Shown here: positions 1 to 35,491 of the stretch, in pieces
Layout of the letters: each line of letters starts with the position of its first letter
Position numbering within the stretch: position 1 is the stretch's first letter
IMG/VR virus record: IMGVR_UViG_2671180778_000014
Coordinates: 1-35,491 of that record
DNA from: a virus
Lineage: Duplodnaviria > Heunggongvirae > Uroviricota > Caudoviricetes
DNA length: 35,491 nucleotides
Reading direction: 5' to 3' (one strand)
Translations under genes and position numbers: made by a program
The notes under the pieces: model-generated
Database searches by the model: none
What the model saw: only the letters and a program-made list of their open reading frames with translations
Told to the model about the DNA's origin: nothing

Positions 1-387
1 ATGTTCAATATCATGATTCGTAAATTCGGTGAAATGACTTTCGAGAAAGCTGGTGTTGCGCGTACCGAAGAAGAAGCAATGGCCTTAGTTCTGGTAGCAC
101 TGAGATCATCACCTGAGATTATCGACGCTGAATATGTAGCCGCAGAAGGTGAGATTAAAGAGATTAAAGCAGTGGCTAAGGAATTAGGTGTTAAAGGTTT
201 CCGTAAGCTGAAACTATCCCGCGAGACTTATGTCATTGGACAGCAAGGACAATACCTAGATGAGAATAGCGCGATTGTCCTACTGAATAAGATCACCCGC
301 TATGGTTTCCAGATTGAGCAATATAAAACGTGTTTCGAATTATACGAAAAAGGTTTGCTGGATACTCTGACCATCGTTCGCGCTTAA
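1..387 (+). CDS. hypothetical protein (may be 5'-truncated at window edge)
   Basis: 128-codon ORF ending TAA at 385-387, followed by a hairpin plus T-run terminator; no recognisable motif. Confidence 0.45.
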   Translation: MFNIMIRKFGEMTFEKAGVARTEEEAMALVLVALRSSPEIIDAEYVAAEGEIKEIKAVAKELGVKGFRKLKLSRETYVIGQQGQYLDENSAIVLLNKITRYGFQIEQYKTCFELYEKGLLDTLTIVRA

Positions 388-401
388 TTAATTTCTAATT
401 T

Positions 402-427
402 GGTGGGTGCAATTCCCACCGCTTTTT
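402..427 (+). terminator. rho-independent terminator
   Basis: GGTGGG-tgcaatt-CCCACC hairpin followed by GCTTTTT. Confidence 0.5.
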
Positions 428-444
428 AAACTGGAGAATCAAAC

Positions 445-525
445 ATGTTAGCTTTTATCTCATTCGTGGGAGGTAGTCTCACAACCATGATTAGTCTTTC
501 TTATATTGTCGTTAGTATGGGGTGA
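445..525 (+). CDS. small hydrophobic peptide (26 aa), speculative
   Basis: ATG at 445 preceded by GGAG; translation MLAFISFVGGSLTTMISLSYIVVSMG; below ORF-track size cutoff. Confidence 0.2.
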   Translation: MLAFISFVGGSLTTMISLSYIVVSMG

Positions 526-528
526 GCA

Positions 529-654
529 ATGAAACAATTTCATGATGGCATTTCATCCAAGACATTCAAGAAAGAATATAGCGGATTGTGTATTAACTGG
601 ATTGATTTGATTGGTGCGGTTGTGTTTGGTTTGGTAATCAGCATCAACTTTTAA
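529..654 (+). CDS. small membrane peptide (41 aa), speculative
   Basis: ATG at 529 preceded by GGGGTGAG; translation MKQFHDGISSKTFKKEYSGLCINWIDLIGAVVFGLVISINF has a C-terminal hydrophobic helix. Confidence 0.25.
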   Translation: MKQFHDGISSKTFKKEYSGLCINWIDLIGAVVFGLVISINF

Positions 655-699
655 CGATATAAATATATCGTAATTCAAATAACAAGAGGAAATTCTACT

Positions 700-945
700 A
701 TGAAAAAGATTATCGCGGGTGTTGTTCTTGCTCTGGGTTTGGTTGGTGCTGCAAATGCCGAACAATATGTACAGGGTGATAGTGTCAAGCGTGCTGCCGT
801 TGCACCTTCTTTAAATCAACTGTGTACTGAATTAGCACAGGTTGCCGGAGTTGGTGACGATGACGACTTTATTACTGCGTGTGTATGGAGTCATATCGAG
901 GATATTAATAAACGTGATGCAAAACTAACTGGAAAGAAATATTAA
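700..945 (+). CDS. small secreted protein with N-terminal signal peptide
   Basis: RBS GAGGAA upstream; MKKIIAGVVLALGLVGAANA-EQ looks like a Sec signal peptide with AxA cleavage site; two Cys and a DDDD patch in the mature part; terminator follows. Confidence 0.55.
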   Translation: MKKIIAGVVLALGLVGAANAEQYVQGDSVKRAAVAPSLNQLCTELAQVAGVGDDDDFITACVWSHIEDINKRDAKLTGKKY

Positions 946-961
946 TGACTTACTAACCAAT

Positions 962-1001
962 GCCCCTATCGTTATAATACGCGGTAGGGGCGTTTTTGTT
1001 T
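962..1001 (+). terminator. rho-independent terminator
   Basis: GCCCCTATCG / CGGTAGGGGC stem followed by GTTTTTGTTT. Confidence 0.5.
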
Positions 1002-1010
1002 GGAAATGGT

Positions 1011-2690
1011 ATGAAAACTAAACTGTATTCGTATATTCGCTTCTCGTCTATGCGTCAGAATGATGGTTCGAGTTATGAACGACAAATCAGGATGGCGAGA
1101 GAGGTTGCGGCAAAGTATGACCTTGAACTGGTAAATGATTATCAGGATCTGGGTGTATCTGCGTTTAAGGGTGCTAACTCTAAAACAGGGGCGCTATCTC
1201 GTTTCCTTGATGCAATTGGTAGATCCGTTCCTGTTGGTAGCTGGCTATTCATCGAGAACTTGGACCGTTTATCCCGTGCCGATATTGTCAGTGCGCAGGA
1301 GTTATTCCTTTCAATAATCCGTAGGGGGATAACCATTGTTACTGGCATGGATAACAAGATCTACTCGCTGGATACTGTTACCGCTAACCCGATGGACCTG
1401 ATGTTCTCCATCCTTTTATTCATCCGTGGTAATGAGGAAAGCCAGACTAAGCGCAATCGTACTAACTCAAGCGCATTGATTAAGATTAAAGCTCATCAAG
1501 AAAATCCACAAAATCCGGCAGTGGCTATCGAGGAAGTTGGAAAGAATATGTGGTGGACTGATACCACTTCCGGTTATGTGTGTCCCGATCCGGTCTTCTT
1601 CCCTATTGTTCAGGAGGTTGTGGAATTACGCAGGAATGGACGGTCTACCGCCGAGATACTGGATCACCTTAACGCGACATATACACCACCACCAGCCGCA
1701 AGTCACAAGAGGCATTCAAACTGGTCACGAGCAATGATTGAAAGGTTGTTCCATACCCGCGCTTTGATTGGTATCAAGGAAATCTCTGTAGATGGCGTTA
1801 AGTATGAGTTAAAGGATTATTACCCTCGTGTGCTAGATGACGCTGAGTTTTATCACCTTAAGAAAAGCATTGGTGTTAGAGCATGTAACTATGGAGACAA
1901 AGAAGAAGCTAAACCGATCCCCCTGCTTAGTGGTGTTAATCTGCTGAAATGTGAACATTGCGGTTCCGCTATGGTTAAGGTGAAAGGAACTAACAAACGG
2001 CCTAACCAATATCGTTATTCATGCGATGCAATGCGCTCTAGTCGTATTGCATGTGTGCATACAAACTGGAGTTTTCGAGGTGATCAATTAGAGAAAGCTG
2101 TATTGCAATTGCTGGCTGATAAAATCTGGATTGCTGAGGATAAGGCTAATCCTGTTCCGGCTTTGAAAGTACAGATTGATGAGATATCACGCAAGATTGA
2201 TAACCTGATTACCCTTTCTGCTATGACTGGAGCAACGAAGGAGTTAGCCGACCAGATTACTACCCTCAATAGCGAGCGTGAAACACTCTATAATCAGATT
2301 AAGATGGCAGAAGAGGAAATGTATTCTGTGGACTCTCAAGGCTGGGAGAAGCTCGCAGAATTTGATTTAGAAGATGTTTATAACGAGGATCGCATTAAGG
2401 TCCGGTTTAAGATTAAGCAAGCTCTAAAACGGATCGGGTGTAGCAGGATTGACAAATACAAAAACTTGTTTGTATTGGAATACATTGATGGCAAGACCCA
2501 GAGAGTTGTAATAGAAAATTCAAGAGGACCGAGGAAAGGACAAATCTTTGTCGATTTGAAAACTATCAATGATAGGCAGATTCTGGAGAGTAACGGGCTT
2601 GTTCTGCATCCATGTTTAGACATGCTGACAGATAAAGACTGGAAGCCAGAAGAGGAAATACCAGGTCCATTACAGGAATTTGGAATTTAA
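1011..2690 (+). CDS. large serine recombinase (integrase/resolvase family)
   Basis: N-terminal YSYIRFSSMRQ matches the Y-x-R-x-S-x-x-Q catalytic serine motif; about 560 aa with Cys cluster (CEHCGS...YSCDAM...IAC) and coiled-coil region typical of large serine recombinases. ATG at 1011 preferred over the track's TTG at 996, which lies inside the upstream terminator. Confidence 0.75.
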   Translation: MKTKLYSYIRFSSMRQNDGSSYERQIRMAREVAAKYDLELVNDYQDLGVSAFKGANSKTGALSRFLDAIGRSVPVGSWLFIENLDRLSRADIVSAQELFLSIIRRGITIVTGMDNKIYSLDTVTANPMDLMFSILLFIRGNEESQTKRNRTNSSALIKIKAHQENPQNPAVAIEEVGKNMWWTDTTSGYVCPDPVFFPIVQEVVELRRNGRSTAEILDHLNATYTPPPAASHKRHSNWSRAMIERLFHTRALIGIKEISVDGVKYELKDYYPRVLDDAEFYHLKKSIGVRACNYGDKEEAKPIPLLSGVNLLKCEHCGSAMVKVKGTNKRPNQYRYSCDAMRSSRIACVHTNWSFRGDQLEKAVLQLLADKIWIAEDKANPVPALKVQIDEISRKIDNLITLSAMTGATKELADQITTLNSERETLYNQIKMAEEEMYSVDSQGWEKLAEFDLEDVYNEDRIKVRFKIKQALKRIGCSRIDKYKNLFVLEYIDGKTQRVVIENSRGPRKGQIFVDLKTINDRQILESNGLVLHPCLDMLTDKDWKPEEEIPGPLQEFGI

Positions 2691-2728
2691 GCGGCCTAAA
2701 TCGACGTATAACGAGCTAAAACAGTTAA

Positions 2729-2751
2729 GGGGTACATTCGTACCCCTTTTT
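2729..2751 (+). terminator. rho-independent terminator
   Basis: GGGGTAC-attc-GTACCCC hairpin followed by TTTTT. Confidence 0.55.
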
Positions 2752-2763
2752 AATTTAATTGCG

Positions 2764-3762
2764 TTAGAGTGTCTCTAATGGGCTTAAATCGAGTTCTAAG
2801 TCTTCCGGTATTAAATCAGCTAACGGTGCATTCATCCACTGCGATAAATCTCGTTCTATGTCTTCATCACTAATGTAGTTGTTCAGATTGATTGCGTTGG
2901 TATCATCAAAATACATTGGCTTAGATGGGTTGGTGTGGATGTATTCATTGATGAATGATTTAACATCTTTCAGCTTGCTAATCGGTAGCGTTTCTGTGAA
3001 TCCGCTATTCATTACCTTACGTGGGATTTTCTTGCCCTGAATATTCTTTTTAATCCCCATTTCTAAATCACCAGCTTTCCATCCAATGTTAAACAAATGT
3101 GAGCATTCAAAGGTGATTTTCTCGCTGGTGTGCTTCTGGTGTTCTCTTACCCGTTGCATCGGATCTTTGCGAGTGGTAATTCCATATTTGAAAAACTTCT
3201 CGCCAACACGAATTAGATAAAAGTGCATAGGGCGCTGTGCAAACTTGTTTCTGATAACCTGTTTTCTACCATTCTGAATTGATTTAAGTACCCCCCTAAC
3301 CAAAGGGCATGTTAACCCGCCTTGTCTGCGGTTATTGTGTAAATCACCTTTCTTGTGAATCTTTCCGTGGCACTTACAACGAAGAATTAGTTTAGTGTCA
3401 ACACCCTGATAAGGTTCAGCCAGACCTAACACATCCCACCCTATCGGCTTGTAGAACTTGCGAGCGTTTTCTAAGTGTTCTTCTTCGGTAAATCTAAACT
3501 TCTTCTTAGGCGGTGATACTCTATCTTTGCCAGTAAACTGACCAGTTAGAACATGACTAATACATGGCGTTTTAACCTTTCCGTTAACTTCTATGCAAAC
3601 TTTGGTGTTCTGGAATGGTTTCTTTACAGGAAGCACAAAACCACTGTATAACCATCCATGCACTTGACAAACTTTAATGATTCTGGTTTCATATTCGACC
3701 GGAGGGGTCGCACGTTTGCTTTTTGCGGTAAATTCGATATCCTTTGCTAAAGTAGTATTCAT
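2764..3762 (-). CDS. putative GIY-YIG-like endonuclease with N-terminal Cys-rich region
   Basis: 332-aa ORF; central HFYLIRVGEKFFKYGITTRKDPMQRVREH resembles the GIY...YIG...R...H arrangement; N-terminal CxxH/CxxC clusters; family call tentative. Confidence 0.4.
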   Translation of the reverse strand: MNTTLAKDIEFTAKSKRATPPVEYETRIIKVCQVHGWLYSGFVLPVKKPFQNTKVCIEVNGKVKTPCISHVLTGQFTGKDRVSPPKKKFRFTEEEHLENARKFYKPIGWDVLGLAEPYQGVDTKLILRCKCHGKIHKKGDLHNNRRQGGLTCPLVRGVLKSIQNGRKQVIRNKFAQRPMHFYLIRVGEKFFKYGITTRKDPMQRVREHQKHTSEKITFECSHLFNIGWKAGDLEMGIKKNIQGKKIPRKVMNSGFTETLPISKLKDVKSFINEYIHTNPSKPMYFDDTNAINLNNYISDEDIERDLSQWMNAPLADLIPEDLELDLSPLETL

Positions 3763-3797
3763 AGTAGTGAATCCTCAATAAAATAATATTCACTACT
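3763..3797. promoter_or_regulatory. perfect 10-bp inverted repeat in the 5' leader of the endonuclease gene
   Basis: AGTAGTGAAT ... ATTCACTACT separated by 15 nt, directly upstream of the start at 3762. Confidence 0.3.
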
Positions 3798-3804
3798 ATT
3801 TATA
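3798..3804 (-). promoter_or_regulatory. candidate -10 element (TATAAAT) of a recurring promoter motif
   Basis: minus-strand CTTATAAATA upstream of the gene at 3762; the same motif recurs at 29978 and 30966. Confidence 0.3.
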
Positions 3805-3808
3805 AGAA

Positions 3809-4165
3809 TTAATTATTGTAGTTTTGGAAACCAGTAAGATCGCAAAATGTTTCTGTGTCATGTACCGGAGAACGATGTTCTGCCTCGTCAGAGAAAATGT
3901 TGGCTACCGGAGATTCTGCGTTAACTTCCGGTACTTCTTCAACTACTGGCTGAACTTCTTCAATGACTGGTTCCACTACCGGAGTTTCTTCTACTGGTTC
4001 CGGTTCTTTCATTGCTTCAACCAGTGACGGATCTGCCTCATCAAATACCACTTTATCTTCTGCGGTATATTTGTCTATAATGAAAAAATGGTCAGAAATA
4101 TAGCTAACGTCGCCAGCATATTCTAACAAAAAAGCGCCCACCAGAGGCGCTTTTGTTTTATCCAT
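3809..4165 (-). CDS. hypothetical Pro/Glu-rich protein (uncertain start)
   Basis: ORF with EPEPVEETPVVEPVIEEVQPVVEEVPEV low-complexity segment; 5' end overlaps a terminator hairpin, so the true start and reality are uncertain. Confidence 0.3.
   Translation of the reverse strand: MDKTKAPLVGAFLLEYAGDVSYISDHFFIIDKYTAEDKVVFDEADPSLVEAMKEPEPVEETPVVEPVIEEVQPVVEEVPEVNAESPVANIFSDEAEHRSPVHDTETFCDLTGFQNYNN
4130..4157 (-). terminator. rho-independent terminator after the endolysin gene
   Basis: minus-strand AGCGCC-tctggtg-GGCGCT followed by TTTTTTGTT. Confidence 0.5.
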
Positions 4166-4511
4166 TCCACCGTGATTTTTTTGATCTGGAATCAATATGC
4201 GTAAAGGTTTTATATTTTCCTAAGCCGTATTGAGTAGGATATTTCCCATCAAGATAAGCATGAACAATATCAGGCGAGACACCCTTGATAACAATGTCAG
4301 CCGCGCGGCCTCGAACATGATAGCTATTGGTTGCGCCGCCTACATTCTTGTTATGAGTCGGGCAACGGTTCCCACTGTTAATAATCACTGGTTTACCGAA
4401 GTGCTCTCGTACATCCTCAAGAATCACCAGTAATTCAGCGTCGATTGTATCATAATCACATTTTCCGCATTTACATTTAAATTCCTTGCGAGAAAAATGC
4501 TTACTTAACAT
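4158..4511 (-). CDS. endolysin, zinc peptidase M15-like (YcbK/DUF882-type)
   Basis: FSRKEFKCKCGKC ... NSGNRCPTHNKNVGGATNSYHVRGRAADI ... THID matches the His/Asp zinc-binding pattern of M15-type cell-wall peptidases; RBS AAGGGGG. Confidence 0.65.
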   Translation of the reverse strand: MLSKHFSRKEFKCKCGKCDYDTIDAELLVILEDVREHFGKPVIINSGNRCPTHNKNVGGATNSYHVRGRAADIVIKGVSPDIVHAYLDGKYPTQYGLGKYKTFTHIDSRSKKSRWNG

Positions 4512-4520
4512 ATTACCCCC

Positions 4521-4868
4521 TTAGATCATTTCGAAGATATAACCAATAAAGCGCATACCCTTGATATAATAAGGAGCAGTGCCTACACACACCGCGCGTG
4601 CATCACCCAGACAGTTAAAGCTATAAGGATTAACTACATCGACTTCTTGCCCTACACGAAAACGATATTTAGGACGTTTAGCCAATGTAGCGACACAAAA
4701 CACGGTCCCCTTTTCATGGTCACGGATACATTCTTTATATTGTTTATGTTTAACTCTCTTCGCCTCAAAATCATAGGTCATTGATTCTGGGCTAATGCCA
4801 TTAATAAAAATACCGGAAAGCTGATCAACCGGATAAGTAGGAAATTCAGTGAAAATATTTTTAGCCAT
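4521..4868 (-). CDS. hypothetical protein
   Basis: 115-codon ORF with GGGGG RBS; no recognisable motif. Confidence 0.5.
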   Translation of the reverse strand: MAKNIFTEFPTYPVDQLSGIFINGISPESMTYDFEAKRVKHKQYKECIRDHEKGTVFCVATLAKRPKYRFRVGQEVDVVNPYSFNCLGDARAVCVGTAPYYIKGMRFIGYIFEMI

Positions 4869-4906
4869 GTTATACCCCCATAAGATTCTATGAGGGTATT
4901 TATTGA

Positions 4907-5590
4907 TTAAACGTATTTCATGCGCGATTTAATGTGCTTATTGATGTTTTCAAGCATCATTGCTTCGTTGCTTTCCCACGATCCTAGCGTCGAATAACGA
5001 GTAGAAATTTTATCCGACTTAACGGCAACAATTCGCTTACTCTGTTTCTGTATGCGTTTCTCTAAGCGACGTTTTGCCACCGCAGATCCATTCCTAGCGC
5101 GTTTGGTTCGGGATTTCTTAGGCTTGTACTTCTTCATGATAAAAGTCCCTTCCTGGTTCTCTACCTTGATGAAGTTGCCATTTTCGATGTTACGCATCAT
5201 CTTACCGCCTTTGATGGCCTTAATGTTCCCGTGGGAGTCTAAGACCTTACCGTTGGCGATTGGCACTAGCTTATTGATTTTGCCACCATCGAAATAGTGT
5301 TTCAGATAGTCATCCTGACTGCCGATCCTCTTGTCCTTATCCCTTGCGCCCTTGATGAAGATTTGGTGTCTCGTCCCTGATCGGTTCTTGTAGTTGGTAT
5401 TACCTACAGCTTGCTGAGTCCATCGAGTAGGTCTATCAACATTCTTGTTAATCTTCTTCTGGAGTGCTCTGGAAGCAAAGATCGCCCCTTCCCCTAGTGC
5501 CCTTTCGAATGTATCGGTTGCCTTTTCAGACCATTGCCGTAACGCTTTCTTAGTCCTTAGAGCGTTTCGTTTATTGGTACTGGTTGCCAT
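4907..5590 (-). CDS. hypothetical basic protein
   Basis: 227-aa ORF rich in Lys/Arg; start ATG overlaps the stop of the upstream small gene (TAACATG). Confidence 0.5.
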   Translation of the reverse strand: MATSTNKRNALRTKKALRQWSEKATDTFERALGEGAIFASRALQKKINKNVDRPTRWTQQAVGNTNYKNRSGTRHQIFIKGARDKDKRIGSQDDYLKHYFDGGKINKLVPIANGKVLDSHGNIKAIKGGKMMRNIENGNFIKVENQEGTFIMKKYKPKKSRTKRARNGSAVAKRRLEKRIQKQSKRIVAVKSDKISTRYSTLGSWESNEAMMLENINKHIKSRMKYV

Positions 5591-5591
5591 G

Positions 5592-5762
5592 TTAGCCCCC
5601 TAATAACGAAAAGACCCCCGCCAGTGTCCTTAGCAATTGTTCATCCACGGTCATAGCCGGGAGTTCAAGCCCAAAGGACGTTAGCAGAGGTCTAATAGCT
5701 ACGTTATAAGTGAGGGCGACAATCAAGAGATAACCAAAATATTTCTTAAGTTTATTCTTCAT
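5592..5762 (-). CDS. small membrane protein (56 aa), possible holin-like
   Basis: RBS AAAGGGGTG then ATG; MKNKLKKYFGYLLIVALTYNVAIRPLL has a hydrophobic helix; translationally coupled to the downstream gene. Confidence 0.35.
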   Translation of the reverse strand: MKNKLKKYFGYLLIVALTYNVAIRPLLTSFGLELPAMTVDEQLLRTLAGVFSLLGG

Positions 5763-5780
5763 ATATTCACCCCTTTATTA

Positions 5781-6059
5781 TTATTTTTGTTTGAGTATGT
5801 CGAGAACTTGGTCAAATTTGGCGTCCATCGCAACCACTTTCTTCTCTATACCGTGTAGTGTTTGTTCCATTTGGTAAACACGTTCAGCAATCTGAGTATG
5901 GTTATTCTGCATCGTCTCAAACTTCTGGTTTAACAATGCGTCGCTGGATTCCAATTTCGACAATCTATTTTCAGTTGCTAATTGATTTCGGTGAAGTCTC
6001 CAAAGACCACCACAAATTAAGGCGATAACACCGATACCGCCATATATAATTTCAGTCAT
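5781..6059 (-). CDS. membrane-anchored coiled-coil protein (spanin- or holin-like)
   Basis: N-terminal hydrophobic segment IIYGGIGVIALICGGLW followed by a heptad-rich region; GGGGG RBS. Confidence 0.45.
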   Translation of the reverse strand: MTEIIYGGIGVIALICGGLWRLHRNQLATENRLSKLESSDALLNQKFETMQNNHTQIAERVYQMEQTLHGIEKKVVAMDAKFDQVLDILKQK

Positions 6060-6165
6060 TACGCCCCCGATATTTTTATATAGTTTAATGGCAAAATTAT
6101 TTAGATAAAAATAATCCCGCCTAACTCAAAAGAATTAAGCGGGATTAATTATTAAAATTAAATTT

Positions 6166-9100
6166 TTAAGAAACAGTAATACCCGTAGTGGCTTTTTTAG
6201 TTACCATTACAGTTAAATCACTGATCCATGTGCTAGGCGTCCAGTTGTTGATTGCGCTTGATTGCACTTCAAAGGTCAAGGTCACAGCACCTTTACCCGC
6301 TGGCATATCAATAACACCTGAGTAAAGACCAGTATTACCGCCATACGCCCTATTATACAACTCTGACCCATTCTTACGAACAATCAGGCGACATGTGTCG
6401 TAATAGGTATTATTGTTCGACCCTTCACGCGCTCGCAATCCACCAAAACTAATTGCCGGAATAACGATTTGACGATCGAACTTGTGATCATCTTCAACGC
6501 GAACAGTGACCGTACCCTGTGGATAGCCAGCATAACCATTATCAACGTTAACATCACGGTGCGGGAACTTACGACCAATCACCTTAACGAAATCACCCTT
6601 AACCTGAGTAGCTTCAAGCATACCCTTAATAACACAGCTAGAGTTAATCGTGACGTTGTTCAGAGTACCAGAATCAGCCGTGATATTACCTTTAACGGTA
6701 GCGTTCATGAACGTAGCATTACCGTTCTTGTTGATATGCCATCCGGTCGATCCGTTCCAGTTGGAAGACTGGATATAGTTACCGATTTTAGCGTTATCAA
6801 TTGCGCCATTTACAATCTTGGCGTTAGTGATTGCCCCGTCCTGAATCTTCGCGCTGTTAATTGCAGCATTGCCGATCTTAGCGGTAGTAATTGCCGCATC
6901 ATTAATCTGGGCTGTACCAATTGCAGCATTACGAATCATCGCATTATCGAGATAAACCTTGTTACCTTCGATACCAAACGGGCAAACATCGGTCCCATTC
7001 TGCGGAGCTACAGCAATTTTATCAGCCGTAAAGATGATTTTAGTCGGTTGTGCCGGATCGTTGGTTGCGCTCATGTGAATACCAGCCACACGACCATCTG
7101 CATTAACTGCCAGATTGTATTTGCTGTTAATGGTTCCTTTCAAAGCATCGATTTTTACATCTGCTTCCTGATTCACACCAGCAATCTTGCCATCCATTTC
7201 TACCCGAACTTGATCAATCTTACTTGCGCTTGCTGCCTCACTGGTTGCAATTGCTTGTTTCAGGGTTGTAGCGGAGGCGCTAACTTCTTTGGTGATATCG
7301 CCTTTCAGTTCAGCTTTAACCTGATCAATCTTAGTTGAACTTGCCTTATCACCAGAAGCAATCAGACTCTTTAAGGTATCGGCTGAGGCTTGAACAGTTT
7401 TACCCGTCTCGGTAGTGATTTGCTTATGCATTGCATCAATTTTAGCATCGGCATTAGCGCCAGCTTGCTTAATAGCATCCGCGATAGTTTCATCTAAGCG
7501 ATCTTGTAAACCGATCAGGTCTTCCAGTGCTTCTTTGTCCTGATCGTCCCAACTAATCGTAGACTTCATTTGCATGAAATACGGTTCAGACCAAACAGCA
7601 TCATCCATACCGAAAATATCGTAGTGAGCACCACGGATATAATAATCACCGTCAGCAATATCAAAGGAAGTATGGCTAACACTATTCGTGCTTACTGCCC
7701 TTGCATCTGAGAAAGTGTTATCGGTTGCATACTGGATGATTGACCCTGCATAGTCATGTTCTACGTCATCCGCCCAGCTAACAAACGCAGTATTAAAGCC
7801 ACCACGCGCACTAAAACCTTTCATTGGCTTATGCTGTGGGTTGATAGCCACTAAACGCGCTGGGGCGCTCTCTGAGTTGTTATAGCCCTTAGCCGATACT
7901 TCTACCGTAAGTTGTCGCGAAAGGCCGTTAAACTGGTTCATATCAAGTGTATAAGTCCATGATTCAGGATCGCGGGTACGGTACTGAATAGACTTACCAG
8001 CCTTGTTAGTCACCTTGATAATGTATGCTTCAAACAGGTCACTAAACTTGTTAGTTTCACCGTTGATCATCACATCTAATTGTTGCTGATTTTCCCATTC
8101 GATAATCAGATCATTACCTTCGAAAGTTCCTGGCGTGCTACCCTGATTTTTGATTCGAATAACCGGAGTCGGTAATTCATAGGTAACAGTAGGATTCTGG
8201 TTAATCAGTTCTACCCAATCAGATCTCGCGATGATACCGAAAGCACAAACTCGGTAATCATAAGAACGATCTTTTGCCAGTGCACTGACACTGAAAATTT
8301 GCTGTGAAGTCTGTCCCAGCTTAATCCAGTTAGGCGATCCACTAACACGGTAATCAATCTGGAAGCCGTAGCGGTTAAAATCTTCCGGCGCATCCCATGT
8401 TAAAGTAACGTTCTTACCATAGATTGTTTCACCAGTTGCCTTAATTCTGAAATTAGTAGGCTTCTGTACTGTCATTGAATCCGGTAAACCACTTGGTCGG
8501 TTATCTGGGTTAGCCGCATAGTTCAGGTCAGTATAAACCTGAGAATTATATTCTGTGGCGGTGATCGTCATCATCCCAGCAATACCAGAATCAATCGAGC
8601 GGTCAATTGCAGTAATACGCCAAAGTGAATTATTCAGTTTTAATTCATCATAGGTTACGCTGATAACATCCCACACCTCGGCAGTGAATGCGTCAGTAGT
8701 CATAAAGCTGATAACCTGAGTGATACGAGATTTATTTCGTTCAATGCTCGCAAGTTTATCAATCTGGGCTTTAGACTTAACAAAACGATATTCGATATCC
8801 TTAGCGATAATTCGACCATCTTGACGAATAGTAGCATCGTTTTCAGCATCAGCCGGATAACGTAGCATTTGCTCTGAATAGTCAATAGATGGTTCTTGAT
8901 ACATCGCGTTAATGGTATTGAAATAACCGTTAGTGCCACCTGTTTTCAGTGATACCTTACCCATCATGATATTGTCTTCATTGAAGGTATGCTTAACAAT
9001 ATCAGGAGCATCCAGTTTCAGGGTAATTCTTCCGAAGGATTCGAACATCACCCCGCCGAAAGTCTGCATAAGGCTAGTCAAGTTCTCTTTAAAGCTGGCG

Positions 9101-19000: not shown

Positions 19001-19668
19001 TTGTCGGAAACAGTCTTTTCGATCGCTGTCTTGTTAGCTGCAACCGTGCTAGTTAAGCTAGAAATTTTGTTATCTGCATCGGTTTTATTTGCAGTAACAG
19101 TTTTAGTTAAGTTGCTAACGTTGGTGTTAGTGGTATTAACCTTGTTGTTAATCGCGGTGTTATTGTCAGTGACCGTTTTCGTTAAAGCTGCATGTTTGCT
19201 ATCTGCATCAGATTTGTTTGCGGCAACGGTTCTTTCAATTGCGGTCTTATTCGCAGATACGGTCCCCGTAAGGTTATTGATCTTAGTGTCGGCATCGGTT
19301 TTATTTTCCGTAACTGTCTGGGTTAAGTTACTAACAGTGGTGTTGGTAGCATCAATGCGCTTATTGGTTGCGGTGTCTTTAGTGGTAATAGTCTGATTCA
19401 GTTCAGCTTTAGCACTAGCCAGATTATTAGCGGCCTCTTGTTTGTTGGAAGCAATAACACGGTCAGTGCTAGTTTTATTCTGGTCTACTTTCGTGTTAAG
19501 TTCAGCGTGTTTTTCTGGAGAAACAGAGATTTGAACTACTGCGTTATTTTTATCTTTGGTATACAGAACGTGATCAGCAAGGTTAATAGCCAATTCACCC
19601 TGTGATAATTGTTCCGGCGTTGGTTTTTTACCAGCCGTTTGTGTGCGTTTAAATTGGATTGATCGCAT
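16045..19668 (-). CDS. L-shaped / side tail fibre with C-terminal intramolecular chaperone (peptidase S74-like) domain
   Basis: 1207 aa; N-terminal repetitive TxNKTDADxKIxxLTxTVxANKTAIE segments; C-terminal SDSRLKINKEEL ... GIIAQDLEEVLPEAV matches the auto-cleaving chaperone domain of endosialidases and T5-type L-shaped fibres; KPTPGEIGAYTKAEVD fibre repeat. Confidence 0.8.
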   Translation of the reverse strand: MRSIQFKRTQTAGKKPTPEQLSQGELAINLADHVLYTKDKNNAVVQISVSPEKHAELNTKVDQNKTSTDRVIASNKQEAANNLASAKAELNQTITTKDTATNKRIDATNTTVSNLTQTVTENKTDADTKINNLTGTVSANKTAIERTVAANKSDADSKHAALTKTVTDNNTAINNKVNTTNTNVSNLTKTVTANKTDADNKISSLTSTVAANKTAIEKTVSDNKKDADTKITNLTGTVNSNHTAINNKVDQNKSSTDAAIAAANKRIDGIEGSNDALYIKKNTNTKHGGYLLSKTANYLEDQTSRDLNYFGAFRTNGQDGLLDLTLNVPHSAGKAHGRGFTFRYASGGSRVETYGFDREGQKNFSYKMYHEGDKPTPGEIGAYTKAEVDKMFVKNVVMSVPNSSENVSAYFKLATATIPQNGRSVFFRIHGGNGYNVTAYDQVDVVEILLRSGNDRPKGLNVIAYRRNTNKDFEVFAVNTSGDNYDIYVKYQRYTDNVIVEYGKSVYVSLTVYDTPEATLIKPSVGVIGGRNVTLFNTENKRGVLSFDDNTQNSYDIVHLSNDRGTGRKYIRKFRSNYNEMIWHETVQGSTYRLATGSTDAQEILTVESSSSIAGTHKGNILSGRMLLNGGSNVITLRRPAGQSNHIAFQDNRTGNITRQGWFGYGNADTNVFEWYSDVGGTSIRHHIDGQIELATGNTKRVYTNAQFISMNSDAYRMIYGKYGAFWRNDGVKVYLLSTAEDDKLGGWNGNRPFIYDMNTGKVTLGGDGNEGALILERDSRAARFSNNVFLEKGLLTFSAGGNQSMDSFTINHWGNSNANRYNVLQFQDTSGTHFTTERNGSGGLLAHFRGDLTAEGKITWGKNTSASSFNIRAWGAGPGNEGRQQVFECADESGWHWYTQRAGGPGTELIEFAVNGTLRPKAIHAGGNITLNGADIEFKRTGNKHIWFRDPNGLELGLMYSDDAGVIRFRGQKQAQTWKLADKMIHLESGSVGGSDKGLIRGNVSGGSWSSWRDRASGLQVDCPQSKDSAHNIWKATHWGQYHIAAMGVHVPSGTIGNALVRLHVHDTNFDFNAAGDFTAGRNGSFNDVYIRSDSRLKINKEELQDGALEKVNSLKVYTYDKVKSLSDDTVIKREVGIIAQDLEEVLPEAVGIQSTEDPENPEAIKTISNSAVNALIIKAIQEMDAKYQAKIEALTKEIAELKATK

Positions 19669-19744
19669 CTAGAATCACCTCACTATAAAACAGGAATAAG
19701 GGAGGCGTTAACCTCCCCGCGTCATGTTTTATTTAGGAAGTGAA

Positions 19745-20578
19745 TCAATACTCCCCGAAATCGATCCGGTCAGTCTTAGCTACTGCGCCAATTTCGCTAG
19801 GTGTCGGTTTCTCATTGGTGGAATATACCTTGATCCATTCAGAGCGACCGTTTTCCTGAATATTTCGGACGCGTAAACGTGGTGCGCCGGAAGTATTACA
19901 GGTTAATTGCCATGCGCCATGCTCATTGGCTTGAAGGTGAATTAATGCTGTGTCGGTTGAATATGGATTACCGCTAGCAGTTCCCTTGTAAGTTACGAAA
20001 CGGTTTCCGGCTAATGCCTCGCTATCAATTGGACCCGTGAATGGATTTACACCAGCACCCAAACCAAAATCACCCTGACGTAAGATCCGGCCTTCGGTAG
20101 CAATACCCCTTGCCAAAATCCCGCCATCTGGTTCAAGTTTAAATTCCAGTGTTACAGCTTTGTTATCTGCGCCACGGGTTTTATGTGATGTGACGTAAGC
20201 ATCGAATATACAAAAGTACCCTGTGTTAGCAGCACTATAGCCAGAGTTCACAACATAGAACATACGGAAGCGTAAAGGTGTTTTATCCTCTACCGCTTTC
20301 ATCAACATTGCTTGATGTTCATCGTCAAGAACACGGTTTAATGTGAGTGTTGTCGGTTCCAGTCTACGATAACCAGCAAGTTTCCCCGTAGCGTCCTGAT
20401 CGTACTCTTCCAGAGTTTCTATCTCTGTGGATTCGGTTAGCGTAGGGAATGCTGCGATGTTCTCCATAGAACTAAAGCTAGGATCGAAAAAGTCGACCTG
20501 ATTGTCTATCTGGTTAGAGATCGACACTTCAACATGTGATCCAGTGAAAATATCTAAGTTATCTTGTGTAATATTCAT
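19745..20578 (-). CDS. tail/neck structural protein with C-terminal fibre-type repeat
   Basis: 277 aa; C-terminal NEKPTPSEIGAVAKTD shares the KPTPxEIGA motif with the adjacent fibre; RBS TAAGGGGT. Confidence 0.4.
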   Translation of the reverse strand: MNITQDNLDIFTGSHVEVSISNQIDNQVDFFDPSFSSMENIAAFPTLTESTEIETLEEYDQDATGKLAGYRRLEPTTLTLNRVLDDEHQAMLMKAVEDKTPLRFRMFYVVNSGYSAANTGYFCIFDAYVTSHKTRGADNKAVTLEFKLEPDGGILARGIATEGRILRQGDFGLGAGVNPFTGPIDSEALAGNRFVTYKGTASGNPYSTDTALIHLQANEHGAWQLTCNTSGAPRLRVRNIQENGRSEWIKVYSTNEKPTPSEIGAVAKTDRIDFGEY

Positions 20579-20587
20579 TATTACCCC

Positions 20588-20989
20588 TTAAAAACGCGCT
20601 AGATAAGAAAATTTAAGGCTAAGTGTCCCAACGATACCCCCATCACTAGAATCATCGTCATAATCGGTATTAGAGGCTACTGGAGTGATATCTGAAATAG
20701 AGAAGCCCAAATCTTTAAAACGTGGGTTATCCGGCTGAATCTGGATTATCTGGCAAATACCCTCATGAATTTTGGTTTCATGATTCTGAGAATACAACTG
20801 CATTTCGATAACGCATTCAGCTTGCATTGCATTACCACCACGGACCCTACAGTAAGTCTCATTCATTCCGGTAATCCAACAAACCACATCATCACTAAAG
20901 CCTTGCTGAGTTTGTTCTACGTTTAAAGCCAGACCTAAATCTTGTTCGATAATATCCTGCAAGGCGCGTTTGATTTTCAGTCTAGGCAT
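20588..20989 (-). CDS. head-tail joining / neck protein (hypothetical)
   Basis: ATG at 20989 immediately after the upstream TAATAA stop; position between capsid and tail genes. Confidence 0.4.
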   Translation of the reverse strand: MPRLKIKRALQDIIEQDLGLALNVEQTQQGFSDDVVCWITGMNETYCRVRGGNAMQAECVIEMQLYSQNHETKIHEGICQIIQIQPDNPRFKDLGFSISDITPVASNTDYDDDSSDGGIVGTLSLKFSYLARF

Positions 20990-20993
20990 ATTA

Positions 20994-21284
20994 TTAACGG
21001 TAGCGAGCATGTGTACCCCCTGCACGAGCAATAAAGCAATCAGAAGTATTATCACCATTGCGCTTAACGTATTGAACTTTGAAGCGTTCACCGTCTACAA
21101 TGACAACATCACCCTGATTTAAGTCTCCCTCACGACAGAATAGAAATTCTGATTCTGTAATTACCCCTTGTTCGTCGGTAGTAGTAAATTCATGGTAAGC
21201 ACGAATTGATTTACCACCTTCCACCGAAAATACAGGAGCACTTTTAAACATTCGATTTAATTGTGATTCTGATAATTTGAACAT
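20994..21284 (-). CDS. head completion / connector protein (hypothetical)
   Basis: 96-aa ORF directly downstream of the capsid gene terminator. Confidence 0.4.
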   Translation of the reverse strand: MFKLSESQLNRMFKSAPVFSVEGGKSIRAYHEFTTTDEQGVITESEFLFCREGDLNQGDVVIVDGERFKVQYVKRNGDNTSDCFIARAGGTHARYR

Positions 21285-21314
21285 AGTTACCCCCTTTATG
21301 GAGTATTTACATAC

Positions 21315-21341
21315 AAAAAAGCCCCACCGTTAGGCAGGGCT
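21315..21341 (-). terminator. rho-independent terminator (conserved family)
   Basis: minus-strand AGCCCTGCC-taac-GGTGGGGCT followed by TTTTTTG; near-identical to the 15362 copy. Confidence 0.6.
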
Positions 21342-21349
21342 AATTATTA

Positions 21350-21475
21350 TTCTTTAGTTTTACGCTGTTTTTTAGCTGTGGCTTTCGCCTTAACCGTCTG
21401 GGATTCTTCTTCCGGTTCAGGAATCAGATTTTCTTCCCCCAAATCGGGGGAAGGTTCAGATGGTTCTACAGGAGT
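21350..21475 (-). other. in-frame post-TGA extension of the capsid gene (putative readthrough segment)
   Basis: 42 sense codons after the TGA at 21476-21478, no ATG; translates TPVEPSEPSPDLGEENLIPEPEEESQTVKAKATAKKQRKTKE; stop TAA at 21347-21349. Confidence 0.45.
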
Positions 21476-23479
21476 TCATTCAGCGGAGATGTGAAGAACT
21501 TTCAGCGCTTCCGGCTGGGTTACAACGTAATCCAGATCTACCCAGATACGCGGAACGATAGCAGACTGTGCGCGGTAGGTAGTGTCATCAATGTCAAGTT
21601 CCAGACCACCCCATTCACCGATGGTAATAGCGTCGAACGATCCCAGAACGATGTGGTCTACCGGAATAACACCAGAAGTAACTACGTCGTAACCAGCCAG
21701 TTTACCGTTTTCGATGATATAACCGGAAACACCGTTATCTTTCAGGGTAGATTCCAGTTCAGCAGCAGTTGCACCGCTCATTGCAAACTTGATCGCCTGA
21801 GCAGGAACGCCAGCGTCGGTCAGTTTAGCAATTTCTTTCAGGAAGTCTTTATAAGAGAAAGCAGCTTTCTTCTCTACGCGACCAGCATCTACCAGTTGTT
21901 TAATCACACCAGCCGGACCACGAGCATTTTCTTTGTCGGACAGAATCAGTTGTTCCAGTTTGATGCGAACAGCCTGGTTAATGTGATCAGTGATCAGGGT
22001 AGCGATGCCGGGTACGGTTTTGAGGCTAGCTCTGCTGATCGGATTCCCACCAGCAAACGTCTTAGGAGCCATTTTCACGTTTGCAAATTCAGCTTTACCT
22101 TCCGGCGCAGCACCGTTTTCATCAACGAAGCCGAAAGATTCAACGCTGGAAGCGGTCATTTTAGGAATAGCGGTCGGCGAAGTCAGACCAGACAGGACTT
22201 TCACACCAAGACGACCCAGAACGGATTCCGGCAACAGCATCGCTACATAGGAATCATTCAGCAGTTTTTCGTCGGTTACAGCGGTCAGAGTAGCTTTGGT
22301 GTTACCATCAGCAGCAGCACGCATAGCAGCAGTCGGAACGAATACAGAGCCACCGCGAGCAGCACGACCACGCTGCATAGTTGCAGTAGCAGCCATTGCA
22401 GAAAACTCGGCTTCGTGAGCACCCAGAGCTTCACCATCTACCAGAGAGCGAATTACGTTGTTCAGGTCAAAAGTTTTTTCCATTTTAGAGTCCTTAATTT
22501 GTTGTTCGTTATTACGTTGAGCATTGGTAATGTTATTTAGTGCCTTAGTGCGGAATGCTTCCGGCGTCATGTCTTTAACTGCCAATGCGCGTTTTAATTC
22601 TTCGTCGTCAATATTTAGTTCCCGCGCGATCTCGCGAATTTCTAATTCGTCTTCTTCGGAACGTTCAGCCACTTCTTCGATTTTTTCTTCTTCAATCGGA
22701 GCGGCTTCACGTTCTTCTTTTACTTCTTCTGTTTCCCGAACAGTTGAACTATCATCATCAACACTTTCAGGATGTTCAGCGTCTTTTCCGTCTTCGAGAT
22801 TTTCATTTTCTTCATTCTCTTCAACTTGGCGCTCTTGAGTTTCTTCTACTTCCGATTCTTTATTTTCTTCTACCGGAGTTTCTTCAACCTGAGCGGCTTC
22901 TTGTTCTTTGATTTCTTCGATTTGTTCTTTAGTCATATCGCGTTTAGCCTCCAAATTAACTGTGATAGTATTTAGAGAGCGATTTAAACCGACCGTATCG
23001 TCAGCAGGAACGGTAACGAAACTTAATTCGTATGGTGCCCACTTAGTAACAATCAATTGTCCTTTGGTGTAGTCGATGTGATATTCTTTAATGTCATAAC
23101 CGACAGAAATTTTTTCCATCGTACCTTCAATGACTTTATTGCGAATATCATTAGCCAAAGTGCCATGCTTAGAGAATTTAACCAGAGCACGACCTACGTT
23201 ATCCGCATCGATTCGAGCGTTACAAACGACACCAATATGATTATCGAAATTATGATTGAACAGCAACGGAGCGTTATTATTCAGACGAGACAGATCAACC
23301 GCTTCCGGTGTATGTACCAGAATTTCATCTAGTACCACCATCTCTTGATTTTGCTCATCCCAGAATTGGCGCTGATACGGCTGTTCACTGGAGAAAGCAA
23401 TTTCAAATTCGTATTGATCGTTATGCCCTTCGTTAATAACTCCACCGTAACCGTTAAGATCGCGGCGAAATTTAAGCAT
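21476..23479 (-). CDS. prohead protease - scaffold - major capsid protein fusion (HK97-fold)
   Basis: N-terminal PLLFNHNFDNHIGVV is prohead protease-like; central highly acidic coiled-coil region (scaffold/delta-like); C-terminal ~300 aa resemble an HK97-fold capsid protein; candidate internal RBS plus ATG at 22483. Confidence 0.8.
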   Translation of the reverse strand: MLKFRRDLNGYGGVINEGHNDQYEFEIAFSSEQPYQRQFWDEQNQEMVVLDEILVHTPEAVDLSRLNNNAPLLFNHNFDNHIGVVCNARIDADNVGRALVKFSKHGTLANDIRNKVIEGTMEKISVGYDIKEYHIDYTKGQLIVTKWAPYELSFVTVPADDTVGLNRSLNTITVNLEAKRDMTKEQIEEIKEQEAAQVEETPVEENKESEVEETQERQVEENEENENLEDGKDAEHPESVDDDSSTVRETEEVKEEREAAPIEEEKIEEVAERSEEDELEIREIARELNIDDEELKRALAVKDMTPEAFRTKALNNITNAQRNNEQQIKDSKMEKTFDLNNVIRSLVDGEALGAHEAEFSAMAATATMQRGRAARGGSVFVPTAAMRAAADGNTKATLTAVTDEKLLNDSYVAMLLPESVLGRLGVKVLSGLTSPTAIPKMTASSVESFGFVDENGAAPEGKAEFANVKMAPKTFAGGNPISRASLKTVPGIATLITDHINQAVRIKLEQLILSDKENARGPAGVIKQLVDAGRVEKKAAFSYKDFLKEIAKLTDAGVPAQAIKFAMSGATAAELESTLKDNGVSGYIIENGKLAGYDVVTSGVIPVDHIVLGSFDAITIGEWGGLELDIDDTTYRAQSAIVPRIWVDLDYVVTQPEALKVLHISAE

Positions 23480-23524
23480 TTAATCACCTTTAATTAATTG
23501 GGGGCATTGCGCCCCCGTTGGTTA

Positions 23525-25036
23525 TTAGGGATCGGCTGGGGAATTTTTTTCTTCACCCTCGCCATTAACGATAATATTTAGTGCGCTCTTTTCGGCTTGA
23601 ATCTCTGAGAATACTTTTTCAGGATCATCACCACGTTCAAGAATAACGGCAGTACGTGATTTAAGTCCGTTATCAATTAAAGCAATATCAGCGTTCACAT
23701 CTTTAATAACATCGACGGACTCAAAACGTGGCCTGATAATAGTAGTGTTATCGATAATATGTGGAATTGCAGTAATACGAATCGGAACAATACCACGCGC
23801 GGAATAATGGCGTAGATACGCTTCGAAAATTGGCAATACCACTGTTTCAATCAATTTGTTTTGTAGTGCTTTAACGCGGTTACGTTGAAGTAGTTCACCG
23901 AAGCGGGCTGCGCTGTAATTTATTTGGCTAGTATCACCAGTCAAGCCCTGTTTAAACACGCCAAGACCCATCGAGACACTCGTGAACATTCCATCATTGA
24001 ACGAATTGAAGTCGTCGCCACTTTGCGATGATTGAATGCTCTTGATCGTTGCCCCTTCCGGCAATTCCTGAATAGTACCAGGCGCGAAATCGTGAATTAC
24101 TTCCGGCGCTTGATATTGTTCATCCTCTTCACCAGTATCAAAATCGTCACCAGAATCTTTAGGACGCTCGATGAACGCCATGCTACTAGCTGAAATTCGT
24201 TTCTGGATCAGGACCGCTTCGCGGAATGCGTCTTGATGTGCGATATCCTTAATCACTGGCAGGAAGTCAGTCACGCCACGCAGAGATTCAGCCGCAAGTG
24301 GTTGATAATAATGGCATACTTGCGAAGCATCTACGCGATAGTTATCACCTGTGTAAGTCTGAGTCAGTAGGTTGATTTTACGAAACCAAAATGCAACAGG
24401 GCGCATTGTTTCTACGTCATACTCAATACCCTGATAGATAGCACGTTCTTTGCTTACTTCACGGTTGAGCGTCCAGTCGCACTTATCAGCAGACAGGATG
24501 GAAACATTTAACTCATTGTTTTCTTTGGTTAAAACGATGAAGCACTCACCACCCATAACGCGCTCACGTTCAGCCATCACCAGCAGTTCACGGAAGTTAA
24601 AACGACCATTGCGGGAGAAGCGTTTAGCATTCTGCGCCCACTTCCAGAAAGCATTCTCGATCTGCTTATTCAGTGCGGTATCAAGTTTGCCATTTGATTT
24701 AACGATTGATGGCTTCGGATCTAGGCCAGTGCCGACCACCATATCGGTGATGTATTGCGTGTAGCGACTGCCTACGGAAGTGTTTAAGGCCAGAGTACGA
24801 CCCTGATCATAAAGGCGCTTACCATTCGATTTGAGAGCCTTATTGAAGGTTCCTGTAATGGTATCTTGTTGAAGCGATCCATCAATGCGATCACCAACCA
24901 GTCCTAAACTACGAGTCGCCAGAGATTTCTGGTATTTTTCTATAGATTTGTCGATAAAGATTTTTTGTTGTTGCTGGCGGTGATTAGTTTTAACTGGAGT
25001 TTCTACCGCCTTATTGCGTCGAAAAAGATTAAACAT
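23525..25036 (-). CDS. portal protein
   Basis: 503 aa located between the large terminase and the capsid gene; size and synteny match lambda-type portals; RBS AAGGGGT. Confidence 0.75.
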   Translation of the reverse strand: MFNLFRRNKAVETPVKTNHRQQQQKIFIDKSIEKYQKSLATRSLGLVGDRIDGSLQQDTITGTFNKALKSNGKRLYDQGRTLALNTSVGSRYTQYITDMVVGTGLDPKPSIVKSNGKLDTALNKQIENAFWKWAQNAKRFSRNGRFNFRELLVMAERERVMGGECFIVLTKENNELNVSILSADKCDWTLNREVSKERAIYQGIEYDVETMRPVAFWFRKINLLTQTYTGDNYRVDASQVCHYYQPLAAESLRGVTDFLPVIKDIAHQDAFREAVLIQKRISASSMAFIERPKDSGDDFDTGEEDEQYQAPEVIHDFAPGTIQELPEGATIKSIQSSQSGDDFNSFNDGMFTSVSMGLGVFKQGLTGDTSQINYSAARFGELLQRNRVKALQNKLIETVVLPIFEAYLRHYSARGIVPIRITAIPHIIDNTTIIRPRFESVDVIKDVNADIALIDNGLKSRTAVILERGDDPEKVFSEIQAEKSALNIIVNGEGEEKNSPADP

Positions 25037-25046
25037 GATTTACCCC

Positions 25047-25541
25047 TTATCGCGTAAGACGTAATTTGATATTTTTAATCGGGCTAATTCCCTGTTTACG
25101 TCGTTCGGCTTGAATTAATTTTGATAACTGACGTTCATAATCGACTTTTAGAGTCTGGAGAACAGCCAATGACTCATAGGCGAAAGTATTCCCTTTCACG
25201 GTCATTTGAGATAATGCGGCTTCGTCCCCAGATAAACGAGAAAAGATGACTTGTTCCAAAATGGCGATAGTTTCCCGCAGATATTCTTTTTTGGATTGTT
25301 TGGCGAATACTGGTAAAACAGTTAATTCCTGCATTGATACCAGTTCTTCTTCCAAAGTGGTTACGATGGTATATTTACCTTCGGCTAAATCTAAGGTTTT
25401 AATCTCGTGATTAGCCGGAGTGTCATCAACCTGATAAATGATACCTTTACTATTTCCTACCTGAATTGTTACACCCTCTTCATTCGCCAGCGTGATTTTT
25501 TCGCCTTTACGAATTACTAAGGGAATTAGTTCTAAACTCAT
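25047..25541 (-). CDS. hypothetical protein (head-tail connector gpW position)
   Basis: 164-aa ORF between terminase and portal genes; RBS AAGGGGT. Confidence 0.45.
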   Translation of the reverse strand: MSLELIPLVIRKGEKITLANEEGVTIQVGNSKGIIYQVDDTPANHEIKTLDLAEGKYTIVTTLEEELVSMQELTVLPVFAKQSKKEYLRETIAILEQVIFSRLSGDEAALSQMTVKGNTFAYESLAVLQTLKVDYERQLSKLIQAERRKQGISPIKNIKLRLTR

Positions 25542-25613
25542 AATTACCCCTTATTTAATTGTTATTGGATTAACAATATTTAGGAGTAAGCCGCCCCGAA
25601 GGACGGCGAGTTA

Positions 25614-27518
25614 TTAGAACGATGTTACCCAGCTACGGCCTCTATTTGGGCGTCTGGCGATGTTTTTACGTTGTGGTCGTGTGATTGGCTTATTTTCTTC
25701 GATTTGCTCGTCAGATTGCGTTTCAGGAGCTTTTACGGGTTCTTCTGGTTCACGGTTCAAACTATCTTTGATGGCTTCGAGTTTTTCCCATGACATTTTA
25801 TTGAGTACATGGCGAGAAGCAGCATAGGAATAAGCCAGGCAGTCGAGAGCCTCGTTTCGTTGCTGACCAACTTTTACCCAACGTGTGGTATTACCCTGCC
25901 GTTTCAACTGTTCAGAAAGCAATTGCTCGCAATAGTCATCAGGAACGTCACCAATCTGGAAGACAGTGTGAGGATCTCCATCTCTCAAGTTCCGGTTAAT
26001 CATTTCGCGGATCATCGTCTTAAGGTTGTTTACGCCCAGAATTTTAAGGGTAAAACCACCTGTTCTTGTGTCTTTTACCGGAAGGATTGGAGCATCAACA
26101 TTGCTTGCGCCCTTAATGGCTGATAGGTTTTGCCACCGACTACAAAAGCGGTAGATCACTTGCGTAGCACGTCCGTTTGATGAGTCCACGAAAGCGGATA
26201 GCATCGGGATTCGTTGACCGGATCGGGTATAGAATTTAGCTTTCAGGAAGTTGTAAAGCTGGTCATATGCTGGTGATTCGTGGCGTTCGCAGTTCACATC
26301 ATAGAATGATCGGTGATCAACTACGCATATCCCTTTACGCGAGATACCCAGCAAGGTAGATTCCAGACGGTCTTTTTGCTGGTCAACTCCACCTACCAGA
26401 GCCAGAACATCATCAGGGATATTGTCTAAGCTAATATCAGTTTTCAGCGTTTCCAGTTCGTCGGCTGTGCGGTCTTCGTTAAGATCATCGAAGGTTTCAC
26501 CTAAGACAGTGTTATAGAACGTTGCCAGTGACATATTCGCGTAGCTATCAGCAAAATCCACCACACACGCACGGATAGAACTAAACGGAGACATAAGGCG
26601 GTTAGCATGAAAACCGATTACTTCCGCATTAGGTTCGGTGGCGATCCATTCTCCCTTAGCAACAGCACGTAGGCGATCCCCTTCGGTCCAGTCGGTTTCA
26701 CATTCAGGGCAACGATAAACGGCTGTGTCGGGCGAAGGCAGTGATTTACCATTAACTTGATGCCAATCAAAATGGACGTTACTCCATTCCATTACGTGTC
26801 TGTGTCCGCAATGCTGGCATGGAACATAGTATTTTCGTTTATCTGATAGCTCGAATTGTTGGTTGATCGCCCCATCTCGCGACGTTGGAGTAGAAGCAAT
26901 TACGATCCGTGCATCTTCCCCGAAAGTGGTTGCTCGTTGTTCCGCTAGCTGGATCGGGTTCCCTTCATCTGATTCATCAGCCGCATCAACTTCATCAAGA
27001 ATAATCAAAGGCAGTGTCTTACCGCGCAAGTGTGATGGACTGTTCAGCGACATGAAATACATGAATGATCCGTTACGAAGCTGAATAATCGATGAGTTGT
27101 TAACAGCATTACGGTCTGATTTGTCGGTGATCATCGCTTTTAATTCTGGCGTAGCCTCTAATACTGGCTTCACCTTACCAGCGATCCAAGAATTTAGTTC
27201 TCTAACGTTTGATTGCAACACCCCTATATTCGTAGGGTTACTGGCGATCCTGTGGAAGATAATTCCGTTAAGAATCATAGTCTTACCCAACTGCGCCGAA
27301 CATTTAAACACAATTTTTCTACGGTCTTCGGTGATCGCGTCCATCATTCCACGTTGGAAGGGATGCAATTTAATTAGAGATCCGGCTTTAACGCCATCGG
27401 TAGCCACTACGTTAGCCTCTACCCATTCGCTAGGTTTCATGGCTTTAGGCGGTCGAATTGCAGCAGAGATATTTTTAAGAATCTTTTTTAATTTAGCCTT
27501 ATTAGAAATCAGTTTCAT
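25614..27518 (-). CDS. terminase large subunit (lambda gpA family)
   Basis: 634 aa; N-terminal PSEWVEANVV ... LHPFQRGMMDA and C-terminal RNEALDCLAYSYAA match the recalled lambda gpA pattern (AVEWADANYY ... LPFQRAIMNA ... RRNEALDCFVYALAA); Walker A-like QLGKT. Confidence 0.85.
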   Translation of the reverse strand: MKLISNKAKLKKILKNISAAIRPPKAMKPSEWVEANVVATDGVKAGSLIKLHPFQRGMMDAITEDRRKIVFKCSAQLGKTMILNGIIFHRIASNPTNIGVLQSNVRELNSWIAGKVKPVLEATPELKAMITDKSDRNAVNNSSIIQLRNGSFMYFMSLNSPSHLRGKTLPLIILDEVDAADESDEGNPIQLAEQRATTFGEDARIVIASTPTSRDGAINQQFELSDKRKYYVPCQHCGHRHVMEWSNVHFDWHQVNGKSLPSPDTAVYRCPECETDWTEGDRLRAVAKGEWIATEPNAEVIGFHANRLMSPFSSIRACVVDFADSYANMSLATFYNTVLGETFDDLNEDRTADELETLKTDISLDNIPDDVLALVGGVDQQKDRLESTLLGISRKGICVVDHRSFYDVNCERHESPAYDQLYNFLKAKFYTRSGQRIPMLSAFVDSSNGRATQVIYRFCSRWQNLSAIKGASNVDAPILPVKDTRTGGFTLKILGVNNLKTMIREMINRNLRDGDPHTVFQIGDVPDDYCEQLLSEQLKRQGNTTRWVKVGQQRNEALDCLAYSYAASRHVLNKMSWEKLEAIKDSLNREPEEPVKAPETQSDEQIEENKPITRPQRKNIARRPNRGRSWVTSF

Positions 27519-27605
27519 GTAATTACCCTCATTACGAAATATGAAGGTATTTATTAAGTTGTTGATTTTTTGATAAATACGGGTATTAAGATTTAAGGGG
27601 GTTGT

Positions 27606-28211
27606 ATGCTAATTAATCAGCAACAAAGAGATGTATTAGAATTAGCCTTTTCTTGTTGTACCGATCATGAATATCGTTTGCCAGTTAAGCACCATCACAA
27701 GAAGACTGATTACACAACATCCGGCTTTAGTCGCGAGGAAGCTAAACAGATTTTAATCGAGTTGTATCGTGATCATGGGTATACCGATATTCATAACTTC
27801 TTTAAGAAGCACCGAACATCACAGACAGAGTTTAATAGAGTCCGTGAATGGTTTGATTTTGACATTAAGCGATTCTATCGAGTGGATGACGGTCCAATCT
27901 ATCGGTTGCAGTGGACACCGATTAGGGAAGTGCTTAAACAGAAGAGATTGAATCATGCCATTACACGCTATCGTAACGTGGCTTTTAAGAAAGGCTATGG
28001 TGATACAAGGGAACTATTCGTTGAACTCGCTAACGTGCGATATAGCCACTATTACAGGAATCCTAAAGAGTTCTTCGAAGTGCTGCGCAAGGTTGATATA
28101 AGTCGGGGTACATACTATTCACGGTTGAAGAAGTACGGGATTAAGGCAGAGTTCTTTATGTCGGTTGACGATGGAGAACTTTTTCCGATAAAATGTAAGT
28201 CCTCTAAATAA
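27606..28211 (+). CDS. hypothetical DNA-binding protein with C-terminal HTH
   Basis: 201 aa; C-terminal FEVLRKVDISRGTYYSRLKKYGI is HTH-like; RBS AAGGGGG; divergent from the terminase gene. Confidence 0.5.
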   Translation: MLINQQQRDVLELAFSCCTDHEYRLPVKHHHKKTDYTTSGFSREEAKQILIELYRDHGYTDIHNFFKKHRTSQTEFNRVREWFDFDIKRFYRVDDGPIYRLQWTPIREVLKQKRLNHAITRYRNVAFKKGYGDTRELFVELANVRYSHYYRNPKEFFEVLRKVDISRGTYYSRLKKYGIKAEFFMSVDDGELFPIKCKSSK

Positions 28212-28239
28212 AGGTGAACATTCACTTTAATTTGGAGAA

Positions 28240-28473
28240 ATGACTATGACTACTAAAGCTACTCGCGGTCGCCCTGCCCGTTTTAACGCTGAACAGATGG
28301 CTGATATTGCCTACGCTTACTATACAGCGGATCGCGGGAAGGAAGCGAAAGAACAGATTCTTAGTGAACATGGGATCTCAATCGCCCAATTCTATAAGAA
28401 TATGAAGAAGTTAGACATTAAATTCTATGTTCAGATCGGTGATGGTCAGATCGTAGAAGCAACAGGTTTTTGA
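28240..28473 (+). CDS. small HTH protein resembling a terminase small-subunit N-terminal DNA-binding domain
   Basis: 77 aa; TRGRPARFNAEQMADIAYAYY ... GISIAQFYKNMKK fits the GRPxK(F/Y) + HTH pattern of some small terminase N-termini (Sf6 gp1-like as recalled). Confidence 0.5.
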   Translation: MTMTTKATRGRPARFNAEQMADIAYAYYTADRGKEAKEQILSEHGISIAQFYKNMKKLDIKFYVQIGDGQIVEATGF

Positions 28474-28488
28474 GTTTTGATTCTCTTT

Positions 28489-28513
28489 GCCACTCTTCGG
28501 AGTGGCTTTTTTT
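28489..28513 (+). terminator. rho-independent terminator
   Basis: GCCACTC-ttcg-GAGTGGC hairpin followed by TTTTTTT. Confidence 0.6.
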
Positions 28514-28516
28514 ATG

Positions 28517-28544
28517 CCTATAGAAAACAAAAAAGCCCCGCACT
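28517..28544 (-). terminator. rho-independent terminator (conserved family)
   Basis: minus-strand AGCCTCGC-ctagt-GCGGGGCT followed by TTTTTTG; third copy of the AAAAAAGCCCC...GGCT module. Confidence 0.5.
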
Positions 28545-28558
28545 AGGCGAGGCTAAAA

Positions 28559-29029
28559 TCATACTTTGATTCGGACAAACTTGCATCCTAACTCATTTTC
28601 AATTCTTCGTTGACGGATCTCGTCTTGCTCTTTCTTGTACTGGTGTTCTGGTTCATCAATTTCATAAGCTATATTATTAACCGGATCATAACCATCAATT
28701 CGATAGTTTAACACCCGACACTGGCGAATCAGGTTGATACCTAAAACTTGTTCTATAGTGTTAAGAGCAATCTTTTCGGCAGTAGATAAACCAAAACGTA
28801 AGCCGTTATAGCGTTTATACATCGCATCTGCTAATTGTCCACACAGCATATAGTGACACTTTTTTCGATTTTGGGAATCTACATACACAGATTCAACAAA
28901 AGCAATTCCTGTATTTTTAGAAACTAACCTAACGTCACGCAAAACATCTTGATGTCTCTTTCCAAATTCTTTAGCCAAATCCAGAGAGCTAATCTGTTCT
29001 TTTTCTAATTGTAATGCAGCATTTCCCAT
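28559..29029 (-). CDS. Rha-type N-terminal domain protein with small C-terminal nuclease-like domain
   Basis: LAKEFGKRHQDVLRDVRLV matches the Rha regulatory domain signature; C-terminal YDPVNNIAYEIDEPEH ... KFVRIK has acidic residues compatible with an endonuclease-like fold (tentative). Confidence 0.5.
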   Translation of the reverse strand: MGNAALQLEKEQISSLDLAKEFGKRHQDVLRDVRLVSKNTGIAFVESVYVDSQNRKKCHYMLCGQLADAMYKRYNGLRFGLSTAEKIALNTIEQVLGINLIRQCRVLNYRIDGYDPVNNIAYEIDEPEHQYKKEQDEIRQRRIENELGCKFVRIKV

Positions 29030-29072
29030 AAAGTACCCCTTAAAAGCCCCTGAAATTCAGGGGCAAAAATTA

Positions 29073-29906
29073 TTACAGTCCGAAGACTTCCAGAGAGCCA
29101 GCATTCTGACGAATCAGCAAAGCAGTGTTATTAATGATTGCTCGTGAGTTATTCGGCTGTGGCAATTTCAAAGTTGCGGCCTTTTCTTCTTCAAGCAATC
29201 CGAGTTTTACGAGATGCGGGATAGCATCAGCAGTGAACTCGATCTGACCGTGTGCCGACATACGAGCGAACATATAGCCAGGAGGAAGCAGATCATAGCC
29301 TTTAGGCTTACCAGAAGCATCCAGACGACGCTCAAGAACACCAGCAGCACATAAACCTTTCAGAATCATTTGTACCTTCGTAGAGCCTCGTTTTTCGCCT
29401 AATAAGCGGCTAAGACTGTGTGCATCAATAGCTTTACGGATATGAAGATCAACTAATTGTTCTTTTTCTTGAATCAGTTGTTCGTTTGCGGCTTCTAATT
29501 CCATTGCCTCACGAATCCAATCGAGCTTAGTCATGTTTGCGTATGGGTTGACTTGCTGAGAACGCAGTTTTTCATTTTCTTCTTTCAGTCGTTTCCATTC
29601 CTGAATAACAACCATTCGACGCTTAACATCGTAACCAGTGACAAGAGTCAGAGTCATTTCTTCGTCTAGTTGATATTCGTTTTGTTCGCGTCCGTATTGG
29701 TCAAAATAGATGACGCGAAACTTCGCGTGATCTTCATAACCTAGAGCATTCAACATCTTAGTTATATCAACTTTAACTTTGTGGTGTTCTTTTCCGGTAA
29801 ATTCAGCGATCTGACGAGAAGACATGGTCAGTGGTTTGGTGTTATCAACAACCAGAGACACGGAAGCAGTTTTAACAGCAGTATTCATAGTAGTAACAGT
29901 ATTCAT
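29073..29906 (-). CDS. antirepressor-type regulator (Rha N-terminal domain + KilAC-like C-terminal domain)
   Basis: SSRQIAEFTGKEHHKVKVDITKMLNAL ... VIYFDQYGREQNEYQL is Rha-like; C-terminal LSRLLGEKRGSTKVQMILKGLCAAGVLERR ... GYMF is KilAC/Ant-like. Confidence 0.7.
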   Translation of the reverse strand: MNTVTTMNTAVKTASVSLVVDNTKPLTMSSRQIAEFTGKEHHKVKVDITKMLNALGYEDHAKFRVIYFDQYGREQNEYQLDEEMTLTLVTGYDVKRRMVVIQEWKRLKEENEKLRSQQVNPYANMTKLDWIREAMELEAANEQLIQEKEQLVDLHIRKAIDAHSLSRLLGEKRGSTKVQMILKGLCAAGVLERRLDASGKPKGYDLLPPGYMFARMSAHGQIEFTADAIPHLVKLGLLEEEKAATLKLPQPNNSRAIINNTALLIRQNAGSLEVFGL

Positions 29907-29977
29907 AGTAAAAATTCCCCTTAAACGGTTTAGTGATTTGGTCCTCCTAGTTCCGGCATCACTACCGGAACAATTTT

Positions 29978-29984
29978 ATTTATA
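29978..29984 (-). promoter_or_regulatory. candidate -10 element (TATAAAT) of recurring promoter motif
   Basis: minus-strand CTCTTATAAATAAA about 70 nt upstream of the start at 29906. Confidence 0.3.
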
Positions 29985-29998
29985 AGAGCTATTTCTTA

Positions 29999-30331
29999 TT
30001 ACCAATCGATTTCTACCTGATCTTCTTCGTAGTAAGGAATCGCATACTCATAACGCCAGTTTTCGATGATTTCACGTTCTTCATTGGTAAGAAGGTGATT
30101 GCTAACTGGAGTCGCATTATGATTACCAGCTTCGAATTGCTCGCGAACTTCCAGCATTGCATGAATACCAGTTAAAGACATAAGGTCAAACGGGATATGC
30201 ATACTACGTGAGATAGGTTCACGGGAAACGCCCCAATCATTTTCTACATGGCGAGCTTTAACCAAAACGGTTTTACCAATGATTTCTACAGTCCAGTCAT
30301 ACAAGGATTTAGTGATGGTAAATTCTTTCAT
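29999..30331 (-). CDS. hypothetical protein (early-type, downstream of a strong promoter)
   Basis: 110-aa ORF; strong sigma70-like promoter about 50 nt upstream. Confidence 0.5.
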   Translation of the reverse strand: MKEFTITKSLYDWTVEIIGKTVLVKARHVENDWGVSREPISRSMHIPFDLMSLTGIHAMLEVREQFEAGNHNATPVSNHLLTNEEREIIENWRYEYAIPYYEEDQVEIDW

Positions 30332-30387
30332 GTTACATCCTCTTTACAAATCTAGGTCAAATAGGTTCAAAATTGTCAAGTGCGATA

Positions 30388-30416
30388 ATCATAAAAAAGT
30401 CAAAAAATTTTGTCAA
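30388..30416 (-). promoter_or_regulatory. sigma70-type promoter (TTGACA - 17 nt - TATGAT)
   Basis: minus-strand TTGACA at 30416-30411, 17-nt AT-rich spacer, TATGAT at 30393-30388; further TTGACA boxes nearby. Confidence 0.5.
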
Positions 30417-30451
30417 TACCCCTTGACAAGATGCCAAAGGGTTGACCTAAC

Positions 30452-30919
30452 TTACAGCATATCTAAGCCTTCATCGTAACCGTAGAAGCTATTGTGAGAA
30501 GAAAAACAGATTGGTGCGTAGTCTTCGTCTTCCTCGTCTTCTTCATCTTGTTCTGGGGCTTCCTGAGCGGTTTCTTTGCCGTAGTTAAACATTGCTTCAT
30601 CCAGTTCATAGACAGTAACGAAGCTACCTAAATCAATGTCACCTGACCGGACTTCGAAAGGCAGATCATCACGAACAATAATTGCTGGTAGATTCTGGTA
30701 TTTCAGGCGATCTTCATCGGTGAAGCAGTTAACAACGATGGTAGGACGTTTATTTCTTCCGAAAACATACCATGCACTAGAGAAATGGGATTCATCGGTA
30801 TTGTAAAGGATGTTATAACCACGTTCACGGAACATCTTCATTAACTTGTCATTGTGAAAGCTATCTGCATCCAGACCCAGAAGGATAAAAGGAGTAGTGG
30901 TAGTCATTTTGTGGTTCAT
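30452..30919 (-). CDS. hypothetical acidic protein
   Basis: ATG at 30919 preceded by GAGGA with 8-nt spacer; C-terminal EQDEEDEEDEDY acidic tail. Confidence 0.5.
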   Translation of the reverse strand: MNHKMTTTTPFILLGLDADSFHNDKLMKMFRERGYNILYNTDESHFSSAWYVFGRNKRPTIVVNCFTDEDRLKYQNLPAIIVRDDLPFEVRSGDIDLGSFVTVYELDEAMFNYGKETAQEAPEQDEEDEEDEDYAPICFSSHNSFYGYDEGLDML

Positions 30920-30965
30920 AGTGGTAATCCTCAAAAAGAAAGTTAATCAAAGTAATTCTGATATT

Positions 30966-30972
30966 ATTTATA
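30966..30972 (-). promoter_or_regulatory. candidate -10 element (TATAAAT) of recurring promoter motif
   Basis: minus-strand CTCTTATAAATAATA about 50 nt upstream of the start at 30919. Confidence 0.3.
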
Positions 30973-31224
30973 AGAGAAAATTCTTGATGATTTTGGAAGG
31001 GATGGATTCAGTCGGGCTAAAGCCCTCCTTCATAGATTTGATTAAAAGACCAGCAAACGTAACTCGGATCTTATAGTTAATATAGTTATCTTTGAAGAAA
31101 TAATAATCAGGAAGCAATTTCAGCAACCGCAGGTTGCGATCCCGAAGGGATAACCAATACCTTTCTAGAAAGTGATTGTTACTCACTTCGTTCGTTTACT
31201 AGAATCAGTTATCATCTAGTATTA

Positions 31225-31595
31225 AATCCCTTTCTAAGAAAATCCTTTCAAAAGTGAGTGAACGCCGTAGGCGTGAACGTGAGCGAAGCGAACTATCCAA
31301 TCCCTTTCGAATCCTGCTTGCAGGTCTTAGAAGGTGTTGGTGGGCGCTACGCGCACGGCTACGCCGTATTCTTTTTGCGAGATCTTTCTTGAACGTAGTG
31401 AGAGAAAGCGAGCAAAAAGGAGAACGTTAGTTCGAATTTTATATTCTATGGTCTGTTGGGTATAATCCCTTTCAAGATCATACACTTACGTGATTGAAGT
31501 GTAGGGTTAGTGTAGGTGTGTAGGTTTCATAGTGTAGGTTTGAGAGTGTTATAGTGTAGGTTTACTGGCTAGTGTAGTGTAGGCCAATCCCTTTA
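31225..31595 (+). repeat. dispersed direct repeats of the 10-mer AATCCCTTT(C/A)
   Basis: copies at 31225, 31299, 31464 and 31586, a degenerate copy at 31241, and an inverted copy at 35108-35117. Confidence 0.6.
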
Positions 31596-31617
31596 AAGTG
31601 TAGGTGTGTAGTGTAGG
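31499..31617 (+). repeat. iteron array of the heptamer GTGTAGG (about 10 copies, mostly GTGTAGGTT)
   Basis: copies at 31499, 31510, 31518, 31532, 31554, 31577, 31598, 31611 plus GTGTAGT variants at 31572 and 31606, followed by an AT-rich stretch. Confidence 0.7.
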
Positions 31618-31813
31618 TTTTCTATCAAAAATTTTGACAAAAATTATTGTATATTATTTAACCAAAAAATCACCAAAAAGCGGCGTAAATTCATGATTTA
31701 AAAGAAATTTTCAAAAGATCTCCGTGCCATAATAGGTTATAAAGGTTGATAATCATTATTTGCCATTTTCAAACAAAAATTTTGATACACTTTTCTCGCT
31801 TAGATCATTGGTA

Positions 31814-31842
31814 TTGACAAGTGTCAAGAACTATTTTATACT
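31814..31842 (+). promoter_or_regulatory. consensus sigma70 promoter (TTGACA - 17 nt - TATACT)
   Basis: TTGACA at 31814-31819, 17-nt spacer, TATACT at 31837-31842. Confidence 0.6.
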
Positions 31843-31849
31843 TTTTCTC

Positions 31850-32007
31850 ACTGGTAGGGGTTGAAATTTTCCAAACAATCCACATATAGATGATAAGCAT
31901 GATTTTTTCGTGTATAAATACATGCATGAAAAATGATTGTTCACTTCTGAAAACCTCCTGACTCACTGTTAACTCATACAGCACTGGTTAGATACACAGT
32001 GCTTTTT
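31850..32007 (+). ncRNA. candidate small non-coding RNA (promoter-to-terminator unit)
   Basis: about 160 nt between the consensus promoter and an intrinsic terminator (AGCACTG ... CAGTGCT + TTTTT at 31980-32007); no RBS-supported ORF. Confidence 0.3.
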
Positions 32008-32131
32008 CGGTTGAATATTGTACGGATTGATTAATTATTAATCTTCTCTTTAGCAATTCGTGCTCCCTCTGATCGGATATACAGTGGTTTTACAGAGTTT
32101 TTGAAAATCATTTTTATAAATAGAATTGTTC

Positions 32132-32150
32132 AGAGCGAAAAGCTCTTTTT
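32132..32150 (+). terminator. terminator/attenuator hairpin
   Basis: AGAGC-gaaa-GCTCT followed by TTTTT, 35 nt upstream of the 60-aa gene. Confidence 0.4.
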
Positions 32151-32186
32151 AAAAAAATCATTATTCCAGATTTAGGAGGATTCAAG

Positions 32187-32369
32187 ATGGCACGACCTGT
32201 TAAGTTCACTCGTGAAATCGTTTTAGAAATGGCAAAGCGTTATTTTGAACTGACACCTGATGTAGTGATGGGTGATTGGTTTAAAGGTGAAGGCATTGAT
32301 CAATCAACCTTCCATAAACTTTTAAAGAAGTATGAAATTCGCGTAAAGATTACCGCCGAGGTGTGGTAA
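32187..32369 (+). CDS. small HTH protein (paralog of the 77-aa protein)
   Basis: 60 aa; ARPVKFTREIVLEMAKRY ... GIDQSTFHKLLKKY parallels RGRPARFNAEQMADIAYAYY ... GISIAQFYKNMKK; RBS AGGAGG. Confidence 0.5.
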   Translation: MARPVKFTREIVLEMAKRYFELTPDVVMGDWFKGEGIDQSTFHKLLKKYEIRVKITAEVW

Positions 32370-32413
32370 TAACCTTTGACTGAGAATTATATGATGGCTT
32401 TAAAAATAAAAAA

Positions 32414-32441
32414 GCCTCCCTGTTGGCGCAAGGAGGCTTTT
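32414..32441 (+). terminator. rho-independent terminator
   Basis: GCCTCC-ctgttggcgcaa-GGAGGC followed by TTTT. Confidence 0.5.
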
Positions 32442-32486
32442 GATATGAACAATTAAAACTAACACAGCATTCAGGAGTATTTATAA

Positions 32487-33488
32487 ATGAAAAATTCTAA
32501 GCGCATCACCTTCAACCTGTTCATTAAATCCAACGGCAAACTGAACATTACCGTTATGGAAGGTAAAGCAAGCAAACAAGACAAATCCTTTGAAGTAGTA
32601 TCCGGTAAGACTCTGACCGAAATGCGTCAGAATGCTGGCATCAAAGACGGTGCTGAATGGCAGATCACTAACCGTTTCGACAAACGTCACGTTAAACCTA
32701 CACTGGTAGAAGGTGAATCCGTTTATTGCTTCGCTCGTGCTGTTAAAGCCGATGAAACTTACTATCTCGCTGTTATTAAAACTGCTTCCGGTTTCCGTGC
32801 TGTAATGCATCACAAGAGCAAGCGTAACGAATACGGCGTAGAGACCCAGGAAGTTGCAAAACGCTTCCGTACTGTTGCTACTGAATCCACTGTAAAAGAT
32901 GTTTCTGGTACTGTTAACACCGCTAAAGGCGGTTCCTTCTACAACCACGCATTACAGGTTACTTCCTCCTTCTTCTGCAAAAAAGAAGCACAGAAAGAAG
33001 TTGCTCCGGTAGTAGTTGAAGAAGTTAAAGAAGAAGTAGCAGTGGTTGAATCTTCCGAAGTTGAAGCACTGAAAGCACGCATCGCTGAACTGGAAGCTGA
33101 AAACGCATCTCTGAAAGCTGAACTGGCAGCACAGGAAACCACTTTCGAAGTAGCAGCGGTTGAAGTTGAAGCAGTTGAAGAAAAATCCATTGATGAAGAA
33201 CTGGAAGAACTCCTTAACTATCGCTGGGGTAACGGTGAAGAAGTAGAACAGGAAGAACAGAAAGAAGCTGATCCGGTAGTAGTTCCGGTTGAAGCAGAAT
33301 CCGCACCAGTTACTAACTTTGAATCCCTGCGCAATAACTTTATGGCTAAATTCAAAACCACTTGGGAAGATACCGAAGAAGAACAAGAAGAGATTGATGT
33401 AAACGAAGACGAGATCCGCGAAGCACAGATGGCACTGCATGACGCTATCTATGACACCAACTACAGCGCCTACGCATACGCAGCTTAA
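32487..33488 (+). CDS. acidic coiled-coil protein with host-optimal codon usage (function unknown)
   Basis: 333 aa; N-terminal ~170-aa Lys/Thr-rich domain, then EALKARIAELEAENASLKAELAAQ coiled coil and acidic tail; codons are almost exclusively E. coli high-expression choices (CTG, CGT, GGT, GCT, TCC, AAC, GAA), unlike the rest of the window. Confidence 0.6.
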   Translation: MKNSKRITFNLFIKSNGKLNITVMEGKASKQDKSFEVVSGKTLTEMRQNAGIKDGAEWQITNRFDKRHVKPTLVEGESVYCFARAVKADETYYLAVIKTASGFRAVMHHKSKRNEYGVETQEVAKRFRTVATESTVKDVSGTVNTAKGGSFYNHALQVTSSFFCKKEAQKEVAPVVVEEVKEEVAVVESSEVEALKARIAELEAENASLKAELAAQETTFEVAAVEVEAVEEKSIDEELEELLNYRWGNGEEVEQEEQKEADPVVVPVEAESAPVTNFESLRNNFMAKFKTTWEDTEEEQEEIDVNEDEIREAQMALHDAIYDTNYSAYAYAA

Positions 33489-33503
33489 TAGAGGGGTGAA
33501 TCT

Positions 33504-33746
33504 ATGATGAATCAAAACAAAGAATTTCTGGGTAACTTGATGTTAGAAATTACCAAAATGAAAGAAAGAATGGTAGCGATGGAATCAGAGATTAAAACTC
33601 TTAAAGCTGATAATAAGGCGTTGAGAAAGTCCTTAAAGCTGATTGATGAGACTAATGCTGTTATGATGGATCATGTATTCCCTGAGTGGCGAAATGAAAC
33701 TAAACCTACACAACATAAGAAACCTACACTTCGAATTGTTGCATAA
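33504..33746 (+). CDS. small coiled-coil protein
   Basis: 80 aa; RBS GAGGGGTG; heptad-like KERMVAMESEIKTLKADNKALRKSLKLI. Confidence 0.5.
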   Translation: MMNQNKEFLGNLMLEITKMKERMVAMESEIKTLKADNKALRKSLKLIDETNAVMMDHVFPEWRNETKPTQHKKPTLRIVA

Positions 33747-33768
33747 AAAAGGGACTCCGAAGAGTCCC
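33745..33768 (-). terminator. terminator hairpin (minus-strand orientation, possibly bidirectional)
   Basis: GGGACTC-cgaa-GAGTCCC preceded by AAAAAA on the plus strand, which gives a T-run on the minus strand. Confidence 0.4.
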
Positions 33769-33845
33769 TAGTAAGTTTAGGTTAGGTTTGCACAACAAAG
33801 ATGAGGTTATAATGAACATAATGCTACATTATTCTTTAAAGCCAG

Positions 33846-33871
33846 AAAAATAACCGCCCCCGAAGGGGCGG
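33846..33871 (-). terminator. rho-independent terminator
   Basis: minus-strand CCGCCCC-ttcg-GGGGCGG followed by TTATTTTT. Confidence 0.4.
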
Positions 33872-34028
33872 GAGGATTAATACTCAATCTATACTTGTTA
33901 TGTTTTTATGTTGTATAGATCACTGACTATGAAAACACTGTACTGGATGTGTTTTATGGCTTTTAATCGGGAATCCTCAAAGAAGATCCCCTGTTAATAA
34001 CCATAAGGAGAAAAGGCAGATTACACTA

Positions 34029-34202
34029 TTATTTAGTATCCTTTTTACAGCAACTAAAAAGAATAAACAGGATTAAGCATACCCAGCCGTAAGGCGTACC
34101 GATTAGAAATTTGAAAAATACCACCAGCGATATAAAAATCAATTTAATGCCAGCGACGATAGTCAAAAACAGCAGAGTAGCAAAGTAGACAAAAAGATCC
34201 AT
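34029..34202 (-). CDS. small membrane protein (57 aa)
   Basis: RBS AGAGGA 7 nt upstream of ATG; MDLFVYFATLLFLTIVAGIKLIFISLVVFFKFLIGTPYGWVCLILFILFSCCKKDTK is strongly hydrophobic with two predicted helices. Confidence 0.35.
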   Translation of the reverse strand: MDLFVYFATLLFLTIVAGIKLIFISLVVFFKFLIGTPYGWVCLILFILFSCCKKDTK

Positions 34203-34255
34203 AGATAATCCTCTTTGAAAACGACCATCATCTATAGTTCAATTCATCGATTTAA

Positions 34256-34357
34256 TTAATGATACTTGAAAGCGTTACACACAGCAGAAATGCCAATATG
34301 TGCCAGTGAATATACGATAGTTAATCCTACAGCCAGATAAATTAAAAATTCAACCAT
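34256..34357 (-). CDS. small hydrophobic peptide (33 aa)
   Basis: RBS GAGGA then ATG; MVEFLIYLAVGLTIVYSLAHIGISAVCNAFKYH. Confidence 0.3.
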   Translation of the reverse strand: MVEFLIYLAVGLTIVYSLAHIGISAVCNAFKYH

Positions 34358-34454
34358 AGGTAAATCCTCAAATAAGAAAAAGGTTAGCGGGGGGTGATTC
34401 CCCCCGTAGACGTTGACCATCAACATCTTTCATACATTTATTTATAACGAGTTT

Positions 34455-35006
34455 TTACGACACATCAAATTCATCGTCTTCTTCTGGTTCTTGTTCCGGT
34501 TCATCCATTAATGGTAATTCTTCTTCCTCGTCTTCTCCCAAATCTGCATTTTCGAACAAGTCCCCTACTTCATTTAAACGACGCTCGATGATCTCCCTTA
34601 GCTTATTCTTCAATGTTTTCTGGTCAGTGGCAGATTCGAGAATTTCTAAAGCGTCGATTGTGGCGATCTGCAAAATAGTCTGCTTCACTTTTCCGCAATA
34701 TTCCGCTAGTTGCTGTTCTACATACCCGACCGGAATCAGGAGATTCATTGCTTCCTGGTTCTCTCGTTCGGCTGCGTCCGCTAATGCTCTCTCGCGGCGT
34801 AATTTCTCTACGTCAATTTGTTCCTTGACAGTAGTTTCCTTGAGCGGGTTGATGATATTTTTTAATACCCACTCGGTCCCCTCTTTGGCTGGTACGCGTC
34901 GTGTATTGGTATTAAATGGCATTCCTCGTTCTTGCCATTTCTTAGCGGCGTTAATTGTATAGCCGTATAAGCGGGAAATTTCTGTAAGGGTTAATTCTTC
35001 TTTCAT
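34455..35006 (-). CDS. terminase small subunit candidate (lambda Nu1-like winged HTH)
   Basis: ATG at 35006 preceded by GGAGG; LTLTEISRLYGYTINAAKKWQERGMPF parallels the recalled Nu1 N-terminus (QLADIFGASIRTIQNWQEQGMPV); about 180 aa with acidic C-terminus. Confidence 0.45.
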   Translation of the reverse strand: MKEELTLTEISRLYGYTINAAKKWQERGMPFNTNTRRVPAKEGTEWVLKNIINPLKETTVKEQIDVEKLRRERALADAAERENQEAMNLLIPVGYVEQQLAEYCGKVKQTILQIATIDALEILESATDQKTLKNKLREIIERRLNEVGDLFENADLGEDEEEELPLMDEPEQEPEEDDEFDVS

Positions 35007-35491
35007 CCGGTTATCCTCCATTAAATTTGCGTAAAATTATTTATCTGATCTGCGCATTCAGGAGAGCGCCTAAAACGCTTTATAACGAAGGGAAAGATCG
35101 AGGCGGGGAAAGGGATTGGCTGGTGTTAATAGTCGCGTAGCGACCGCGCTGGTGGGCTGCACTGCACCTGTTTTGAAATCTCACACGCACATCAAAAACC
35201 GGGGTGCCGAAAACTCGCTTTATTTCACCCGTGGAACAGTACCTTTTGATTTTGTCAAGTCTTTTTTATAAATAATCGAAAATATTTTTCACACGAGGGC
35301 AAATCATGAATACTAAAGATATTAAGATTGACTTTGAAACTGTTGATGACGTTCGGGAACATCGCATTGATTCTACTGGCTGAATCTTCCAGCTTACTAA
35401 CCCCCCTATTGGATTGATTATCTATGTAGCAGAAGATGACGTGTACGCTATATGGGATGGACAGGATGAGTTTAAAGGCGGGAATAGCCAT

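What the first reader, a model, noticed from the sequence alone, without database searches (positions are those of the whole stretch)
700..3762. Large serine recombinase convergent with a GIY-YIG-like endonuclease, next to a secreted small protein, all flanked by terminators
A ~560-aa serine recombinase with the catalytic Ser motif sits in a lysis/accessory region, suggesting an integration or inversion function whose target (attP or invertible segment) should be nearby. Directly upstream is a terminator-flanked gene for an 81-aa protein with a clear signal peptide, a typical moron layout. Convergent is a Cys-rich GIY-YIG-like endonuclease whose leader holds a perfect 10-bp inverted repeat.
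Basis: partly seen in the sequence, partly recalled or inferred. Interest (0 to 1): 0.55.

Follow-up and report, generated by a model that had tools for sequence, protein, structure and literature searches.

The report
Prophage integrase, mobile nuclease gene, secreted moron
This is the left end of a roughly 36-kb E. coli prophage: a serine integrase that inserts the phage into the host gene hicB, a small secreted-protein gene in front of it, and a homing-endonuclease-like nuclease gene behind it, which is an ordinary kind of module but has two instructive twists.

Summary
The 559-aa protein (1011-2690) is an intact large serine recombinase. It is the prophage integrase. The window is an integrated E. 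coli prophage, and its left junction with the host gene hicB lies 43-44 nt upstream of window position 1. The attachment site is therefore neither at 388-700 nor at 2690-2764, and it is not inside the window at all.

I reconstructed attB and attP, with a TT crossover. Sister prophages whose integrase is about 92% identical insert into ycdX instead. The differences between the two types cluster in the two DNA-binding domains.

The 332-aa protein has two CapR-type modules plus a T5orf172/MUG113-like GIY-YIG-superfamily domain. This is the architecture of free-standing phage homing endonucleases. The gene stays convergent with the integrase gene in E. coli, Shigella and Salmonella relatives. It is also an island of 99-100% identity between flanks that are 82-94% identical.

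The 10-bp inverted repeat is conserved. It forms an RNA hairpin that covers the start codon and overlaps a TATAAATA motif.

The 81-aa gene has a Sec-type signal peptide and its own terminator. Other prophages carry alleles with the same signal peptide but an unrelated mature part.

Verdict: a new member of known kinds, of moderate interest.

The parts
1..387 (+). First gene of the prophage (128 aa, unknown function). The hicB::phage junction, with its TT crossover, lies 43-44 nt upstream of position 1, outside the window.
   Evidence: phrog_14908. The junction sequence ...cctgtttaggtTTgcctaatataatgcccccac...ATG was read in L001 and in L006-L009; L010, L011 and L021 carry 1-2 substitutions in the phage arm.
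401..421 (+). Terminator-like hairpin after the first gene.
   Evidence: -11.4 kcal/mol, followed by a T run.
529..654 (+). 41-aa ORF with a C-terminal hydrophobic segment; probably a real small membrane-protein gene.
   Evidence: A homologous 41-aa ORF sits in the same slot in the distant relative L012.
658..665 (+). TATAAATA motif 34 nt before the ATG of the 81-aa gene; a candidate promoter element.
   Evidence: The motif occurs 9 times against 2.7+-1.7 expected. All copies are intergenic, and by my reading of the ORF list all but one (32478, minus strand) have a gene start 13-71 nt downstream on the same strand. The 34-nt spacing recurs in L003 and L019.
700..945 (+). 81-aa exported protein. 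Signal peptide 700-759; mature part 61 aa, predicted as a two-helix hairpin with two invariant Cys.
   Evidence: The allele swap has boundaries at 758/962 and keeps the signal peptide. dN/dS is 0.26-0.30.
959..994 (+). Strong intrinsic terminator after the 81-aa gene.
   Evidence: 14-bp stem, -23.7 kcal/mol, T tail.
1011..2690 (+). Large serine recombinase (559 aa), the prophage integrase. Catalytic domain about aa 5-153 with Ser12; recombinase domain about aa 198-286; zinc ribbon about aa 310-368; then a coiled-coil and C-terminal region.
2727..2748 (.). Hairpin terminator between the convergent genes, probably bidirectional; the T tail is good on the + strand and weak on the - strand.
   Evidence: The stem is kept in Salmonella with a changed loop and is replaced by a different hairpin in L012.
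2764..3762 (-). 332-aa CapR-type / T5orf172-like (GIY-YIG superfamily) nuclease-like protein. Two CapR-like modules (about aa 21-80 and 93-165), a nuclease-like core (about aa 178-277) and a conserved acidic C-terminal tail.
3761..3799 (-). RNA hairpin in the leader of the 332-aa gene. The arms are 3788-3799 and 3761-3772. The 3' arm covers the A and U of the start codon, and the Shine-Dalgarno GAGG lies in the apical part.
   Evidence: The core AGTAGTG...ACTACT is conserved in E. coli, L012 and Salmonella relatives although their upstream genes are unrelated.
3797..3804 (-). TATAAATA motif 34 nt before the ATG of the 332-aa gene, overlapping the 5' arm of the hairpin.
   Evidence: The same 34-nt spacing occurs before the 390-aa homologue in Salmonella L022.
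3809..4195 (-). Gene with 79-89% nucleotide identity to the inh (prohead protease inhibitor) gene of RB49-like T-even phages. This flank is more diverged than the nuclease gene next to it.

Best explanation
Coordinates 1-4200 are the integrase end of a roughly 36-kb temperate siphovirus-like prophage of E. coli.

(1) The 559-aa large serine recombinase is the phage integrase. It recombines a quasi-palindromic attP with an attB inside the antitoxin gene hicB, exchanging strands at a TT dinucleotide. In window orientation:
- attP: ...GGGGTTTACAACATTTAGGG-TT-GCCTAATATAATGCCCCCAC...
- attB: ...CTCCTGTTTAGGT-TT-GCCAATTCGCCTGG...
Integration cuts off the C-terminal part of HicB, which I take from memory to be its DNA-binding part. 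Target choice appears to lie in the recombinase and zinc-ribbon domains. Sister prophages with a 99-100% identical catalytic domain but only 82% identity across aa 176-375 (the two DNA-binding domains and their surroundings) use a related attB/attP pair in ycdX.

(2) The convergent 332-aa gene is a free-standing nuclease gene of the homing-endonuclease type: CapR-type DNA-binding modules followed by a T5orf172-like GIY-YIG-superfamily catalytic domain. It behaves as a self-contained cassette of promoter-like motif, hairpin, ORF and terminator. This cassette has recently spread or been homogenised among otherwise diverged prophages.

Its translation is probably gated as in T4 I-TevI and T4 gene e. 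Read-through transcripts would carry a hairpin that covers the start codon. Transcripts starting just downstream of the TATAAATA motif would lack the 5' arm of that hairpin and could be translated.

(3) The 81-aa gene is a moron: an independently terminated gene for a small periplasmic protein in a slot that holds different exported proteins in different prophages.

Shown here: the domain content, the catalytic-residue pattern, the junctions and att sites, the synteny, the identity island and the allele swap. Inferred: nuclease activity, homing, hairpin gating, promoter function and export.
For: Integrase:
- Pfam domains are above their cut-offs and phrog_95 'integrase' matches at E 5e-59.
- A family profile matches the SPbeta, A118, PhiC31 and TP901-1 integrases.
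- R10, S12, Q16, D85-R86-x-x-R89 and four zinc-ribbon Cys are invariant.

Integration site:
- In NZ_CM136169.1 (99.4% identical over 1-4200) the element sits between two hicB fragments. Joining the flanks restores an intact 138-aa HicB.
- The reconstructed attB is 100% identical and uninterrupted in other genomes, and is covered at >=80% in 5281 of 5426 complete E. coli genomes.
- The exact window recombinase lies next to ydcR/hicB in 6 of 6 places shown.
- For the ycdX type, an empty site and both junctions pin the crossover to TT, because the bases on both sides of TT differ between attB and attP.
- Sequences spanning the two junctions are found in 35 (hicB) and 25 (ycdX) genomes. The recombinase gene occurs at 59 places in 57 genomes.
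- Target correlates with aa 176-375 and not with the catalytic domain. 28 of 33 discriminating positions lie in aa 196-351.

Nuclease:
- 17 of 18 family members match CapR, 8 match T5orf172 and 4 match MUG113, all at E <= 1.
- A profile search found at least 2000 representatives. A sample of 42 is dominated by CapR, DUF4379, DUF723, MUG113 and T5orf172.
- Y182, K192, G194, R204, E234 and E257 are invariant.
- Foldseek against viral models gives 111 matches at E <= 1e-3, named CapR homology, GIY-YIG, T5 Orf172 or homing endonuclease.
- This architecture is the one described for phage T5orf172 homing endonuclease genes (PMC10448857, PMC8096241).
- The gene is convergent with the integrase gene in E. 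coli, Shigella, Salmonella and L012.
- The gene is 99-100% identical between prophages whose neighbouring integrase and inh-like genes are only 82-94% identical. Its dS is 0.02 against 0.17-0.35 for the integrase gene.

Hairpin and motif.

Moron.
Against: - The second Tyr of the GIY-YIG motif is Phe in most relatives.
- No clean nuclease-free 'empty' allele was found. The DEC5A-type prophage lacks the gene but keeps its 3' end, so it looks like a deletion.
- Stable synteny with the integrase gene down to 50% protein identity fits a resident, possibly domesticated, gene as well as a selfish one.
- The identity island could come from ordinary recombination.
- No transcription start sites are known, and TATAAATA lacks the usual -35 partner and the -7 T of a sigma-70 promoter.
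- The attP arm on the far side was reconstructed from a 99%-identical relative, because the window ends before it.
- Export of the 81-aa protein was not tested with a predictor.
Confidence: 0.7

Rival explanations
1. The 332-aa protein is not a selfish homing endonuclease. It would instead be a resident partner of the integrase, either a moonlighting recombination directionality factor or a CapR-like DNA-binding regulator of excision or lysogeny.
For: - It is kept convergent with the integrase gene in every lineage examined, down to 50% protein identity, while the genes on its other side vary.
- Directionality factors have no common sequence motifs, and some are moonlighting proteins (PMC12286644).
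- The CapR domain was first characterised in a transcriptional repressor (PMC8096241).
- A conserved acidic C-terminal tail could be a docking peptide.
Against: - The putative catalytic residues are invariant, which suggests that nuclease activity is maintained.
- DEC5A-type prophages lack the gene yet are present in many genomes.
- The same allele accompanies both hicB-type and ycdX-type integrases.
- The paper states that directionality factors show no consistent synteny with their integrase genes.
Confidence: 0.15
2. The nuclease, and perhaps the other genes preceded by TATAAATA, form a prophage-encoded exclusion or defence function. It would be switched on by a superinfecting T-even phage whose late sigma factor gp55 recognises TATAAATA.
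For: - TATAAATA is the T4 late-promoter consensus (my knowledge).
- It occurs 9 times against 2.7 expected in the window. All copies lie in intergenic parts of the non-structural arms.
- Relatives have 18 copies in prophage arms and none in about 52 kb of chromosomal flank in L002, L016 and L023.
- No sigma-like protein was found in the window.
- T-even-like DNA (inh) and T-even-like genes (uvsW, uvsY, gp37/gp38-like fibre) sit in this prophage lineage.
Against: - There are no significant PADLOC matches; the best is PD-Lambda-1 at E 0.005 over 22 residues.
- The motif precedes most non-structural genes, which the phage presumably needs for its own cycle.
- Most proteins in that arm have no known function and could include a divergent sigma factor or activator.
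- The motif may simply be the phage's own promoter type.
Confidence: 0.1
3. The recombinase inverts or resolves a segment inside the phage instead of integrating it.
For: Only its position near tail-fibre and lysis genes, and a weaker match to phrog_125 'DNA invertase' (E 2.5e-11).
Against: - It has the full large-serine architecture.
- The prophage ends lie exactly at split host genes, and joining the flanks restores intact attB sites.
- No attP-like sequence occurs in the window.
Confidence: 0.02

Closest known systems
Phage large serine integrases (SPbeta SprA/YokA, Listeria A118, TP901-1, PhiC31)
   Same: - The same three-domain architecture with a coiled-coil region, and a Ser nucleophile in Y-x-R-x-S.
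- Short quasi-palindromic attP and attB sites with a 2-bp non-palindromic crossover.
- Integration inside a host gene.
   Different: - Only about 30% identity to any integrase of an isolated phage in the collection searched.
- The targets are hicB and ycdX. My two literature searches turned up no report of prophage integration at either gene.
- attB and attP share an unusually long match around the core in the hicB pair: TTTAGG[T/G]TTGCC.
- The directionality factor is unknown.
T5orf172 homing endonuclease genes with CapR/DUF723/DUF4379 zinc-finger repeats in ICP1 and other virulent phages (Barth et al. 2023, PMC10448857), and PLE CapR (Netter et al. 2021, PMC8096241)
   Same: - N-terminal repeated CapR-type modules followed by a T5orf172/MUG113-like GIY-YIG-superfamily domain.
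- A free-standing gene that sits at a boundary between differently diverged segments.
   Different: - It is found in a temperate prophage next to the integrase gene and is kept there across genera.
- The first CapR-like module has lost most of its Cys ligands.
- It has an extra conserved acidic C-terminal tail.
- The window protein itself scores below the Pfam cut-offs.
- Neither nuclease activity nor homing has been shown.
T4 I-TevI and T4 gene e: a late promoter embedded in a hairpin that occludes the ribosome-binding site (from my knowledge of the T4 literature)
   Same: A TATAAATA motif overlaps the 5' arm of a hairpin whose 3' arm covers the start region of a GIY-YIG-superfamily nuclease gene.
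   Different: - The host element is a temperate siphovirus-like prophage with no recognisable gp55.
- No transcript mapping exists.
Prophage morons (for example lambda bor and lom, HK97 gp15)
   Same: A small gene with its own terminator and a promoter-like motif, near the prophage end, encoding an exported protein, with variable content between related prophages.
   Different: The alleles share one signal peptide fused to unrelated mature parts. The function is unknown.

Membership tests
Large serine recombinase (phage integrase) | N-terminal resolvase-type catalytic domain with the nucleophilic Ser and the conserved Arg/Asp residues | tested here: met
   Pfam Resolvase E 1e-14. R10, S12, Q16, D85, R86 and R89 are invariant. 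S12 aligns with TP901-1 Ser12; that this residue is the nucleophile comes from my knowledge.
Large serine recombinase (phage integrase) | Recombinase domain plus zinc ribbon, with a coiled-coil insertion | tested here: met
   PF07508 and PF13408 are above their cut-offs. Four Cys are invariant: C314, C317, C338 and C348. The profile aligns with SPbeta and A118 integrases across positions 265-455, including the coiled-coil region.
Large serine recombinase (phage integrase) | attP x attB recombination at a 2-bp crossover, giving a prophage flanked by hybrid sites | tested here: met
   Junctions, empty sites and a restored ORF were found for hicB and for ycdX. The crossover is pinned to TT in the ycdX pair.
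Large serine recombinase (phage integrase) | Unidirectional integration, with excision needing a directionality factor | not testable with these tools
   This needs biochemistry or AlphaFold-multimer screening (PMC12286644).
GIY-YIG superfamily, T5orf172/MUG113 branch | A match to the family profile above its curated cut-off | tested here: not met
   The window protein scores 13.3 bits for MUG113 against a cut-off of 22.3. Relatives match T5orf172 (8 of 18, best E 6e-4) and MUG113 (4 of 18, best E 1.5e-4), all counted at E <= 1. More distant relatives reach E 1e-6.
GIY-YIG superfamily, T5orf172/MUG113 branch | GIY-YIG fold | tested here: met
GIY-YIG superfamily, T5orf172/MUG113 branch | Catalytic Tyr, Arg and Glu residues conserved | tested here: inconclusive
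   Y182, G194, R204 and E257 are invariant in 18 close and 42 distant relatives. Mapping them onto catalytic positions is by motif order only. The second Tyr is Phe in most relatives.
CapR-type zinc-finger DNA-binding domain | A match to PF21817 and the CxxC...CxC ligand pattern | tested here: inconclusive
   The window protein scores 16 bits against a cut-off of 24.2. 17 of 18 relatives match, best E 4.7e-20. Module 2 has C129-x-C131...C152 plus His residues and lacks a second CxxC. Module 1 keeps only C32.
Homing endonuclease gene (functional class) | Sporadic presence at a fixed locus, with a signature of recent transfer relative to the flanks | tested here: inconclusive
   There is an island of 99-100% identity in flanks of 82-94%. 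This allele is in 20 genomes against 57 carrying the integrase gene. However, the only gene-free allele found looks like a deletion, and synteny is stable across genera.
Homing endonuclease gene (functional class) | Site-specific DNA cleavage of the gene-free allele | not testable with these tools
   This needs a nuclease assay.
Sec-exported protein / moron | N-terminal signal peptide with a signal peptidase I site | not tested
   No predictor was available. By direct reading the protein has an MKK n-region, a hydrophobic core of about 15 residues, and ANA|EQ. The same 20 residues head an unrelated 137-139-aa protein in other prophages.
Sec-exported protein / moron | An autonomous transcription unit with variable content between related phages | tested here: met
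   A terminator lies immediately downstream, and TATAAATA lies 34 nt upstream. The alleles swap between positions 758 and 962. Salmonella and L012 carry a lipoprotein or another signal-peptide protein in this slot. Promoter activity is inferred.

The most novel reading that the evidence does not exclude
The accessory and early genes of this prophage, including the nuclease and the secreted protein, carry T4-type late promoters (TATAAATA at a fixed 34 nt before the start codon). They would be read by the late transcription machinery of a superinfecting T-even phage. The prophage would thus sense T-even infection and respond with a nuclease that attacks the invader or exchanges DNA with it. That would also explain the T-even-derived inh, uvsW, uvsY and fibre sequences in this lineage.
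Probability: 0.1. Interest if true: 0.8.

Novelty: new member of a known kind. Interest (0 to 1): 0.42.

Why it matters
Three points go beyond routine annotation.

First, the two integrase types form a natural specificity switch. They have nearly identical catalytic domains and differ at 28 discriminating positions in the DNA-binding domains (33 in the whole protein). They use two defined attB/attP pairs, in hicB and in ycdX. Such a pair is a ready-made test case for how large serine integrases read their sites, which matters for retargeting them as genome-engineering tools.

Second, the nuclease gene shows that CapR/T5orf172 nuclease genes, described mainly in virulent phages, also live stably next to the integrase gene of temperate enterobacterial prophages. 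There the gene marks a boundary between differently diverged segments.

Third, the phage inserts into the antitoxin gene hicB. This leaves hicA next to a truncated antitoxin and links lysogeny to a toxin-antitoxin system.

Tried and rejected
I looked for attP at 388-700 and 2690-2764. Those intervals hold only terminators, a short palindrome at 654-671 and overlapping palindromes at ORF starts. No copy of the reconstructed attP core exists in the window.
- **Close relatives among isolated phages.** The nucleotide search gave only the T-even inh segment. The best protein identity for the integrase was 31%.
- **Direct PDB sequence searches.** The integrase and the 332-aa protein gave nothing useful on their own; profiles were needed.
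- **Defence systems.** PADLOC gave no meaningful match.
- **RNA genes.** Rfam and tRNA scans of the whole window found nothing.
- **A gp55-like sigma factor.** I searched the unknown ORFs with Pfam, PHROGs and PDB sequences and found nothing.
- **The window's own right-hand junction.** I looked up the 188-aa protein near the right end; it is not on record. The far attP arm was therefore taken from a 99%-identical relative.
- **AFDB50 fold search.** The library was unavailable.
- **Literature.** Searches for prophages integrated in hicB or ycdX found no relevant report.
- **Fold search for the 81-aa model.** I did not run one, because a two-helix hairpin would match non-specifically.


Full report
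**What is in the window.** The rest of the window is a siphovirus-like morphogenesis block on the minus strand. It comprises large terminase, portal, a capsid-protease fusion, tail proteins, tape measure, a J-like tail tip, two large fibre genes and an M15 endolysin. Beyond it lies an arm of about 8 kb in which almost nothing is recognisable.

The region 1-4200 matches 58 of 5426 complete E. coli genomes, always on the chromosome. No isolated phage in the collection matches it at nucleotide level, apart from a 240-nt T-even inh segment. The window is therefore a prophage.

**The recombinase.** The protein has the Resolvase, Recombinase and zinc-ribbon domains, all above the Pfam cut-offs, and it matches the PHROG 'integrase' family at E 5e-59. 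The likely start is the ATG at 1011, giving 559 aa. This is the start annotated in a 99.4%-identical RefSeq prophage, and the TTG at 996 lies inside the terminator tail.

A profile of 20 homologues matches the SPbeta, A118, PhiC31 and TP901-1 integrases. An N-terminal profile aligns YsYiRfS with the TP901-1 sequence AIYTRVS, which puts Ser12 on Ser12. R10, S12, Q16, D85, R86, R89 and four zinc-ribbon cysteines are invariant. The first refutation condition, a missing catalytic serine, is not met.

**Where it acts.** In E. coli NZ_CM136169.1 the element lies between a hicB fragment that lacks its N-terminus and one that lacks its C-terminus. Joining the two chromosomal flanks gives an intact 138-aa HicB. 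The reconstructed 203-nt attB is 100% identical and uninterrupted in other genomes. It is covered at 80% or more in 5281 of 5426 genomes.

The exact recombinase protein of the window is on record in 24 contigs that were read. All six places shown lie beside ydcR/hicB. Four of them (L006-L009) have the junction ...cctgtttaggtTTgcctaatataatgcccccac...; L010 and L011 carry one or two substitutions in the phage arm. In all six the junction ends 42 nt before the ATG that is window position 1.

The attachment site is thus just outside the window and is split, because the phage is integrated. No sequence resembling attP exists in the window.

**A second target and the crossover.** Other E. coli prophages with about 95% nucleotide identity over 1-4200 are inserted in ycdX. 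An empty ycdX site and both junctions give the following sites:
- attB: ATTTGGGA-TT-TCCGGGATGG
- attP: GTTCGGG-TT-CCCTAATATC

The bases on both sides of TT differ between the partners, so exchange must occur at TT. The hicB pair aligns on the same TT:
- attB: ...TTTAGGT-TT-GCCAATTC...
- attP: ...TTTAGGG-TT-GCCTAATAT...

The attP is quasi-palindromic, with inner TTAGG/CCTAA and outer GGGG/CCCC elements about 20 nt either side of the centre.

Sequences spanning the junctions occur in 35 genomes (hicB) and 25 genomes (ycdX). The recombinase gene occurs at 59 places in 57 genomes, so these two sites account for essentially all copies.

**Specificity determinants.** Identity to the window protein, by region:

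| Integrase | Target | Catalytic domain (aa 1-175) | aa 176-375 |
|---|---|---|---|
| ycdX-type E. coli enzymes | ycdX | 99-100% | 82% |
| P0018 | hicB | 82% | 97% |

Twenty-eight of the 33 positions that separate the two E. coli groups lie in aa 196-351. At many of these positions the ycdX residues are shared with the Salmonella ycdX-site enzymes, so the hicB specificity looks derived. This rests on four hicB-site and three E. coli ycdX-site sequences, so it is a correlation and not a proof.

**The 332-aa protein.** On its own it is below the Pfam cut-offs (CapR E 0.014, MUG113 E 0.13). It does match PHROG 681 'endonuclease' at E 4e-20. The family evidence is stronger:
- At E <= 1, 17 of 18 homologues match CapR, 8 match T5orf172 and 4 match MUG113.
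- A profile search found at least 2000 representatives at E <= 1e-3. A sample of 42 is dominated by CapR, DUF4379, DUF723, MUG113 and T5orf172.
- Y182, K192, G194, R204, E234 and E257 are invariant. They fall in the order expected for the GIY...YIG...R...E motifs.
- Foldseek against viral models returns 111 matches at E <= 1e-3. They are named CapR homology, GIY-YIG, T5 Orf172 or homing endonuclease, and many of the named hits are in large lytic phages.

This is the architecture Barth et al. describe for T5orf172 homing endonuclease genes. They treat T5orf172 as a GIY-YIG subfamily in which a Glu-dependent nuclease activity has been shown in one case (PMC10448857; PMC8096241). The second refutation condition, a match to a non-nuclease family, is not met.

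**Is it mobile or resident?** Both kinds of signal are present.

*Resident.* A homologue of 331-391 aa is convergent with the integrase gene in every lineage I looked at: E. coli, a Shigella-type allele, two Salmonella types and L012. This holds down to 50% identity, while the genes on its other side differ.

*Mobile.*
- The gene is 99-100% identical between prophages whose integrase gene body (83-94%) and inh-like gene (82-83%) are clearly diverged.
- Its dS is 0.02 against 0.17-0.35 for the integrase gene.
- The island runs from the terminator to the leader hairpin.
- This allele is in 20 genomes, whereas the integrase gene is in 57.
- DEC5A-type prophages lack it but keep its last 46 nt, so they look like deletions and not virgin sites.

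I conclude that it is a nuclease cassette of the homing-endonuclease type that has recently swept or been homogenised. Cleavage and homing remain inferred.

**The inverted repeat.** The 10-bp repeat is part of a 12-bp RNA stem of -15.2 kcal/mol (z -4.5). Its 3' arm ends on the A and U of the start codon, and the GAGG Shine-Dalgarno lies in the apical part. The core ...TAAATAGTAGTGA...GAGGA..ACTACTATG is conserved upstream of the homologues in E. coli, L012 and Salmonella, although their upstream genes are unrelated. No compensatory changes are available to prove that the stem forms.

The 5' arm overlaps TATAAATA. A transcript starting a few nucleotides downstream of that motif would lack the 5' arm. 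This is the layout known from T4 I-TevI and T4 gene e (my knowledge). An operator function for the DNA palindrome is an alternative.

**The 81-aa gene.** The protein has a textbook Sec signal peptide, and its mature part is predicted as a two-helix hairpin (pLDDT 77-93 for residues 31-80). Two Cys are invariant. Homologues are few and all come from E. coli, and dN/dS is about 0.3.

The gene is followed by the strongest terminator in the region and is preceded by TATAAATA at 34 nt. In DEC5A-type and L010-type prophages, positions 759-961 are replaced. The same 20-residue signal peptide is then fused to an unrelated 137-139-aa mature protein. Salmonella and L012 relatives carry a lipoprotein or another signal-peptide protein in the same slot. 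This fits a moron; its function is unknown.

**Comparison and verdict.** The integrase is a new member of the large serine integrase family, with two defined target pairs. The nuclease is a new member of the CapR/T5orf172 class in an unusual setting, a temperate prophage where it is syntenic with the integrase gene. The small gene is a typical moron. Interest is moderate.

Noticed in passing
window 658, 3797, 29977, 30965, 31913, 32115, 32478, 34439, 35267: TATAAATA, the T4 late-promoter consensus, occurs 9 times against 2.7+-1.7 expected, and 0 of 100 shuffles reach 9. All copies are intergenic in the non-structural arms, each is preceded by a T-rich stretch, and all but one have a gene start 13-71 nt downstream on the same strand. 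In several cases the motif lies exactly 34 nt before the ATG, also in Shigella and Salmonella relatives. Relatives have 18 copies in prophage arms and none in about 52 kb of chromosomal flank. No sigma-like protein was found.
   Followed up: partly
window 3826-4068; L013 3772-5846; L022 7093-9540: T-even-derived DNA sits next to the nuclease gene. The inh-like gene is 79-89% identical in nucleotides to RB49-like (Krischvirus) phages, in which inh lies beside uvsW. Salmonella relatives carry uvsW-like and uvsY-like genes at the same place.
   Followed up: partly
window 14840-15346 and 16045-19668: A fibre gene like the T4 gp37 distal subunit (1207 aa, phrog_1699, E 9e-145) and a gp38-like adhesin gene are inserted between two genes that resemble major tail proteins. 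This is in addition to the J-like tail tip gene at 6166-9942.
   Followed up: no
just upstream of window position 1; L002 31040-31551; L023 8066-8596: Integration truncates hicB after codon ~103 and adds 8 phage-encoded codons before a stop. I take the lost C-terminal part to be the DNA-binding region (from memory). hicA is annotated as frameshifted in one lysogen and as intact in O55:H7 DEC5A.
   Followed up: partly
window 445-525 and 529-654: There are two small hydrophobic ORFs between the first gene and the 81-aa gene. The 41-aa one has a homologue in the same slot in the distant relative L012, so it is probably a real membrane-protein gene. RefSeq does not annotate it.
   Followed up: partly
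L008 19398-20171; L004 7658-8239; L012 4941-5525; L002 31622-32686: Relatives carry further nuclease-like genes at other positions: a NUMOD3 gene among the tail genes, a 193-aa GIY-YIG gene before the endolysin gene, a 194-aa T5orf172 gene, and a 354-aa GIY-YIG gene at the opposite prophage end.
   Followed up: no
window 2764-2860 (C-terminus of the 332-aa protein): The acidic tail PLADL(E/I)PEDLELDLSPLE(A/T)L is conserved, including in the otherwise different 394-aa relatives. Its coding remnant survives in the DEC5A deletion allele. Its function is unknown.
   Followed up: no
window 27600-35491: The non-structural arm has no recognisable repressor, replication or excision genes. It holds only two Rha-like proteins and a protein like a small terminase subunit (34455-35021). 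An ORF-poor stretch at about 30934-32187 carries three TATAAATA copies.
   Followed up: partly
window 1051-1500 compared with L021: The integrase gene is mosaic. In one hicB-type prophage the part encoding the catalytic domain is only 70-75% identical in nucleotides, while the rest is 95-100% identical. Some genomes carry two copies of the integrase gene.
   Followed up: partly
window 1 and 35491: The window starts exactly at the ATG of the first prophage gene and ends exactly at a minus-strand ATG. It was therefore cut at gene boundaries, and both att half-sites fall outside it. The last 270 nt differ from the closest complete-genome relative.
   Followed up: yes

What the first reader, a model, noticed from the sequence alone, without database searches (positions are those of the whole stretch)
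3798..30972. Recurring promoter-like motif CTCTTATAAATAA upstream of three minus-strand accessory genes
The same extended -10-like element (TATAAAT with conserved flanks) occurs about 40-70 nt upstream of the endonuclease gene (3762), the antirepressor gene (29906) and the acidic protein gene (30919), with related plus-strand copies at about 32113 and 35265. Together with the canonical TTGACA-17-TATGAT (30388-30416) and TTGACA-17-TATACT (31814-31842) promoters, this points to host-RNAP-driven early transcription units.
Basis: seen in the sequence. Interest (0 to 1): 0.35.

Follow-up and report, generated by a model that had tools for sequence, protein, structure and literature searches.

The report
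Prophage-wide T4-late-like promoter motif
The repeated motif is real. Its core, nATAAATA, has the same sequence as the phage T4 late promoter and sits in front of almost every transcription unit of this E. coli prophage, including the packaging and lysis genes, yet no T4-type sigma factor was detected in the prophage.

Summary
The window is almost a whole ~36 kb temperate siphovirus prophage of E. coli. It carries a serine integrase and is inserted in hicB.

**Observation.**
- ATAAATA occurs 14 times, all in the 12% of the window that is non-coding (2.9 expected).
- It occurs zero times in 31 kb of coding DNA (4.4–8.4 expected).
- Twelve of the 14 copies lie 26–81 nt upstream of a co-oriented start codon (P≈3e-8).
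- The other two copies are each followed by an intrinsic terminator, so they look like small-RNA units.

**Scope.** The motif also precedes TerL, TerS and a lysis-region gene, not only accessory genes. It is kept at the same positions in E. coli, Salmonella and Proteus relatives, and in a 30–45%-identical relative, although the flanks diverge.

**Features.** There is no −35 element and no TGn. No reading register gives both −11A and −7T. Three leaders have a hairpin that sequesters the Shine-Dalgarno sequence and starts at the motif, as in T4 genes e and I-TevI.

**Second class.** Two canonical σ70 promoters with operator-like palindromes form a separate class.

**Reading.** The best reading is a two-tier cascade: σ70 early promoters, then −35-independent nATAAATA promoters that need an unidentified factor. 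No gp55 homologue was detected. Mapping of transcription start sites is still needed.

The parts
658..665 (+). TATAAATA, 34 nt before the ATG at 700 (81-aa secreted-protein-like cargo gene)
   Evidence: The same site is present in L020-L023.
3797..3804 (-). TATAAATA, 34 nt before the endonuclease ATG at 3762.
   Evidence: Relatives carry ATAAATA before a GIY-YIG nuclease at the same place.
3761..3799 (-). Leader hairpin whose 5' arm starts inside the motif. Its 3' arm covers part of the Shine-Dalgarno sequence and abuts the ATG.
   Evidence: -14.9 kcal/mol, z = -4.8, 0 of 200 shuffles as stable.
4897..4904 (-). AATAAATA, 28 nt before the ATG at 4868 (115-aa gene just upstream of the endolysin)
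   Evidence: Invariant in L020-L023.
4872..4899 (-). Hairpin that sequesters the Shine-Dalgarno sequence (GGGGG lies in the 3' arm). The 5' arm begins in the last bases of the motif.
   Evidence: -15.3 kcal/mol, z = -4.2.
11649..11656 (-). GATAAATA in the loop of a terminator-like hairpin, 27 nt before the ATG at 11621 (distal tail protein). This is the least convincing copy.
   Evidence: Conserved in L020-L023.
27548..27555 (-). AATAAATA, 29 nt before the large terminase ATG at 27518, at the head of the structural operon
   Evidence: Present in all 26 relatives scanned with the TerL-leader pattern, in Salmonella L027 and in Proteus L029.
27524..27549 (-). TerL leader hairpin CCTTCAT/ATGAGGG, which sequesters the Shine-Dalgarno sequence
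   Evidence: -10.5 kcal/mol, z = -3.4. The stem is invariant and the loop differs in L027. The hairpin is not kept in Proteus.
27572..27579 (+). GATAAATA, 26 nt before the ATG at 27606 (201-aa two-HTH protein). It lies back-to-back with the TerL copy, 16 bp apart.
29977..29984 (-). TATAAATA (exact 13-mer), 70 nt before the Rha-family gene ATG at 29906. A hairpin follows at 29950-29971.
   Evidence: In relatives the site reads TATAAATA or CATAAATA.
30965..30972 (-). TATAAATA (exact 13-mer), 45 nt before the ATG at 30919 (155-aa acidic protein)
   Evidence: TTATAAATA is invariant in 17 loci whose flanks are 73-92% identical (excluding L001, the window's own contig).
31913..31920 (+). TATAAATA with no ORF downstream. 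A terminator-like hairpin plus T-run follows at about 31980-32008, so this is a candidate ~85-nt RNA.
32115..32122 (+). TATAAATA, 64 nt before the ATG at 32187 (60-aa HTH protein). A small GAAA-loop hairpin plus T-run lies in the leader.
32478..32485 (-). TATAAATA on the strand opposite the 333-aa gene, within that gene's Shine-Dalgarno-to-ATG spacer. The terminator at 32441-32410 follows, so this is a candidate ~65-nt antisense RNA.
   Evidence: The motif is kept despite indels next to it.
34439..34446 (-). TATAAATA just after the small terminase stop codon and about 80 nt before small membrane ORFs
   Evidence: Four relatives have TACTAAATA or TACTAAACA instead.
35038..35045 (-). GATAAATA, 31 nt before the probable small terminase start at 35006
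35267..35274 (+). TATAAATA, 33 nt before the ATG at 35308 (right-end cargo position, degenerate in this window). The half-site TTGTCAAG lies just upstream.
30388..30416 (-). Canonical σ70 promoter TTGACA-17-TATGAT (P_left), embedded in TTGTCAA/TTGACAA repeats
   Evidence: Conserved in 23 relatives.
31814..31842 (+). Canonical σ70 promoter TTGACA-17-TATACT (P_right). Its -35 lies inside the palindrome TTGACAnnTGTCAA.
   Evidence: Conserved in 13 relatives.

Best explanation
nATAAATA is the -10-type core of a second, -35-independent promoter class that heads nearly every transcription unit of this prophage: regulators, cargo genes, two small RNAs, a lysis-region gene, TerS and the TerL structural operon.

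The prophage also has two canonical σ70 promoters, P_left and P_right, with operator-like TTGACAA/TTGTCAA palindromes. These would fire first with unmodified host RNA polymerase.

The nATAAATA promoters would then be switched on by a factor that changes how RNA polymerase reads the -10 region. That factor is most likely phage-encoded and made from the early transcripts. The only DNA-binding candidates found are the paralogous HTH plus beta-hairpin proteins of 201, 77 and 60 aa.

At three genes (endonuclease, the 115-aa lysis-region gene and TerL) the motif sits at the start of the 5' arm of a hairpin that sequesters the Shine-Dalgarno sequence. Read-through transcripts would therefore be poorly translated, while transcripts that start about 6 nt past the motif would be translatable.

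Shown: the motif statistics, its placement, its conservation, the absence of -35/TGn/-7T, and the stability of the hairpins. Inferred: the promoter activity itself, the start-site position, the temporal order, and the existence and identity of the factor.
For: **Enrichment and avoidance.** All 14 copies are intergenic (2.9 expected; 0 of 300 shuffles reach 14). None is in coding DNA (8.4 expected by dinucleotide shuffles, 0 of 300 reach zero; 4.4 by synonymous-codon shuffles, 5 of 500 reach zero). It is the top intergenic 8-mer.

**Placement.** Twelve of 14 copies have a co-oriented start codon 16-85 nt downstream, against 17% for random intergenic positions (P = 3e-8). The shortest gaps, 26-29 nt, leave room only for a -10-type position. 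The two orphan copies are each followed by a terminator 60-90 nt downstream, and this is conserved.

**Conservation.**
- The core is invariant while the flanks vary and carry indels.
- Four complete E. coli prophages have 11-13 copies each, and 47 of 48 are intergenic.
- Orthologous sites are kept in Salmonella and Proteus.
- A 30-45%-identical relative carries GTTATAAATAA after terminators and before genes.

**Not σ70-like.** There is no -35 above background. No position outside the core is conserved.

**Same sequence as T4 and cyanophage late promoters** (PMC2984593, PMC3014915).

**Hairpins.** z = -3.4 to -4.8. The arrangement matches T4 genes e and I-TevI (PMC3014915).

**A separate canonical class.** The two σ70 promoters are conserved together with their palindromes.
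Against: - There are no transcription-start data.
- No sigma-like or gp55-like protein was detected:
  - PHROGs, Pfam and NCBIfam give no hit.
  - tblastn and hhalign against T4 gp55 are negative.
  - The 155-aa protein is a generic alpha/beta fold.
- Cargo genes that might be expected to be expressed in the lysogen also carry the motif. This is awkward if a lytic-cycle factor is required.
- The hairpin stems show no covariation, and the TerL hairpin is not kept in Proteus.
- Coding avoidance is only p≈0.01 under the stricter null. It is not seen in the AT-rich Proteus relative or the DCP80 relative, where 4 of 14 and 7 of 18 copies lie in annotated coding DNA.
Confidence: 0.55

Rival explanations
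1. These are ordinary host σ70 promoters. TATAAA acts as a slightly off-consensus -10 hexamer in AT-rich intergenic DNA and is read by unmodified Eσ70, possibly helped by the T-rich tract just upstream.
For: - TATAAA matches TATAAT at 5 of 6 positions.
- Many sites have a T-run 2-6 nt upstream.
- Cargo genes plausibly expressed in lysogens carry the motif.
- No phage sigma factor was detected.
Against: - All 14 sites would have A at the near-invariant -7T position. No alternative register gives both -11A and -7T.
- There is no -35 above background (2.71 against 2.52), and only 1 of 14 sites has TGn.
- The 7-mer is invariant across genera. A tolerant σ70 -10 element would be expected to drift toward TATAAT, and it never does.
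- The same genome keeps two perfect-consensus σ70 promoters, which suggests a distinct class.
Confidence: 0.25
2. The motifs really are T4-type late promoters read by gp55-RNA polymerase of a superinfecting T4-like phage. The prophage, or part of it, is wired to be transcribed when a T-even-type phage reaches its late phase, either to escape or to defend.
For: - The motif is identical to the gp55 target (PMC2984593, PMC3014915), and no gp55 of the prophage's own was detected.
- There is repeated gene exchange with RB49-like phages:
  - tail fibre about 80% nt identical;
  - the 128-aa ORF is 47% identical to RB49p190;
  - a homing-endonuclease-like gene;
  - a UvsY fragment in L021.
- GenBank record PQ671644 co-assembles a relative of this prophage with a T4-like phage.
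Against: - A complete temperate phage with integrase, operators and early promoters is expected to be autonomous.
- TerL and TerS would then have no promoter in a normal induction, unless read-through from P_left covers them.
- From established T4 biology, T-even phages block transcription of cytosine DNA and degrade host DNA.
- Tail-fibre exchange between T-even and lambdoid phages is common.
- The co-assembly is anecdotal.
Confidence: 0.08
3. The motif is not a promoter. It is either an RNA-level signal in 5' leaders (translational enhancer or RNase site) or a binding site for a DNA-binding protein such as H-NS or a phage regulator.
For: - It is AU-rich and strand-specific in leaders.
- It resembles part of the H-NS high-affinity site TCGATAAATT (from memory, not tested).
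- It is often adjacent to hairpins.
Against: - The two back-to-back divergent copies are only 16 bp apart at TerL and the 201-aa gene, and no other promoter could put both into leaders.
- The orphan copies are followed by terminators and no ORF.
- The distance to the start codon varies from 26 to 81 nt, which does not fit a fixed translational element.
- Avoidance on both strands of coding DNA argues for a DNA-level signal.
Confidence: 0.07

Closest known systems
T4-type late promoters: TATAAATA in T4, KVP40 and RB49, and NATAAATA in cyanomyoviruses, read by gp55 with gp33 and gp45
   Same: - Identical 8-bp core, with the first base variable.
- No -35 element.
- Sits 26-81 nt before start codons, including those of structural and lysis genes.
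- Also found in front of homing-endonuclease-like genes.
   Different: - The host element is a ~36 kb temperate siphovirus with a serine integrase.
- No gp55, gp33 or gp45 homologue was detected.
- The motif also heads regulator and cargo genes, not only late genes.
- Start sites are unmapped.
T4 gene e (lysozyme) and I-TevI: late promoter embedded in the 5' strand of a hairpin that sequesters the ribosome-binding site (PMC3014915)
   Same: At 3797-3804, 4897-4904 and 27548-27555 the motif abuts or overlaps the 5' arm of a stable hairpin whose 3' arm holds the Shine-Dalgarno sequence. One of these genes is an endonuclease and one lies next to the endolysin.
   Different: There is no covariation support. 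The TerL hairpin is absent in the Proteus relative. Whether read-through transcripts exist is unknown.
Phage rV5 late-gene motif TggTAaAAtA (PMC3606486)
   Same: A T4-late-like -10 motif upstream of late genes in a coliphage that has no gp55, gp33 or gp45 homologues.
   Different: rV5 is a large lytic myovirus. Its motif is looser and restricted to late genes, and there is no protein relatedness to this prophage.
σ70 promoters of the -10-only or extended -10 type
   Same: A/T-rich hexamer at about -10, with little dependence on -35.
   Different: TGn is absent, -7T is absent, and the conserved unit is 7-8 bp long and extends 2 bp beyond the hexamer.

Membership tests
T4-type (gp55-dependent) late promoter | 8-bp TATAAATA/NATAAATA element as the only conserved promoter sequence | tested here: met
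   There are 14 copies of nATAAATA. No other position from -46 to +45 is conserved.
T4-type (gp55-dependent) late promoter | No -35 element required or conserved | tested here: met
   The best -35 match averages 2.71 of 6, against 2.52 for random intergenic positions.
T4-type (gp55-dependent) late promoter | The genome encodes the late sigma gp55, together with gp33 and the gp45 clamp | tested here: not met
T4-type (gp55-dependent) late promoter | Transcription starts about 6-7 nt downstream of the element, in the late phase of infection | not testable with these tools
   This needs 5'-end mapping.
σ70 housekeeping promoter | -10 hexamer with -11A and -7T | tested here: not met
   No register of nATAAATAn gives both bases. 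The base after the motif is T in 1 of 14 sites.
σ70 housekeeping promoter | -35 TTGACA at 16-18 bp, or TGn extended -10 | tested here: not met
   Two of 14 sites reach 4 of 6, equal to background. TGn is present only at 31914. The consensus scan lists none of the sites.
   30416-30388(-) and 31814-31842(+) each match 11 of 12 positions and are conserved.
T4 e / I-TevI type translational hairpin control | Stable hairpin pairing the Shine-Dalgarno sequence, with the late promoter in or abutting the 5' arm | tested here: met
   Met at three sites, with z = -3.4 to -4.8.
T4 e / I-TevI type translational hairpin control | Structure maintained by selection (covariation) and shown to block translation of read-through transcripts | tested here: inconclusive
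   The stems are invariant in relatives, so they give no information. The TerL hairpin is lost in Proteus.

The most novel reading that the evidence does not exclude
This prophage lineage has adopted the T4 late-promoter code without carrying gp55. Its transcription units, from integrase-side cargo to terminase and virion genes, would be switched on by the gp55-RNA polymerase of a superinfecting T4-like phage. It visibly exchanges genes with such phages, for example RB49-type phages that lack cytosine modification. The prophage could thereby escape from, or sabotage, a cell already lost to a T-even-type phage.

A less exotic novel reading, at roughly 0.35-0.4, is that the lineage encodes a sequence-unrelated -10-reading factor that converged on the same 8-mer as gp55.
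Probability: 0.08. Interest if true: 0.85.

Novelty: new variant of a known kind. Interest (0 to 1): 0.5.

Why it matters
If start sites confirm it, a widespread enterobacterial prophage lineage runs almost its whole programme from the minimal promoter thought to be the signature of T4-like late transcription. The lineage is present in about 1% of complete E. coli genomes and also in Salmonella and Proteus. It does this without the T4 machinery.

That points to one of two things: an undiscovered factor that redirects E. coli RNA polymerase to a -35-less TATAAATA element, or transcriptional cross-talk between temperate and T-even-type phages. Either can be tested directly with available lysogens.

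For annotation, the 7-mer alone marks transcription-unit boundaries in these prophages and flags two unannotated small RNAs.

Tried and rejected
- **Extended 13-mer as the unit.** Rejected. There are only 2 exact copies, and the flanks are not conserved among sites.
- **Chance AT-richness.** Rejected by intergenic-only shuffles and by comparison with all A/T-only 7-mers.
- **CTAAATA, which replaces ATAAATA in some relatives, as a full member of the motif.** Weak. Four co-oriented intergenic copies lie in the late operon, but 8 copies lie in coding DNA.
- **AAGGGGTA repeat.** This is simply the Shine-Dalgarno context of the structural genes.
- **Rfam.** No hit at gathering thresholds.
- **Search for a sigma or gp55-like protein.**
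  - PHROGs, Pfam and NCBIfam give nothing.
  - tblastn and hhalign with T4 gp55 give nothing.
- **Rha proteins as the essential factor.** Unlikely, because the Proteus relative lacks them but keeps the motif.
- **The 110-aa gene.** It is variable among relatives, so it is not a core factor.
- **Close isolated phage relatives.** None found by megablast. The best TerL match, DCP80, turned out to be a chimeric record, but its first ~30 kb is a useful distant relative.
- **Literature.** No description of this prophage family or of TATAAATA promoters in temperate coliphages was found.


Full report
**Context**

The window is nearly a complete temperate siphovirus prophage.
- It has a large serine recombinase (996-2690, +).
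- A long minus-strand block runs from the large terminase (27518) through portal, capsid-protease fusion, tail, tail fibres and lysis genes to an endonuclease (2764-3762).
- A 7-kb regulatory region follows. It contains Rha-family proteins, several unknown small proteins, a 1.2-kb non-coding stretch and the small terminase.
- The identical contig and close relatives sit in E. coli chromosomes, inserted in hicB or ycdX.
- The family is present in 58 of 5426 complete E. coli genomes at 80-98% nt identity and in 16 IMG/VR contigs. More distant members occur in Salmonella and Proteus.
- No isolated phage is close. The only nucleotide match is a tail-fibre segment about 80% identical to RB49-like phages.

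**Checking the observation**

- The 13-mer CTCTTATAAATAA is exact at 29976-29988(-) and 30964-30976(-). The third cited copy (3796-3808) has two mismatches, and at that stringency the count is only marginally above chance (6 against 1.95).
- The informative unit is shorter. TATAAATA occurs 9 times (2.7 expected) and ATAAATA 14 times.
- All 14 copies lie in the 4.3 kb of non-coding DNA. Intergenic shuffles give 2.9, and 0 of 300 reach 14.
- None lies in 31.2 kb of coding DNA on either strand. Dinucleotide shuffles give 8.4, and 0 of 300 reach zero. Under a stricter null that permutes synonymous codons, the expectation is 4.4 and 5 of 500 reach zero.
- TATAAATA is the commonest 8-mer of the non-coding DNA.

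**Placement**

- Twelve of the 14 copies point at a start codon 26-81 nt downstream. Only 17% of random intergenic position/strand combinations do so (P = 3e-8).
They are:
  - a secreted-protein-like cargo gene (700);
  - the endonuclease (3762);
  - a 115-aa gene next to the endolysin (4868);
  - a tail gene (11621);
  - the large terminase at the head of the structural operon (27518);
  - the divergent 201-aa gene (27606);
  - the Rha gene (29906);
  - the acidic 155-aa gene (30919);
  - a 60-aa HTH gene (32187);
  - small membrane ORFs (~34357);
  - the small terminase (35006);
  - the right-end cargo position (35308).
- The two orphan copies (31913+, 32485-) are each followed 60-90 nt later by an intrinsic terminator, and both the motif and the terminator are conserved. 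They look like small-RNA units. One of them is antisense to the leader of the 333-aa gene.

**Conservation**

- At orthologous sites in relatives the core is invariant although the flanks differ and carry indels. At 30972, for example, 17 loci are 73-92% identical around an unchanged TTATAAATA.
- Four complete E. coli prophages have 11-13 copies each, and 47 of 48 are intergenic. This includes copies in front of cargo genes absent from the window.
- A Salmonella relative and a Proteus relative (GC 37%, no Rha gene) keep the motif before the TerL, 201-aa, acidic-protein and 60-aa genes and downstream of TerS. The Proteus relative also keeps it before TerS.
- The first ~30 kb of GenBank PQ671644 is a syntenic relative at only 30-45% protein identity. 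The record is otherwise a scrambled T4-like assembly. This segment carries GTTATAAATAA after terminators and before genes.
- Occasional natural variants are CATAAATA and TACTAAATA.

**What kind of signal**

- The shortest gaps between motif and ATG are 26-29 nt, and they include the Shine-Dalgarno sequence. That leaves room only for a -10-type position.
- Nothing else is conserved from -46 to +45.
- The best -35 match equals background (2.71 against 2.52). TGn occurs once.
- No register of nATAAATAn gives both -11A and -7T, the two bases σ70 depends on most. That dependence is established knowledge and was not tested here.
- The consensus scan lists none of the sites, while it scores the two canonical promoters at 11 of 12.
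- The sequence is identical to the -35-independent late promoter of T4-like phages, TATAAATA, or NATAAATA in cyanophages (PMC2984593, PMC3014915).
- Three leaders (endonuclease, the 115-aa gene and TerL) have a stable hairpin whose 5' arm starts in or right after the motif and whose 3' arm holds the Shine-Dalgarno sequence (z = -3.4 to -4.8). This is the arrangement described for T4 lysozyme and I-TevI, where only transcripts from the embedded late promoter are translated (PMC3014915). The stems are invariant in relatives, so there is no covariation test. The TerL hairpin is not kept in Proteus.

**Two promoter classes**

P_left (30416-30388, -) and P_right (31814-31842, +) are near-consensus σ70 promoters. 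They are conserved in 13-23 relatives and embedded in TTGACAA/TTGTCAA palindromes that look like operators.

I read this as a cascade. Repressor-controlled σ70 promoters fire first. The nATAAATA class follows and needs altered -10 recognition.

**The missing factor**

- No ORF matches sigma, gp55, gp33 or any other transcription-factor family beyond Rha in PHROGs, Pfam or NCBIfam.
- T4 gp55 finds nothing by tblastn or hhalign.
- It is paralogous to the 77-aa and 60-aa proteins.
- The acidic 155-aa protein is a generic alpha/beta fold with a disordered tail.
- Rha is dispensable in the Proteus relative.
- The factor is therefore inferred, not found. Host σ70 alone remains a live rival. Recognition by gp55 of a superinfecting T4-like phage is a lower-probability rival. 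It is suggested by the motif identity and by repeated gene sharing with RB49-like phages.

**Verdict**

It is a lineage-wide, T4-late-like, -35-independent promoter-type signal, not an early accessory-gene signal. As a kind it is known, but the setting is new: a temperate siphovirus with no detectable gp55. The literature library holds no description of it. Everything about activity, timing and the trans-acting factor still needs 5'-end mapping and transcription assays.

Noticed in passing
window 30973-32186 (repeats at 31505-31617 and at 31232/31306/31471/31593; also 35110, 33705, 33723): A 1.2-kb non-coding region holds eight CCTACAC(T) iterons, an AT-rich stretch and four GAAAGGGATT repeats, with further copies near the small terminase and at the end of the 80-aa gene. 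It looks like an origin or a packaging/regulatory array. The prophage has no recognisable replication gene.
   Followed up: partly
window 31913-32008 (+) and 32485-32410 (-): There are two candidate small RNAs, each made of a TATAAATA copy followed by a conserved intrinsic terminator. The second is antisense to the leader of the 333-aa coiled-coil gene. Neither matches Rfam.
   Followed up: partly
window 30380-30450, 31810-31830, 35245-35256: TTGACAA/TTGTCAA inverted repeats overlap the -35 regions of both canonical promoters, and a half-site lies just upstream of the right-end TATAAATA. These are probable operators of an unidentified repressor.
   Followed up: partly
window 27606-28211, 28240-28473, 32187-32369: Three paralogous proteins are built from a tri-helical HTH plus beta-hairpin module, and the 201-aa protein has two copies of it. 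The family is restricted to these prophages in E. coli, Salmonella and Proteus and has no Pfam, PHROG or NCBIfam assignment.
   Followed up: partly
window 16114-18801, 1-387, 2764-3762; L021 7718-7885: Several genes are shared with RB49-like (Krischvirus) and other lytic coliphages. The gp37-like tail fibre is about 80% nt identical. A 128-aa ORF is 47% aa identical to RB49p190, an early gene of unknown function. There is a homing-endonuclease-like gene, and one relative has a UvsY-annotated fragment.
   Followed up: partly
L031-L034 (GenBank PQ671644, 'Escherichia phage DCP80'): The record looks like a chimeric assembly. It has three rIIA copies and scrambled, duplicated T4-like fragments. 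Its first ~30 kb is a non-T4 segment syntenic with this prophage's late region at 30-45% aa identity.
   Followed up: partly
window, structural operon start sites (e.g. 14118, 16001, 20589, 25048, 25552): Structural genes share a ribosome-binding context, AAGGGGTAAT followed by 2-4 nt and ATG. Several accessory genes instead use TTGAGGATT..ACTATG and begin with ATGAATACT. This suggests different origins for the two gene sets.
   Followed up: no
L019-L023 flanks; window right end: Closely related prophages use two different attachment sites, inside hicB and inside ycdX, with diverged serine recombinases. Each insertion splits the target gene.
   Followed up: no
L023 8266-8313: A gene inserted in the lysis cassette of one relative has ATAAATA followed directly by a full terminator-like hairpin plus T-run, before its Shine-Dalgarno sequence. 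The leader of the 60-aa gene (window 32123-32150) is similar. A promoter followed by a leader terminator may indicate attenuation or antitermination control.
   Followed up: no

What the first reader, a model, noticed from the sequence alone, without database searches (positions are those of the whole stretch)
21347..21478. Capsid gene shows the same TGA plus in-frame extension module as the tail tube gene
The 667-aa capsid ORF ends GAA TGA ACT and continues in frame for 42 codons (TPVEPSEPSPDLGEENLIPEPEEESQTVKAKATAKKQRKTKE). Both extensions share a Pro/Glu linker and a KAKATAK basic motif (a 14-nt identical core GCGAAAGCCACAGC) but are otherwise diverged at nucleotide level, and both are followed by near-identical terminators. 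Two independent structural genes carrying the same recoding-like module is hard to explain by chance.
Basis: partly seen in the sequence, partly recalled or inferred. Interest (0 to 1): 0.85.

Follow-up and report, generated by a model that had tools for sequence, protein, structure and literature searches.

The report
Shared leaky-stop extension on capsid, tube
In a family of E. coli prophages the genes for the two most abundant virion proteins (head shell and tail tube) both end in the leakiest stop signal (TGA-A), followed by the same portable, always in-frame, RNA-structured 28-45-codon tail; this looks like programmed stop-codon readthrough, which is not documented for tailed DNA phages, but no protein evidence exists yet.

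Summary
On the minus strand, the 667-aa protease-scaffold-capsid gene ends GAA TGA ACT. It stays open for 42 codons, to TAA TAA and a strong terminator. The 157-aa lambda-like tail tube gene does the same, with 39 codons.

I recovered 70 distinct copies (121 occurrences) from E. coli prophages and metagenomes. Every copy has TGA, A at +4, a stop-to-core distance divisible by 3 (six length classes) and no in-frame stop. The adjacent terminator loop shows 1-nt indels. Codon usage fits real genes only in frame 0. Tube alleles and distant relatives without the extension all end in TAA directly before a terminator. The module also sits on a capsid gene only 39% identical, and capsid and tube copies exchange segments.

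Amino-acid-level selection is weak: pN/pS is 0.70 in the capsid extension, much the same in all three frames. The extension RNA is unusually structured (z about -3.7), with several compensatory changes.

The best reading (about 0.6) is programmed UGA readthrough by tRNA-Trp. It would give a minor fraction of head and tube subunits an acidic/proline linker and a basic tip, with RNA folding as a second constraint. The main rival (about 0.2) is an untranslated structured 3' UTR.

The parts
21476..23479 (-). Gene for the prohead protease - acidic scaffold-like linker - HK97-fold major capsid protein fusion (667 aa), ending in TGA
   Evidence: ORF. Pfam Peptidase_S78 (res 40-162) and Phage_capsid (res 409-663). 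PDB 8gta major capsid protein, E 1e-23. PGAP annotates relatives as 'phage major capsid protein'.
21475..21478 (-). Leaky stop signal UGA-A of the capsid gene (TGA at 21478-21476, +4 A at 21475)
   Evidence: TGA and +4 A are invariant in 121/121 occurrences (70 unique records). A control gene in the same genomes flips between TGA and TAA.
21350..21475 (-). Capsid extension: 42 in-frame codons, an acidic/Pro-rich linker followed by the basic tail KAKATAKKQRKTKE
   Evidence: Always open, with length classes of 28/33/42/43/44/45 codons. Codon-usage LLR is 0.29 per codon in frame 0, against -0.18 to 0.05 in the other five frames.
21433..21453 (-). Stable hairpin inside the capsid extension: CUUCCCCC-GAUUU-GGGGGAAG (encodes PSPDLGEE)
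   Evidence: The stem nucleotides are invariant in all copies that contain it (8 pairs, 100% paired).
21380..21389 (-). Core mini-hairpin GGC-GAAA-GCC (GNRA tetraloop), inside the shared 14-nt core that encodes AKA
   Evidence: formed in the MFE structure of 20/21 capsid and 11/14 tube variants. Compensatory variant GGA-GAAA-UCC in L095. G-U variant in L014.
21344..21349 (-). Tandem stop TAA TAA ending the capsid extension, 2 nt before the terminator stem
   Evidence: The extension ends in TAA in 33 of 35 unique capsid records and in TGA TAA in 2.
21315..21341 (-). Intrinsic terminator after the capsid module
   Evidence: 9 pairs, 6 GC, T-run. Its loop length varies 15/16/17/18 nt between copies, i.e. 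non-3n indels.
15515..15988 (-). Tail tube gene (157 aa, lambda gpV-N-like), ending in TGA
   Evidence: Pfam Phage_TTP_11 and Phage_TTP_12, both just under the curated cut-offs. PGAP 'phage tail tube protein'.
15514..15517 (-). Leaky stop signal UGA-A of the tube gene
15398..15514 (-). Tube extension: 39 in-frame codons, TNEELPEPEPLPEHEAVVIPEVEEV followed by TAKATAKRGRKAKN
   Evidence: Length classes of 36/39/41 codons. pN/pS is 0.42 in frame 0, against 0.84 and 1.21 in the other frames. LLR is 0.26 in frame 0. The closing stem AACUUC/GAAGUU covaries with AACAAC/GUUGUU.
15389..15397 (-). Stops ending the tube extension: TAA, one codon, then TAA
15362..15389 (-). Intrinsic terminator after the tube module
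   Evidence: 10 pairs, 6 GC, T-run; identical in all 21 unique tube records.

Best explanation
This is a portable 'leaky-stop cassette'. Its parts, in order, are:
- UGA-A;
- a 10-nt unpaired spacer;
- a folded stretch of 28-45 codons that is always in frame;
- one or two strong stops;
- an intrinsic terminator.
The cassette is attached to the 3' ends of the major capsid gene and the tail tube gene of an E. coli prophage family.

Proposed mechanism:
- Most ribosomes terminate at UGA and make the normal protein.
- A small fraction decode UGA with a near-cognate tRNA, in E. coli tRNA-Trp, and continue in frame.
- Literature values are 0.1-1% for ordinary UGA and about 5% at the Qbeta coat UGA.
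- The result would be a few head subunits and a few tube subunits per virion carrying a flexible acidic/proline-rich linker tipped with a Lys/Arg-rich tail.

Proposed role of the RNA folding: because the extension is naked RNA on most transcripts, it is also selected to fold into hairpins. These may protect the 3' end, and the structure that begins 10 nt after the UGA may additionally favour readthrough.

Status of each step:
- Shown here: the anatomy, its conservation, frame preservation, codon usage and RNA covariation.
- Inferred: that readthrough happens, that Trp is inserted, and how often.
- Speculative: that the tails face outward and act as low-copy adhesive decorations, by analogy with recoded Ig-like extensions on other phages.
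For: (1) Invariance. In 121 occurrences (70 distinct records) from IMG/VR prophages, E. coli genomes and metagenomes, the stop is TGA 121/121 and the +4 base is A 121/121. The distance from the stop to the conserved core is 0 mod 3 in 121/121, across six length classes (39/60/69/78/84/87 nt). No copy has an in-frame stop.

(2) Indels. The core-to-terminator distance is 47/50/53/56 nt, always in steps of 3. The adjacent non-coding terminator loop varies 15/16/17/18 nt. At least 8 indel events are all multiples of 3; (1/3)^8 is about 1.5e-4 (inference).

(3) Codon usage. Frame 0 of all nine length variants scores 0.10-0.32 per codon. That lies inside the distribution for real genes of this phage (0.244 +/- 0.129). 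It is above every stop-free off-frame window (-0.22 +/- 0.10) and above the other five frames of the same DNA.

(4) Stop choice.
- This phage uses TAA for 31 of 36 genes, and only the capsid and tube genes have TGA-A.
- Every tube allele or distant capsid/tube homologue without an extension ends in TAA directly before a terminator.
- A neighbouring gene flips TGA<->TAA within the same genomes.
- About 75% of synonymous sites vary in the same sequence set.

(5) Stop avoidance. About 3.8 in-frame stops are expected from at least 97 substitution events if the region were unconstrained. None is seen (P about 0.02).

(6) Portability. The same cassette sits on a capsid gene only 38.6% identical. Mosaics of capsid-type and tube-type segments exist.

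(7) Strong stops. The extension ends with tandem or strong stops.

(8) Relatives. Sister capsid alleles carry similar A/K/E/P-rich tails fused in frame with no stop, such as ...EKGTPAEAKAAKQ and ...KKGTEAKAAK. Such tails are therefore translated and tolerated at this C-terminus.

(9) No alternative route. There is no conserved start codon inside the extension, no tRNA gene in the window and no Rfam/SECIS match.

(10) Literature and background.
- UGA readthrough in E. coli is a competition between Trp-tRNA-Trp and RF2, at 1e-3 to 1e-2 (PMC10570021).
- The Qbeta coat UGA gives about 5% A1 protein (PMC7026636).
- A 3' adenine favouring UGA leakiness (Engelberg-Kulka 1981, listed in the references of PMC10570021) is from my own knowledge.
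Against: - No protein, ribosome-profiling or reporter data exist.
- The capsid extension has no amino-acid-level purifying selection: pN/pS is 0.70 in frame 0, against 0.77 and 0.72 in the other frames. The tube signal is modest at 0.42.
- Synonymous divergence in the extension (0.17-0.20) is lower than in the gene upstream (0.34-0.38). Several amino-acid changes are the two halves of RNA compensatory pairs. RNA structure therefore explains part of the conservation, including the 14-nt core.
- The K-rich tail could partly reflect the A-rich tract common upstream of terminators.
- The stop-avoidance test is only P about 0.02, and the copies are phylogenetically related. The 121/121 counts reflect few independent lineages.
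- No homologue has a sense codon in place of the TGA.
- Natural E. coli isolates terminate at UGA efficiently, so the yield could be very low.
- A hairpin-stimulated readthrough signal is not known in bacteria.
Confidence: 0.6

Rival explanations
1. Untranslated structured 3' UTR. In this reading the 90-135 nt between the stop and the terminator is an RNA element: an mRNA 3'-end stabiliser, a processing site or a 3'-UTR-derived small RNA. It would travel with its terminator and boost or regulate the two most highly expressed late genes. Its open reading frame would be incidental.
For: - The extensions fold far better than shuffles (z -3.8 and -3.6). Only 2.4% of 254 control windows from the same operon reach -3.4.
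- Architecture is conserved: a domain closed by an AAC...GUU stem, a GGC-GAAA-GCC mini-hairpin, a further hairpin and then the terminator.
- Compensatory changes occur in four helices. On alignment A2, 82% of cells are paired against 32-51% when the partners are slid, and 4 pairs change on both sides against 0-1.
- Synonymous sites are more conserved in the extension than in the gene upstream.
- pN/pS is uninformative in the capsid copy.
- The extension peptide is absent from 5.8 billion predicted proteins.
Against: - RNA structure alone does not predict indels only in multiples of 3 while the adjacent terminator loop shows 1-nt indels.
- It does not predict zero in-frame stops in 70 distinct copies.
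- It does not predict gene-like codon usage in frame 0 only.
- It does not predict an invariant TGA with +4 A where the phage otherwise prefers TAA.
- It does not predict tandem stops at the end of the extension.
- Relatives without the extension do well with a terminator directly after TAA.
Confidence: 0.2
2. Translated, but regulatory. In this reading readthrough does occur, but the peptide is irrelevant. A ribosome that passes the UGA runs to the TAA TAA, which lies 2-5 nt from the terminator stem, and masks the 5' arm of the hairpin. That would couple leaky termination of translation to readthrough of the transcription terminator into the downstream head-completion and tail genes.
For: - The stops of the extension lie 2 nt (capsid) or 5 nt (tube) from the terminator stem in every copy.
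- Frame, openness and codon usage are conserved while the amino-acid sequence is not.
- The terminators are strong and the downstream genes must still be expressed.
Against: - Relatives lacking the cassette already have their normal stop 8-17 nt from an equally strong terminator.
- The effect would require the leading ribosome to be the one that reads through.
- The conserved acidic-then-basic layout, and the similar tails fused in frame in sister alleles, suggest a role for the protein.
- No tool here can test this mechanism.
Confidence: 0.1
3. Fossil of a truncated tail. In this reading an ancestral C-terminal tail fused in frame was cut off by a nonsense mutation, and the downstream sequence has simply not yet decayed.
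For: Sister alleles have comparable tails fused in frame. The capsid extension shows weak or no amino-acid-level selection.
Against: - All copies share the TGA, yet since then they have accumulated at least 97 substitutions and at least 8 indels without a single frameshift or stop.
- The cassette has been transferred intact to a 39%-identical capsid gene and to the tube gene.
- The TGA itself is never converted to the preferred TAA.
Confidence: 0.04
4. Another decoding route: selenocysteine insertion at UGA, a reassigned TGA codon or phage suppressor tRNA, or an independently initiated small ORF.
For: UGA is the selenocysteine codon, and hairpins follow it at about the distance of the E. coli SECIS (own knowledge). 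The extensions are open reading frames.
Against: - No Rfam family matches at E <= 1.
- The hairpin sequences and loops differ between variants (GAUUU, GAAA, a 10-nt loop). That does not fit the specific loop that SelB recognises.
- The 35.5-kb window has no tRNA gene.
- TGA ends three other genes normally, and the long ORFs contain no internal TGA.
- No ATG/GTG/TTG with a Shine-Dalgarno sequence is conserved inside the extension. The 28-codon class has essentially no start codon.
Confidence: 0.03

Closest known systems
Coliphage Qbeta (Allolevivirus) minor coat protein A1, made by readthrough of the coat-gene UGA
   Same: An E. coli phage whose major capsid gene ends in a leaky UGA that is read in frame, by tRNA-Trp, in a few percent of ribosomes. 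This gives a C-terminally extended minor structural protein (PMC7026636, Table 1: 5%). From memory, the Qbeta context is also UGA followed by A.
   Different: Qbeta is an ssRNA phage with a 196-aa folded, essential extension. Here we have a dsDNA tailed prophage with a 28-45-aa low-complexity tail. The same cassette is used on two genes and is bundled with a transcription terminator and a folded RNA. No experimental proof exists here.
Listeria phages PSA, A118 and A500 (also Lactobacillus phage A2): recoded long forms of both the major capsid protein and the major tail protein
   Same: Both the head shell gene and the tail tube gene of one phage yield a short major form and a C-terminally extended minor form by translational recoding at the 3' end of the gene (PMC5009743, section 9).
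   Different: Those phages use +1 or -1 ribosomal frameshifting at slippery or CCC_UGA sites, and the two genes carry different extensions. Here the extension is in the zero frame behind UGA, so no slippery site is needed, and the two genes carry the same homologous cassette.
T3/T7 capsid 10A/10B, SPP1 tube gp17.1/gp17.1*, and Ig-like C-terminal domains on lambda gpV and other phages
   Same: Optional or sub-stoichiometric C-terminal appendages on the major capsid and tail tube proteins, sometimes in frame and sometimes recoded, moved around by recombination (PMC9022992 section 6; PMC5009743). The tube protein here is lambda-gpV-N-like. Relatives carry in-frame C-terminal appendages on the tube (L039 251 aa, L042 Gly/Ser tail).
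   Different: The appendage here is not an Ig/FN3 domain. It is a roughly 40-aa stretch of low-complexity acidic and then basic composition, which suggests disorder. Access is by stop-codon readthrough, not by frameshift.
Structure-assisted readthrough signals of eukaryotic viruses (e.g. MuLV gag-pol UAG plus a pseudoknot 8 nt downstream)
   Same: A leaky stop followed, after a short spacer (10 nt here), by a conserved RNA structure (PMC7026636 section 4).
   Different: No such stimulator has been shown for bacterial ribosomes. The structures here are simple hairpins that differ between variants and may only protect the RNA.
Intrinsic terminators after phage major capsid and tube genes, with structured 3' UTRs
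   Same: A GC-rich hairpin plus U-tract directly after the two most expressed late genes, also present in all relatives.
   Different: Relatives place the terminator 5-20 nt after a TAA stop. Here 84-135 nt of frame-preserved, codon-adapted sequence lies in between.

Membership tests
Programmed stop-codon readthrough (Qbeta A1 type) | An ORF continues in the same frame beyond a single stop codon | tested here: met
   42 and 39 open codons in the window; open in 121/121 occurrences.
Programmed stop-codon readthrough (Qbeta A1 type) | The stop codon identity and its leaky context are conserved | tested here: met
   TGA 121/121 and +4 A 121/121. Homologues without the extension use TAA. A control gene flips between TGA and TAA.
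Programmed stop-codon readthrough (Qbeta A1 type) | The extension evolves as coding sequence | tested here: inconclusive
   Met for 3n-only indels, absence of stops and frame-0 codon usage. Not met for pN/pS in the capsid copy (0.70, similar in all frames) and weak in the tube copy (0.42).
Programmed stop-codon readthrough (Qbeta A1 type) | The extended protein is detected, at a frequency above background | not testable with these tools
   Needs MS, western blot, a reporter or ribosome profiling.
Frameshift-derived long forms of capsid and tail proteins (PSA/A118/A500, A2, T3/T7 10B, SPP1 gp17.1*) | The extension lies in the +1 or -1 frame and is reached at a slippery site | tested here: not met
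   The extension is in frame 0. Frames +1 and +2 contain 1-7 stops each.
Frameshift-derived long forms of capsid and tail proteins (PSA/A118/A500, A2, T3/T7 10B, SPP1 gp17.1*) | Both the major capsid and the major tail genes of one phage encode a short and a long form | tested here: inconclusive
   The sequence potential is present in both genes. The products were not observed.
Ig-like/FN3 decoration domains on phage structural proteins | The extension is a folded Ig-like domain of about 80-100 aa | tested here: not met
   The extension is 28-45 aa and low-complexity. No predicted protein in the 5.8-billion-sequence database shares words with it.
Selenocysteine recoding | A SECIS hairpin with a conserved SelB-binding loop directly 3' of the UGA | tested here: not met
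   No Rfam hit at E <= 1. The hairpin sequences and loops differ between variants.
Stop-codon reassignment or phage suppressor tRNA | In-frame TGA inside many genes and/or a suppressor tRNA gene | tested here: not met
   No tRNA gene. Genes are intact under table 11, and TGA terminates three other genes.
Structured 3' UTR / terminator-leader RNA element | Conserved secondary structure supported by compensatory changes | tested here: met
Structured 3' UTR / terminator-leader RNA element | No reading-frame constraint (non-coding) | tested here: not met
   3n-only indels, no stops, and codon usage specific to frame 0.

The most novel reading that the evidence does not exclude
A mobile, self-contained recoding cassette for bacteria. 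It would consist of UGA-A plus a downstream folded RNA that actively raises readthrough on E. coli ribosomes. Recombination would paste it, together with its own terminator, onto any abundant virion gene. The virion would then display a few copies of an acidic-spacer/basic-tip peptide on both head and tail. If true, this would be the first programmed readthrough in a tailed dsDNA phage and the first RNA-structure-assisted readthrough signal in bacteria.
Probability: 0.25. Interest if true: 0.88.

Novelty: new variant of a known kind. Interest (0 to 1): 0.72.

Why it matters
- Recoding at the 3' ends of phage capsid and tail genes is known only as frameshifting. In-frame stop-codon readthrough among phages is a textbook feature of the RNA phage Qbeta. 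My literature searches found no report for tailed phages.
- A conserved UGA-readthrough cassette in E. coli prophages would add a new recoding class to Caudoviricetes.
- It would provide a natural, compact sequence for tuning sub-stoichiometric display on heads and tails, which is useful for phage display and engineering.
- It would offer a genetically tractable system, in E. coli, to ask whether mRNA structure can modulate termination at UGA in bacteria.
- It shows that annotation pipelines miss such products. PGAP ends both genes at the TGA, and the peptide is absent from 5.8 billion predicted proteins.
- The cassette occurs in about 1% of complete E. coli genomes: the capsid gene in 55 of 5426 and the tube module in 19-33.

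Tried and rejected
- Close phage relatives: megablast of the capsid region against 50,697 deposited phage genomes found none. The nearest, DCP80, has 40% amino-acid identity, ends in TAA and has no zero-frame extension.
- A sense codon at the TGA: I searched for homologues that read through it. None of 120 capsid homologues covers the extension. The extension alone matches no predicted protein.
- Broken copies: a frame-agnostic DNA pattern (core plus terminator only) was run against IMG/VR and JGI/ENA metagenomes to look for them. All 18 new metagenomic copies and all viral copies are intact. The other pattern hits are chance matches in unrelated DNA.
- pN/pS: it does not discriminate frames in the capsid extension, so I do not claim amino-acid-level selection there.
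- RNAalifold on the mixed capsid alignment recovers only the invariant helices. The class-specific helices had to be specified by hand, so the counts lean towards the structure.
- Rfam and tRNA searches were negative.
- PDB sequence search: nothing for the tube protein and only a distant capsid (8gta). I therefore did not model whether the C-termini face outward; that rests on analogy.
- The primary papers on UGA context in E. coli (PMC326727, PMC398062) are not held. Those points are from memory.
- An independent small ORF, selenocysteine and codon reassignment were all rejected; see the rival explanations.
Full report
CHECKING THE OBSERVATION

The genes lie on the minus strand. The 667-aa ORF 23479..21476 ends GAA TGA ACT. 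The same frame stays open for 42 codons (21475..21350), reading TPVEPSEPSPDLGEENLIPEPEEESQTVKAKATAKKQRKTKE. It ends at TAA TAA, followed 2 nt later by a strong hairpin plus T-run.

The 157-aa ORF 15988..15515 ends GGA TGA ACT and stays open for 39 codons, reading TNEELPEPEPLPEHEAVVIPEVEEVTAKATAKRGRKAKN. It ends at TAA, followed by a near-identical terminator.

The 14-nt core GCGAAAGCCACAGC occurs exactly twice, with none expected by chance.

Pfam identifies the first protein as a prohead-protease/HK97-type capsid fusion. It identifies the second, just below the curated cut-offs, as a lambda-like tail tube protein.

Within this one window the openness alone is not compelling, because several other genes have 24-42 open codons after their stop.

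WHERE IT COMES FROM

- No deposited phage is close. The best match, DCP80, has 40% protein identity.
- The region is a prophage of E. coli. It is present in 55 of 5426 complete genomes at 80-98% nucleotide identity.
- PGAP annotates both genes as ending at the TGA and leaves the extension unannotated.
- IMG/VR gave 32 related prophage loci.

COMPARATIVE TEST

I collected copies in several ways:
- through the capsid protein;
- through a DNA pattern made only of the core and the terminator stem, which is blind to the frame and to the stop codon, run against IMG/VR and then against metagenomes;
- from E. coli genomes.

I then located the end of the upstream long ORF in any frame. This gave 121 occurrences, which collapse to 70 distinct records. 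In every occurrence:
- the stop is TGA;
- the next base is A;
- the distance from the stop to the core is a multiple of 3, across six length classes (39, 60, 69, 78, 84 and 87 nt);
- there is no in-frame stop (details).

The core-to-terminator distance takes the values 47/50/53/56 nt. The loop of the adjacent terminator takes 15/16/17/18 nt. One-nucleotide indels therefore do occur right next door, but never inside the extension.

Extension lengths are 28/33/42/43/44/45 codons on the capsid gene and 36/39/41 on the tube gene.

STOP-CODON CHOICE

- This phage ends 31 of 36 genes with TAA. Only the capsid and tube genes have TGA-A.
- Some family members carry a diverged tube allele without an extension. 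It ends in TAA, 8 nt before a terminator.
- Capsid and tube genes of more distant relatives (53%, 48%, 42% and 38% identity, plus DCP80) all end in TAA directly before a terminator.
- A neighbouring 277-aa gene switches between TGA and TAA among the same genomes.
- About three quarters of synonymous sites in the upstream 100 codons vary in the same sequence set.

The invariance of TGA-A is therefore not due to lack of divergence.

PORTABILITY

The cassette also follows a capsid gene that is only 38.6% identical to the one in the window (L055, L065, L073, L074). Mosaics exist:
- capsid-type front halves joined to tube-type basic tails;
- a 28-codon capsid variant whose start resembles the tube extension;
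- a capsid copy with the tube-type terminator loop.

The unit that moves is TGA-A plus extension plus stop(s) plus terminator. Because the TGA belongs to the unit, being 'in frame with the host gene' is not independent evidence. The evidence is the later maintenance of the frame.

IS IT CODING?

In favour:
- 3n-only indels. At least 8 events are all multiples of 3; (1/3)^8 is about 1.5e-4 (my estimate).
- No stops, where about 3.8 are expected from at least 97 substitutions (P about 0.02).
- Codon usage. With a codon table from 20 genes of this phage, frame 0 of all nine variants scores 0.10-0.32 per codon. Real genes score 0.244 +/- 0.129 and stop-free off-frame windows score -0.22 +/- 0.10. 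The other five frames of the same DNA score -0.36 to 0.15.

Against:
- pN/pS in the capsid extension is 0.70, and 0.77 and 0.72 in the shifted frames.
- In the tube extension it is 0.42, against 0.84 and 1.21.

The frame is therefore conserved, but the amino-acid sequence is only weakly conserved, as expected for a low-complexity, probably disordered linker. No start codon is conserved inside the extension.

A SECOND CONSTRAINT: RNA STRUCTURE

The extensions fold with z = -3.8 and -3.6. Among 254 control windows of the same operon (mean -0.41, sd 1.19), only 2.4% reach -3.4. Three other variants give z = -2.2 to -5.5.

The architecture recurs across variants:
- about 10 unpaired nucleotides after the UGA;
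- a domain closed by AAC.../...GUU;
- the mini-hairpin GGC-GAAA-GCC, which is the 'core';
- a further hairpin in the basic-tail region;
- the terminator.

Compensatory changes support these helices:
- AACUUC/GAAGUU becomes AACAAC/GUUGUU;
- GGC/GCC becomes GGA/UCC in E. coli STEC1575;
- U-A becomes C-G in the 28-codon hairpin, and GGUGG/CCACC becomes GGCGG/CCGCC.

On alignment A2, 82% of cells pair, against 32-51% for slid partners. Some of these paired changes alter amino acids. RNA folding therefore explains part of the conservation, the low synonymous rate and the uninformative pN/pS. Rfam has no match.

RELATIVES SUGGEST THE TAIL IS A PROTEIN FEATURE

- In a sister capsid lineage, some alleles simply continue in frame past ...DDRLFLYEK into GTPAEAKAAKQ, GTPAEVKAALKASA or GEAEAGETRKAK.
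- More distant capsids end ...KKGTEAKAAK and ...GAEAKSKA.
- Other sister alleles stop earlier and carry an A/K-rich tail in the -1 frame (see Noticed in passing).
- Tube proteins of relatives carry in-frame C-terminal additions (251 aa in L039; a Gly/Ser tail in L042).

MECHANISM PROPOSED

Most ribosomes terminate at UGA. A minority insert an amino acid, probably Trp via tRNA-Trp, and continue to the strong stops.

In E. coli, UGA readthrough is a competition between Trp-tRNA-Trp and RF2. It runs at 1e-3 to 1e-2 in ordinary contexts (PMC10570021) and at about 5% at the Qbeta coat UGA (PMC7026636). That a 3' A makes UGA leakier is from my own knowledge (Engelberg-Kulka 1981; Poole et al. 1995; neither paper is held).

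If the capsid is T=7 (an inference from genome size), this would give roughly one to twenty extended subunits per head, and a few per tail.

Because the extension is untranslated on most mRNAs, folding may protect it. The structure that starts 10 nt after the UGA may additionally favour readthrough, but that is speculative. An outward-facing, adhesive role for the acidic-linker/basic-tip tails is an analogy with recoded Ig-like decorations (PMC5009743, PMC9022992). It was not tested.

RIVALS

- Untranslated structured 3' UTR or sRNA (0.2). It fits the RNA evidence but not the frame evidence.
- Translated, but acting by masking the terminator (0.1).
- Undecayed fossil of a truncated tail (0.04).
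- Selenocysteine, codon reassignment or a separate small ORF (0.03 together). These are rejected.

COMPARISON WITH KNOWN SYSTEMS

It works like Qbeta A1: UGA readthrough of a coat gene in E. coli. It also resembles the dual capsid-plus-tail recoding of Listeria phages PSA, A118 and A500 and Lactobacillus phage A2, and T3/T7 10B and SPP1 gp17.1*.

It is not a member of the frameshift class, because the extension is in frame 0 (tested). It is not an Ig-like decoration, because it is too short and has no homologue.

My literature searches found no report of programmed readthrough in a tailed phage.

VERDICT

The feature is real, conserved and previously unannotated. Programmed UGA readthrough is the best-supported explanation (about 0.6), but it is unproven at the protein level. 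I rate it a new variant of a known kind, with interest 0.72.

Noticed in passing
L037/L097 10936-11010, L105, L102, L107, L108, L001 (DCP80) 7786-7882: In a sister capsid lineage (about 40% identity) the capsid gene ends in TAA (TGA in L108). The -1 frame is open from the stop to just before the terminator. It encodes A/K/R-rich tails: LTDTGAQAAPVRKPRALKVTK, LINTGEQASPAKVKKPRALKVK, LRKAKAKAKAKAETAE and VIPTGREEVSVKSGRKPKTDN. Between lineages these show 3n indels and third-position differences. Several lineages have GAA AAG (an 'A AAG' shifty site) a few codons before the stop, followed by a hairpin with a compensatory change (AGGAGCA/UGCUCCU versus AGGAGAA/UUCUCCU). This may be a -1 frameshift version of the same idea. 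L105 lacks the A AAG site, so it is unresolved.
   Followed up: partly
L098-L101, L104 (capsid 3' ends), L035, L036: Other alleles of the same capsid family carry a comparable 8-12-aa Ala/Lys/Glu/Pro tail fused directly in frame, such as ...EKGTPAEAKAAKQ and ...KKGTEAKAAK. The same kind of tail therefore appears constitutive, behind TGA, or in the -1 frame in different relatives.
   Followed up: partly
window 14489-14500 (minus strand): The two tail assembly chaperone ORFs (14797..14489, Pfam TAC; 14459..14118, Pfam Phage_tail_T) overlap such that a -1 shift at GUA AAG UAA ('A AAG' immediately before the stop) would give the usual G-T fusion. This phage therefore seems to use canonical -1 frameshifting as well.
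   Followed up: partly
window 19745-20578 (minus strand): The 277-aa protein upstream of the long fibre gene is hit by the tube protein in tblastn (E < 1e-10), so it has a tube-like domain. Its stop codon flips between TGA-T and TAA-G among family members; I used this as an internal control. A terminator follows it at 19718-19699.
   Followed up: partly
window 14840-19668 (minus strand): Unusual gene order. A 1207-aa T4 gp34-like fibre with an endosialidase-chaperone domain sits between the head-completion genes and the tube gene. A 168-aa protein with a T4 gp38-N adhesin domain sits immediately after the tube gene. This is inside an otherwise lambda-like (GpA terminase, Phage_portal_2) siphovirus-type module.
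   Followed up: no
window 21479-23479 (minus strand), residues about 180-330: The capsid protein is a single-chain fusion of an S78 prohead protease, a roughly 150-aa extremely Glu-rich segment (presumably a scaffold or delta domain) and the HK97-fold shell domain.
   Followed up: no
L039 16932-17687; L042 16977-17489: Tube proteins of Citrobacter and Atlantibacter relatives carry in-frame C-terminal additions. L039 is 251 aa and ends ...TECTVTVTAA, possibly an Ig-like domain. L042 ends in a GGGSGGGSGG-type tail. The tube C-terminus appears to be a hot spot for appendages in this group.
   Followed up: no
L001 (PQ671644.1, Escherichia phage DCP80): This 141-kb record is classified as Straboviridae/Tevenvirinae. 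Its first 17 kb nevertheless encode a lambda-like terminase and a protease-capsid fusion related to this prophage family. The record may be chimeric or misclassified.
   Followed up: no

What the first reader, a model, noticed from the sequence alone, without database searches (positions are those of the whole stretch)
21476..23479. Prohead protease, scaffold and major capsid protein encoded as one ORF with a candidate internal start
The N-terminal ~170 aa look like an HK97-type prohead protease, the middle is a highly acidic coiled-coil scaffold-like region, and the C-terminal ~300 aa an HK97-fold capsid protein. An internal AAGGA-N7-ATG at 22483 (minus strand, MEKTFDLNNV...) could produce a separate 335-aa capsid protein, analogous to the nested lambda C/Nu3 arrangement.
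Basis: partly seen in the sequence, partly recalled or inferred. Interest (0 to 1): 0.55.

Follow-up and report, generated by a model that had tools for sequence, protein, structure and literature searches.

The report
Nested starts in fused protease–capsid gene
One phage gene encodes the capsid-maturation protease, a scaffold-like linker and the major capsid protein as a single chain, and conserved internal ribosome-binding sites suggest it also makes two shorter protease-free versions, which would explain how such 'three-in-one' genes set the ratio of enzyme to shell protein.

Summary
ORF 21476-23479(-) encodes a 667-aa protein, and AAGGA-N7-ATG precedes Met333 at 22483.

The fusion itself is a large, already annotated family. 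What appears unreported is nested translation inside it.

- The Met333 start with its AAGGA is kept in at least 12 lineages below 70% identity.
- The upstream Lys is always AAG where the ATG exists. It is AAA in the one clade where the ATG became Leu.
- Two further lineages rebuild the Shine-Dalgarno (SD) motif from different amino acids.
This one is family-wide: 87% of junction ATGs have a strong SD against 15-19% of controls (p about 1e-28). It matches the gene junction of unfused HK97-type phages.

By homology with R4C, all products would be trimmed to a mature capsid protein of about 270 aa.

All evidence for initiation is comparative; there is none from experiment. I rate this a new variant of the lambda C/Nu3-type nested scheme.

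The parts
21476..23479 (-). Fused prohead protease / linker-scaffold / major capsid protein ORF. It encodes 667 aa (73.5 kDa); the stop codon is at 21476-21478.
   Evidence: PHROG 617 matches full length at 5e-89, and phrog_4523 is named 'major head and protease protein'.
23483..23491 (-). Shine-Dalgarno of the annotated start: AAAGGTGAT, 3 nt before ATG 23477-23479.
   Evidence: Duplex with the 13-nt anti-SD is -10.8 kcal/mol.
22979..23419 (-). Protease domain, residues 21-167. H76 (23252-23254), S125 (23105-23107) and E151 (23027-23029) are invariant.
22948..22952 (-). GGAGG, the Shine-Dalgarno for internal start 1. It is the only GGAGG in the ORF, made by codons TTG-GAG-GCT.
   Evidence: Invariant in 31/31 unique clade members.
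22934..22936 (-). Internal start 1: ATG of Met182, 14 residues after the protease domain ends. It would give a 486-aa (52.8 kDa) protease-free linker + capsid precursor.
   Evidence: Equivalent SD+ATG sites sit 13-15 residues after the protease domain in R4C and VP882. The site corresponds to the gene junction in unfused relatives.
22667..22978 (-). Acidic linker, residues 168-271 (pI 4.05), predicted disordered.
   Evidence: Length and sequence are highly variable in the family.
22493..22666 (-). Conserved three-helix module, residues 272-329. This is the candidate scaffolding / delta-domain-like part.
   Evidence: AF2 helices 275-287, 292-300 and 306-329 at pLDDT 76-87. Conserved R..EI..IA...AI..G.S...FK pattern.
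22491..22495 (-). AAGGA, the Shine-Dalgarno for internal start 2, made by codons AAG-GAC (Lys329-Asp330).
22481..22483 (-). It would give a 335-aa (35.3 kDa) precursor.
22283..22480 (-). Small conserved pro-module, residues 334-399, beginning with the family motif [Y/F]-[S/D]-L-x-x-[A/V]-I-R-[S/A]. It is predicted to be removed on maturation.
   Evidence: AF2 pLDDT 66-87 with a dip at 400-403. The N-terminus of the R4C chain as deposited aligns to about residue 398.
21479..22270 (-). HK97-fold capsid body, residues 404-667.
21320..21341 (-). Intrinsic-terminator-like hairpin plus T-run, 135 nt after the stop codon.

Best explanation
The ORF is one real gene of a temperate E. coli phage. It encodes, from N to C terminus, an HK97/T4-type (S78, assemblin-fold) prohead protease, a disordered acidic linker, a helical scaffold-like module, a small pro-module and an HK97-fold major capsid protein.

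I propose that it is translated from three in-frame starts that share one stop codon:
- Met1 gives the 73.5-kDa protease-bearing chain.
- Met182 (GGAGG-N11-ATG) gives a 52.8-kDa linker/scaffold + capsid chain, the equivalent of HK97 gp5 with its delta domain.
- Met333 (AAGGA-N7-ATG) gives a 35.3-kDa short precursor.

All three carry the same capsid domain, so they would co-assemble into one procapsid. The protease would be brought inside because it is covalently attached to a minority of shell subunits, and the amount of internal scaffold mass would be set by the relative strength of the three starts. After assembly the protease would remove everything N-terminal to about residue 398-403, leaving a mature capsid protein of about 270 aa (28.6 kDa).

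Shown here: the domain identities and folds; the sequence signals; their conservation and co-variation.
Inferred: that the signals are used for initiation; the co-assembly and stoichiometry logic; the position of the maturation cut.
For: Domains:
- S78 and Phage_capsid Pfam hits and a full-length PHROG 617 match.
- The AF2 model resolves protease, disorder, helices, hinge, pro-module and HK97 fold.
- H76, S125 and E151 are invariant in 28 sequences of 24-45% identity.
- There is no separate protease or scaffold gene between portal and capsid.

Met333 start:
- ATG and AAGGA are invariant in 31 unique clade members and in 37 members of a 32-39% identity clade.
- They are present in 72 of 73 further unique genes at about 30-33% identity, although flanking residues and spacing (7, 10 or 13 nt) differ.
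- The only clade with Leu/Ile at this position (15 unique, CTN/TTA/ATC) writes the same Lys as AAA, so it has no SD: duplex -1.6 against -5.9 and -6.5.
- At 70% clustering, at least 12 lineages are AAG+ATG and 3 are AAA+non-ATG.
- In the window clade, AAG is used for 33 of 385 Lys-[Asp/Glu] dipeptides, and 31 of those are this site.
- Two more lineages keep an SD built from other residues: P0122 has AAAGGA from Lys-Gly, and P0124 has AAAGGTGAT-N3-ATG from Lys-Gly-Asp (-9.9), the same motif as the window's annotated start.

Met182 start:
- SD+ATG lies 13-15 residues after the protease domain in the window, R4C and VP882.
- ATGs in that region have a strong SD in 87% (VP882/R4C-like, 72 genes) and 55% (window-like, 127 genes) of cases.
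- This compares with 15% and 8% of other ATGs in the same genes, and 19% and 12% of non-ATG codons in the same region (p from 3e-22 to 4e-28).
- In unfused relatives the protease gene ends, and a delta-domain + capsid gene starts, at exactly this point.

Both sites:
- Both lie in the least structured mRNA of the gene (-3.3 and -3.1 against a mean of -12.7 kcal/mol, 98th percentile).
- 119 of 127 window-like genes keep at least one site, and clades that lost one site kept the other.

Maturation: PDB 8GTA is exactly residues 362-629 of R4C's 629-aa fused gp6.
Against: - There is no experimental evidence (ribosome profiling, N-termini or product sizes) for this phage or any fused relative in the literature I could search.
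- Within-clade synonymous diversity is too low to show local constraint (quantiles 0.14-0.18).
- The GGAGG-to-ATG spacing at Met182 is 11 nt, longer than optimal.
- In the large VP882/R4C-like subfamily, a Met at the position homologous to 333 carries no SD enrichment. So the residue is also a protein-level Leu/Met site, and the 333-type start is restricted to one subfamily.
- A few genes (L097, P0125/L313) show no convincing internal site.
- Lineages are phylogenetically related, so the number of truly independent events is smaller than the sequence counts suggest.
- HK97 needs its delta domain for assembly, so it is unclear whether a 335-aa product lacking most of the scaffold-like region could assemble.
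Confidence: 0.72

Rival explanations
1. There is a single polyprotein only. The gene makes one 667-aa chain, every shell subunit initially carries protease and linker, and the internal SD-like motifs and Mets are by-products of protein-level constraints.
For: Position 333 is a conserved Leu/Met site in a protein motif across the whole family. In the VP882/R4C-like subfamily, Met there has no SD. Annotators call one CDS. By my own rough estimate (not a tool result), 415 full-length N-terminal extensions would fit inside a T=7 procapsid.
Against: Protein constraint cannot explain the third-position choice AAG vs AAA co-varying with the ATG. It also cannot explain an SD rebuilt from Lys-Gly or Lys-Gly-Asp codons. 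It cannot explain SD enrichment upstream of ATGs but not of other codons in a disordered, sequence-variable linker.
Confidence: 0.15
2. The internal signals are fossils of the gene fusion. They are the old start sites of formerly separate genes, no longer used and not yet decayed.
For: Unfused relatives have a gene junction exactly at the Met182-type position.
Against: The junction signal persists in lineages that share only 22-30% protein identity, where unselected nucleotides would be randomised. The Met333-type site has no counterpart at any gene junction. It appears to have arisen inside the fused gene at the base of one subfamily and was then kept.
Confidence: 0.06
3. The SD-like motifs act as translational pause sites at domain boundaries, or as frameshift stimulators, and not as initiation sites.
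For: Both motifs lie just before predicted domain boundaries.
Against: A pause site does not need an in-frame ATG 7-13 nt downstream, yet motif and ATG are lost together. There is no canonical slippery heptamer after either motif (read directly). No long alternative-frame ORF continues from these points on the minus strand. From my own knowledge, the SD-pausing model itself is disputed.
Confidence: 0.04
4. The fusion is a sequencing or assembly artefact, or a pseudogene formed by loss of a stop codon.
For: None found.
Against: The identical architecture occurs in hundreds of independent genomes and in isolated, plaque-forming phages including R4C, VP882, phiHAP-1 and RcCronus. 379 cluster representatives match at E of 1e-30 or better.
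Confidence: 0.01

Closest known systems
Fused prohead protease-major capsid protein genes (PHROG 617 / 4523; Pfam architecture PF04586+PF05065), for example Dinoroseobacter phage R4C gp6, Vibrio phage VP882 gp07, Halomonas phage phiHAP-1, Rhodobacter RcCronus, and Xanthomonas FoX/Murka 'major capsid protein and protease'
   Same: Same domain order and same families. The match is full length. The mature capsid protein is only the C-terminal ~270 aa, as in R4C (PDB 8GTA).
   Different: None in architecture; the window gene is a member. In the literature I could search, these genes are described only as fusions (PMC8601537, PMC6536676) and not as nested translation units.
Lambda C/Nu3, HSV-1 UL26/UL26.5, HFTV1 gp17/gp17.5 (and, from my own knowledge, Mu I/Z): nested in-frame protease/scaffold genes
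   Same: An internal in-frame start just after the protease domain yields a protease-free product that shares its C-terminus with the full-length protease chain. The shared part targets the protease into the procapsid. The scheme and the HFTV1 ribosome-profiling evidence are in bioRxiv 10.64898/2026.09.13.751334.
   Different: Here the shared C-terminal part includes the capsid protein itself, not a separate scaffold that binds it. There are two nested internal starts rather than one. The proteases belong to different families (lambda C is S49-type; this one is S78). Use of the internal starts is inferred, not shown.
HK97 gp4 (protease) + gp5 (delta domain-capsid protein)
   Same: Same protease family and capsid fold, and no separate scaffolding protein. 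The Met182 product corresponds to gp5 with its N-terminal assembly domain. Unfused relatives of the window gene have exactly the gp4|gp5 layout.
   Different: The stop codon between the two genes is absent, so the protease is made as an N-terminal extension of a capsid subunit. From my own knowledge, HK97 gp4 is instead a free protein targeted by its C-terminal tail. The linker here is acidic and predicted disordered, not a coiled-coil delta domain.
Retroviral/Ty Gag and Gag-Pol
   Same: The logic is the same: an enzyme is packaged because a minority of structural subunits are made as enzyme fusions, and a translational signal sets the ratio.
   Different: There is no homology. In Gag-Pol the enzyme is C-terminal and the ratio is set by frameshifting or readthrough; here the enzyme is N-terminal and the ratio would be set by alternative initiation.

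Membership tests
Peptidase S78 (HK97-type prohead serine protease) | Profile match above the curated threshold | tested here: met
   PF04586 scores 41.8 bits against a cut-off of 21, E 1.6e-10, residues 40-162.
Peptidase S78 (HK97-type prohead serine protease) | Assemblin-like fold shared with T4 gp21 and the herpesvirus proteases | tested here: met
Peptidase S78 (HK97-type prohead serine protease) | Conserved catalytic His and Ser | tested here: met
   H76 and S125 (plus E151) are invariant in 28 and in 20 divergent sequences. Their equivalence to the HK97/T4 catalytic residues is inferred, not superposed.
Peptidase S78 (HK97-type prohead serine protease) | Proteolytic activity on the capsid precursor | not testable with these tools
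   Indirect only: the R4C capsid chain as deposited lacks the N-terminal 361 residues.
HK97-fold major capsid protein (PF05065 Phage_capsid) | Profile match and fold | tested here: met
HK97-fold major capsid protein (PF05065 Phage_capsid) | Position after the portal gene in a head-morphogenesis module | tested here: met
   The order is terminase 25614-27518, portal 23525-25036, then this gene.
Fused protease-MCP family (PHROG 617/4523) | Full-length similarity across both domains to other single-ORF fusions | tested here: met
   phrog_617 at 5.4e-89 covers residues 21-662. 144 of the 150 best 50%-cluster representatives are 540-720 aa long.
Nested in-frame protease/scaffold genes (lambda C/Nu3 type) | In-frame internal start with a ribosome-binding site downstream of the protease domain | tested here: met
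   GGAGG-N11-ATG at Met182 and AAGGA-N7-ATG at Met333, both conserved and co-varying.
Nested in-frame protease/scaffold genes (lambda C/Nu3 type) | Two or more co-terminal protein products demonstrated | not testable with these tools
   No proteomic or ribosome-profiling data were found for any fused member.
Nested in-frame protease/scaffold genes (lambda C/Nu3 type) | The shared C-terminal part is a scaffold separate from the capsid protein | tested here: not met
   The shared part here contains the HK97-fold capsid protein itself. This is why I file it as a variant and not a member.

The most novel reading that the evidence does not exclude
Fused protease-capsid genes, found in thousands of phages and prophages, are really nested multi-product genes. 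An ancestral internal start at the protease/linker junction makes protease-free capsid precursor in nearly the whole family. One subfamily evolved a second start de novo inside the pro-region, and in several lineages that second start has replaced the first. The phage would thereby set protease:scaffold:shell stoichiometry purely by competing initiation sites, and would encapsidate its protease by covalent tethering to a subset of shell subunits. This assembly strategy has not been described for tailed phages.
Probability: 0.55. Interest if true: 0.72.

Novelty: new variant of a known kind. Interest (0 to 1): 0.6.

Why it matters
Capsid assembly needs very unequal amounts of shell protein, scaffold and protease. 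How phages that fuse all three into one ORF achieve this has not been addressed.

Nested initiation would give a simple answer that can be tested. It would extend the lambda C/Nu3, herpesvirus UL26/UL26.5 and HFTV1 gp17/17.5 principle to a gene that contains the capsid protein itself. It would also mean that a large family of 'major capsid protein' annotations hides one or two unannotated products.

The gain, loss and replacement of the two starts across clades offers a natural experiment in how translational signals evolve inside coding sequence. In practice, the window phage lives in E. coli, so the prediction can be tested with standard tools.

Tried and rejected
1. Within-clade synonymous-site diversity around both starts was uninformative. 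The clade is too similar and mosaic, and many 8-codon windows have zero diversity.
2. I tested whether the 40% Met at the homologous motif position of the VP882/R4C-like subfamily marks an internal start. It does not: SD -1.98 (Met) vs -2.08 (Leu), p = 0.79. The 333-type start is therefore not family-wide.
3. P0139 (297 aa) looked like a natural split near residue 333. It is a truncation caused by an IS3-family insertion.
4. Composition artefact: the linker is rich in GAG/GGA-type codons. The control with non-ATG codons in the same region rejects this.
5. Internal promoter: no promoter-like site lies upstream of either start, and the count of such sites is below the shuffle expectation.
6. Frameshift or pause reading: there is no slippery heptamer and no continuing alternative frame.
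7. Searching genome contigs with the single protein found nothing. Alignments A1 and A2 were too diverse for the locus finder. A3, A4 and A5 worked.
8. Literature: seven full-text searches, plus reading of the R4C, RcCronus, XM1, 7-7-1, BPP-1, Paracoccus, CBASS and marine-proteomics papers, found the fusion mentioned but no data on N-termini, product sizes or internal initiation. Subscription-only literature, such as HK97 work by Duda and Hendrix, could not be searched.
9. A sequence search of PDB with a protease-domain profile found nothing. Only the fold comparison detected the protease relatives.

Full report
**What is there**

The minus-strand ORF 21476-23479 encodes 667 aa. It lies in a head module in the order terminase (25614-27518), a 164-aa ORF, portal (23525-25036) and then this gene. 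There is no separate protease or scaffold gene.

The window is a ~35-kb temperate phage. Related copies at 90-94% nucleotide identity sit in 55 of 5426 complete E. coli genomes, always on the chromosome. In strain ETEC4085 the prophage interrupts hicB and carries a serine recombinase. The exact protein is in NCBI, and more than 120 near-identical fused copies exist. The fusion is therefore not an assembly error.

**Domains**

Pfam places Peptidase_S78 at residues 40-162 (E 1.6e-10) and Phage_capsid at 409-663 (E 3e-22). PHROGs matches the whole length to families named 'major head protein' and 'major head and protease protein'.

An AlphaFold2 model built on a 28-sequence alignment (mean pLDDT 76.8) divides the chain as follows:

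| Residues | Prediction |
|---|---|
| 21-167 | Beta-rich domain |
| 168-271 | Disordered; acidic, pI 4.05 |
| 275-329 | Three helices |
| 321-333 | Low-confidence hinge |
| 334-399 | Small alpha/beta module |
| 400-403 | Confidence dip |
| 404-667 | High-confidence capsid body |

**The fusion is a known, large family**

tblastn finds the same single-ORF architecture in R4C, phiHAP-1, VP882, RcCronus, the Xanthomonas FoX phages, PPpW-3 and others. Some are annotated 'major capsid protein and protease'. An exhaustive profile search finds 379 cluster representatives at E of 1e-30 or better, nearly all 560-700 aa long. Papers note such fusions in passing (PMC8601537; PMC6536676).

R4C provides an experimental anchor. 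The 268-residue capsid chain in PDB 8GTA is exactly residues 362-629 of the 629-aa fused gp6. By alignment, the window protein would be cut near residue 398-403, which coincides with the AF2 confidence dip.

The sequence is AAGGA, 7 nt, then ATG at 22483. I collected 91 and then 73 further unique fused genes with their DNA from viral and genome collections. The findings were:

- **Retention.** ATG and AAGGA are invariant in the window clade (31 unique). They are also invariant in a clade at 32-39% identity (37 unique) and present in 72 of 73 genes from many sub-clades at about 30% identity. This holds although the residues between and around them differ (DKEIKM, VKDNKM, IKDDEM, IKDDINIM, NKDVNTM and others) and the spacing is 7, 10 or 13 nt.
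- **Co-variation.** The one clade that has Leu/Ile instead of Met (DCP80-like, 15 unique; CTN/TTA/ATC codons) keeps the Lys-Asp residues but writes the Lys as AAA, which gives no SD.
- **Independence.** At 70% clustering this gives at least 12 lineages with AAG+ATG and 3 with AAA+non-ATG. There is no verified mixed state.
- **Codon background.** AAG is strongly avoided elsewhere. In the window clade it is used for 33 of 385 Lys-[Asp/Glu] pairs, and 31 of those 33 are this site.
- **SD kept while amino acids change.** P0122 uses AAAGGA from Lys-Gly. P0124 uses AAAGGTGAT-N3-ATG from Lys-Gly-Asp, which is the same motif and spacing as the window gene's annotated start.

These patterns are what selection on a ribosome-binding site predicts. 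Selection on the protein alone does not predict them.

**A limit on that claim**

In the wider family, position 333 falls in a conserved protein motif ([I/L]-G-[L/M]-[S/T]...[Y/F]-S-L..A-I-R-A), where Leu (65) and Met (60) alternate. In the large VP882/R4C-like subfamily, Met copies have no stronger SD than Leu copies (p = 0.79). The 333-type start is therefore specific to the window-like subfamily.

GGAGG-N11-ATG lies 14 residues after the protease domain ends. It is the only GGAGG in the ORF, in a gene that uses GAA 70 times and GAG 8 times.

R4C (cGGAGGacgcaATG) and VP882 (aGAGGTGcagaaATG) have the same feature 15 and 13 residues after their protease domains. The table gives the share of codons that have a strong SD upstream (duplex of -5 kcal/mol or stronger):

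| Subfamily (unique genes) | Junction ATGs | Other ATGs, same genes | Non-ATG codons, same region | p |
|---|---|---|---|---|
| VP882/R4C-like (72) | 87% | 15% | 19% | 4e-28 |
| Window-like (127) | 55% | 8% | 12% | 9e-27 (vs other ATGs); 3e-22 (vs non-ATG codons) |

In unfused Firmicutes relatives, a ~210-aa protease gene ends at this point and a ~490-aa delta-domain + capsid gene begins. This site is therefore the ancestral capsid-gene start, retained after the stop codon between the two genes was lost.

**Pattern over the tree**

A rough NJ tree of 66 clusters gives the following picture:

- The junction start is present almost everywhere, which suggests it is ancestral.
- The 333-type start arose at the base of the window-like subfamily.
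- It was lost in the DCP80-like clade, which kept the junction start.
- Several sub-clades that carry the 333-type start have lost the junction start.
- The window clade keeps both.

Of 127 window-like genes, 67 have both sites, 42 have only the 333-type site, 10 have only the junction site and 8 scored as having neither. Four of those 8 are parsing misses.

In the window gene, both internal starts lie in the least structured mRNA of the gene (98th percentile). No promoter-like site precedes either start.

**Proposed mechanism (inferred)**

Three co-terminal products of 73.5, 52.8 and 35.3 kDa would share the capsid domain and co-assemble. The protease would enter the procapsid as an N-terminal extension of a minority of shell subunits. 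The scaffold-like mass would be supplied by the two longer forms. The protease would then trim all forms to a mature protein of about 28.6 kDa.

This logic resembles lambda C/Nu3, HSV-1 UL26/UL26.5 and HFTV1 gp17/17.5. The difference is that the shared C-terminal part is the capsid protein itself, and there are two nested starts rather than one.

**Verdict**

The fused gene is a member of a known family. Nested initiation within it is, as far as I could search, unreported. It remains unproven experimentally. I rate it a new variant of a known kind, with moderate-to-high interest and confidence of about 0.7 that at least the two internal starts are used.

Noticed in passing
window 16045-19668 (-), and 15515-15988 (-): The 1207-aa tail-fibre gene shares about 80% nucleotide identity (up to 89% in one record) over ~2.7 kb with the distal long-tail-fibre gene gp37 of RB49/Phi1-type (Krischvirus) T-even lytic phages. 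In the ETEC4085 copy the next gene is annotated 'receptor-recognizing protein'. A temperate phage and lytic T4-like phages seem to have exchanged a receptor-binding module.
   Followed up: partly
L001 (NZ_CP122634.1) 346-462 and 36119-36427; window ends: In E. coli ETEC4085 the prophage splits the antitoxin gene hicB of the hicAB toxin-antitoxin pair, leaving two hicB fragments flanking ~35.6 kb. It carries a large serine recombinase next to one end.
   Followed up: no
window 21320-21341 (-): A strong intrinsic-terminator-like hairpin (9 bp, 6 GC, then TTTTTG) lies 135 nt after the capsid gene stop and before the next head/tail genes. This suggests the capsid transcript largely ends here or is attenuated.
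   Followed up: no
window 23499-23517: A GC-rich hairpin (GGGGGCgcaatGCCCCC on the coding strand) lies between the portal stop codon and the capsid gene's ribosome-binding site. It has no T-run on the coding strand, so it could be an mRNA processing or stability element.
   Followed up: no
L002 (PQ671644.1, Escherichia phage DCP80) 1734-7789: The closest named phage relative of the fused gene (43% identity) is in a 141-kb record classified as Straboviridae/Tevenvirinae. Its left end carries a lambda-type terminase-portal-fused-capsid module with all products annotated as hypothetical. The record may be chimeric or mis-assembled.
   Followed up: no
L307 (AP028561.1) 3001-5064: A relative of the fused gene is truncated after 297 aa by an IS3-family insertion (HTH_Tnp_1 + rve genes directly downstream). 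The same truncated protein is seen on 11 contigs, so this defective prophage allele has spread.
   Followed up: partly
L232 (IMGVR_UViG_3300021982_000039), boundary codon: This is the only one of 73 P0137-like genes in which the boundary ATG is ATT (Ile) while AAGGA is retained. It is either a recent loss of the internal start or a sequencing error.
   Followed up: no
window about 21590 (-), residue 630 region: Many relatives have an in-frame ATG preceded by a G-rich SD-like stretch at the conserved W-G-G-L-E-L-D-[M/I] capsid motif (22 of 31 in the window clade; the window itself has Ile). This looks like a by-product of Trp-Gly-Gly codons. It is a reminder that SD+ATG alone is not evidence of a start.
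   Followed up: partly
window 21491-22540 (+): A 349-aa ORF lies antisense to the capsid gene (GTG start). It is listed mechanically and I found no evidence that it is a gene.
   Followed up: no

What the first reader, a model, noticed from the sequence alone, without database searches (positions are those of the whole stretch)
27519..35021. Nu1-like small terminase candidate separated from the gpA-type large terminase by a ~7 kb mosaic island
In lambda-type systems Nu1 and A are adjacent. Here the only Nu1-like winged-HTH gene (34455-35006) lies about 7 kb from the large terminase gene, with opposite-strand genes, antirepressors, iterons, promoters and at least nine terminator hairpins in between. 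Either the small terminase is displaced by an inserted module, or this protein is a Nu1-like regulator and the real small terminase is one of the other HTH proteins or lies outside the window.
Basis: inference. Interest (0 to 1): 0.6.

Follow-up and report, generated by a model that had tools for sequence, protein, structure and literature searches.

The report
Split lambda-type terminase genes in prophage
The gene at 34455-35006 is a genuine lambda-Nu1-type small terminase. A whole lineage of roughly 30-38 kb, mostly enterobacterial prophages keeps it, with a candidate cos site, 5-7 kb away from the large terminase gene, with the phage's early and probable replication genes in between.

Summary
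A Nu1-type small terminase gene (terS, 34455-35006, minus strand) lies 6.9 kb from a gpA-type large terminase gene (terL, 25614-27518, minus strand). The interval holds opposite-strand genes, two Rha/Ant regulators, iterons and many terminator-like hairpins.

The protein is a true TerS homologue:
- PHROG 57 "terminase small subunit" matches its full length (E 1.6e-15).
- Profile-profile comparison with lambda gpNu1 gives 93.6-99.1% probability.
- The best fold match is a phage TerS DNA-binding domain.
- In 20 of 20 loci from a sister lineage, its homologues sit directly upstream of, and overlapping, a gpA-type terL.

The gap is not a recent insertion. It is present in every relative examined (22 close, 1 intermediate, 7 distant), and these form one clade on a TerL tree.

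The window covers nearly the whole ~35 kb E. coli prophage, which is inserted in ycdX by a serine integrase. Its only non-structural module is this "island". The island includes an iteron array that co-varies with the adjacent 333-aa protein, so it probably carries the replication origin.

A single-copy ~90-bp non-coding element (35158-35247) lies upstream of terS in both lineages. It is my candidate cos site. The spacer next to it co-varies with the TerS DNA-binding allele, as cosB does in lambda and phage 21.

This is a new variant of a known system and is moderately interesting.

The parts
34455..35006 (-). terS: Nu1-type small terminase subunit, 183 aa. It has an N-terminal winged HTH, three long helices and an acidic disordered tail.
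   Evidence: phrog_57 'terminase small subunit', E 1.6e-15, residues 2-173. hhalign against lambda gpNu1: 93.6% with A1, 94.3% with A3, 99.1% (E 1.2e-18) with A2. Weak PDB sequence hits to 6hn7_B, 1j9i_A and 7lw0_A. AF2 model. Best Foldseek hit is 6hn7_B, a phage TerS DNA-binding domain, probability 0.97. Homologues are adjacent to terL in the sister lineage.
35158..35247 (-). Conserved single-copy non-coding element upstream of terS; candidate cos core. It contains the heptamer AGGTACT (35238-35244), GAGTTTTC, the GC-rich core CGGCACCCCGG (35199-35209), and then an A/T-run segment.
   Evidence: Aligned across 15 loci whose TerS proteins share only 30-40% identity. The sequence-only model R1 finds one strong hit per locus, always upstream of terS on the same strand; the only second hit is a weak opposite-strand match (E 0.39) inside the L046 element. 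It finds none near terL. RNAalifold predicts no pairs.
35030..35144 (-). Spacer between the conserved element and terS; candidate cosB (TerS-binding region). It includes the palindrome GTCGCTACGCGAC (35132-35144) and an imperfect inverted repeat TGCGCA...TTACGCA just before the Shine-Dalgarno sequence.
   Evidence: Blocks in this spacer differ between the two TerS wHTH alleles (TINAAKKWQ and SLNGGGKRWL), while the flanking blocks are identical.
34388..34406 (-). Terminator-like hairpin CGGGGGG-AATCA-CCCCCCG followed by a T-rich tail, immediately after terS.
   Evidence: Read directly from the sequence. It suggests that terS is a separate short transcription unit.
25614..27518 (-). terL: gpA-type large terminase, the first gene of the head-tail-lysis operon.
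   Evidence: GpA_ATPase 2.1e-62, GpA_nuclease 1.3e-46. phrog_15, 2.6e-147. Portal, capsid and tail genes follow on the same strand.
27519..27605 (.). 87-bp divergent intergenic region between terL and the 201-aa gene. Any promoter for the terL operon must lie here or inside the opposite-strand genes.
   Evidence: Gene arrangement. There is no copy of the terS-upstream element here.
27606..28473 (+). The 201-aa and 77-aa small HTH-type proteins. The 201-aa protein looks like two tandem copies of the 77/60-aa module. They are not terminase-like.
   Evidence: No Pfam, PHROG or NCBIfam family. Weak pairwise similarity among them.
28559..29906 (-). Two Rha/antirepressor-type regulators (156 aa and 277 aa).
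   Evidence: Phage_pRha 2.2e-7 and 2.8e-11; PHROG anti-repressor families.
29999..30934 (-). Two conserved early genes of unknown function (110 aa and 160 aa).
   Evidence: No family hits. The 160-aa gene is present in all 22 close relatives and the 110-aa gene in 8 of them.
30935..32186 (.). 1.25-kb non-coding region with the iteron array (GTGTAGG x8, 31499-31617), an adjacent AT-rich stretch and four AATCCCTTT motifs; candidate replication origin.
   Evidence: The iteron class co-varies with the presence of the 333-aa gene and not with the TerS allele.
32187..33746 (+). The 60-aa HTH protein, the 333-aa protein (variable N-terminal domain, coiled coil, acidic tail; candidate iteron-binding initiator) and an 80-aa coiled-coil protein.
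34029..34426 (-). Two small hydrophobic ORFs downstream of terS. Other relatives carry a 94-aa membrane protein here instead.

Best explanation
The window is an almost complete ~35 kb temperate siphovirus-type prophage of E. coli. It has about 40% GC, a serine integrase, and is inserted in ycdX. It packages DNA with a lambda-type two-subunit terminase whose genes are unlinked.

terS (34455-35006) encodes a Nu1-family small subunit. It stays next to a conserved non-coding element (35158-35247) that I interpret as the cos core, and to a variable spacer (35030-35144) that I interpret as cosB. terL (25614-27518) opens the head-tail-lysis operon 6.9 kb downstream. The phage's early module lies between them: regulators, and an iteron origin with its candidate initiator.

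The layout is ancestral to a whole lineage. In the sister lineage the same element, terS and terL are contiguous.

Proposed mechanism (inferred):
1. TerS is made from its own short transcription unit and binds the spacer through its winged HTH.
2. It recruits TerL through the TerS C-terminal region and the conserved basic N-terminus of TerL.
3. TerL nicks the adjacent core to make cohesive ends.
4. Packaging runs from cos through terS, the early region and terL towards the tail, lysis and int end.

What is shown: the homologies, the gene order, its conservation, the single-copy element, and the allele co-variation.
What is inferred: cos identity, nick positions, the TerS-TerL contact, and transcription timing.
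For: TerS identity:
- phrog_57 matches the full length, E 1.6e-15.
- hhalign to lambda gpNu1 gives 93.6% (E 2e-7) with close relatives only, and 99.1% (E 1.2e-18) with 55 relatives, covering Nu1 residues 2-163.
- 28 of 55 family members hit Pfam Phage_Nu1, best E 9e-18.
- The fold and sequence matches are to TerS DNA-binding domains 6hn7_B and 1j9i_A.
- Length and architecture resemble gpNu1.

Partner: terL is gpA-type.

Canonical position of homologues: 20 of 20 sister-lineage loci have the TerS homologue overlapping a gpA-type terL.

Conserved split:
- 22 of 22 close relatives.
- L026, with about 58% TerS identity and also inserted in ycdX.
- L030-L036, with 5-6 kb gaps.
- These form one clade on the TerL NJ tree.
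- 64 of 5,426 complete E. coli genomes carry the region.

The island is the only early module: ycdX fragments flank a ~35 kb element, and everything outside the island is integrase, lysis or structural.

cos candidate:
- Model R1 finds one copy per locus, upstream of terS, including in loci not used to build it, and none near terL.
- There is no RNA structure.
- The spacer co-varies with the TerS wHTH allele, as described for lambda and 21 cosB and TerS (PMC4669245).

Interface: two terL alleles only 58% identical share identical first 16 residues, while the TerS C-terminal half is constant.
Against: - No virion DNA ends are available, so the cos assignment is inference. The element could instead be a conserved promoter or operator for terS.
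- The window protein itself is below the Pfam Phage_Nu1 gathering score (15.4 bits against 30).
- The AF2 model is of only moderate confidence (pLDDT 69).
- The shared TerL N-terminus may simply mark a recombination breakpoint next to the conserved intergenic region.
- Nobody has shown that these prophages are inducible or make particles.
- The replication role of the iterons and the 333-aa protein rests only on co-variation. The structure prediction failed.
- The TerL tree is midpoint-rooted NJ, not a rigorous phylogeny.
Confidence: 0.75

Rival explanations
1. Recent mosaic insertion. A foreign ~7 kb module recently landed between adjacent terS and terL genes in this particular prophage, and the packaging genes were contiguous until then.
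For: The interval is mosaic. The antirepressor, the iteron/333-aa cassette, the small membrane genes and even terL exist as alternative alleles among otherwise similar prophages. The sister lineage has contiguous genes.
Against: Every relative examined has the gap, down to about 40% TerS and 46% TerL identity, and these form one TerL clade. The interval holds the prophage's only regulatory and candidate replication functions, so it cannot be dispensable cargo.
Confidence: 0.05
2. The 183-aa protein is a Nu1-like DNA-binding regulator (or excisionase-like factor) and not a packaging subunit. TerL then works alone or with one of the small HTH proteins (201, 77 or 60 aa).
For: The N-terminal domain also resembles MerR, excisionase and BldC-type wHTH proteins in the fold search. 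The gene lies next to the att/int end and has its own terminator. The Pfam Nu1 hit is subthreshold.
Against: Similarity to TerS and Nu1 extends beyond the HTH, through the helical self-association region. Homologues overlap terL in 20 of 20 sister loci. The 201-, 77- and 60-aa proteins hit no terminase family, and the 201- and 77-aa proteins are undetected in the distant split relatives.
Confidence: 0.08
3. The conserved 90-bp element is a transcription signal for terS (a late promoter or activator site), and the real cos lies elsewhere, for example in the 1.25-kb non-coding region or upstream of terL.
For: In the sister lineage terS is the first gene of the packaging operon, so a conserved promoter is expected there. 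In E. coli relatives a TTGACA hexamer lies just upstream. The resemblance to lambda cosQ is only 5 of 7 positions (G2, G3, T4, C6, T7) and the spacing differs.
Against: If it were the late promoter, the split lineage should need a second copy at terL, and none exists. No sigma-70-like site was called there. The iterons co-vary with the 333-aa gene and not with TerS. The GC-rich core flanked by A/T runs, and the allele-linked spacer, fit the organisation of a cos site (PMC4669245, PMC4856287).
Confidence: 0.3
4. The prophage is a decaying or domesticated element (defective prophage or GTA-like). The split is then tolerated because the terminase no longer has to work as a phage packaging enzyme.
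For: No recognisable repressor or replication protein families were found. One relative has terS split by an insertion (L021), and others carry IS elements or mcr-1 inside the region.
Against: Intact terS, terL, portal, capsid, tail, lysis and integrase ORFs are kept in dozens of genomes of E. coli, Shigella and Salmonella and at more than one insertion site. The allelic cassettes look like active exchange among functional phages.
Confidence: 0.1

Closest known systems
Phage lambda terminase: gpNu1 (TerS), gpA (TerL) and cos (cosQ-cosN-I2-cosB)
   Same: The TerS is homologous (wHTH plus self-association region; hhalign 93.6-99.1%) and the TerL is gpA-type. terS is preceded by a conserved non-coding site with a heptamer resembling cosQ (AGGTACT against GGGTCCT), a GC-rich core, A/T runs and a TerS-proximal variable region.
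   Different: In lambda, nu1 and A overlap (191-736 and 711-2636). Here they are 6.9 kb apart in separate transcription units, with opposite-strand early genes between them. Cohesive ends are not demonstrated, and model R1 does not detect lambda cos. The cosQ coordinates come from my memory of Wieczorek and Feiss 2001, not from a tool.
Lambda / 21 / N15 packaging-specificity cassettes (TerS recognition helix with cosB)
   Same: The core is conserved, while the TerS-proximal spacer and the TerS wHTH change together between alleles. PMC4669245 describes the same pattern for lambda and 21.
   Different: Specificity has not been tested here. No clear R-type repeats or IHF site were identified in the spacer.
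cos-rpp modules of Gram-negative PICIs (for example EcCICFT073)
   Same: A cos site plus a small TerS-binding or TerS-like gene sits without an adjacent terL (PMC9026076, PMC6739421). The best structural match of the window protein comes from that study's Rpp-TerS complex (6hn7).
   Different: The match is to the TerS chain, not to Rpp (6hlk is far weaker). The element here is a full 35 kb phage with its own co-evolving terL, capsid and tail genes, not a satellite.
P2/186-type phages (terS gene M and terL gene P in divergent operons) and T7 (genes 18 and 19 separated by 18.5/18.7)
   Same: These are precedents for small and large terminase genes that are not contiguous (own knowledge).
   Different: There the subunits remain within the same packaging and head gene cluster, 0.6-2 kb apart. 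Those small subunits are not Nu1-type. No early or replication module intervenes.

Membership tests
Nu1-type small terminase (Pfam Phage_Nu1 / PHROG 57) | [quoted passage not shown] | tested here: met
   hhalign aligns residues 4-91 to Nu1 2-109 (93.6%, E 2e-7) using close relatives only. There are weak PDB sequence hits to 1j9i_A and 6hn7_B. Foldseek's top hit is 6hn7_B, probability 0.97.
Nu1-type small terminase (Pfam Phage_Nu1 / PHROG 57) | Score above the curated family threshold | tested here: inconclusive
   Pfam Phage_Nu1 gives 15.4 bits against a gathering score of 30, which is not met. PHROG 57 gives E 1.6e-15 over the full length. 28 of 55 relatives hit Phage_Nu1 at E<0.01, best 9e-18.
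Nu1-type small terminase (Pfam Phage_Nu1 / PHROG 57) | Central helical self-association region and C-terminal TerL-binding region | tested here: inconclusive
   Long helices are predicted at 40-89, 93-125 and 129-152. hhalign with A2 extends to Nu1 residue 163. TerL binding cannot be tested with these tools.
Nu1-type small terminase (Pfam Phage_Nu1 / PHROG 57) | Encoded with a gpA-type large subunit in the same genome | tested here: met
   terL at 25614-27518 has both gpA domains. terS and terL co-occur in every relative whose fetched DNA reaches far enough downstream of terS.
Canonical lambda-type packaging module (cos-terS-terL contiguous) | terS immediately upstream of, or overlapping, terL | tested here: not met
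   The gap is 6,936 bp with opposite-strand genes. The feature is met in sister-lineage loci L037-L056 and in lambda.
Canonical lambda-type packaging module (cos-terS-terL contiguous) | cos site directly upstream of terS | tested here: inconclusive
   There is a single-copy conserved element at 35158-35247 with an allele-linked spacer. No end-mapping data exist.
Canonical lambda-type packaging module (cos-terS-terL contiguous) | Cohesive single-stranded ends on virion DNA | not testable with these tools
   This needs virion DNA or read-start analysis of sequencing runs.
PICI Rpp (redirecting packaging protein) | Small protein of a satellite that lacks terL and structural genes, homologous to Rpp | tested here: not met
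   The element encodes terL, portal, capsid and tail genes. The Foldseek match to Rpp (6hlk) is weak, probability 0.54, rank 26.

The most novel reading that the evidence does not exclude
The cos-terS unit is an autonomous packaging-specificity cassette that moved as a block to the att/int side of the early region, away from terL. A lambda-type terminase then works without gene adjacency or translational coupling. TerS is expressed from its own terminator-bounded unit, on a schedule independent of the late operon. terL alleles only 58% identical are interchangeable as long as a ~16-residue basic N-terminal docking peptide is kept.
Probability: 0.35. Interest if true: 0.55.

Novelty: new variant of a known kind. 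Interest (0 to 1): 0.4.

Why it matters
- Annotation pipelines and phage biologists usually look for the small terminase next to the large one. Here PGAP calls most copies "hypothetical protein".
- A whole lineage of enterobacterial prophages, present in 64 of 5,426 complete E. coli genomes, keeps cos and terS together but separated from terL. This suggests that the constrained linkage is cos with terS (recognition specificity) and not terS with terL.
- The lineage is a natural system for asking how a lambda-type holoenzyme assembles when its subunits are separately expressed, and which short TerL segment docks TerS.
- It also supplies a candidate cos consensus that can be used to find packaging sites in related uncultivated phages.

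Tried and rejected
- Iterons as TerS-binding (cosB-like) sites: rejected. The iteron class (GTGTAGG, TTCAGGGGCAAA or CGGGGA types) tracks the presence of the 333-aa gene perfectly and is independent of the TerS allele.
- AATCCCTTT motif (5 copies, 0.4 expected) as a TerS site: rejected. Its copies in the non-coding region follow the iteron class, not the TerS allele.
- Structured RNA: Rfam finds nothing in 27400-35491, and RNAalifold finds no pairs in the conserved element.
- Escherichia phage DCP80, the only phage-database hit to TerS, with terS 22 kb from terL: not usable as a distance. The record is a chimera of a 26 kb siphovirus fragment and a T4-like genome.
- Genome-contig scan with the protein found nothing.
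- Literature searches for a ycdX prophage or for non-adjacent terminase genes gave nothing relevant.
- AF2 model of the 333-aa protein was unusable (pLDDT 41.5), so no fold search was run.
- Logan contig ends near terS (L059 ends 388 bp upstream; L061 starts one base before the heptamer, in AAGGTACT) are probably assembly-graph breakpoints and were not used as evidence for DNA ends.
- The sigma-70 scan found no convincing promoter upstream of terS or terL.

Full report
**What the window is**

The window is 40% GC. Its minus strand carries a continuous module from terL down to tail, lysis and an endonuclease-like gene:
- terL at 25614-27518
- a head-tail joining protein
- the portal at 23525-25036
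- a 667-aa capsid protein
- tail tube, tape measure, distal tail and tail fibre genes
- an endolysin

A large serine recombinase lies at 996-2690 on the plus strand.

In the annotated genome NZ_CP122758, the same element sits between two fragments of the host gene ycdX, about 35.1 kb apart. Nothing else lies between those fragments. The window is therefore almost the whole prophage.

Close copies occur in 64 of 5,426 complete E. coli genomes. They also occur in Shigella and Salmonella.

**Check of the observation**

terS occupies 34455-35006 on the minus strand. The ATG at 35006 is preceded by GGAGGA, and database proteins start there. terL starts at 27518, so the interval is 6,936 bp.

The interval contains:
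- plus-strand genes of 201, 77, 60, 333 and 80 aa;
- minus-strand genes for two Rha/Ant regulators, plus 110-aa and 160-aa proteins;
- two small hydrophobic ORFs;
- a 1.25-kb non-coding region with eight GTGTAGG iterons;
- an excess of terminator-like hairpins, 13 against 5.9 +/- 2.7 in shuffles.

The description is accurate.

**Is the protein a small terminase?**

Direct Pfam evidence is weak: Phage_Nu1 scores 15.4 bits, below the threshold of 30. The other evidence is stronger.
- PHROG 57 ("terminase small subunit") matches residues 2-173 at E 1.6e-15.
- A profile of close relatives only (A1) aligns with lambda gpNu1 at 93.6% probability (E 2e-7). The 9-sequence A3 profile gives 94.3%. A 55-member profile from an exhaustive HMMER search gives 99.1% (E 1.2e-18) over Nu1 residues 2-163.
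- 28 of those 55 relatives hit Phage_Nu1 themselves, best E 9e-18.
- PDB sequence searches return three TerS DNA-binding domains among twelve weak hits.
- The AF2 model has a wHTH with pLDDT 82-86, three long helices and an acidic disordered tail. Its best fold match is the TerS chain of the Rpp-TerS complex 6hn7, probability 0.97.

The strongest evidence comes from gene order. Two more distant branches of the same protein family (30-37% identity) lie immediately upstream of, and overlapping, a gpA-type terL in 20 of 20 viral contigs. That is the canonical Nu1-A arrangement seen in lambda.

**Is the gap a recent insertion?**

No. The same order (terS, 5-7 kb, terL) is found in:
- all 22 close IMG/VR relatives;
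- a relative with about 58% TerS identity, also inserted in ycdX;
- seven relatives with about 40% TerS and 46-54% TerL identity.

A further relative at 47% identity has opposite-strand early genes right after terS and no terL within 2.6 kb.

On a midpoint-rooted NJ tree of TerL, all split loci form one clade and all contiguous loci form the other. The rearrangement is therefore old and fixed in the lineage.

In the contiguous sister lineage, a serine integrase (L046) and a primase-like gene (L037) lie upstream of terS. In the split lineage, the early genes lie between terS and terL, and the integrase stays on the far side of att. The simplest description is that the cos-terS block and the early region changed places.

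**What the "island" is**

Everything outside the interval is integrase, lysis or structural. The interval is therefore the only place for regulation and replication.

Among near-identical prophages the iteron array comes in three classes. The GTGTAGG class is present exactly when the 333/80-aa gene pair is present. The other classes carry a different protein of the same build at that position: a variable N-terminal domain, a coiled coil and an acidic tail. The iteron class is independent of the TerS allele.

I read this as an exchangeable origin-plus-initiator cassette, but only the co-variation supports that reading. The structure model of the 333-aa protein failed.

The 201-, 77- and 60-aa proteins share a small HTH module with each other. 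They match no terminase or other family. A 60-aa-like gene next to a long non-coding region also occurs in a distant relative.

**A candidate cos site**

The ~250 bp upstream of terS is non-coding and unusually conserved. A core of about 90 bp (window 35158-35247) aligns across loci whose TerS proteins share only 30-40% identity, in both the split and the contiguous lineages. The core reads AGGTWCT, then 21-24 nt, then GAGTTTTC, then a GC-rich 9-12-mer, then A/T runs.

A sequence-only model built from 15 copies finds one strong hit per locus, with no second strong copy anywhere. This includes 13 loci not used to build it and the 49-kb annotated E. coli region. The hit is always upstream of terS on the same strand. 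Nothing is found near terL, in lambda or in DCP80. RNAalifold predicts no base pairs, so the element is a DNA site.

Between the core and terS, short blocks differ between the two E. coli TerS alleles, which themselves differ in the wHTH (TINAAKKWQ against SLNGGGKRWL). Flanking blocks are identical. This matches the lambda and 21 pattern of shared cosQ/cosN with TerS-specific cosB (PMC4669245). The A/T-run segment recalls I2 (PMC4856287).

The heptamer resembles the lambda sequence GGGTCCT, which lies 23 nt before the right end (sequence verified). Its designation as cosQ is from my own memory. The spacing differs, and I do not claim to know the nick positions.

The main alternative is a conserved promoter or operator for terS. 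Against that reading, the split lineage has no second copy at terL.

**Expression and assembly (inferred)**

terS is followed at once by a GC hairpin with a T-rich tail (34388-34406). The next genes downstream are on the opposite strand. terL is separated from everything upstream by two plus-strand genes and an 87-bp divergent intergenic region. The two subunits must therefore be transcribed separately, unlike the overlapping genes of lambda and the sister lineage.

Two terL alleles only 58% identical occur in otherwise similar prophages. They share their first 16 residues (MKLISNKAKLKKILKN), and a similar basic motif persists in distant relatives. The TerS C-terminal half is nearly invariant. 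In lambda the N-terminus of gpA binds the C-terminus of Nu1 (own knowledge), so this may be the docking interface. It could equally be a recombination boundary.

**Verdict**

The protein is a real Nu1-type small terminase. The separation from terL is a conserved, lineage-wide genome organisation in which the early and probable replication module lies between the two terminase genes. cos (candidate) stays with terS.

This is a new variant of a well-known system and not a new kind of system. Non-contiguous terminase genes have precedents (P2, T7; own knowledge). To my knowledge a split on this scale, with an early module in between, has not been described for a lambda-type terminase. I rate the interest as moderate.

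Noticed in passing
window 31499-31617 and 32487-33746; loci L003 8526-9467 and L014 3100-4101: Near-identical prophages carry one of three iteron classes (GTGTAGG, TTCAGGGGCAAA or CGGGGA type). Each class has its own ~313-333-aa protein (variable N-terminal domain, coiled coil, acidic tail) downstream of the 60-aa gene. This looks like an exchangeable origin/initiator or immunity cassette with no known family.
   Followed up: partly
window 31225, 31299, 31464, 31586 (+) and 35109 (-): The motif AATCCCTTT occurs 5 times, against 0.4 expected, and only in non-coding early-region DNA. The four copies near the iterons follow the iteron class, not the TerS allele.
   Followed up: partly
window 31263-31275, 31344-31354, 31355-31367 (+) and 35132-35144 (-): There are four short GC-rich palindromes with a TAC/GTA centre and different arm sequences. 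In relative L027, the palindrome upstream of terS keeps its symmetry through changed arms (GCTC...GAGC). Function unknown.
   Followed up: no
window 25614-27518; loci L001-L022: terL exists as two alleles only ~58% identical inside prophages whose flanking genes are 85-100% identical. The first 16 codons are identical in both.
   Followed up: partly
L021 1398-3491: In one relative, terS is split (residues 1-68 and 63-159) by a ~1.6 kb insertion, probably an IS element, so that copy is defective. IS421 is annotated in this region in some E. coli genomes.
   Followed up: no
PQ671644.1 (Escherichia phage DCP80), L023 and L025: This GenBank 'complete genome' looks like a chimeric assembly. About 26 kb of a siphovirus related to this prophage is joined to T4-like sequence, with motA, ndd and two rIIA copies.
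   Followed up: partly
NZ_CP044443.1 2388498-2402246 (hit H52): In E. coli strain HeN100, the region matching this prophage interval also carries mcr-1.1 with ISApl1 and ISKpn26. The colistin-resistance transposon appears to have inserted into the prophage.
   Followed up: no
window 28559-29029 (-): The 156-aa protein combines a Rha-type N-terminal domain with a C-terminal region that weakly resembles DUF559/Vsr-like endonucleases (E 0.003-0.004), an unusual fusion.
   Followed up: no
window 27606-28473 and 32187-32369 (+); L035 6868-7035: The 77-aa and 60-aa proteins are weak paralogues, and the 201-aa protein seems to be two tandem copies of the same module. A similar 55-aa gene sits beside a ~1.3 kb non-coding region in a distant relative. 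This looks like a lineage-specific small HTH regulator family.
   Followed up: partly
window 1-2690 and L024 2756-3151 / 38246-38650: The prophage is inserted inside ycdX by a large serine recombinase. At ~40% GC it is far below its E. coli host (about 51%, own knowledge). A relative (L027) uses a different insertion site.
   Followed up: partly
window 34029-34426 (-); L003 7957-8241: Directly after terS there are small, very hydrophobic ORFs that differ between relatives: two short ones here and a 94-aa membrane protein elsewhere. They may be moron or superinfection-exclusion genes.
   Followed up: no

What the first reader, a model, noticed from the sequence alone, without database searches (positions are those of the whole stretch)
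27606..32369. Three paralogous small HTH proteins with a terminase small-subunit-like N-terminal motif
The 77-aa and 60-aa proteins share the pattern (R)GRPxKF/ARPVKF ... HTH ... KK(L/Y), and the 201-aa protein carries a related HTH at its C-terminus. Proteins this small, limited to a terminase-small-subunit-like DNA-binding domain, could act as regulators or as competitors of packaging-site recognition. Their multiplicity next to iterons is notable.
Basis: partly seen in the sequence, partly recalled or inferred. Interest (0 to 1): 0.5.

Follow-up and report, generated by a model that had tools for sequence, protein, structure and literature searches.

The report
New helix-turn-helix paralog family in prophage
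Three small genes of an uncharacterised E. coli prophage really are paralogs, carrying four copies of one new DNA-binding helix-turn-helix domain; they are probably the phage's own regulators, and they are neither its packaging (small terminase) protein nor the protein that reads the nearby repeats.

Summary
The 77-aa, 60-aa and 201-aa proteins share one ~55-residue domain, and the 201-aa protein carries it twice. Profile-profile scores are 30-52, against 10-12 ± 2 for shuffled controls. AlphaFold2 predicts three helices plus a beta-hairpin. The only outside link is a distant one to IS3-transposase/resolvase-type helix-turn-helix families (HTH_Tnp_1, HTH_23, HTH_28, HTH_7).

All three genes are intact, under purifying selection and in conserved positions in all 41 related prophages examined (p60 where the sequence reaches it). 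These come from E. coli, Salmonella and Proteus.

The terminase reading is not supported. No terminase family matches, and the real small terminase is a 188-aa protein at 34455-35021.

The iteron link is also not supported. The repeat type (GTGTAGG, CAGGGGCAA, CTAGGGATG, ACGGGGA) follows the N-terminal domain of the neighbouring 333-aa protein in 36 of 36 loci. It does not follow any of the paralogs.

The 60-aa gene heads a portable module: iterons, the 60-aa gene, the iteron-matched protein and a coiled-coil protein. The same module occurs in a T4-like phage contig.

Most likely these are sequence-specific phage regulators. Targets and functions are inferred, not shown. This is a new family of a known kind, of moderate interest.

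The parts
27606..28211 (+). p201: 201-aa protein with two tandem copies of the domain. Copy D1 is about residues 36-101 (nt 27711-27908) and D2 about residues 131-195 (nt 27996-28190). The N-terminal 30 residues and the 111-133 linker are modelled with low confidence.
   Evidence: ORF. Both halves match the p77 and p60 profiles. AlphaFold2 pLDDT 70.6, with two helix-helix-helix-strand-strand modules. 32 homologues, all unnamed.
28240..28473 (+). p77: single-domain protein with an RGRPxRF arm, three helices and a beta-hairpin. The likely true start is 28246 (75 aa).
   Evidence: AlphaFold2 pLDDT 81.2: H17-29, H34-43, H48-57, E63-66, E70-73. Third helix ISIAQFYK is invariant or nearly so across the family.
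32187..32369 (+). p60: single-domain protein (ARPVKF arm plus helix-turn-helix) that lacks the beta-hairpin. It is the first gene of the rightward unit p60-p333-p80.
   Evidence: The relative P0073 heads the same module in a T4-like contig.
27519..27605 (.). 87-bp divergent control region between the large terminase gene and p201. It is highly conserved in all loci compared, whatever the TerL or p201 type.
   Evidence: MAFFT alignment of 8 loci.
28489..28516 (+). Terminator-like hairpin with a T-run that ends the p201-p77 unit.
31814..31842 (+). Strong sigma-70-like promoter (TTGACA-17-TATACT, 11 of 12) about 345 bp upstream of p60. Two hairpins with U-runs lie in the leader, at about 31978-32008 and 32133-32155.
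   Evidence: Conserved in L004 and L005.
32410..32441 (.). 13-bp-stem hairpin between p60 and p333. An analogous hairpin follows the p60-like gene in the T4-like contig.
31499..31617 (+). Context: iteron cluster, GTGTAGG x8 in direct orientation. It is matched to p333, not to the paralogs.
   Evidence: 13 copies in the window against 2.05 expected. Covaries with the p333 N-domain type in 36 of 36 loci.
32487..33488 (+). Context: p333, the inferred iteron-binding protein. It has a type-specific N-domain, a coiled coil and an acidic tail. No known family matches.
31156..31598 (+). Context: AATCCCTTTC-class repeats (5-6 copies). A further exact copy lies at 35108-35117 (-), 102 bp upstream of the small terminase start. 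These are candidate targets for a paralog with conserved specificity; this is not shown.
   Evidence: 4 exact copies against 0.15 expected. Conserved across loci.
34455..35021 (-). Context: the phage's real small terminase subunit, 188 aa.
   Evidence: PHROG_57 'terminase small subunit', E 1.6e-15 over 2-173 of the protein. Unrelated to the paralog family.
25614..27518 (-). Context: gpA-type large terminase, first gene of the leftward structural operon.
   Evidence: Pfam GpA_ATPase E 2.1e-62 and GpA_nuclease E 1.3e-46.

Best explanation
The three genes encode a new family of small sequence-specific DNA-binding proteins. They are built from one ~55-residue domain: a basic N-terminal arm (RGRPxRF / ARPVKF), a three-helix helix-turn-helix and, in p77 and both halves of p201, a C-terminal beta-hairpin. 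The domain is distantly related to the HTH of IS3-family transposases (OrfA) and Hin/resolvase.

They are core genes of an uncharacterised ~35-kb temperate phage lineage of Enterobacterales. That lineage integrates with a serine recombinase and has no recognisable CI/Cro-type repressor or late activator. I infer that the paralogs are the phage's transcriptional regulators, each with its own target.
- p201 is a built-in pseudo-dimer of two reading heads. With p77 it forms a short terminated unit that shares a conserved 87-bp divergent control region with the structural (late) operon. These two are inferred to act at the early/late or lysogeny switch.
- p60 is the leader gene of a portable module (iterons, promoter, p60, hairpin, iteron-matched protein p333, coiled-coil protein). 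It is inferred to regulate, or to act as an accessory factor in, that probable replication-origin/initiator module. This resembles the small repressors encoded ahead of plasmid rep genes.

Shown: the paralogy, the fold class, conservation, synteny, non-identity with the small terminase, and the uncoupling from the iterons.
Inferred: DNA binding, the targets and the regulatory roles.
For: Paralogy and duplication.

Superfamily link: the A4 profile searched against 1.84 billion proteins found only family members plus multi-HTH proteins (E 5e-13 to 5e-4). Those proteins are Pfam HTH_Tnp_1, HTH_23, HTH_28 and HTH_7. hhalign of A4 against the HTH_Tnp_1 repeat unit of P0076 gives probability 95%, E 3.4e-8 over 45 columns.

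Core genes under purifying selection, with fixed synteny in E. coli, Salmonella and Proteus.

No other conserved regulator is recognisable in the window. Rha genes are variable and absent from the Proteus member.

The TerL-p201 control region is conserved across all TerL and p201 types.

p77's third helix is invariant across the family, while p201's third helices vary between near-discrete types that are either ~100% or ~50% identical.

The p60-like gene P0073 heads the same module, with its own iteron class, in a T4-like contig.
Against: - No direct Pfam, PHROG, NCBIfam or PADLOC hit for any of the three.
- The distant HTH hits were selected by the same profile, and their scores add over repeats.
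- No binding site could be assigned. The pairwise-identity matrices of p201, p77 and p60 do not correlate with each other or with anything informative.
- A p60-like gene in a virulent T4-like phage argues against a lysogeny-specific role for p60.
- p333, not a paralog, could be the repressor, with the iterons as its operators.
Confidence: 0.55

Rival explanations
1. The proteins are terminase small-subunit-like DNA-binding domains that recognise the packaging site or compete for it.
For: A GRPxxF arm followed by an HTH also occurs at the N-terminus of some small terminases. Some of the distant multi-HTH hits also score on Pfam Sf6_terminase. p201-p77 always lie next to the large terminase gene.
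Against: No terminase family hit at E up to 1 in Pfam or up to 0.1 in PHROGs. No oligomerisation or TerL-binding region. The phage has a full-length small terminase elsewhere, and the paralog profile does not match it (probability 0.2%). p201-p77 are transcribed divergently from TerL. p60 lies about 4.7 kb from TerL and about 2 kb from TerS.
Confidence: 0.05
2. The paralogs, especially p60, are the proteins that bind the GTGTAGG iterons.
For: p60 is encoded about 570 bp downstream of the iteron cluster.
Against: The iteron class follows the N-domain type of p333 in 36 of 36 loci. p60 type 0 (at least 88% identical) is found with GTGTAGG in 6 loci and with CAGGGGCAA in 8. The p60 of L003 is 95% identical to the window's p60 although the iterons differ. 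p201 and p77 types are also uncoupled from the iterons.
Confidence: 0.04
3. One or more paralogs are recombination directionality factors or architectural proteins for the large serine recombinase (996..2690), controlling excision.
For: The phage integrates with a serine recombinase, and no excision factor is recognisable. From my own knowledge, such factors are often small and diverse.
Against: No match to excisionase families. The genes are 10-30 kb from the integrase gene in the prophage. A p60-like gene occurs in a virulent T4-like phage contig. Three conserved paralogs are more than this role needs.
Confidence: 0.1
4. p60 is not a general regulator. It is an obligatory component of the iteron module: an origin accessory or architectural protein, or a copy-control autorepressor. 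p201 and p77 have unrelated roles.
For: The block of hairpin-rich GC segment, iterons, promoter, p60-like gene, hairpin, p333-N-like gene and 80-aa coiled-coil gene is shared with a T4-like contig. p333 and its counterpart there are 33% identical over 90 aa (E 2e-10). p60 always directly precedes p333.
Against: Only two non-prophage contigs carry the module. That the module is a replication origin is itself inferred: p333 has no known family and no plasmid homologue.
Confidence: 0.22

Closest known systems
IS3-family transposase OrfA HTH (Pfam HTH_Tnp_1, PF01527) and the related HTH_23 and HTH_28 'homeodomain-like' families
   Same: Three-helix HTH with the signature G-I/V-S-x-x-T/Q-F-Y-K/R-x-x-K-K-Y. 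A first helix begins F-x-x-E-x-x. The proteins are small. hhalign of the paralog profile against an HTH_Tnp_1 repeat unit gives probability 95%.
   Different: No direct Pfam match. No leucine zipper or transposase partner, and no IS ends. The paralogs have an extra C-terminal beta-hairpin and a GRP/ARP arm. They are core phage genes in fixed positions.
Hin/resolvase C-terminal DNA-binding domain (Pfam HTH_7, PF02796)
Terminase small subunit DNA-binding domains (Sf6 gp1-type PF20901; lambda Nu1-type)
   Same: An N-terminal arm followed by an HTH at the start of a small phage protein.
   Different: No family match. No oligomerisation core. The phage has a separate PHROG_57 small terminase that is unrelated to the paralogs.
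Phage Mu Mor and C (paralogous small HTH activators of successive transcription classes) and plasmid copy-control repressors such as CopG encoded ahead of rep (functional analogies from my own knowledge)
   Same: Several small paralogous DNA-binding regulators in one phage genome. A small DNA-binding gene heads an operon that encodes the iteron/origin-specific protein.
   Different: No sequence relationship, including no Pfam Mor hit. CopG has a ribbon-helix-helix fold. Function here is untested.
Phage T4 oriE iterons with RepEA and RepEB
   Same: Iteron cluster with small early genes in a T4-type genome (PMC3016281). The module found here in a T4-like contig lies about 2-3 kb from the position equivalent to oriE.
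   Different: RepEA and RepEB (50 and 45 aa) show no similarity to the paralog profile. They lie antisense within gene 5, not between genes 3 and 2.

Membership tests
Terminase small subunit (Sf6-type PF20901, Terminase_2, Nu1, PHROG_57) | Significant match to a small terminase profile | tested here: not met
   No terminase family at E up to 1 in Pfam or up to 0.1 in PHROGs for any of the three.
Terminase small subunit (Sf6-type PF20901, Terminase_2, Nu1, PHROG_57) | DNA-binding domain followed by an oligomerisation core and a TerL-binding tail | tested here: not met
   p60 and p77 consist of the HTH domain alone. p201 is two HTH domains plus a linker.
Terminase small subunit (Sf6-type PF20901, Terminase_2, Nu1, PHROG_57) | Being the genome's small terminase gene | tested here: not met
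   The 188-aa ORF at 34455..35021 matches PHROG_57 over its full length (E 1.6e-15). It is unrelated to the paralogs.
HTH_Tnp_1 / HTH_23 / HTH_28 / HTH_7 (transposase-resolvase homeodomain-like HTH superfamily) | Direct match to the Pfam models above the gathering score | tested here: not met
   No such hit at E up to 1.
HTH_Tnp_1 / HTH_23 / HTH_28 / HTH_7 (transposase-resolvase homeodomain-like HTH superfamily) | Remote profile-level homology to bona fide members | tested here: met
   The family profile finds multi-HTH proteins (E 5e-13 to 5e-4, library-wide) that carry these Pfam domains. hhalign against the P0076 repeat unit gives probability 95%. Caveat: these targets were selected by the same profile.
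HTH_Tnp_1 / HTH_23 / HTH_28 / HTH_7 (transposase-resolvase homeodomain-like HTH superfamily) | Three-helix HTH fold | tested here: inconclusive
HTH_Tnp_1 / HTH_23 / HTH_28 / HTH_7 (transposase-resolvase homeodomain-like HTH superfamily) | Sequence-specific DNA binding | not testable with these tools
   Needs EMSA, footprinting or DAP-seq.
Excisionase / recombination directionality factor (HTH_17, Xis-type) | Match to excisionase families, or stimulation of excisive recombination | tested here: not met
   No family hit. Activity cannot be tested here.
Cro/CI-type repressors (HTH_3, HTH_31) | Match to Cro/CI HTH profiles | tested here: not met
   No hit.
Iteron-binding initiator or centromere-binding proteins | Protein type covaries with the iteron sequence | tested here: not met
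   Covariation is with p333 (36 of 36 loci), not with p60, p77 or p201.
T4 RepEA / RepEB | Sequence similarity | tested here: not met
   hhalign probability 0.1-0.2%.

The most novel reading that the evidence does not exclude
The whole temporal and lysogeny circuit of this phage lineage is built from duplicates of a single Hin/IS3-OrfA-like HTH domain. p201 would be a covalent pseudo-dimer repressor with discrete immunity-like types. p77 would be a conserved-specificity activator or repressor acting at AATCCCTTTC-class sites. p60 would control a portable iteron-type origin module that moves between temperate phages and T4-like phages. That would be a regulatory architecture unrelated to the CI/Cro, Mor/C or Q paradigms.
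Probability: 0.2. Interest if true: 0.6.

Novelty: new member of a known kind. Interest (0 to 1): 0.35.

Why it matters
The prophage lineage is present in about 1% of complete E. coli genomes (58 of 5426) and also in Salmonella and Proteus. It has no relative among 50,697 deposited phage genomes. It also has no recognisable repressor, late activator or replication gene.

The three paralogs and the iteron-matched protein p333 are the only conserved candidates for those roles. Defining them would therefore open the biology of a whole uncharacterised group of temperate phages.

The family would also add a new, currently unannotated HTH family to the databases. The accompanying iteron module, swapped between specificity classes and shared with a T4-like phage, is a candidate portable origin or regulatory cassette.

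Tried and rejected
Searches that found nothing for the three proteins:
- Pfam, PHROGs, NCBIfam and PADLOC scans.
- tblastn of p77, p201, P0073 and the 204-aa partner against 50,697 phage records, and of p333 against 72,556 plasmids.
- Profile search against PDB sequences; the best hit was 2lvs at E 0.25.
- Literature search by RefSeq accession.

Searches that found only the same lineage or nothing useful:
- Scans of IMG/VR, JGI/ENA metagenomes and GTDB species genomes for more contexts of the p60-like gene. These returned only the same prophage lineage, plus one weak Clostridium hit in a housekeeping context, which I judged uninformative.
- Rfam and tRNA scans of the window were empty.

Ideas tested and rejected:
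- The small terminase idea was rejected after finding the real small terminase.
- Iteron binding by the paralogs was rejected by covariation.
- A T4 RepEA/RepEB relationship was rejected.

Attempts that were underpowered or inconclusive:
- Assigning targets by correlating protein-identity matrices over 8 loci gave no usable signal (Spearman about 0 among the paralogs).
- p333 could not be placed in any family.
- RNA folding of the GC-rich segment and of the p60 leader gave only modest z-scores (-1.97 and -2.58).


Full report
**What the window is**

The 35.5-kb window is a temperate-phage genome or prophage.
- A leftward structural operon starts with a gpA-type large terminase at 25614..27518 (Pfam GpA_ATPase E 2.1e-62, GpA_nuclease E 1.3e-46).
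- A large serine recombinase lies at 996..2690.
- There are no tRNA genes and no Rfam hits.

Close relatives are integrated in 58 of 5426 complete E. coli chromosomes. They also occur in Salmonella and Proteus, in 33 IMG/VR proviruses and in 11 metagenome contigs. No deposited phage genome is related at the DNA level. The best large-terminase relative is 44% identical.

**Check of the observation**

The three ORFs exist as described. Single-sequence BLASTP is marginal, with E 1e-4, 0.007 and 0.009.

I collected orthologues for each protein: 19, 32 and 19 proteins, all unnamed and all from Enterobacterales. I aligned them as A1 to A3.

Profile-profile comparison then gave these results:
- p77 family vs p60 family: probability 96.9%, E 1.5e-10.
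- p77 family vs the C-terminal half of p201: probability 89%.
- p60 family vs the N-terminal half of p201: probability 92%.

I split p201 into halves and compared all six pairs. Scores were 30.7-52.5, in one consistent register (F-S/T-R-E helix 1 ... HTH ... K-K-Y/L-x-I-K). For each pair, 60 column shuffles gave means of 10.6-11.8 (sd 1.8-2.9, highest 22.9), and reversed profiles gave 8.9-13.9.

The paralogy is therefore real. p201 is an internal duplication, so the genome holds four copies of the domain.

The genes are real. pN is far below pS in every comparison, and dN/dS is 0.10-0.31 where synonymous sites are not saturated. p201 and p77 are intact in all 41 loci examined, and p60 in every locus long enough to include it.

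**What the domain is**

AlphaFold2 predicts the following for p77 (pLDDT 81): a disordered basic arm, three helices (17-29, 34-43, 48-57) and a beta-hairpin (63-66, 70-73). For p201 (pLDDT 71) it predicts two such modules joined by a low-confidence linker.

Structure searches gave nothing significant:
- Foldseek against PDB and BFVD: all E above 0.1.

Direct scans of Pfam, PHROGs, NCBIfam and PADLOC found no family.

A profile of the p77 and p60 families (A4) was searched against 1.84 billion representative proteins. It found only 15 proteins:
- family members, including two further small ones, P0071 and P0073;
- long proteins made of 4-7 tandem HTH repeats (E 5e-13 to 5e-4).

Those long proteins are Pfam HTH_Tnp_1, HTH_23, HTH_28 and HTH_7. 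hhalign of A4 against the repeat unit of one of them gives probability 95% over all three helices.

The domain is thus a distant, unannotated member of the IS3-OrfA / resolvase type of HTH. From my own knowledge, the GRP-type arm ahead of the HTH is the arrangement by which Hin contacts the minor groove.

**Not a small terminase**

No terminase profile matches the three proteins.

A different ORF, 34455..35021 (-), matches PHROG_57 'terminase small subunit' over its whole length (E 1.6e-15). The paralog profile does not match it (probability 0.2%).

This small terminase lies about 7 kb upstream of the large terminase on the same strand. The whole early block lies between them, and this arrangement is the same in every relative.

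**Not the iteron readers**

The GTGTAGG cluster at 31499-31617 is real: 13 copies in the window against 2.05 expected.

In relatives, the same position holds other repeats: CAGGGGCAA, CTAGGGATG (11-bp period, about 19 copies) or ACGGGGA.

Across 36 loci the repeat class follows the N-terminal domain type of the gene downstream of p60 (p333) without exception. In contrast, one p60 type (at least 88% identical) occurs with GTGTAGG in 6 loci and with CAGGGGCAA in 8. p201 and p77 types are also uncoupled from the repeat class.

p333 is therefore the inferred iteron-binding protein. It has no known family and no plasmid homologue.

**Context that bears on function**

Synteny is fixed in E. coli, Salmonella and Proteus:
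- TerL (-)
- p201 and p77 (+), ending in a terminator
- variable genes, often Rha-family (-)
- an acidic ~150-aa protein (-)
- a 1.2-1.7-kb non-coding region
- p60, p333 and a coiled-coil protein (+)
- TerS (-)

The 87-bp TerL/p201 divergent region is almost invariant. This holds although TerL falls to 54-59% identity and p201 to 46-56% between loci. That points to a shared control region.

p77's third helix is invariant or nearly so across the family. p201's third helices vary, and p201 falls into near-discrete types that are either ~100% or ~50% identical. Such a pattern is usual for specificity determinants such as immunity repressors. This is an inference.

A second repeat, AATCCCTTTC, has 4 exact copies against 0.15 expected. 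Three lie in the non-coding region and one lies 102 bp upstream of TerS. They are conserved across loci. This repeat is a candidate target for a paralog with conserved specificity, but nothing assigns it.

**p60 and its portable module**

The p60 relative P0073 shares about 38-48% identity with p60-family proteins and an identical MARPVKFTRE start. It lies in a T4-like phage contig between the homologues of T4 genes 3 and 2.

In that contig it is preceded by a hairpin-rich GC segment, about 11 AGCGATTAC iterons and a TTGACA promoter. It is followed by a hairpin, then a 204-aa protein whose N-domain is homologous to that of p333 (33% identity over 90 aa, E 2e-10), then an 80-aa coiled-coil protein.

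So p60 belongs to a portable cassette. The cassette's layout (iterons, an AT-rich stretch, GC hairpins including GCGAAGC motifs, and a type-matched binding protein) resembles a replication origin/initiator module.

T4's own oriE iterons are a precedent for iterons in such genomes (PMC3016281). However, RepEA and RepEB are unrelated to the paralogs.

The presence of a p60-like gene in a virulent phage type argues against a lysogeny-specific or excision role for p60.

**Most likely mechanism**

The three proteins are sequence-specific DNA-binding regulators.
- p201, with two reading heads in one chain, and p77 are placed to act on the conserved divergent TerL/p201 control region or on other conserved sites, at the switch between early and structural-gene expression or in lysogeny.
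- p60 is placed to regulate or assist the iteron module it heads.

No other conserved regulator is recognisable in this lineage, which supports the model indirectly. DNA binding, the targets and the roles are inferred.

Confidence that these are HTH DNA-binding proteins is about 0.8. Confidence in the regulatory roles as stated is about 0.55.

**Verdict**

The terminase and iteron parts of the interpretation are not supported. The 'transposase-type HTH' and 'regulator' parts are supported at the level of the superfamily and of plausibility.

This is a new family of a known kind of protein, in an uncharacterised but fairly common prophage lineage. It is of moderate interest. The neighbouring specificity-swapping iteron module is at least as interesting as the paralogs themselves.

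Noticed in passing
window 31499-31617 and 32487-33488; L003, L005, L008, L024, L043: The iteron class (GTGTAGG, CAGGGGCAA, CTAGGGATG with an 11-bp period, ACGGGGA) covaries in 36 of 36 loci with the N-domain type of the 333-aa protein downstream of p60. This is a specificity-swapping cassette, like the ori/initiator or operator/repressor modules of mosaic phages. The protein has no known family.
   Followed up: yes
L006 4900-6650 (ENA ERZ27275837 k141_13924) and L007: A T4-like phage contig carries the same module between its gene 3 and gene 2 homologues: GC hairpin segment, AGCGATTAC iterons, a p60-like gene, a p333-N-like gene and an 80-aa coiled-coil gene. T4 itself has only 106 bp at that position.
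   Followed up: partly
window 34455-35021 (-) relative to 25614-27518 (-): The small terminase gene (PHROG_57) is separated from the gpA-type large terminase gene by about 7 kb of early and regulatory genes on both strands. This is conserved in all relatives and is unusual for lambda-type terminases.
   Followed up: partly
window 31225-31473 (+) and 35108-35117 (-): AATCCCTTTC occurs 4 times exactly, against 0.15 expected, always in non-coding DNA. One copy lies 102 bp upstream of the small terminase start, at the same distance in L003, L004 and L005. The binding factor is unknown.
   Followed up: partly
window 31254-31380: A GC-rich island inside an AT-rich intergenic region. It contains GCGAAGC mini-hairpin motifs, a ~45-bp imperfect inverted repeat centred on 31313-31324 and a terminator-like hairpin at 31355-31367. 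It could be a single-strand initiation signal or a small RNA. The RNA folding z-score is only -1.97.
   Followed up: partly
window 31814-32186: A strong sigma-70-like promoter (11 of 12) lies about 345 nt upstream of p60. Two hairpins with U-runs (about 31978-32008 and 32133-32155) precede the p60 ribosome-binding site. This could be attenuation or a short leader RNA.
   Followed up: no
window 28559-29029 (-): This 156-aa ORF joins a Rha N-terminal domain to a DUF559/Vsr-like endonuclease domain. It shares 75% nucleotide identity over 243 nt with the T4-like phage vB_ESM-pEJ01 and is absent from L002-L005. It looks like a mobile, homing-endonuclease-like insertion.
   Followed up: no
L001 (GenBank PQ671644, 'Escherichia phage DCP80'): A 141-kb record classified in Straboviridae begins with a gpA-type terminase, portal and capsid block related to this prophage lineage (TerL 44% identical). 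The record may be a chimeric assembly.
   Followed up: no
window 21476-23479 (-): The major capsid protein is fused to an S78 prohead protease domain (667 aa). Relatives carry Pfam Peptidase_S78 plus Phage_capsid.
   Followed up: no
window 30452-30934 (-): A conserved ~150-160-aa protein with a strongly acidic C-terminal region and a conserved YAP-I/V-x-F motif is present in all relatives, directly left of the long non-coding region. It has no family match.
   Followed up: no
L002 12139-13119: The E. coli PRO_A-1412-6M-A copy of the prophage has an IS5-like ISKpn26 insertion within the head-tail gene block, so that copy is probably defective.
   Followed up: no

Follow-up and report, generated by a model that had tools for sequence, protein, structure and literature searches.

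Two small proteins of a temperate phage, both of the early type and read as lying behind one strong promoter, raise the question of whether they form a pair and whether they act against the host. They had been placed together at positions 29999-30934 of the window (the whole 35,491-nucleotide stretch of viral DNA analysed here) in an earlier note that took their positioning as a mark of host-takeover or anti-defence genes. Both open reading frames are borne out on the minus strand: gene A, of 110 aa, at 29999-30331, and gene B, of 155 aa, at 30452-30919, with the end given as 30934 corresponding to an in-frame TTG upstream of the B ATG. We find that A and B are not a pair: each is a gene of its own, within the regulatory region of a prophage.

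The prophage belongs to an uncharacterised, temperate family of Enterobacterales elements of ~36 kb that encode a large serine integrase and are inserted in hicB or ycdX. The family has never been isolated or described, although 58 of 5426 complete E. coli genomes (~1%) carry the element; a literature search for a prophage combining hicB or ycdX insertion with a serine recombinase gave no relevant match. A and B occupy its sole non-structural region, which uses host-type sigma-70 signals, and neither gene could be assigned to a family, in keeping with the original description of both as early-type and of unknown function. Among the phage's genes, none for a helicase, primase or loader is recognisable, and neither the recombination directionality factor nor the lysogeny repressor that the element needs is recognisable in the window. 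An Rfam search of 27.5-35.5 kb returned no RNA family.

Transcription of the minus strand runs from B through the promoter to A, Rha277 and Rha156, in the following arrangement.

30965..30973, minus strand: TTATAAATA box upstream of B, -10-like, 46 nt 5' of the B start and without a conserved -35; putative weak or activator-dependent promoter of B
30927..30932, minus strand: Shine-Dalgarno sequence of B, GAGGAT, 7 nt before the ATG; conserved in 37 loci
30452..30919, minus strand: gene B, 155 aa from the ATG, with a core at residues ~10-112, an acidic linker at 116-133 and a C-terminal motif at 134-155, DYAPICFSSHNSFYGYDEGLDML
30412..30446, minus strand: RNA hairpin after B, beginning 6 nt past the B stop codon; its 3' arm includes the -35 of the next promoter
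30388..30416, minus strand: sigma-70 promoter TTGACA-17-TATGAT, 11/12 consensus; drives A, Rha277 and Rha156
30338..30343, minus strand: Shine-Dalgarno sequence of A, AGAGGA
29999..30331, minus strand: gene A, 110 aa, acidic, pI 4.8; optional cassette, leader of the Rha operon
29950..29985, minus strand: distal cassette junction, a second TTATAAATA box (29977-29985) and then the hairpin GTTCCGG-N8-CCGGAAC (29950-29971), ahead of the Rha277 ribosome-binding site
29073..29906, minus strand: Rha277, Rha/antirepressor-type, 277 aa (Pfam Phage_pRha, 2.8e-11; PHROG anti-repressor families, 1e-14 to 1e-17)
28559..29029, minus strand: Rha156, a second Rha-N gene, 156 aa, with a Vsr/DUF559-like nuclease C-terminus
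28534..28554, minus strand: intrinsic terminator closing the leftward operon, an 8-bp stem with 6 GC pairs followed by a T-run

Because the promoter is situated between B and A, it drives A and the two downstream Rha-type genes, and not B. The near-consensus promoter that had been reported ahead of the 110-aa protein is real, but the 110-aa gene alone stands behind it, and the idea of two proteins sharing it fails for B. This promoter is one of two matches to at least 11/12 positions in the whole 35.5-kb window, where ~1 is expected. Its -35 block, TTGTCAAGGGGTATTGACA, does not vary between E. coli, Salmonella and Proteus, and the promoter is kept even in elements without the cassette; in Proteus it drives the Rha gene directly. 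Rha277 is the conserved payload of this promoter. Rha156 varies between elements, and in one locus (L001) it is missing and replaced by a 75-aa plus-strand gene.

B would be transcribed from its own TATAAATA-type signal, and its transcript would be closed by the stable hairpin that follows the gene. The TATAAATA box lies 5' of B in 37 of 37 loci, Salmonella and Proteus included, and the 9-mer TTATAAATA occurs in 7 copies in the window against 0.87 expected. The hairpin folds with a dG of -20.5 kcal/mol (z = -3.67), and its arms are preserved in Proteus and, with a single U-G to C-G change, in Salmonella; it probably forms the 3' end or terminator of the B transcript, and is without a canonical U-tract. 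The ATG start of B is supported by an aligned GAGG-N8-ATG in distant relatives.

Gene A is under purifying selection (dN/dS 0.25) and is present in 27/58 complete E. coli genomes and 17/33 IMG/VR loci. Between identical flanks, its slot can instead hold alternative ORFs that are small, unrelated and basic, with a pI of ~10 as against 4.8 (net charge -10) for A. Some small ORF always occupies the slot in E. coli and Salmonella, the 57-aa leader ORF of Salmonella being homologous to a 48-aa ORF of E. coli, and Proteus elements have no leader ORF. A itself keeps ~91-93% identity whatever B allele accompanies it (B range 56-100%). A is an accessory gene, exchanged as a cassette downstream of a promoter that is both strong and conserved.

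Gene B, by contrast with this cassette, is a family-wide core gene, fixed beside a likely replication origin. It is intact and at the same position in 32 of 33 IMG/VR loci, the exception (L036) holding only a 38-aa remnant; its homologues occur in E. coli/Shigella, Salmonella and Proteus, and it is syntenic in the Salmonella and Proteus elements too. Selection on B is purifying overall (dN/dS 0.35), with no segment above 0.5, and its alleles diverge widely within one species, from 42 to 100% identity. The B allele co-varied with none of the features compared: iteron type, the 333-aa and 60-aa alleles, Rha, TerL, TerS and the att site. Because the B allele tracks no compared locus, no specific phage partner is indicated.

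Comparison of A and B with Pfam, PHROGs, NCBIfam and PADLOC, and of their profiles with PDB sequences, gave nothing above noise, which agrees with the earlier observation that they carry no recognisable motifs, and neither was assigned with confidence to a housekeeping or structural family. A profile re-search for A homologues recovered the same 8 clusters and nothing further, and an exhaustive HMM search of 1.84 billion representatives returned 11 B matches only. A scan of GTDB representative genomes found no homologues, and tblastn likewise detected neither A nor B in 50,697 phage records or 72,556 plasmids. The fold search that had been proposed for these proteins was uninformative for both in BFVD and the PDB (for B, no BFVD match at E ≤0.001). 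DUF4835 appeared for B in 3 of 11 members at E 0.0045-0.035, below threshold and uninformative. A DNA-binding lead for A, HTH_38, gave weak matches in 6 of 9 homologues (E ≥0.017) within residues 79-95 only; we dropped it because it covers only 16 aa of one helix. Both proteins are functionally uncharacterised phage dark matter of an ordinary kind, with a few testable leads.

Structure prediction with AF2 gave models of moderate quality (pLDDT ~69). The core of B (pLDDT 80-87) is modelled as a parallel alpha/beta sandwich, and residues 116-155 (pLDDT <50) as disordered. In this moderate-quality model, the core appears to be a P-loop-kinase-like alpha/beta fold without the nucleotide-binding loop. 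The Walker A motif GxxxxGK[ST] is not present: GLDADSFHNDK follows strand 1, and GK[ST] occurs in no family member. P-loop NMP and sugar kinases (gluconate kinase, 1knq; T4 dNMP kinase, 1dek) and MAGUK pseudo-kinase domains share 10-13% identity with B and give no profile match, and B differs from the P-loop kinases in having LLGLDADSFHNDK where Walker A would be; the match does not go beyond a generic fold, and P-loop folds designed de novo reach similar scores. Several polar residues of the core are invariant (R33, N36, N56, T60, D68, R71, Y74 and D107) and could mark an enzymatic or ligand-binding site, as opposed to a passive scaffold.

Much of the acidic charge of B lies in its disordered end. 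The protein has a pI of 4.3 and its core one of 5.25; 15 of its 32 acidic residues fall within residues 116-155, and these last 40 residues include no basic one. The long acidic tail attributed to B is accurate for the linker at 116-133, but the end itself (134-155) is a conserved, mostly non-acidic motif. The terminal motif, DYAPIxFSS..GFYGYDEGLDML, is conserved among proteins with only 35-42% overall identity, and the C-terminus reads [GA][LF][DEQ]ML in all alleles, with the terminal Leu invariant and M154 nearly so.

The region that B always adjoins is 1.25 kb long and free of ORFs, and holds iterons and an AT-rich stretch:

31498..31680, no strand assigned: iteron array and AT stretch, 8 same-strand GTGTAGG copies in 119 nt, then 87% AT

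From its sequence organisation, we regard this region as a putative origin; no DnaA boxes were found in it. The iteron type pairs with an allele of a 333-aa protein in 12 of 12 loci, as against 0 of 17 with other iterons. A 60-aa gene that intervenes between the iterons and the 333-aa gene is shuffled, while iteron type and 333-aa allele co-vary.

The reading that we prefer, at low confidence and a probability of roughly 0.4, takes A and B as separate units, A being an accessory protein that binds some target and B an adaptor that docks by its tail and serves replication or regulation. The disordered acidic linker of B would present the conserved C-terminal peptide, through which we infer that B docks onto a conserved partner; the likeliest candidates would be an initiator encoded by the phage itself and the host machinery for replication or transcription. 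The strong sigma-70 promoter belongs to the Rha (antirepressor-type) operon, and A is one of at least 3 interchangeable first-gene cassettes in the leader of that operon in E. coli elements; in about half of these elements it has displaced the ancestral ORF, which was small and basic. On this footing, A may be a non-enzymatic, acidic accessory binding protein that becomes abundant whenever the Rha operon fires, with a host, defence or rival-phage target. If the inference on B holds, it would be a compact example of a phage adaptor working via a short C-terminal docking peptide.

Against this stands the original suggestion, that both proteins are early effectors of host takeover or anti-defence (DNA-mimic anti-restriction proteins or defence inhibitors) made straight after infection or induction. 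A and B are small and acidic early-region phage proteins, as are Ocr and ArdA; both are orphans restricted to one phage family, and they are located in a sigma-70-driven non-structural region. The presence or absence of A is typical of accessory genes, and the wide divergence of B alleles within one species also agrees with such a role. However, the suggestion gains no positive support: unlike Ocr and ArdA, the proteins have no PHROG, Pfam or fold match, anti-restriction and anti-defence PHROGs included, no homologues were found outside the prophage family, and the negative charge of B may lie largely in a disordered linker and not on a rigid, folded DNA-like surface. For A, an anti-defence function is plausible: this orphan is acidic and optional, and the slot that it occupies after the strong promoter is prone to swaps. 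It is less likely for B, a core gene that keeps its synteny in E. coli, Salmonella and Proteus, lies by the putative origin and has its own weak promoter signal in place of the strong one; the overall purifying selection on B likewise speaks against it, and what is seen of B would suit a role in the phage life cycle better than that of an accessory in an arms race. That both proteins are effectors seems unlikely.

A second alternative concerns A alone, and makes it a regulatory leader protein of the antirepressor operon that tunes the promoter or Rha/Ant output, analogous to Arc of P22 or Icd of P1. The immI regions of these phages are organised as Pant-arc-ant in P22 and c4-icd-ant in P1 and P7, and the locus described here resembles them in that a host-type promoter of great strength precedes a small ORF and, after it, an antirepressor-type gene, all lying apart from the main control region. 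A follows the promoter as its first ORF and directly precedes Rha277, its slot is never empty in E. coli or Salmonella, and a dyad, TTGTCAA-N6-TTGACAA, overlaps the -35. We down-weighted this dyad as an operator because its spacing shifts by 1 nt in Salmonella while the overlapping RNA hairpin is kept through the U-G to C-G change, which favours the hairpin. Further, A resembles Arc and Icd neither in sequence nor in fold: its model, built on 9 similar sequences, has no ribbon-helix-helix or HTH fold, and the HTH_38 matches described above are confined to part of one helix. The downstream gene carries a Phage_pRha domain and not those of P22 Ant, our analysis identified neither a divergent mnt-like gene nor an antisense RNA, and the leader ORF is interchangeable and is missing in Proteus. 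As A is acidic and the other occupants of the slot are basic and unrelated, no common function is evident, and the 92 nt and hairpin that separate A from Rha277 leave the two uncoupled in translation. We consider a leader regulator of this kind quite improbable.

A more specific version of the adaptor reading of B assigns it to replication from the adjoining iteron region. B would be an origin-associated adaptor with a degenerate P-loop fold, whose linker and GLDML/DYAPIxFSS blocks dock onto some component of the host replisome, such as DnaN or an SSB client, and which, together with the 333-aa iteron-matched initiator, starts iteron-origin replication for a phage without its own helicase, primase or loader; alternatively, the same contact would shut down host replication. 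SSB and T7 gp2.5 have acidic C-terminal tails, and beta-clamp-binding pentapeptides follow the consensus QL[SD]LF. Like SSB and gp2.5, B has a disordered, highly acidic C-terminal segment whose tip is a conserved hydrophobic peptide, its last residue being an invariant Leu, a likeness that serves as a lead; unlike them, its core has no OB fold. The GLDML-COOH end of B loosely resembles QLDLF, in that the L, D and hydrophobic positions fit and the conserved Gln is missing, and the DYAPIxFSS block is without a counterpart in SSB, gp2.5 or clamp-binding peptides. In this detailed form the proposal is decidedly unlikely.

B could instead be another life-cycle regulator, either a serine integrase directionality factor or a repressor or anti-repressor partner controlling two strong divergent promoters. 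The element requires a directionality factor and a lysogeny repressor for which the window offers no recognisable candidate, the directionality factors of serine integrases are not known to form a single family, and B is a core gene in a divergent control region. Yet the B allele is independent of the integration site (hicB vs ycdX), the protein is acidic and has no DNA-binding fold, and the integrase gene lies ~28 kb away, which makes such a regulator very unlikely.

A further reading of A is moron-type lysogenic conversion, in which the strong promoter would be on in the lysogen and A would be a fitness or superinfection-exclusion factor: the cassette-like distribution between conserved flanks, the near-consensus host-type promoter and the conservation of A across otherwise mosaic elements would suit it, but the promoter is outside the cassette, as part of the Rha operon conserved without it, constitutive antirepressor-type expression in a stable lysogen is unlikely, PADLOC gave no match and A has no visible signal peptide or membrane segment, so that we hold the idea to be highly improbable. 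Like lambdoid morons and T4-like PeSL cassettes, A comes and goes between flanks that are near-identical, with the promoter block before it and the TTATAAATA box and hairpin after it, and its history is decoupled from neighbouring alleles. Unlike them, it has no promoter or terminator of its own and rides in a conserved operon leader, in a slot that otherwise holds an ancestral small ORF.

What these results provide is mostly clarification, in that two mystery proteins behind a promoter become a transcription-unit map with a core gene and a swappable cassette; to a phage biologist, nothing here is surprising yet. If our reading holds, new small effectors could well be sought in the A slot, where three unrelated cassettes are already seen in E. 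coli, and the conserved promoter/hairpin module would be a ready-made strong expression signal common to three genera. The hairpin at the distal junction (29950-29971) is without a U-tract, and in some loci (L006 and L034) a different hairpin occupies the same position.

In this temperate phage or prophage genome, the 155-aa gene B stands alone as a core gene, and the 110-aa gene A is the accessory first gene of an operon encoding two Rha-type proteins; this layout is solid. The features of the window are as follows:

996-2690, plus strand: large serine recombinase
2.7-27.5 kb, minus strand: lysis, tail, head, portal and gpA-type large terminase gene block
2764-3762, minus strand: 332-aa endonuclease-type protein (PHROG endonuclease, 4e-20; faint CapR-homology match)
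25614-27518: gpA-type large terminase
28554..28534: canonical terminator ending the Rha unit
29029..28559, minus strand: second Rha-N protein, 156 aa
29906..29073, minus strand: Rha/antirepressor-type gene (Phage_pRha, 2.8e-11; PHROG anti-repressor, 1e-14 to 1e-17)
30331..29999, minus strand: A, 110 aa, ribosome-binding site AGAGGA
30416..30388, minus strand: near-consensus promoter TTGACA-17-TATGAT
30919..30452, minus strand: B, 155 aa counted from ATG, ribosome-binding site GAGGAT
30935-32186: ORF-free region, 1.25 kb
31814-31842, plus strand: second near-consensus promoter, TTGACA-17-TATACT, facing away, towards an operon of 60-aa, 333-aa and 80-aa genes
32487-33488, plus strand: gene for a 333-aa coiled-coil/acidic protein
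34455-35021: Nu1-like small terminase
3797, 29977, 30965, 32114, 32478, 34439 and 35266: copies of the 9-mer TTATAAATA

Both A and B are genes. A TTG at 30934 would lengthen B by five codons, but the ATG is confirmed as its start because distant relatives align at GAGG-N8-ATG. Homologues of B form 80 clusters in E. coli and Shigella (43-94% identity, every one annotated 'hypothetical'), with remoter copies in Salmonella enterica and Proteus (35-42%); those of A form only 8 clusters (62-96%). Pairwise Nei-Gojobori estimates of dN/dS are 0.35 for B and 0.25 for A, and B is frameshifted or truncated in some prophages, as expected of decaying elements. Searches of Pfam, PHROGs, NCBIfam, PADLOC and PDB sequences with single sequences and family profiles returned nothing significant for either protein, in agreement with the earlier note's description of both as of unknown function, and neither is encoded by sequenced phage isolates or plasmids. 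A and B represent new orphan families of a well-known sort: early-region phage genes without an assigned function.

The earlier note had placed both proteins behind one strong promoter, which proved half right. The near-consensus promoter at 30416..30388 is borne out, but it comes after B and before A in the direction of transcription, so its targets are A, the Rha/antirepressor-type gene and the second Rha-N protein, in that order; B is a separate transcription unit. Only two promoter matches of at least 11/12 occur in the whole window, with about one expected by chance; the count by itself is not significant, but placement and conservation are. The block containing the -35, TTGTCAAGGGGTATTGACA, does not vary among the elements of E. 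coli, Salmonella and Proteus, even though the identity of their B proteins is only ~35%, and in each genus a -10 follows at the correct distance (TATGAT, TAGCAT and TAGAAT). This -35 sits in the 3' arm of a strong RNA hairpin predicted directly 3' of the B stop codon (dG -20.5 kcal/mol, z -3.7), the arms of which are retained in Proteus and, with U-G replaced by C-G, in Salmonella. Upstream of B, a TATAAATA box lies 47-53 nt from the ATG in 37/37 loci spanning three genera; it is not accompanied there by a conserved -35.

A behaves as an interchangeable cassette. Seventeen of the 33 IMG/VR relatives carry it, as do 27 of 58 E. coli genomes; in loci without it, the promoter block and the distal junction (a TTATAAATA box and a hairpin) are retained and enclose other ORFs, namely a 48-aa basic ORF in 14 loci and a 59-aa basic ORF in one. 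The Salmonella slot holds a 57-aa ORF, which over its C-terminal 24 residues shares 58% identity with the 48-aa ORF, and in Proteus there is no leader ORF and the promoter drives the Rha gene directly. Judging from these occupants, a small basic ORF probably came first and was later replaced by A. A remains 91-93% identical while the adjoining B ranges from 56% to 100%, demonstrating recombination at the junctions. The A protein is acidic (pI 4.8), and neither a membrane segment nor a catalytic motif is present. A model built on 9 similar sequences (pLDDT 69.5) shows a three-stranded meander and two helices and has no informative structural neighbours. Weak matches to HTH_38 covered 16 residues only and were rejected. 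As to function, we infer, as the most economical reading, that A is an abundant small binding protein whose target belongs to the host, a defence system or a competitor. Less favoured is a regulatory function like that of Arc or Icd, since the slot is filled by chemically dissimilar products and may also be left unoccupied.

B was modelled with AlphaFold2 on 35 sequences. Residues of about 10-112 form a confident alpha/beta core (pLDDT 80-87; core pI 5.25), in which the Walker A position reads GLDADSFHNDK, so that the nucleotide loop is gone. The polar residues R33, N36, N56, T60, D68, R71, Y74 and D107 are invariant, also in the Salmonella and Proteus proteins, and mark some functional surface. 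Region 116-155 is disordered, and its last 40 residues include 15 acidic and no basic ones. What had been described as a long acidic tail is an acidic linker at residues 116-133; the last 22 residues are instead a conserved motif, DYAPI/VxFSSxxGFYGY[DN][ED][GA][LF][DEQ]ML, with an invariant terminal Leu. In SSB and T7 gp2.5, docking peptides are displayed at the conserved hydrophobic end of a flexible acidic arm, and B has an arm of this general build; its last five residues loosely resemble the beta-clamp-binding pentapeptide.

B occupies the same place in every related locus examined except one with a deletion, always adjoining an ORF-free region of 1.2-1.4 kb. In the window this region has no Rfam match or DnaA box; it contains 8 GTGTAGG iterons on one strand within 119 nt, directly followed by an 87% AT stretch (31498-31680). 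Across 29 loci, repeat type matches the allele of the 333-aa protein: AGTGTAGG repeats are paired with the window's allele in 12/12 loci, and this allele occurs in 0/17 loci with TTCAGGGGCAAA or CGCGGGGA repeats. L025, the one TTCAGGGGCAAA/CGCGGGGA-type locus inspected, carries a different 313-aa protein of similar build in its place. Because the 60-aa gene between repeats and 333-aa gene is shuffled independently, this matching argues for a functional repeat-protein pair, which, judged from sequence, would most simply be an origin and its initiator, or else another specificity pair. Neither the iteron region nor the 333-aa protein has any known family. Additional GTGTAGG copies on the minus strand, at 32697, 33705 and 33723, fall within the 333-aa gene and at the 3' terminus of the 80-aa gene; together they may make up another iteron cluster on either side of the putative initiator's gene, an arrangement recalling incC/incA of P1.

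The B allele does not co-vary with iteron type, 333-aa allele, 60-aa allele, att site, TerL, TerS or Rha; B is a core life-cycle gene adjoining the putative origin, and the allele data point to no particular partner. Its core status, cross-genus synteny, location next to the putative origin, degenerate nucleotide-binding fold and conserved docking-type tail favour an adaptor function, in replication or regulation, over an arms-race role; an enzyme or a recombination directionality factor is also conceivable. The host-takeover or anti-defence role suggested earlier for both proteins is thus plausible, if unproven, for A and doubtful for the core, syntenic gene B.

The non-structural genes are all confined to 27.6-34.4 kb, and the whole 7-kb regulatory region separates the small from the large terminase. 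Nowhere in the element can a CI-like repressor, Cro, excisionase, helicase, primase or loader be recognised. Megablast against phage isolates gave no match, the large terminase is at most 44% identical to that of any isolate in the collection, and we found no literature on the element. The region occurs in 58/5426 complete E. coli genomes, chromosomally in every case; annotated examples are compact prophages of ~36-38 kb in hicB (adjoining hicA and yncJ) or in ycdX. Salmonella prophages of like architecture are inserted in ycdX, and those of Proteus adjoin a truncated ycdX homologue. Mosaicism in the family is extreme, with at least two deeply divergent alleles (about 55-60% versus >90% identity) for each of TerL, TerS, Rha, B and the 60-aa and 333-aa genes; these alleles assort independently among related loci.

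The control region is arguably more interesting than A and B themselves, given its iteron/initiator matching, its recurrent TTATAAATA boxes and the lack of a recognisable repressor or replication enzyme. TTATAAATA occurs 7 times in the window against 0.87 expected; five copies are correctly oriented 13-71 nt upstream of gene starts (the 332-aa nuclease, the 277-aa Rha gene, B, the 60-aa gene and a 56-aa membrane ORF), and the 9-mer may represent either a class of promoter specific to the phage or a sequence of mosaic junctions. A LexA-box-like CTGTTAACTCATACAG lies at 31966-31981, ~125 nt downstream of the 31814-31842 promoter, with CTGTATTAATTAACAG in its place in L038. In the 156-aa protein (28559-29029), a Rha N-terminal domain is joined to a nuclease domain resembling Vsr/DUF559 (PADLOC mREase_II, 6.8e-7; Pfam DUF559 and MTES_1575, weak); its gene is a variable cassette, replaced in the closest E. 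coli relative by a 75-aa plus-strand gene. In Proteus (L039, 9236-9892), a gene for a 218-aa CapR/MUG113-like nuclease interrupts the ORF-free region immediately upstream of B; this protein and the 332-aa protein resemble mobile homing-type nucleases that rely on the same signals, a TATAAATA box and a ribosome-binding site.

What the first reader, a model, noticed from the sequence alone, without database searches (positions are those of the whole stretch)
31200..31700. Iteron array (GTGTAGG x ~10) plus AATCCCTTTC repeats and an AT-rich stretch in a ~1.2 kb non-coding region
About 10 direct copies of GTGTAGG(TT) lie within 120 bp, flanked by four copies of AATCCCTTT(C/A) and followed by an AT-rich stretch and strong promoters. 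This is the classical layout of an iteron-type replication origin, though it could equally be a binding array for a regulator or packaging protein. An inverted AATCCCTTTC copy also sits upstream of the Nu1-like gene (35108-35117).
Basis: seen in the sequence. Interest (0 to 1): 0.7.

Follow-up and report, generated by a model that had tools for sequence, protein, structure and literature searches.

The report
Phage repeat array with matched binding protein
The GTGTAGG repeats are real and are almost certainly docking sites for a previously undescribed DNA-binding protein encoded 0.9 kb away; the pair forms a portable module, most likely a replication origin with its initiator, that occurs with at least six different repeat/protein specificities in temperate E. 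coli prophages and in a T4-like phage.

Summary
There are 8 exact GTGTAGG copies plus 2 overlapping GTGTAG, all on the + strand, at 31499-31617, inside a 1,252-bp non-coding region of an E. coli prophage.

In about 60 related loci the same position carries an array, but the repeated word differs. I found GTGTAGG, CGGGGA, GGGGCAA, GTGCAGG, ATGCYA and AGCGATT. The word always matches the N-terminal domain type of one gene, the 333-aa coiled-coil protein at 32487-33488. No other neighbouring gene co-varies, and the small terminase does not.

All array types are phased at 10.5-11.3 bp, which means binding on one face of double-stranded DNA. The protein has no Pfam, PHROG, PDB-sequence or fold match.

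The whole cassette also sits in a virulent T4-like phage contig. The cassette is hairpins, array, promoter, a small gene (orf60), a terminator, and the binding protein. Its presence there argues against a lysogeny repressor.

The packaging idea is rejected: the AATCCCTTTC copy near TerS is not conserved.

That the array binds this protein I hold at about 0.85. That the module is the origin plus initiator is the best single reading at about 0.4. No other replication gene is recognisable in the prophage. However, there are no DnaA boxes, the protein belongs to no known Rep family, and nothing shows initiation there. Rivals are an autoregulatory or regulatory array and a centromere-like tethering site.

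The parts
31499..31617 (+). Array of 8 exact GTGTAGG plus 2 overlapping GTGTAG repeats. The extended unit is about tAGTGTAGGTTt. This is the inferred binding array of the 333-aa protein.
   Evidence: locate and count the copies. Phasing: best period 11.2 bp, R 0.83, null 0.0125. The single strand has no secondary structure (z +0.79).
31240..31620 (.). Type-specific island 1: hairpin block, array, and AATCCCTTTC copies. It cannot be aligned with types B or C (35-47% identity), while the flanks are 84-96% identical.
   Evidence: Identity profile and alignment.
31254..31370 (.). G+C-rich block of small triloop hairpins or an imperfect inverted repeat: ACGCC-GTA-GGCGT, GC-GAA-GC, GCGC-TAC-GCGC, ACGGC-TAC-GCCGT. 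Every array type, including the T4-like cassette, has an analogous block next to its array.
   Evidence: Sequence. DNA folds give z -2.0 and -2.4. Analogous blocks appear. The role is unknown.
31105..31160 (.). Two conserved mini-hairpins, GCAACC-GCA-GGTTGC and ATCCC-GAA-GGGAT, in the type-independent left part of the non-coding region.
   Evidence: Fold z -2.5. Locus L010 replaces the first with GACGCTCT-CC-AGAGCGTC, which keeps a hairpin.
31225..31233 (+). AATCCCTTT box 1. It is conserved in types A and C, and present as AAATCCCTTC in type B, so it is type-independent.
31299..31307 (+). AATCCCTTT box 2, found in type A only.
31464..31472 (+). AATCCCTTT box 3. It is exact only in the window and in L002 and L003; other type-A loci read AAATATCTTTC or AAATGTCTTTC.
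31586..31594 (+). AATCCCTTT box 4, inside the GTGTAGG array and conserved in type A.
31620..31800 (.). A+T-rich block (27.5-30% G+C) holding two copies of the palindrome TATCAAAAATTTTGA (31623-31637 and 31774-31787). Types A, B and C share it when they carry leader version 1. It is absent in version-2 relatives.
   Evidence: (repeat I14).
31814..31842 (+). Near-consensus sigma-70 promoter TTGACA-17-TATACT, driving the orf60 / 333-aa operon.
   Evidence: 11 of 12 matches. It is conserved in leader version 1. This is a consensus match only; no start site has been mapped.
31849..32186 (+). Untranslated leader with two terminator-like hairpins (31979-32008 and 32132-32150).
   Evidence: Sequence. 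It is conserved in relatives and exists in two alternative versions that are not linked to array type.
32187..32369 (+). orf60, a small protein (MARPVKFTRE...) that belongs to the cassette but is not type-specific. It is paralogous to the 77-aa and 201-aa proteins at 28240-28473 and 27606-28211.
   Evidence: That it is a helix-turn-helix protein is my reading, not a tested result.
32410..32441 (.). Strong bidirectional intrinsic terminator between orf60 and the 333-aa gene.
32487..33488 (+). The 333-aa cognate protein. It has a beta-rich N-terminal domain of about 170 aa (the specificity domain), a coiled coil, an acidic linker, and a short conserved C-terminus ending in AA. This is type-specific island 2.
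   Evidence: Co-variation. Orphan status. AF2 model of residues 1-185: pLDDT 79, pTM 0.76. No fold match.
33504..33746 (+). orf80, an 80-aa coiled-coil protein that accompanies type A. An 80-aa gene sits in the same position in the T4-like cassette; similarity between the two was not tested.
   Evidence: It carries two minus-strand GTGTAGG copies at 33705 and 33723.
35109..35117 (-). Inverted AATCCCTTT upstream of TerS. I judge it unrelated to the array module.
   Evidence: present in only one TerS-upstream variant and not linked to array type.

Best explanation
The GTGTAGG array is the cis-acting docking site of the phage's own 333-aa protein (32487-33488). That protein has a new beta-rich N-terminal DNA-binding domain followed by a coiled coil. 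Several copies, probably coiled-coil dimers, would bind side by side on one face of the double helix, because the sites are spaced at multiples of about 11 bp. The resulting nucleoprotein complex would sit next to hairpin-forming G+C-rich DNA and, in this phage, an A+T-rich block, just upstream of the promoter of the operon that encodes the protein.

The module (hairpins, array, promoter, orf60, terminator, binding protein) most likely works like an iteron origin with its initiator. The bound array would mark and destabilise the origin and recruit a helicase. The same binding would probably feed back on the module's own promoter.

- **Shown:** the array, its phasing, the exclusive co-variation with this protein, and the portability of the cassette.
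- **Inferred:** physical binding (about 0.85).
- **Guess:** that the complex starts replication (about 0.4).
For: 1. **The array is real and non-random**.
2. **Same place, different word.** Related loci carry a different repeated word there: A GTGTAGG, B CGGGGA, C GGGGCAA.
3. **Only one gene co-varies.** Among eight neighbouring genes, only the 333-aa gene follows array type: identity within types 0.89, between types 0.25 (maximum 0.30). All the others reach 0.90-1.00 between types.
4. **The rule has no exception** in 20 loci from complete E. coli genomes, 28 IMG/VR loci and 11 metagenome loci.
5. **Graded specificity.** A 78%-identical domain (P0121) keeps GTGTAGG with the same spacing. A 46%-identical one (P0123) uses the related GTGCAGG. 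A 30%-identical one (P0127) uses AGCGATT. The Edwardsiella type D uses ATGCYA.
6. **Two separated islands.** The array and the gene are two divergent islands (30-58% identity) separated by about 450 bp that is 84-95% identical between types. Their linkage is therefore maintained across recombination.
7. **Helical phasing.** Every array type is phased at 10.5-11.3 bp (6 of 7 arrays p <= 0.025). The array strand has no structure of its own. Both point to double-stranded DNA binding.
8. **No alternative replication gene.** No other gene of the roughly 36-kb prophage matches a replication protein.
9. **Origin-like surroundings.** A+T-rich DNA and hairpins adjoin the array.
10. **Classic Rep-promoter arrangement in one relative.** In the T4-like cassette an inverted copy of the repeat abuts the -35 of the operon promoter.
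11. **Precedent.** T4-type phages are known to carry iteron clusters at an origin (oriE) whose role is still undefined (PMC3016281).
Against: - There are no DnaA boxes, IHF sites or GATC clusters.
- The conserved core is 7 bp and the spacing is irregular (8-23 bp), unlike 17-22 bp iterons.
- The protein matches no Rep family and no known fold. It has no conserved His, Tyr or Asp that would suggest catalysis.
- The A+T-rich block is not part of the type-specific module and is missing in relatives with the alternative leader.
- A T4-like phage has its own replication system, so there the cassette could only be an accessory origin, or something else entirely.
- The gene lies behind a terminator and two leader hairpins. 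That arrangement fits a delayed-early gene but proves nothing.
- No experimental data of any kind exist.
Confidence: 0.4

Rival explanations
1. Regulatory array. The 333-aa protein would be a transcription regulator that binds the array to control the adjacent divergent early promoters, by autoregulation, as an enhancer or silencer, or as the type-specific switch or immunity determinant. It would have no role in replication.
For: - The array lies directly upstream of the operon promoter. It is about 200 bp upstream in this window and within about 25 bp in version-2 relatives and in the T4-like cassette, where an inverted repeat abuts the -35.
- Among all early genes, only this protein/site pair shows discrete specificity types. 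In lambdoid phages that pattern is typical of immunity modules (established knowledge).
- An N-terminal DNA-binding domain, a coiled coil and a C-terminal tail ending in AA recall the Mu repressor layout and its ClpXP-sensitive tail (my own knowledge, not tested).
Against: - Eight to seventeen same-strand phased repeats in a single cluster are unlike dyad operators at several promoters.
- No second cluster exists elsewhere in the prophage.
- The cassette occurs in a virulent T4-like phage, which has no lysogeny to maintain.
- E. coli BS74R-D carries two prophages with the identical 313-aa protein and array type. That is unexpected for an immunity determinant.
- The gene sits behind terminators rather than in a constitutively expressed position.
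Confidence: 0.27
2. Centromere-like or tethering site. The phased array, bound by a coiled-coil DNA-binding protein, would position or tether the phage DNA. It would work like parC/ParR, the stbDR/StbA repeats of plasmid R388, or omega-protein heptad arrays, during a non-integrated phase.
For: The array has 10-17 direct repeats at about 11-bp phasing. In type B they form two clusters separated by about 60 bp. They lie upstream of the operon that encodes the binder. This is the layout of parC and stbDR (established knowledge). The cassette is self-contained and portable.
Against: - No ParA, ParM or TubZ type NTPase lies in or near the cassette.
- All E. coli copies are integrated in chromosomes and none is on a plasmid.
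- The phage has a serine integrase.
- The binder is not a ribbon-helix-helix or helix-turn-helix protein of the known centromere-binding families.
Confidence: 0.12
3. Accessory module for competition. The cassette would be a mobile 'moron' whose protein acts in competition between phages or with the host, for example exclusion or counter-defence. The array would serve only to set the protein's own dose.
For: The cassette sits as an insertion among structural genes in a T4-like genome, in a region that also holds Imm, Acb1 and RegB-type accessory genes. It is a discrete terminator-bounded unit. It has long acidic tails.
Against: No match in the PADLOC-independent searches I ran (PADLOC itself was not searched). 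Simple dose control would not need 8-17 phased sites plus hairpins conserved in every type. In the prophages the cassette occupies the central early region, not a peripheral moron slot.
Confidence: 0.1
4. Packaging signal. The repeats would be binding sites for the small terminase (cosB- or pac-like), linked to the AATCCCTTTC copy upstream of the TerS gene.
For: The TerL is of the lambda gpA type, so a cos site with TerS-binding repeats must exist somewhere. One inverted AATCCCTTT lies upstream of TerS.
Against: TerS does not co-vary with the array: between-type identity reaches 0.97. The TerS-upstream AATCCCTTTC occurs in only one upstream variant. That variant includes type-B loci whose non-coding region has no such motif. 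The array is 2.8 kb from TerS and 4 kb from TerL.
Confidence: 0.03
5. RNA-level function. The G-rich repeats would be transcribed and act as an R-loop primer (ColE1- or T4 oriF-like) or as a protein-sponge RNA.
For: GC skew is strong (+0.44) over the array, and all motifs are G-rich on one strand. T4 origins use R-loops (PMC3016281).
Against: - The only promoter-like site upstream of the array (31438-31466) is not conserved among type-A relatives.
- Phasing at 10.5-11.3 bp is a property of the double helix.
- Type F (AGCGATT) and type D (ATGCYA) are not G-rich.
- There is no Rfam match.
Confidence: 0.04

Closest known systems
Iteron origins with adjacent Rep genes (P1 oriR/RepA, F ori2/RepE, pSC101, R6K gamma/pi; lambda ori/O as the phage counterpart)
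   Same: Several same-orientation, helically phased repeats. A specificity-matched binding protein encoded next to them. The repeats lie upstream of the protein's own promoter. A+T-rich DNA is nearby. Discrete specificity types co-vary between site and protein, as with the lambdoid O/ori types.
   Different: The conserved core is only 7 bp (about 12 bp with flanks) and the spacing is irregular. No DnaA or IHF sites are present. The protein has no similarity in sequence or fold to Rep_3, RepA, pi or lambda O. The array is 0.9 kb upstream of the gene, separated from it by a leader, a small gene and a terminator. No initiation has been shown.
[quoted passage not shown]
   Same: A cluster of short direct repeats beside an early-type promoter in a phage genome. 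One cassette of the present family sits in a T4-like genome a few kb from the gene 5 region.
   Different: No homolog of the cassette proteins was found by tblastn in any of 50,697 deposited phage genomes, T4 included. I could not compare the T4 repeat sequence because the original paper is not held.
Centromere-like arrays: R1 parC/ParR, R388 stbDR/StbA, pSM19035 omega heptads
   Same: Ten or more short direct repeats at roughly 11-bp (or heptad) spacing. They are sometimes arranged in two clusters. They lie upstream of the operon that encodes the binder, which autoregulates.
   Different: There is no partner NTPase. The elements are integrated prophages or a lytic phage. The binder is a 200-377 aa protein with a beta-rich domain and a coiled coil, not a small ribbon-helix-helix or helix-turn-helix protein.
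Mu-type repressor/operator region
   Same: An N-terminal DNA-binding domain, a coiled coil for oligomerisation, and a C-terminal tail that could be a protease tag. Many asymmetric sites are clustered between divergent early operons.
   Different: There is no sequence or fold similarity. The module is present in a virulent phage. Two prophages with an identical protein type co-reside in one genome.
PUR-alpha / Whirly-type purine-strand binding domains
   Different: The scores are far below significance. Treat this as a lead only.

Membership tests
Iteron-type replication origin | Several direct repeats in one orientation, phased with the DNA helix | tested here: met
   8 exact copies plus 2 partial, all on the + strand. 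Best period 11.2 bp, R 0.83, null 0.0125. The same holds in 6 other arrays of 5 other or related types.
Iteron-type replication origin | Repeat unit of about 17-22 bp | tested here: not met
   The conserved core is 7 bp, about 12 bp with flanks (tAGTGTAGGTTt). Spacing is 8-23 bp.
Iteron-type replication origin | A cognate binding protein encoded next to the repeats, with matched specificity | tested here: met
   There is exclusive co-variation with the 333-aa gene in all loci examined, and divergence of motif tracks divergence of protein. Binding itself is inferred, not measured.
Iteron-type replication origin | The binding protein belongs to a known initiator family (Rep_3, RepA, pi, lambda O, etc.) | tested here: not met
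Iteron-type replication origin | An adjacent A+T-rich unwinding region | tested here: inconclusive
   It is present here (31620-31800, 27.5-30% G+C). However, it belongs to a type-independent block that is absent in relatives with the alternative leader.
Iteron-type replication origin | Host-factor sites (DnaA boxes, IHF) | tested here: not met
   No DnaA box within 1 mismatch lies near the array, and no IHF consensus was found, in 8 loci.
Iteron-type replication origin | Replication initiates at the site | not testable with these tools
   This needs marker-frequency analysis, 2D gels or a plasmid-replication assay.
Terminase recognition site (cosB / pac) | The repeats are bound by the small terminase, so they should track the TerS type and lie by the terminase genes | tested here: not met
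   TerS identity between array types reaches 0.97. The array is 2.8 kb from TerS. The AATCCCTTTC near TerS is not conserved.
Plasmid-type centromere (parC/ParR, stbDR/StbA) | A phased direct-repeat array upstream of the operon that encodes the binder | tested here: met
Plasmid-type centromere (parC/ParR, stbDR/StbA) | A partner NTPase and an extrachromosomal lifestyle | tested here: not met
   No NTPase lies in the cassette or the prophage. All copies are chromosomal and there are no plasmid hits.
Temperate-phage immunity repressor and operators | Dyad-symmetric operators overlapping the early promoters at more than one site | tested here: not met
   All copies are direct and lie in one cluster. 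No other cluster exists in the prophage.
Temperate-phage immunity repressor and operators | Restricted to temperate phages, and co-resident prophages differ in type | tested here: not met
   The cassette occurs in a T4-like virulent phage contig. BS74R-D carries two prophages with the identical protein. This is weak evidence, because there are only two double lysogens.

The most novel reading that the evidence does not exclude
A previously unrecognised, self-contained 'array plus reader' cassette moves between temperate siphoviruses of Enterobacteriaceae and virulent T4-like phages. It consists of hairpins, a phased repeat array, a promoter, orf60, and a protein with a new beta-rich DNA-binding fold and a coiled coil. 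It has diversified into at least six DNA specificities. It would act as a portable, host-factor-independent replication origin or DNA-organising centre, with an initiator class unrelated to any known Rep protein.
Probability: 0.35. Interest if true: 0.75.

Novelty: new variant of a known kind. Interest (0 to 1): 0.6.

Why it matters
This prophage family occurs in about 1% of complete E. coli genomes (64 of 5,426) and has no recognisable replication or immunity gene. Pinning a cis site to its reader gives the first handle on how these phages are controlled.

It has only a handful of relatives among 1.8 billion representative proteins and no fold match. It comes with a natural series of six protein/word pairs, which is an unusually clean system for working out a recognition code.

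If the module is an origin, it would be a new initiator class. It might also shed light on the unexplained iteron cluster at T4 oriE. If it is not an origin, then a portable phased array shared by temperate and lytic phages points to a function not yet described in phage biology.

Tried and rejected
- **DNA searches.** Searches of the non-coding region against 50,697 phage records (near and distant) and 72,556 plasmids found nothing.
- **tRNA and Rfam.** Nothing found.
- **Species-representative genomes.** The scan with orf60 found nothing.
- **Profile search of the protein collection.** A profile of types B, C and D returned only 2 proteins. The word pre-filter was probably swamped by coiled-coil words.
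- **Structure prediction.** The single-sequence AF2 model of the full protein was poor (pLDDT 46). A 7-sequence alignment of the N-terminal domain rescued it.
- **AlphaFold-database fold library.** Not available.
- **Literature.** Searches for the motif and for hicB prophages were uninformative. The original T4 oriE paper is not held.
- **Cassette proteins in deposited phages and plasmids.** tblastn found none.
- **TerS, orf60, the 160-aa left gene, Rha, and the 77-aa and 201-aa proteins as array reader.** Rejected, because none co-varies.
- **A promoter at 31438-31466 transcribing the array.** Rejected, because its -10 is not conserved.
- **A coding role for the 72-aa ORF at 30968-31186.** Rejected because of frame-breaking indels in relatives.
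- **HUH-type or other nuclease function for the protein.** Rejected, because no His, Tyr or Asp is conserved across types.
- **G-quadruplex formation as the common feature.** Rejected, because only types B and C have G runs.
Full report
**What the window is.**
- The window is almost a whole E. coli prophage of about 36 kb. A 96.9%-identical copy is integrated in hicB of strain PRO_A-1412-6M-A.
- Read in window coordinates, it has a large serine integrase (996-2690), followed by lysis, tail and head genes.
- A lambda gpA-type large terminase lies on the minus strand up to 27518.
- A 7-kb early-like region follows, and then a small terminase at 34455-35021 (phrog_57).
- Nothing in the prophage matches a replication protein or a repressor.
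- The finding lies in the 1,252-bp non-coding gap (30935-32186) between a leftward operon (160-aa gene, 110-aa gene, Rha) and a rightward operon (orf60, the 333-aa gene, orf80).

**The observation.**
- GTGTAGG occurs 13 times in the window against 2.05 expected. Eight exact copies lie on the + strand within 31499-31617, and two overlapping GTGTAG copies bring the count to ten.
- AATCCCTTT occurs exactly five times against 0.41 expected: four on the + strand at 31225, 31299, 31464 and 31586, and one on the - strand at 35109.
- The stretch to the right is 27.5-30% G+C.
- An 11-of-12 sigma-70 match lies at 31814-31842.
- No tRNA or Rfam family is present.

**Comparative analysis of the array.**
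- The non-coding region has no DNA match in deposited phages or plasmids. It is present in 57 complete E. coli chromosomes, and the wider early region in 64 of 5,426 genomes.
- In 17 fetched relatives the gap is always non-coding and about 1.2-1.45 kb long.
- At the place of the GTGTAGG array, some relatives carry 12-17 copies of CGGGGA and no GTGTAGG at all. Others carry about 9 copies of (TTTC)AGGGGCAA(AAAT).
- I call these types A, B and C.

**Which gene follows the array.**
- I compared eight neighbouring genes within and between types.
- Only the 333-aa gene at 32487-33488 follows the array: mean identity 0.89 within types, 0.25 between types, and never above 0.30.
- The 201-aa, 77-aa, Rha, 110-aa, 160-aa, orf60 and TerS genes all reach 0.90-1.00 identity between types.
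- The three protein types share an architecture: a variable N-terminal domain of about 170 aa, an FF motif, a coiled coil, an acidic linker and a short conserved C-terminus.
- An identity profile shows two divergent islands, 31200-31620 and 32450-33750 (30-58% identity). About 450 bp that is 84-95% identical between types separates them, followed by orf60 at about 72%.
- The array and the gene therefore stay matched although recombination has shuffled what lies between and around them.

**Extending the test.**
- An orf60-anchored scan gave 29 IMG/VR loci and 14 metagenome loci.
- Every locus that holds both features obeys the rule: MKNSKRITF... with GTGTAGG, MKQNNFSIT... with CGGGGA, MLFSANFF... 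with GGGGCAA. Two further E. coli loci also obey it.
- One IMG/VR locus, whose protein is from Edwardsiella tarda, has a fourth protein type and a fourth array: about 12 copies of TTCRRATGCYA at 21-bp spacing.
- An exhaustive phmmer search of the N-terminal domain against 1.84 billion representatives found only seven hits, three of them real.
- The contexts of those three hits give a graded series:

| Protein | Identity to the window N-terminal domain | Array |
|---|---|---|
| P0121 | 78% | GTGTAGG with the same spacing pattern |
| P0123 | 46% | TTAGTGCAGGG, a related word |
| P0127 | 30% | AGCGATT(AC), about ten copies |

- Divergence of the protein therefore parallels divergence of the word. 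This is what a reader and its site would show.

**Geometry.**
- In every type the copies are spaced at multiples of about 11 bp. The best period is 10.5-11.3 bp with R 0.53-0.86.
- Six of seven arrays beat position-shuffled nulls at p <= 0.025.
- The array strand has no secondary structure of its own.
- This indicates binding on one face of double-stranded DNA. It argues against an RNA-level role, as does the absence of a conserved upstream promoter.

**The protein.**
- Pfam, PHROGs and PDB sequence searches give only coiled-coil noise.
- The homologs found are all unnamed Escherichia or Shigella proteins.
- AF2 on a single sequence failed. With a 7-sequence alignment the N-terminal 185 residues fold with pLDDT 79 and pTM 0.76 into a beta-rich domain made of three beta-meanders with helices.
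- PUR-alpha recurs among the weak matches. I record that only as a lead.
- No His, Tyr or Asp is conserved across types, so a nuclease role is unlikely.
- Most C-termini end in AA (YAYAA, RRAA, GLAA, DFAA). This resembles a ClpXP tag, but that is my own reading and is untested.

**The cassette is portable.**
- P0127 lies in 168-169-kb T4-like contigs, between a tail-related gene (weak gp19-family match) and gp2, near gp53, gp5, gp6, RegB, Imm and Acb1.
- The whole unit is there: G+C-rich triloop hairpins, the AGCGATT array, an inverted copy of the repeat abutting a TTGACA -35, an orf60 homolog (47% identical), a terminator, the 204-aa protein, a terminator, and an 80-aa gene in the position orf80 occupies here.
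- Neither protein is found in any of 50,697 deposited phage genomes or 72,556 plasmids.

**Packaging.**
- TerS does not co-vary with the array.
- The inverted AATCCCTTTC upstream of TerS is present in only one of three TerS-upstream variants. That variant occurs with both type A and type B arrays, and type B non-coding regions have no AATCCCTTT.
- I reject the link.
- The AATCCCTTTC boxes inside the non-coding region are partly type-independent. The 31225 copy is shared by A, B and C. They may be sites for a type-independent factor such as orf60, but I did not test this.

**What it does.**
- That the array binds the 333-aa protein is strongly supported by inference (about 0.85).
- Function is less certain. 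The evidence for and against an origin, and each rival with its own evidence and refutation test, is set out in the best-explanation and rival-explanation sections.
- In brief, three things favour an origin: the iteron-like phased array with a matched adjacent protein, the neighbouring hairpins and A+T-rich DNA, and the lack of any other replication candidate in an evidently active phage family. That family uses three integration sites and is found in 64 genomes.
- The precedent of unexplained iterons at T4 oriE (PMC3016281) makes an accessory origin in a T4-like phage conceivable.
- The main points against an origin are the absence of DnaA or IHF sites, the short core, the unknown protein family, and an A+T-rich block that is not part of the module.
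- A lysogeny repressor is made unlikely by the T4-like occurrence and by strain BS74R-D. That strain carries two prophages with the identical 313-aa protein and array type.
- A more general regulatory role, a centromere-like tethering role (the layout resembles parC and stbDR, but no NTPase is present), or an accessory competitive function remain open.
- My probabilities are: origin 0.4, regulator 0.27, tethering 0.12, accessory 0.1, RNA-level 0.04, packaging 0.03.

**Novelty.** The kind of feature, a repeat array with a cognate binder, is classical. The protein family, its fold, the six natural specificity pairs, and the cassette shared by temperate and T4-like phages are new as far as these databases and the searchable literature show.

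Noticed in passing
window 1-35491; L002 25540-25921: The window is a nearly complete prophage integrated in hicB. Relatives of the same family sit in ycdX and in a cytosine-permease gene, so the serine integrase (996-2690) or its variants use at least three target genes.
   Followed up: partly
window 25614-27518 and 34455-35021: The gpA-type large terminase and the small terminase are 7 kb apart, with the whole early-like region between them. The cos site was not located. A G+C-rich conserved stretch upstream of TerS (about 35030-35250) is a candidate.
   Followed up: no
window 32187-32369, 28240-28473, 27606-28211: There are three paralogous small proteins or domains: orf60, the 77-aa protein, and the C-terminus of the 201-aa protein (BLASTP E 1e-4 and 0.009). 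They share an (A/G)RP.(K/R)F arm and a G(I)..s.F.K..KKy.I motif. I read them as possible helix-turn-helix regulators. In the Edwardsiella relative the three genes lie in tandem.
   Followed up: partly
window 31849-32186: The leader of the rightward operon holds two terminator-like hairpins (31979-32008 and 32132-32150) before orf60. A strong bidirectional terminator (32410-32441) precedes the 333-aa gene. This suggests control by antitermination or attenuation. The leader exists in two unrelated versions that are not linked to array type.
   Followed up: partly
window 31623-31637 and 31774-31787: Two copies of the palindrome TATCAAAAATTTTGA lie 150 bp apart and flank an extended -10-like TGCCATAAT (31725-31733). 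Types A, B and C conserve them when leader version 1 is present. They are operator-like.
   Followed up: no
window 31013-31367: There is a run of small hairpins with 3-4 nt loops (GCA, GAA, GTA, TAC, TAAA), including the very stable GCGAAGC motif. One is replaced in locus L010 by a different sequence that still forms a hairpin. Analogous hairpins precede the array in every type, including the T4-like cassette.
   Followed up: partly
window 32697, 33705, 33723 (minus strand): Three further GTGTAGG copies lie in inverted orientation inside the 333-aa gene and at the 3' end of orf80. The first two are kept in all type-A loci and the 33723 copy in four of nine. They could be extra binding sites, or they could simply be carried along with the coding sequence.
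   Followed up: partly
L008, L016-L018, L048, L049, L058, L059, L064 (array region): Type-C loci with leader version 2 also carry 2-3 GTGTAGG copies between the GGGGCAA array and the promoter. This is a hybrid array that looks like a recombination scar between types.
   Followed up: partly
window 33470-33488 and homologs: Proteins of the family mostly end in AA (YAYAA, RRAA, GLAA, DFAA; not types C and D), reminiscent of an ssrA-like ClpXP tag. The 160-aa left gene (30452-30934) also has a long acidic tail ending in DEGLDML.
   Followed up: no
L001 (GenBank PQ671644, Escherichia phage DCP80) 1-26000: This 141-kb record is classified as Straboviridae. It starts with a lambda-like terminase, portal and capsid block (43% aa identity to this prophage's capsid) and continues with T4-type genes (motA, rIIA, ndd). 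It may be a chimeric assembly.
   Followed up: no
L012 and L049 (E. coli UTME-9); L016 and L048 (E. coli BS74R-D): Two double lysogens were found. UTME-9 has a type A and a type C prophage that share identical TerL, 201-aa, 77-aa and Rha proteins, which suggests recent exchange between residents. BS74R-D has two type C prophages, in hicB and ycdX, with identical 313-aa and orf60 proteins.
   Followed up: partly
window 28559-29029: A 156-aa protein combines an N-terminal Rha-like segment with a C-terminal DUF559 / restriction-endonuclease-like segment. The matches are weak (E 0.003-0.004). It is absent from most relatives.
   Followed up: no
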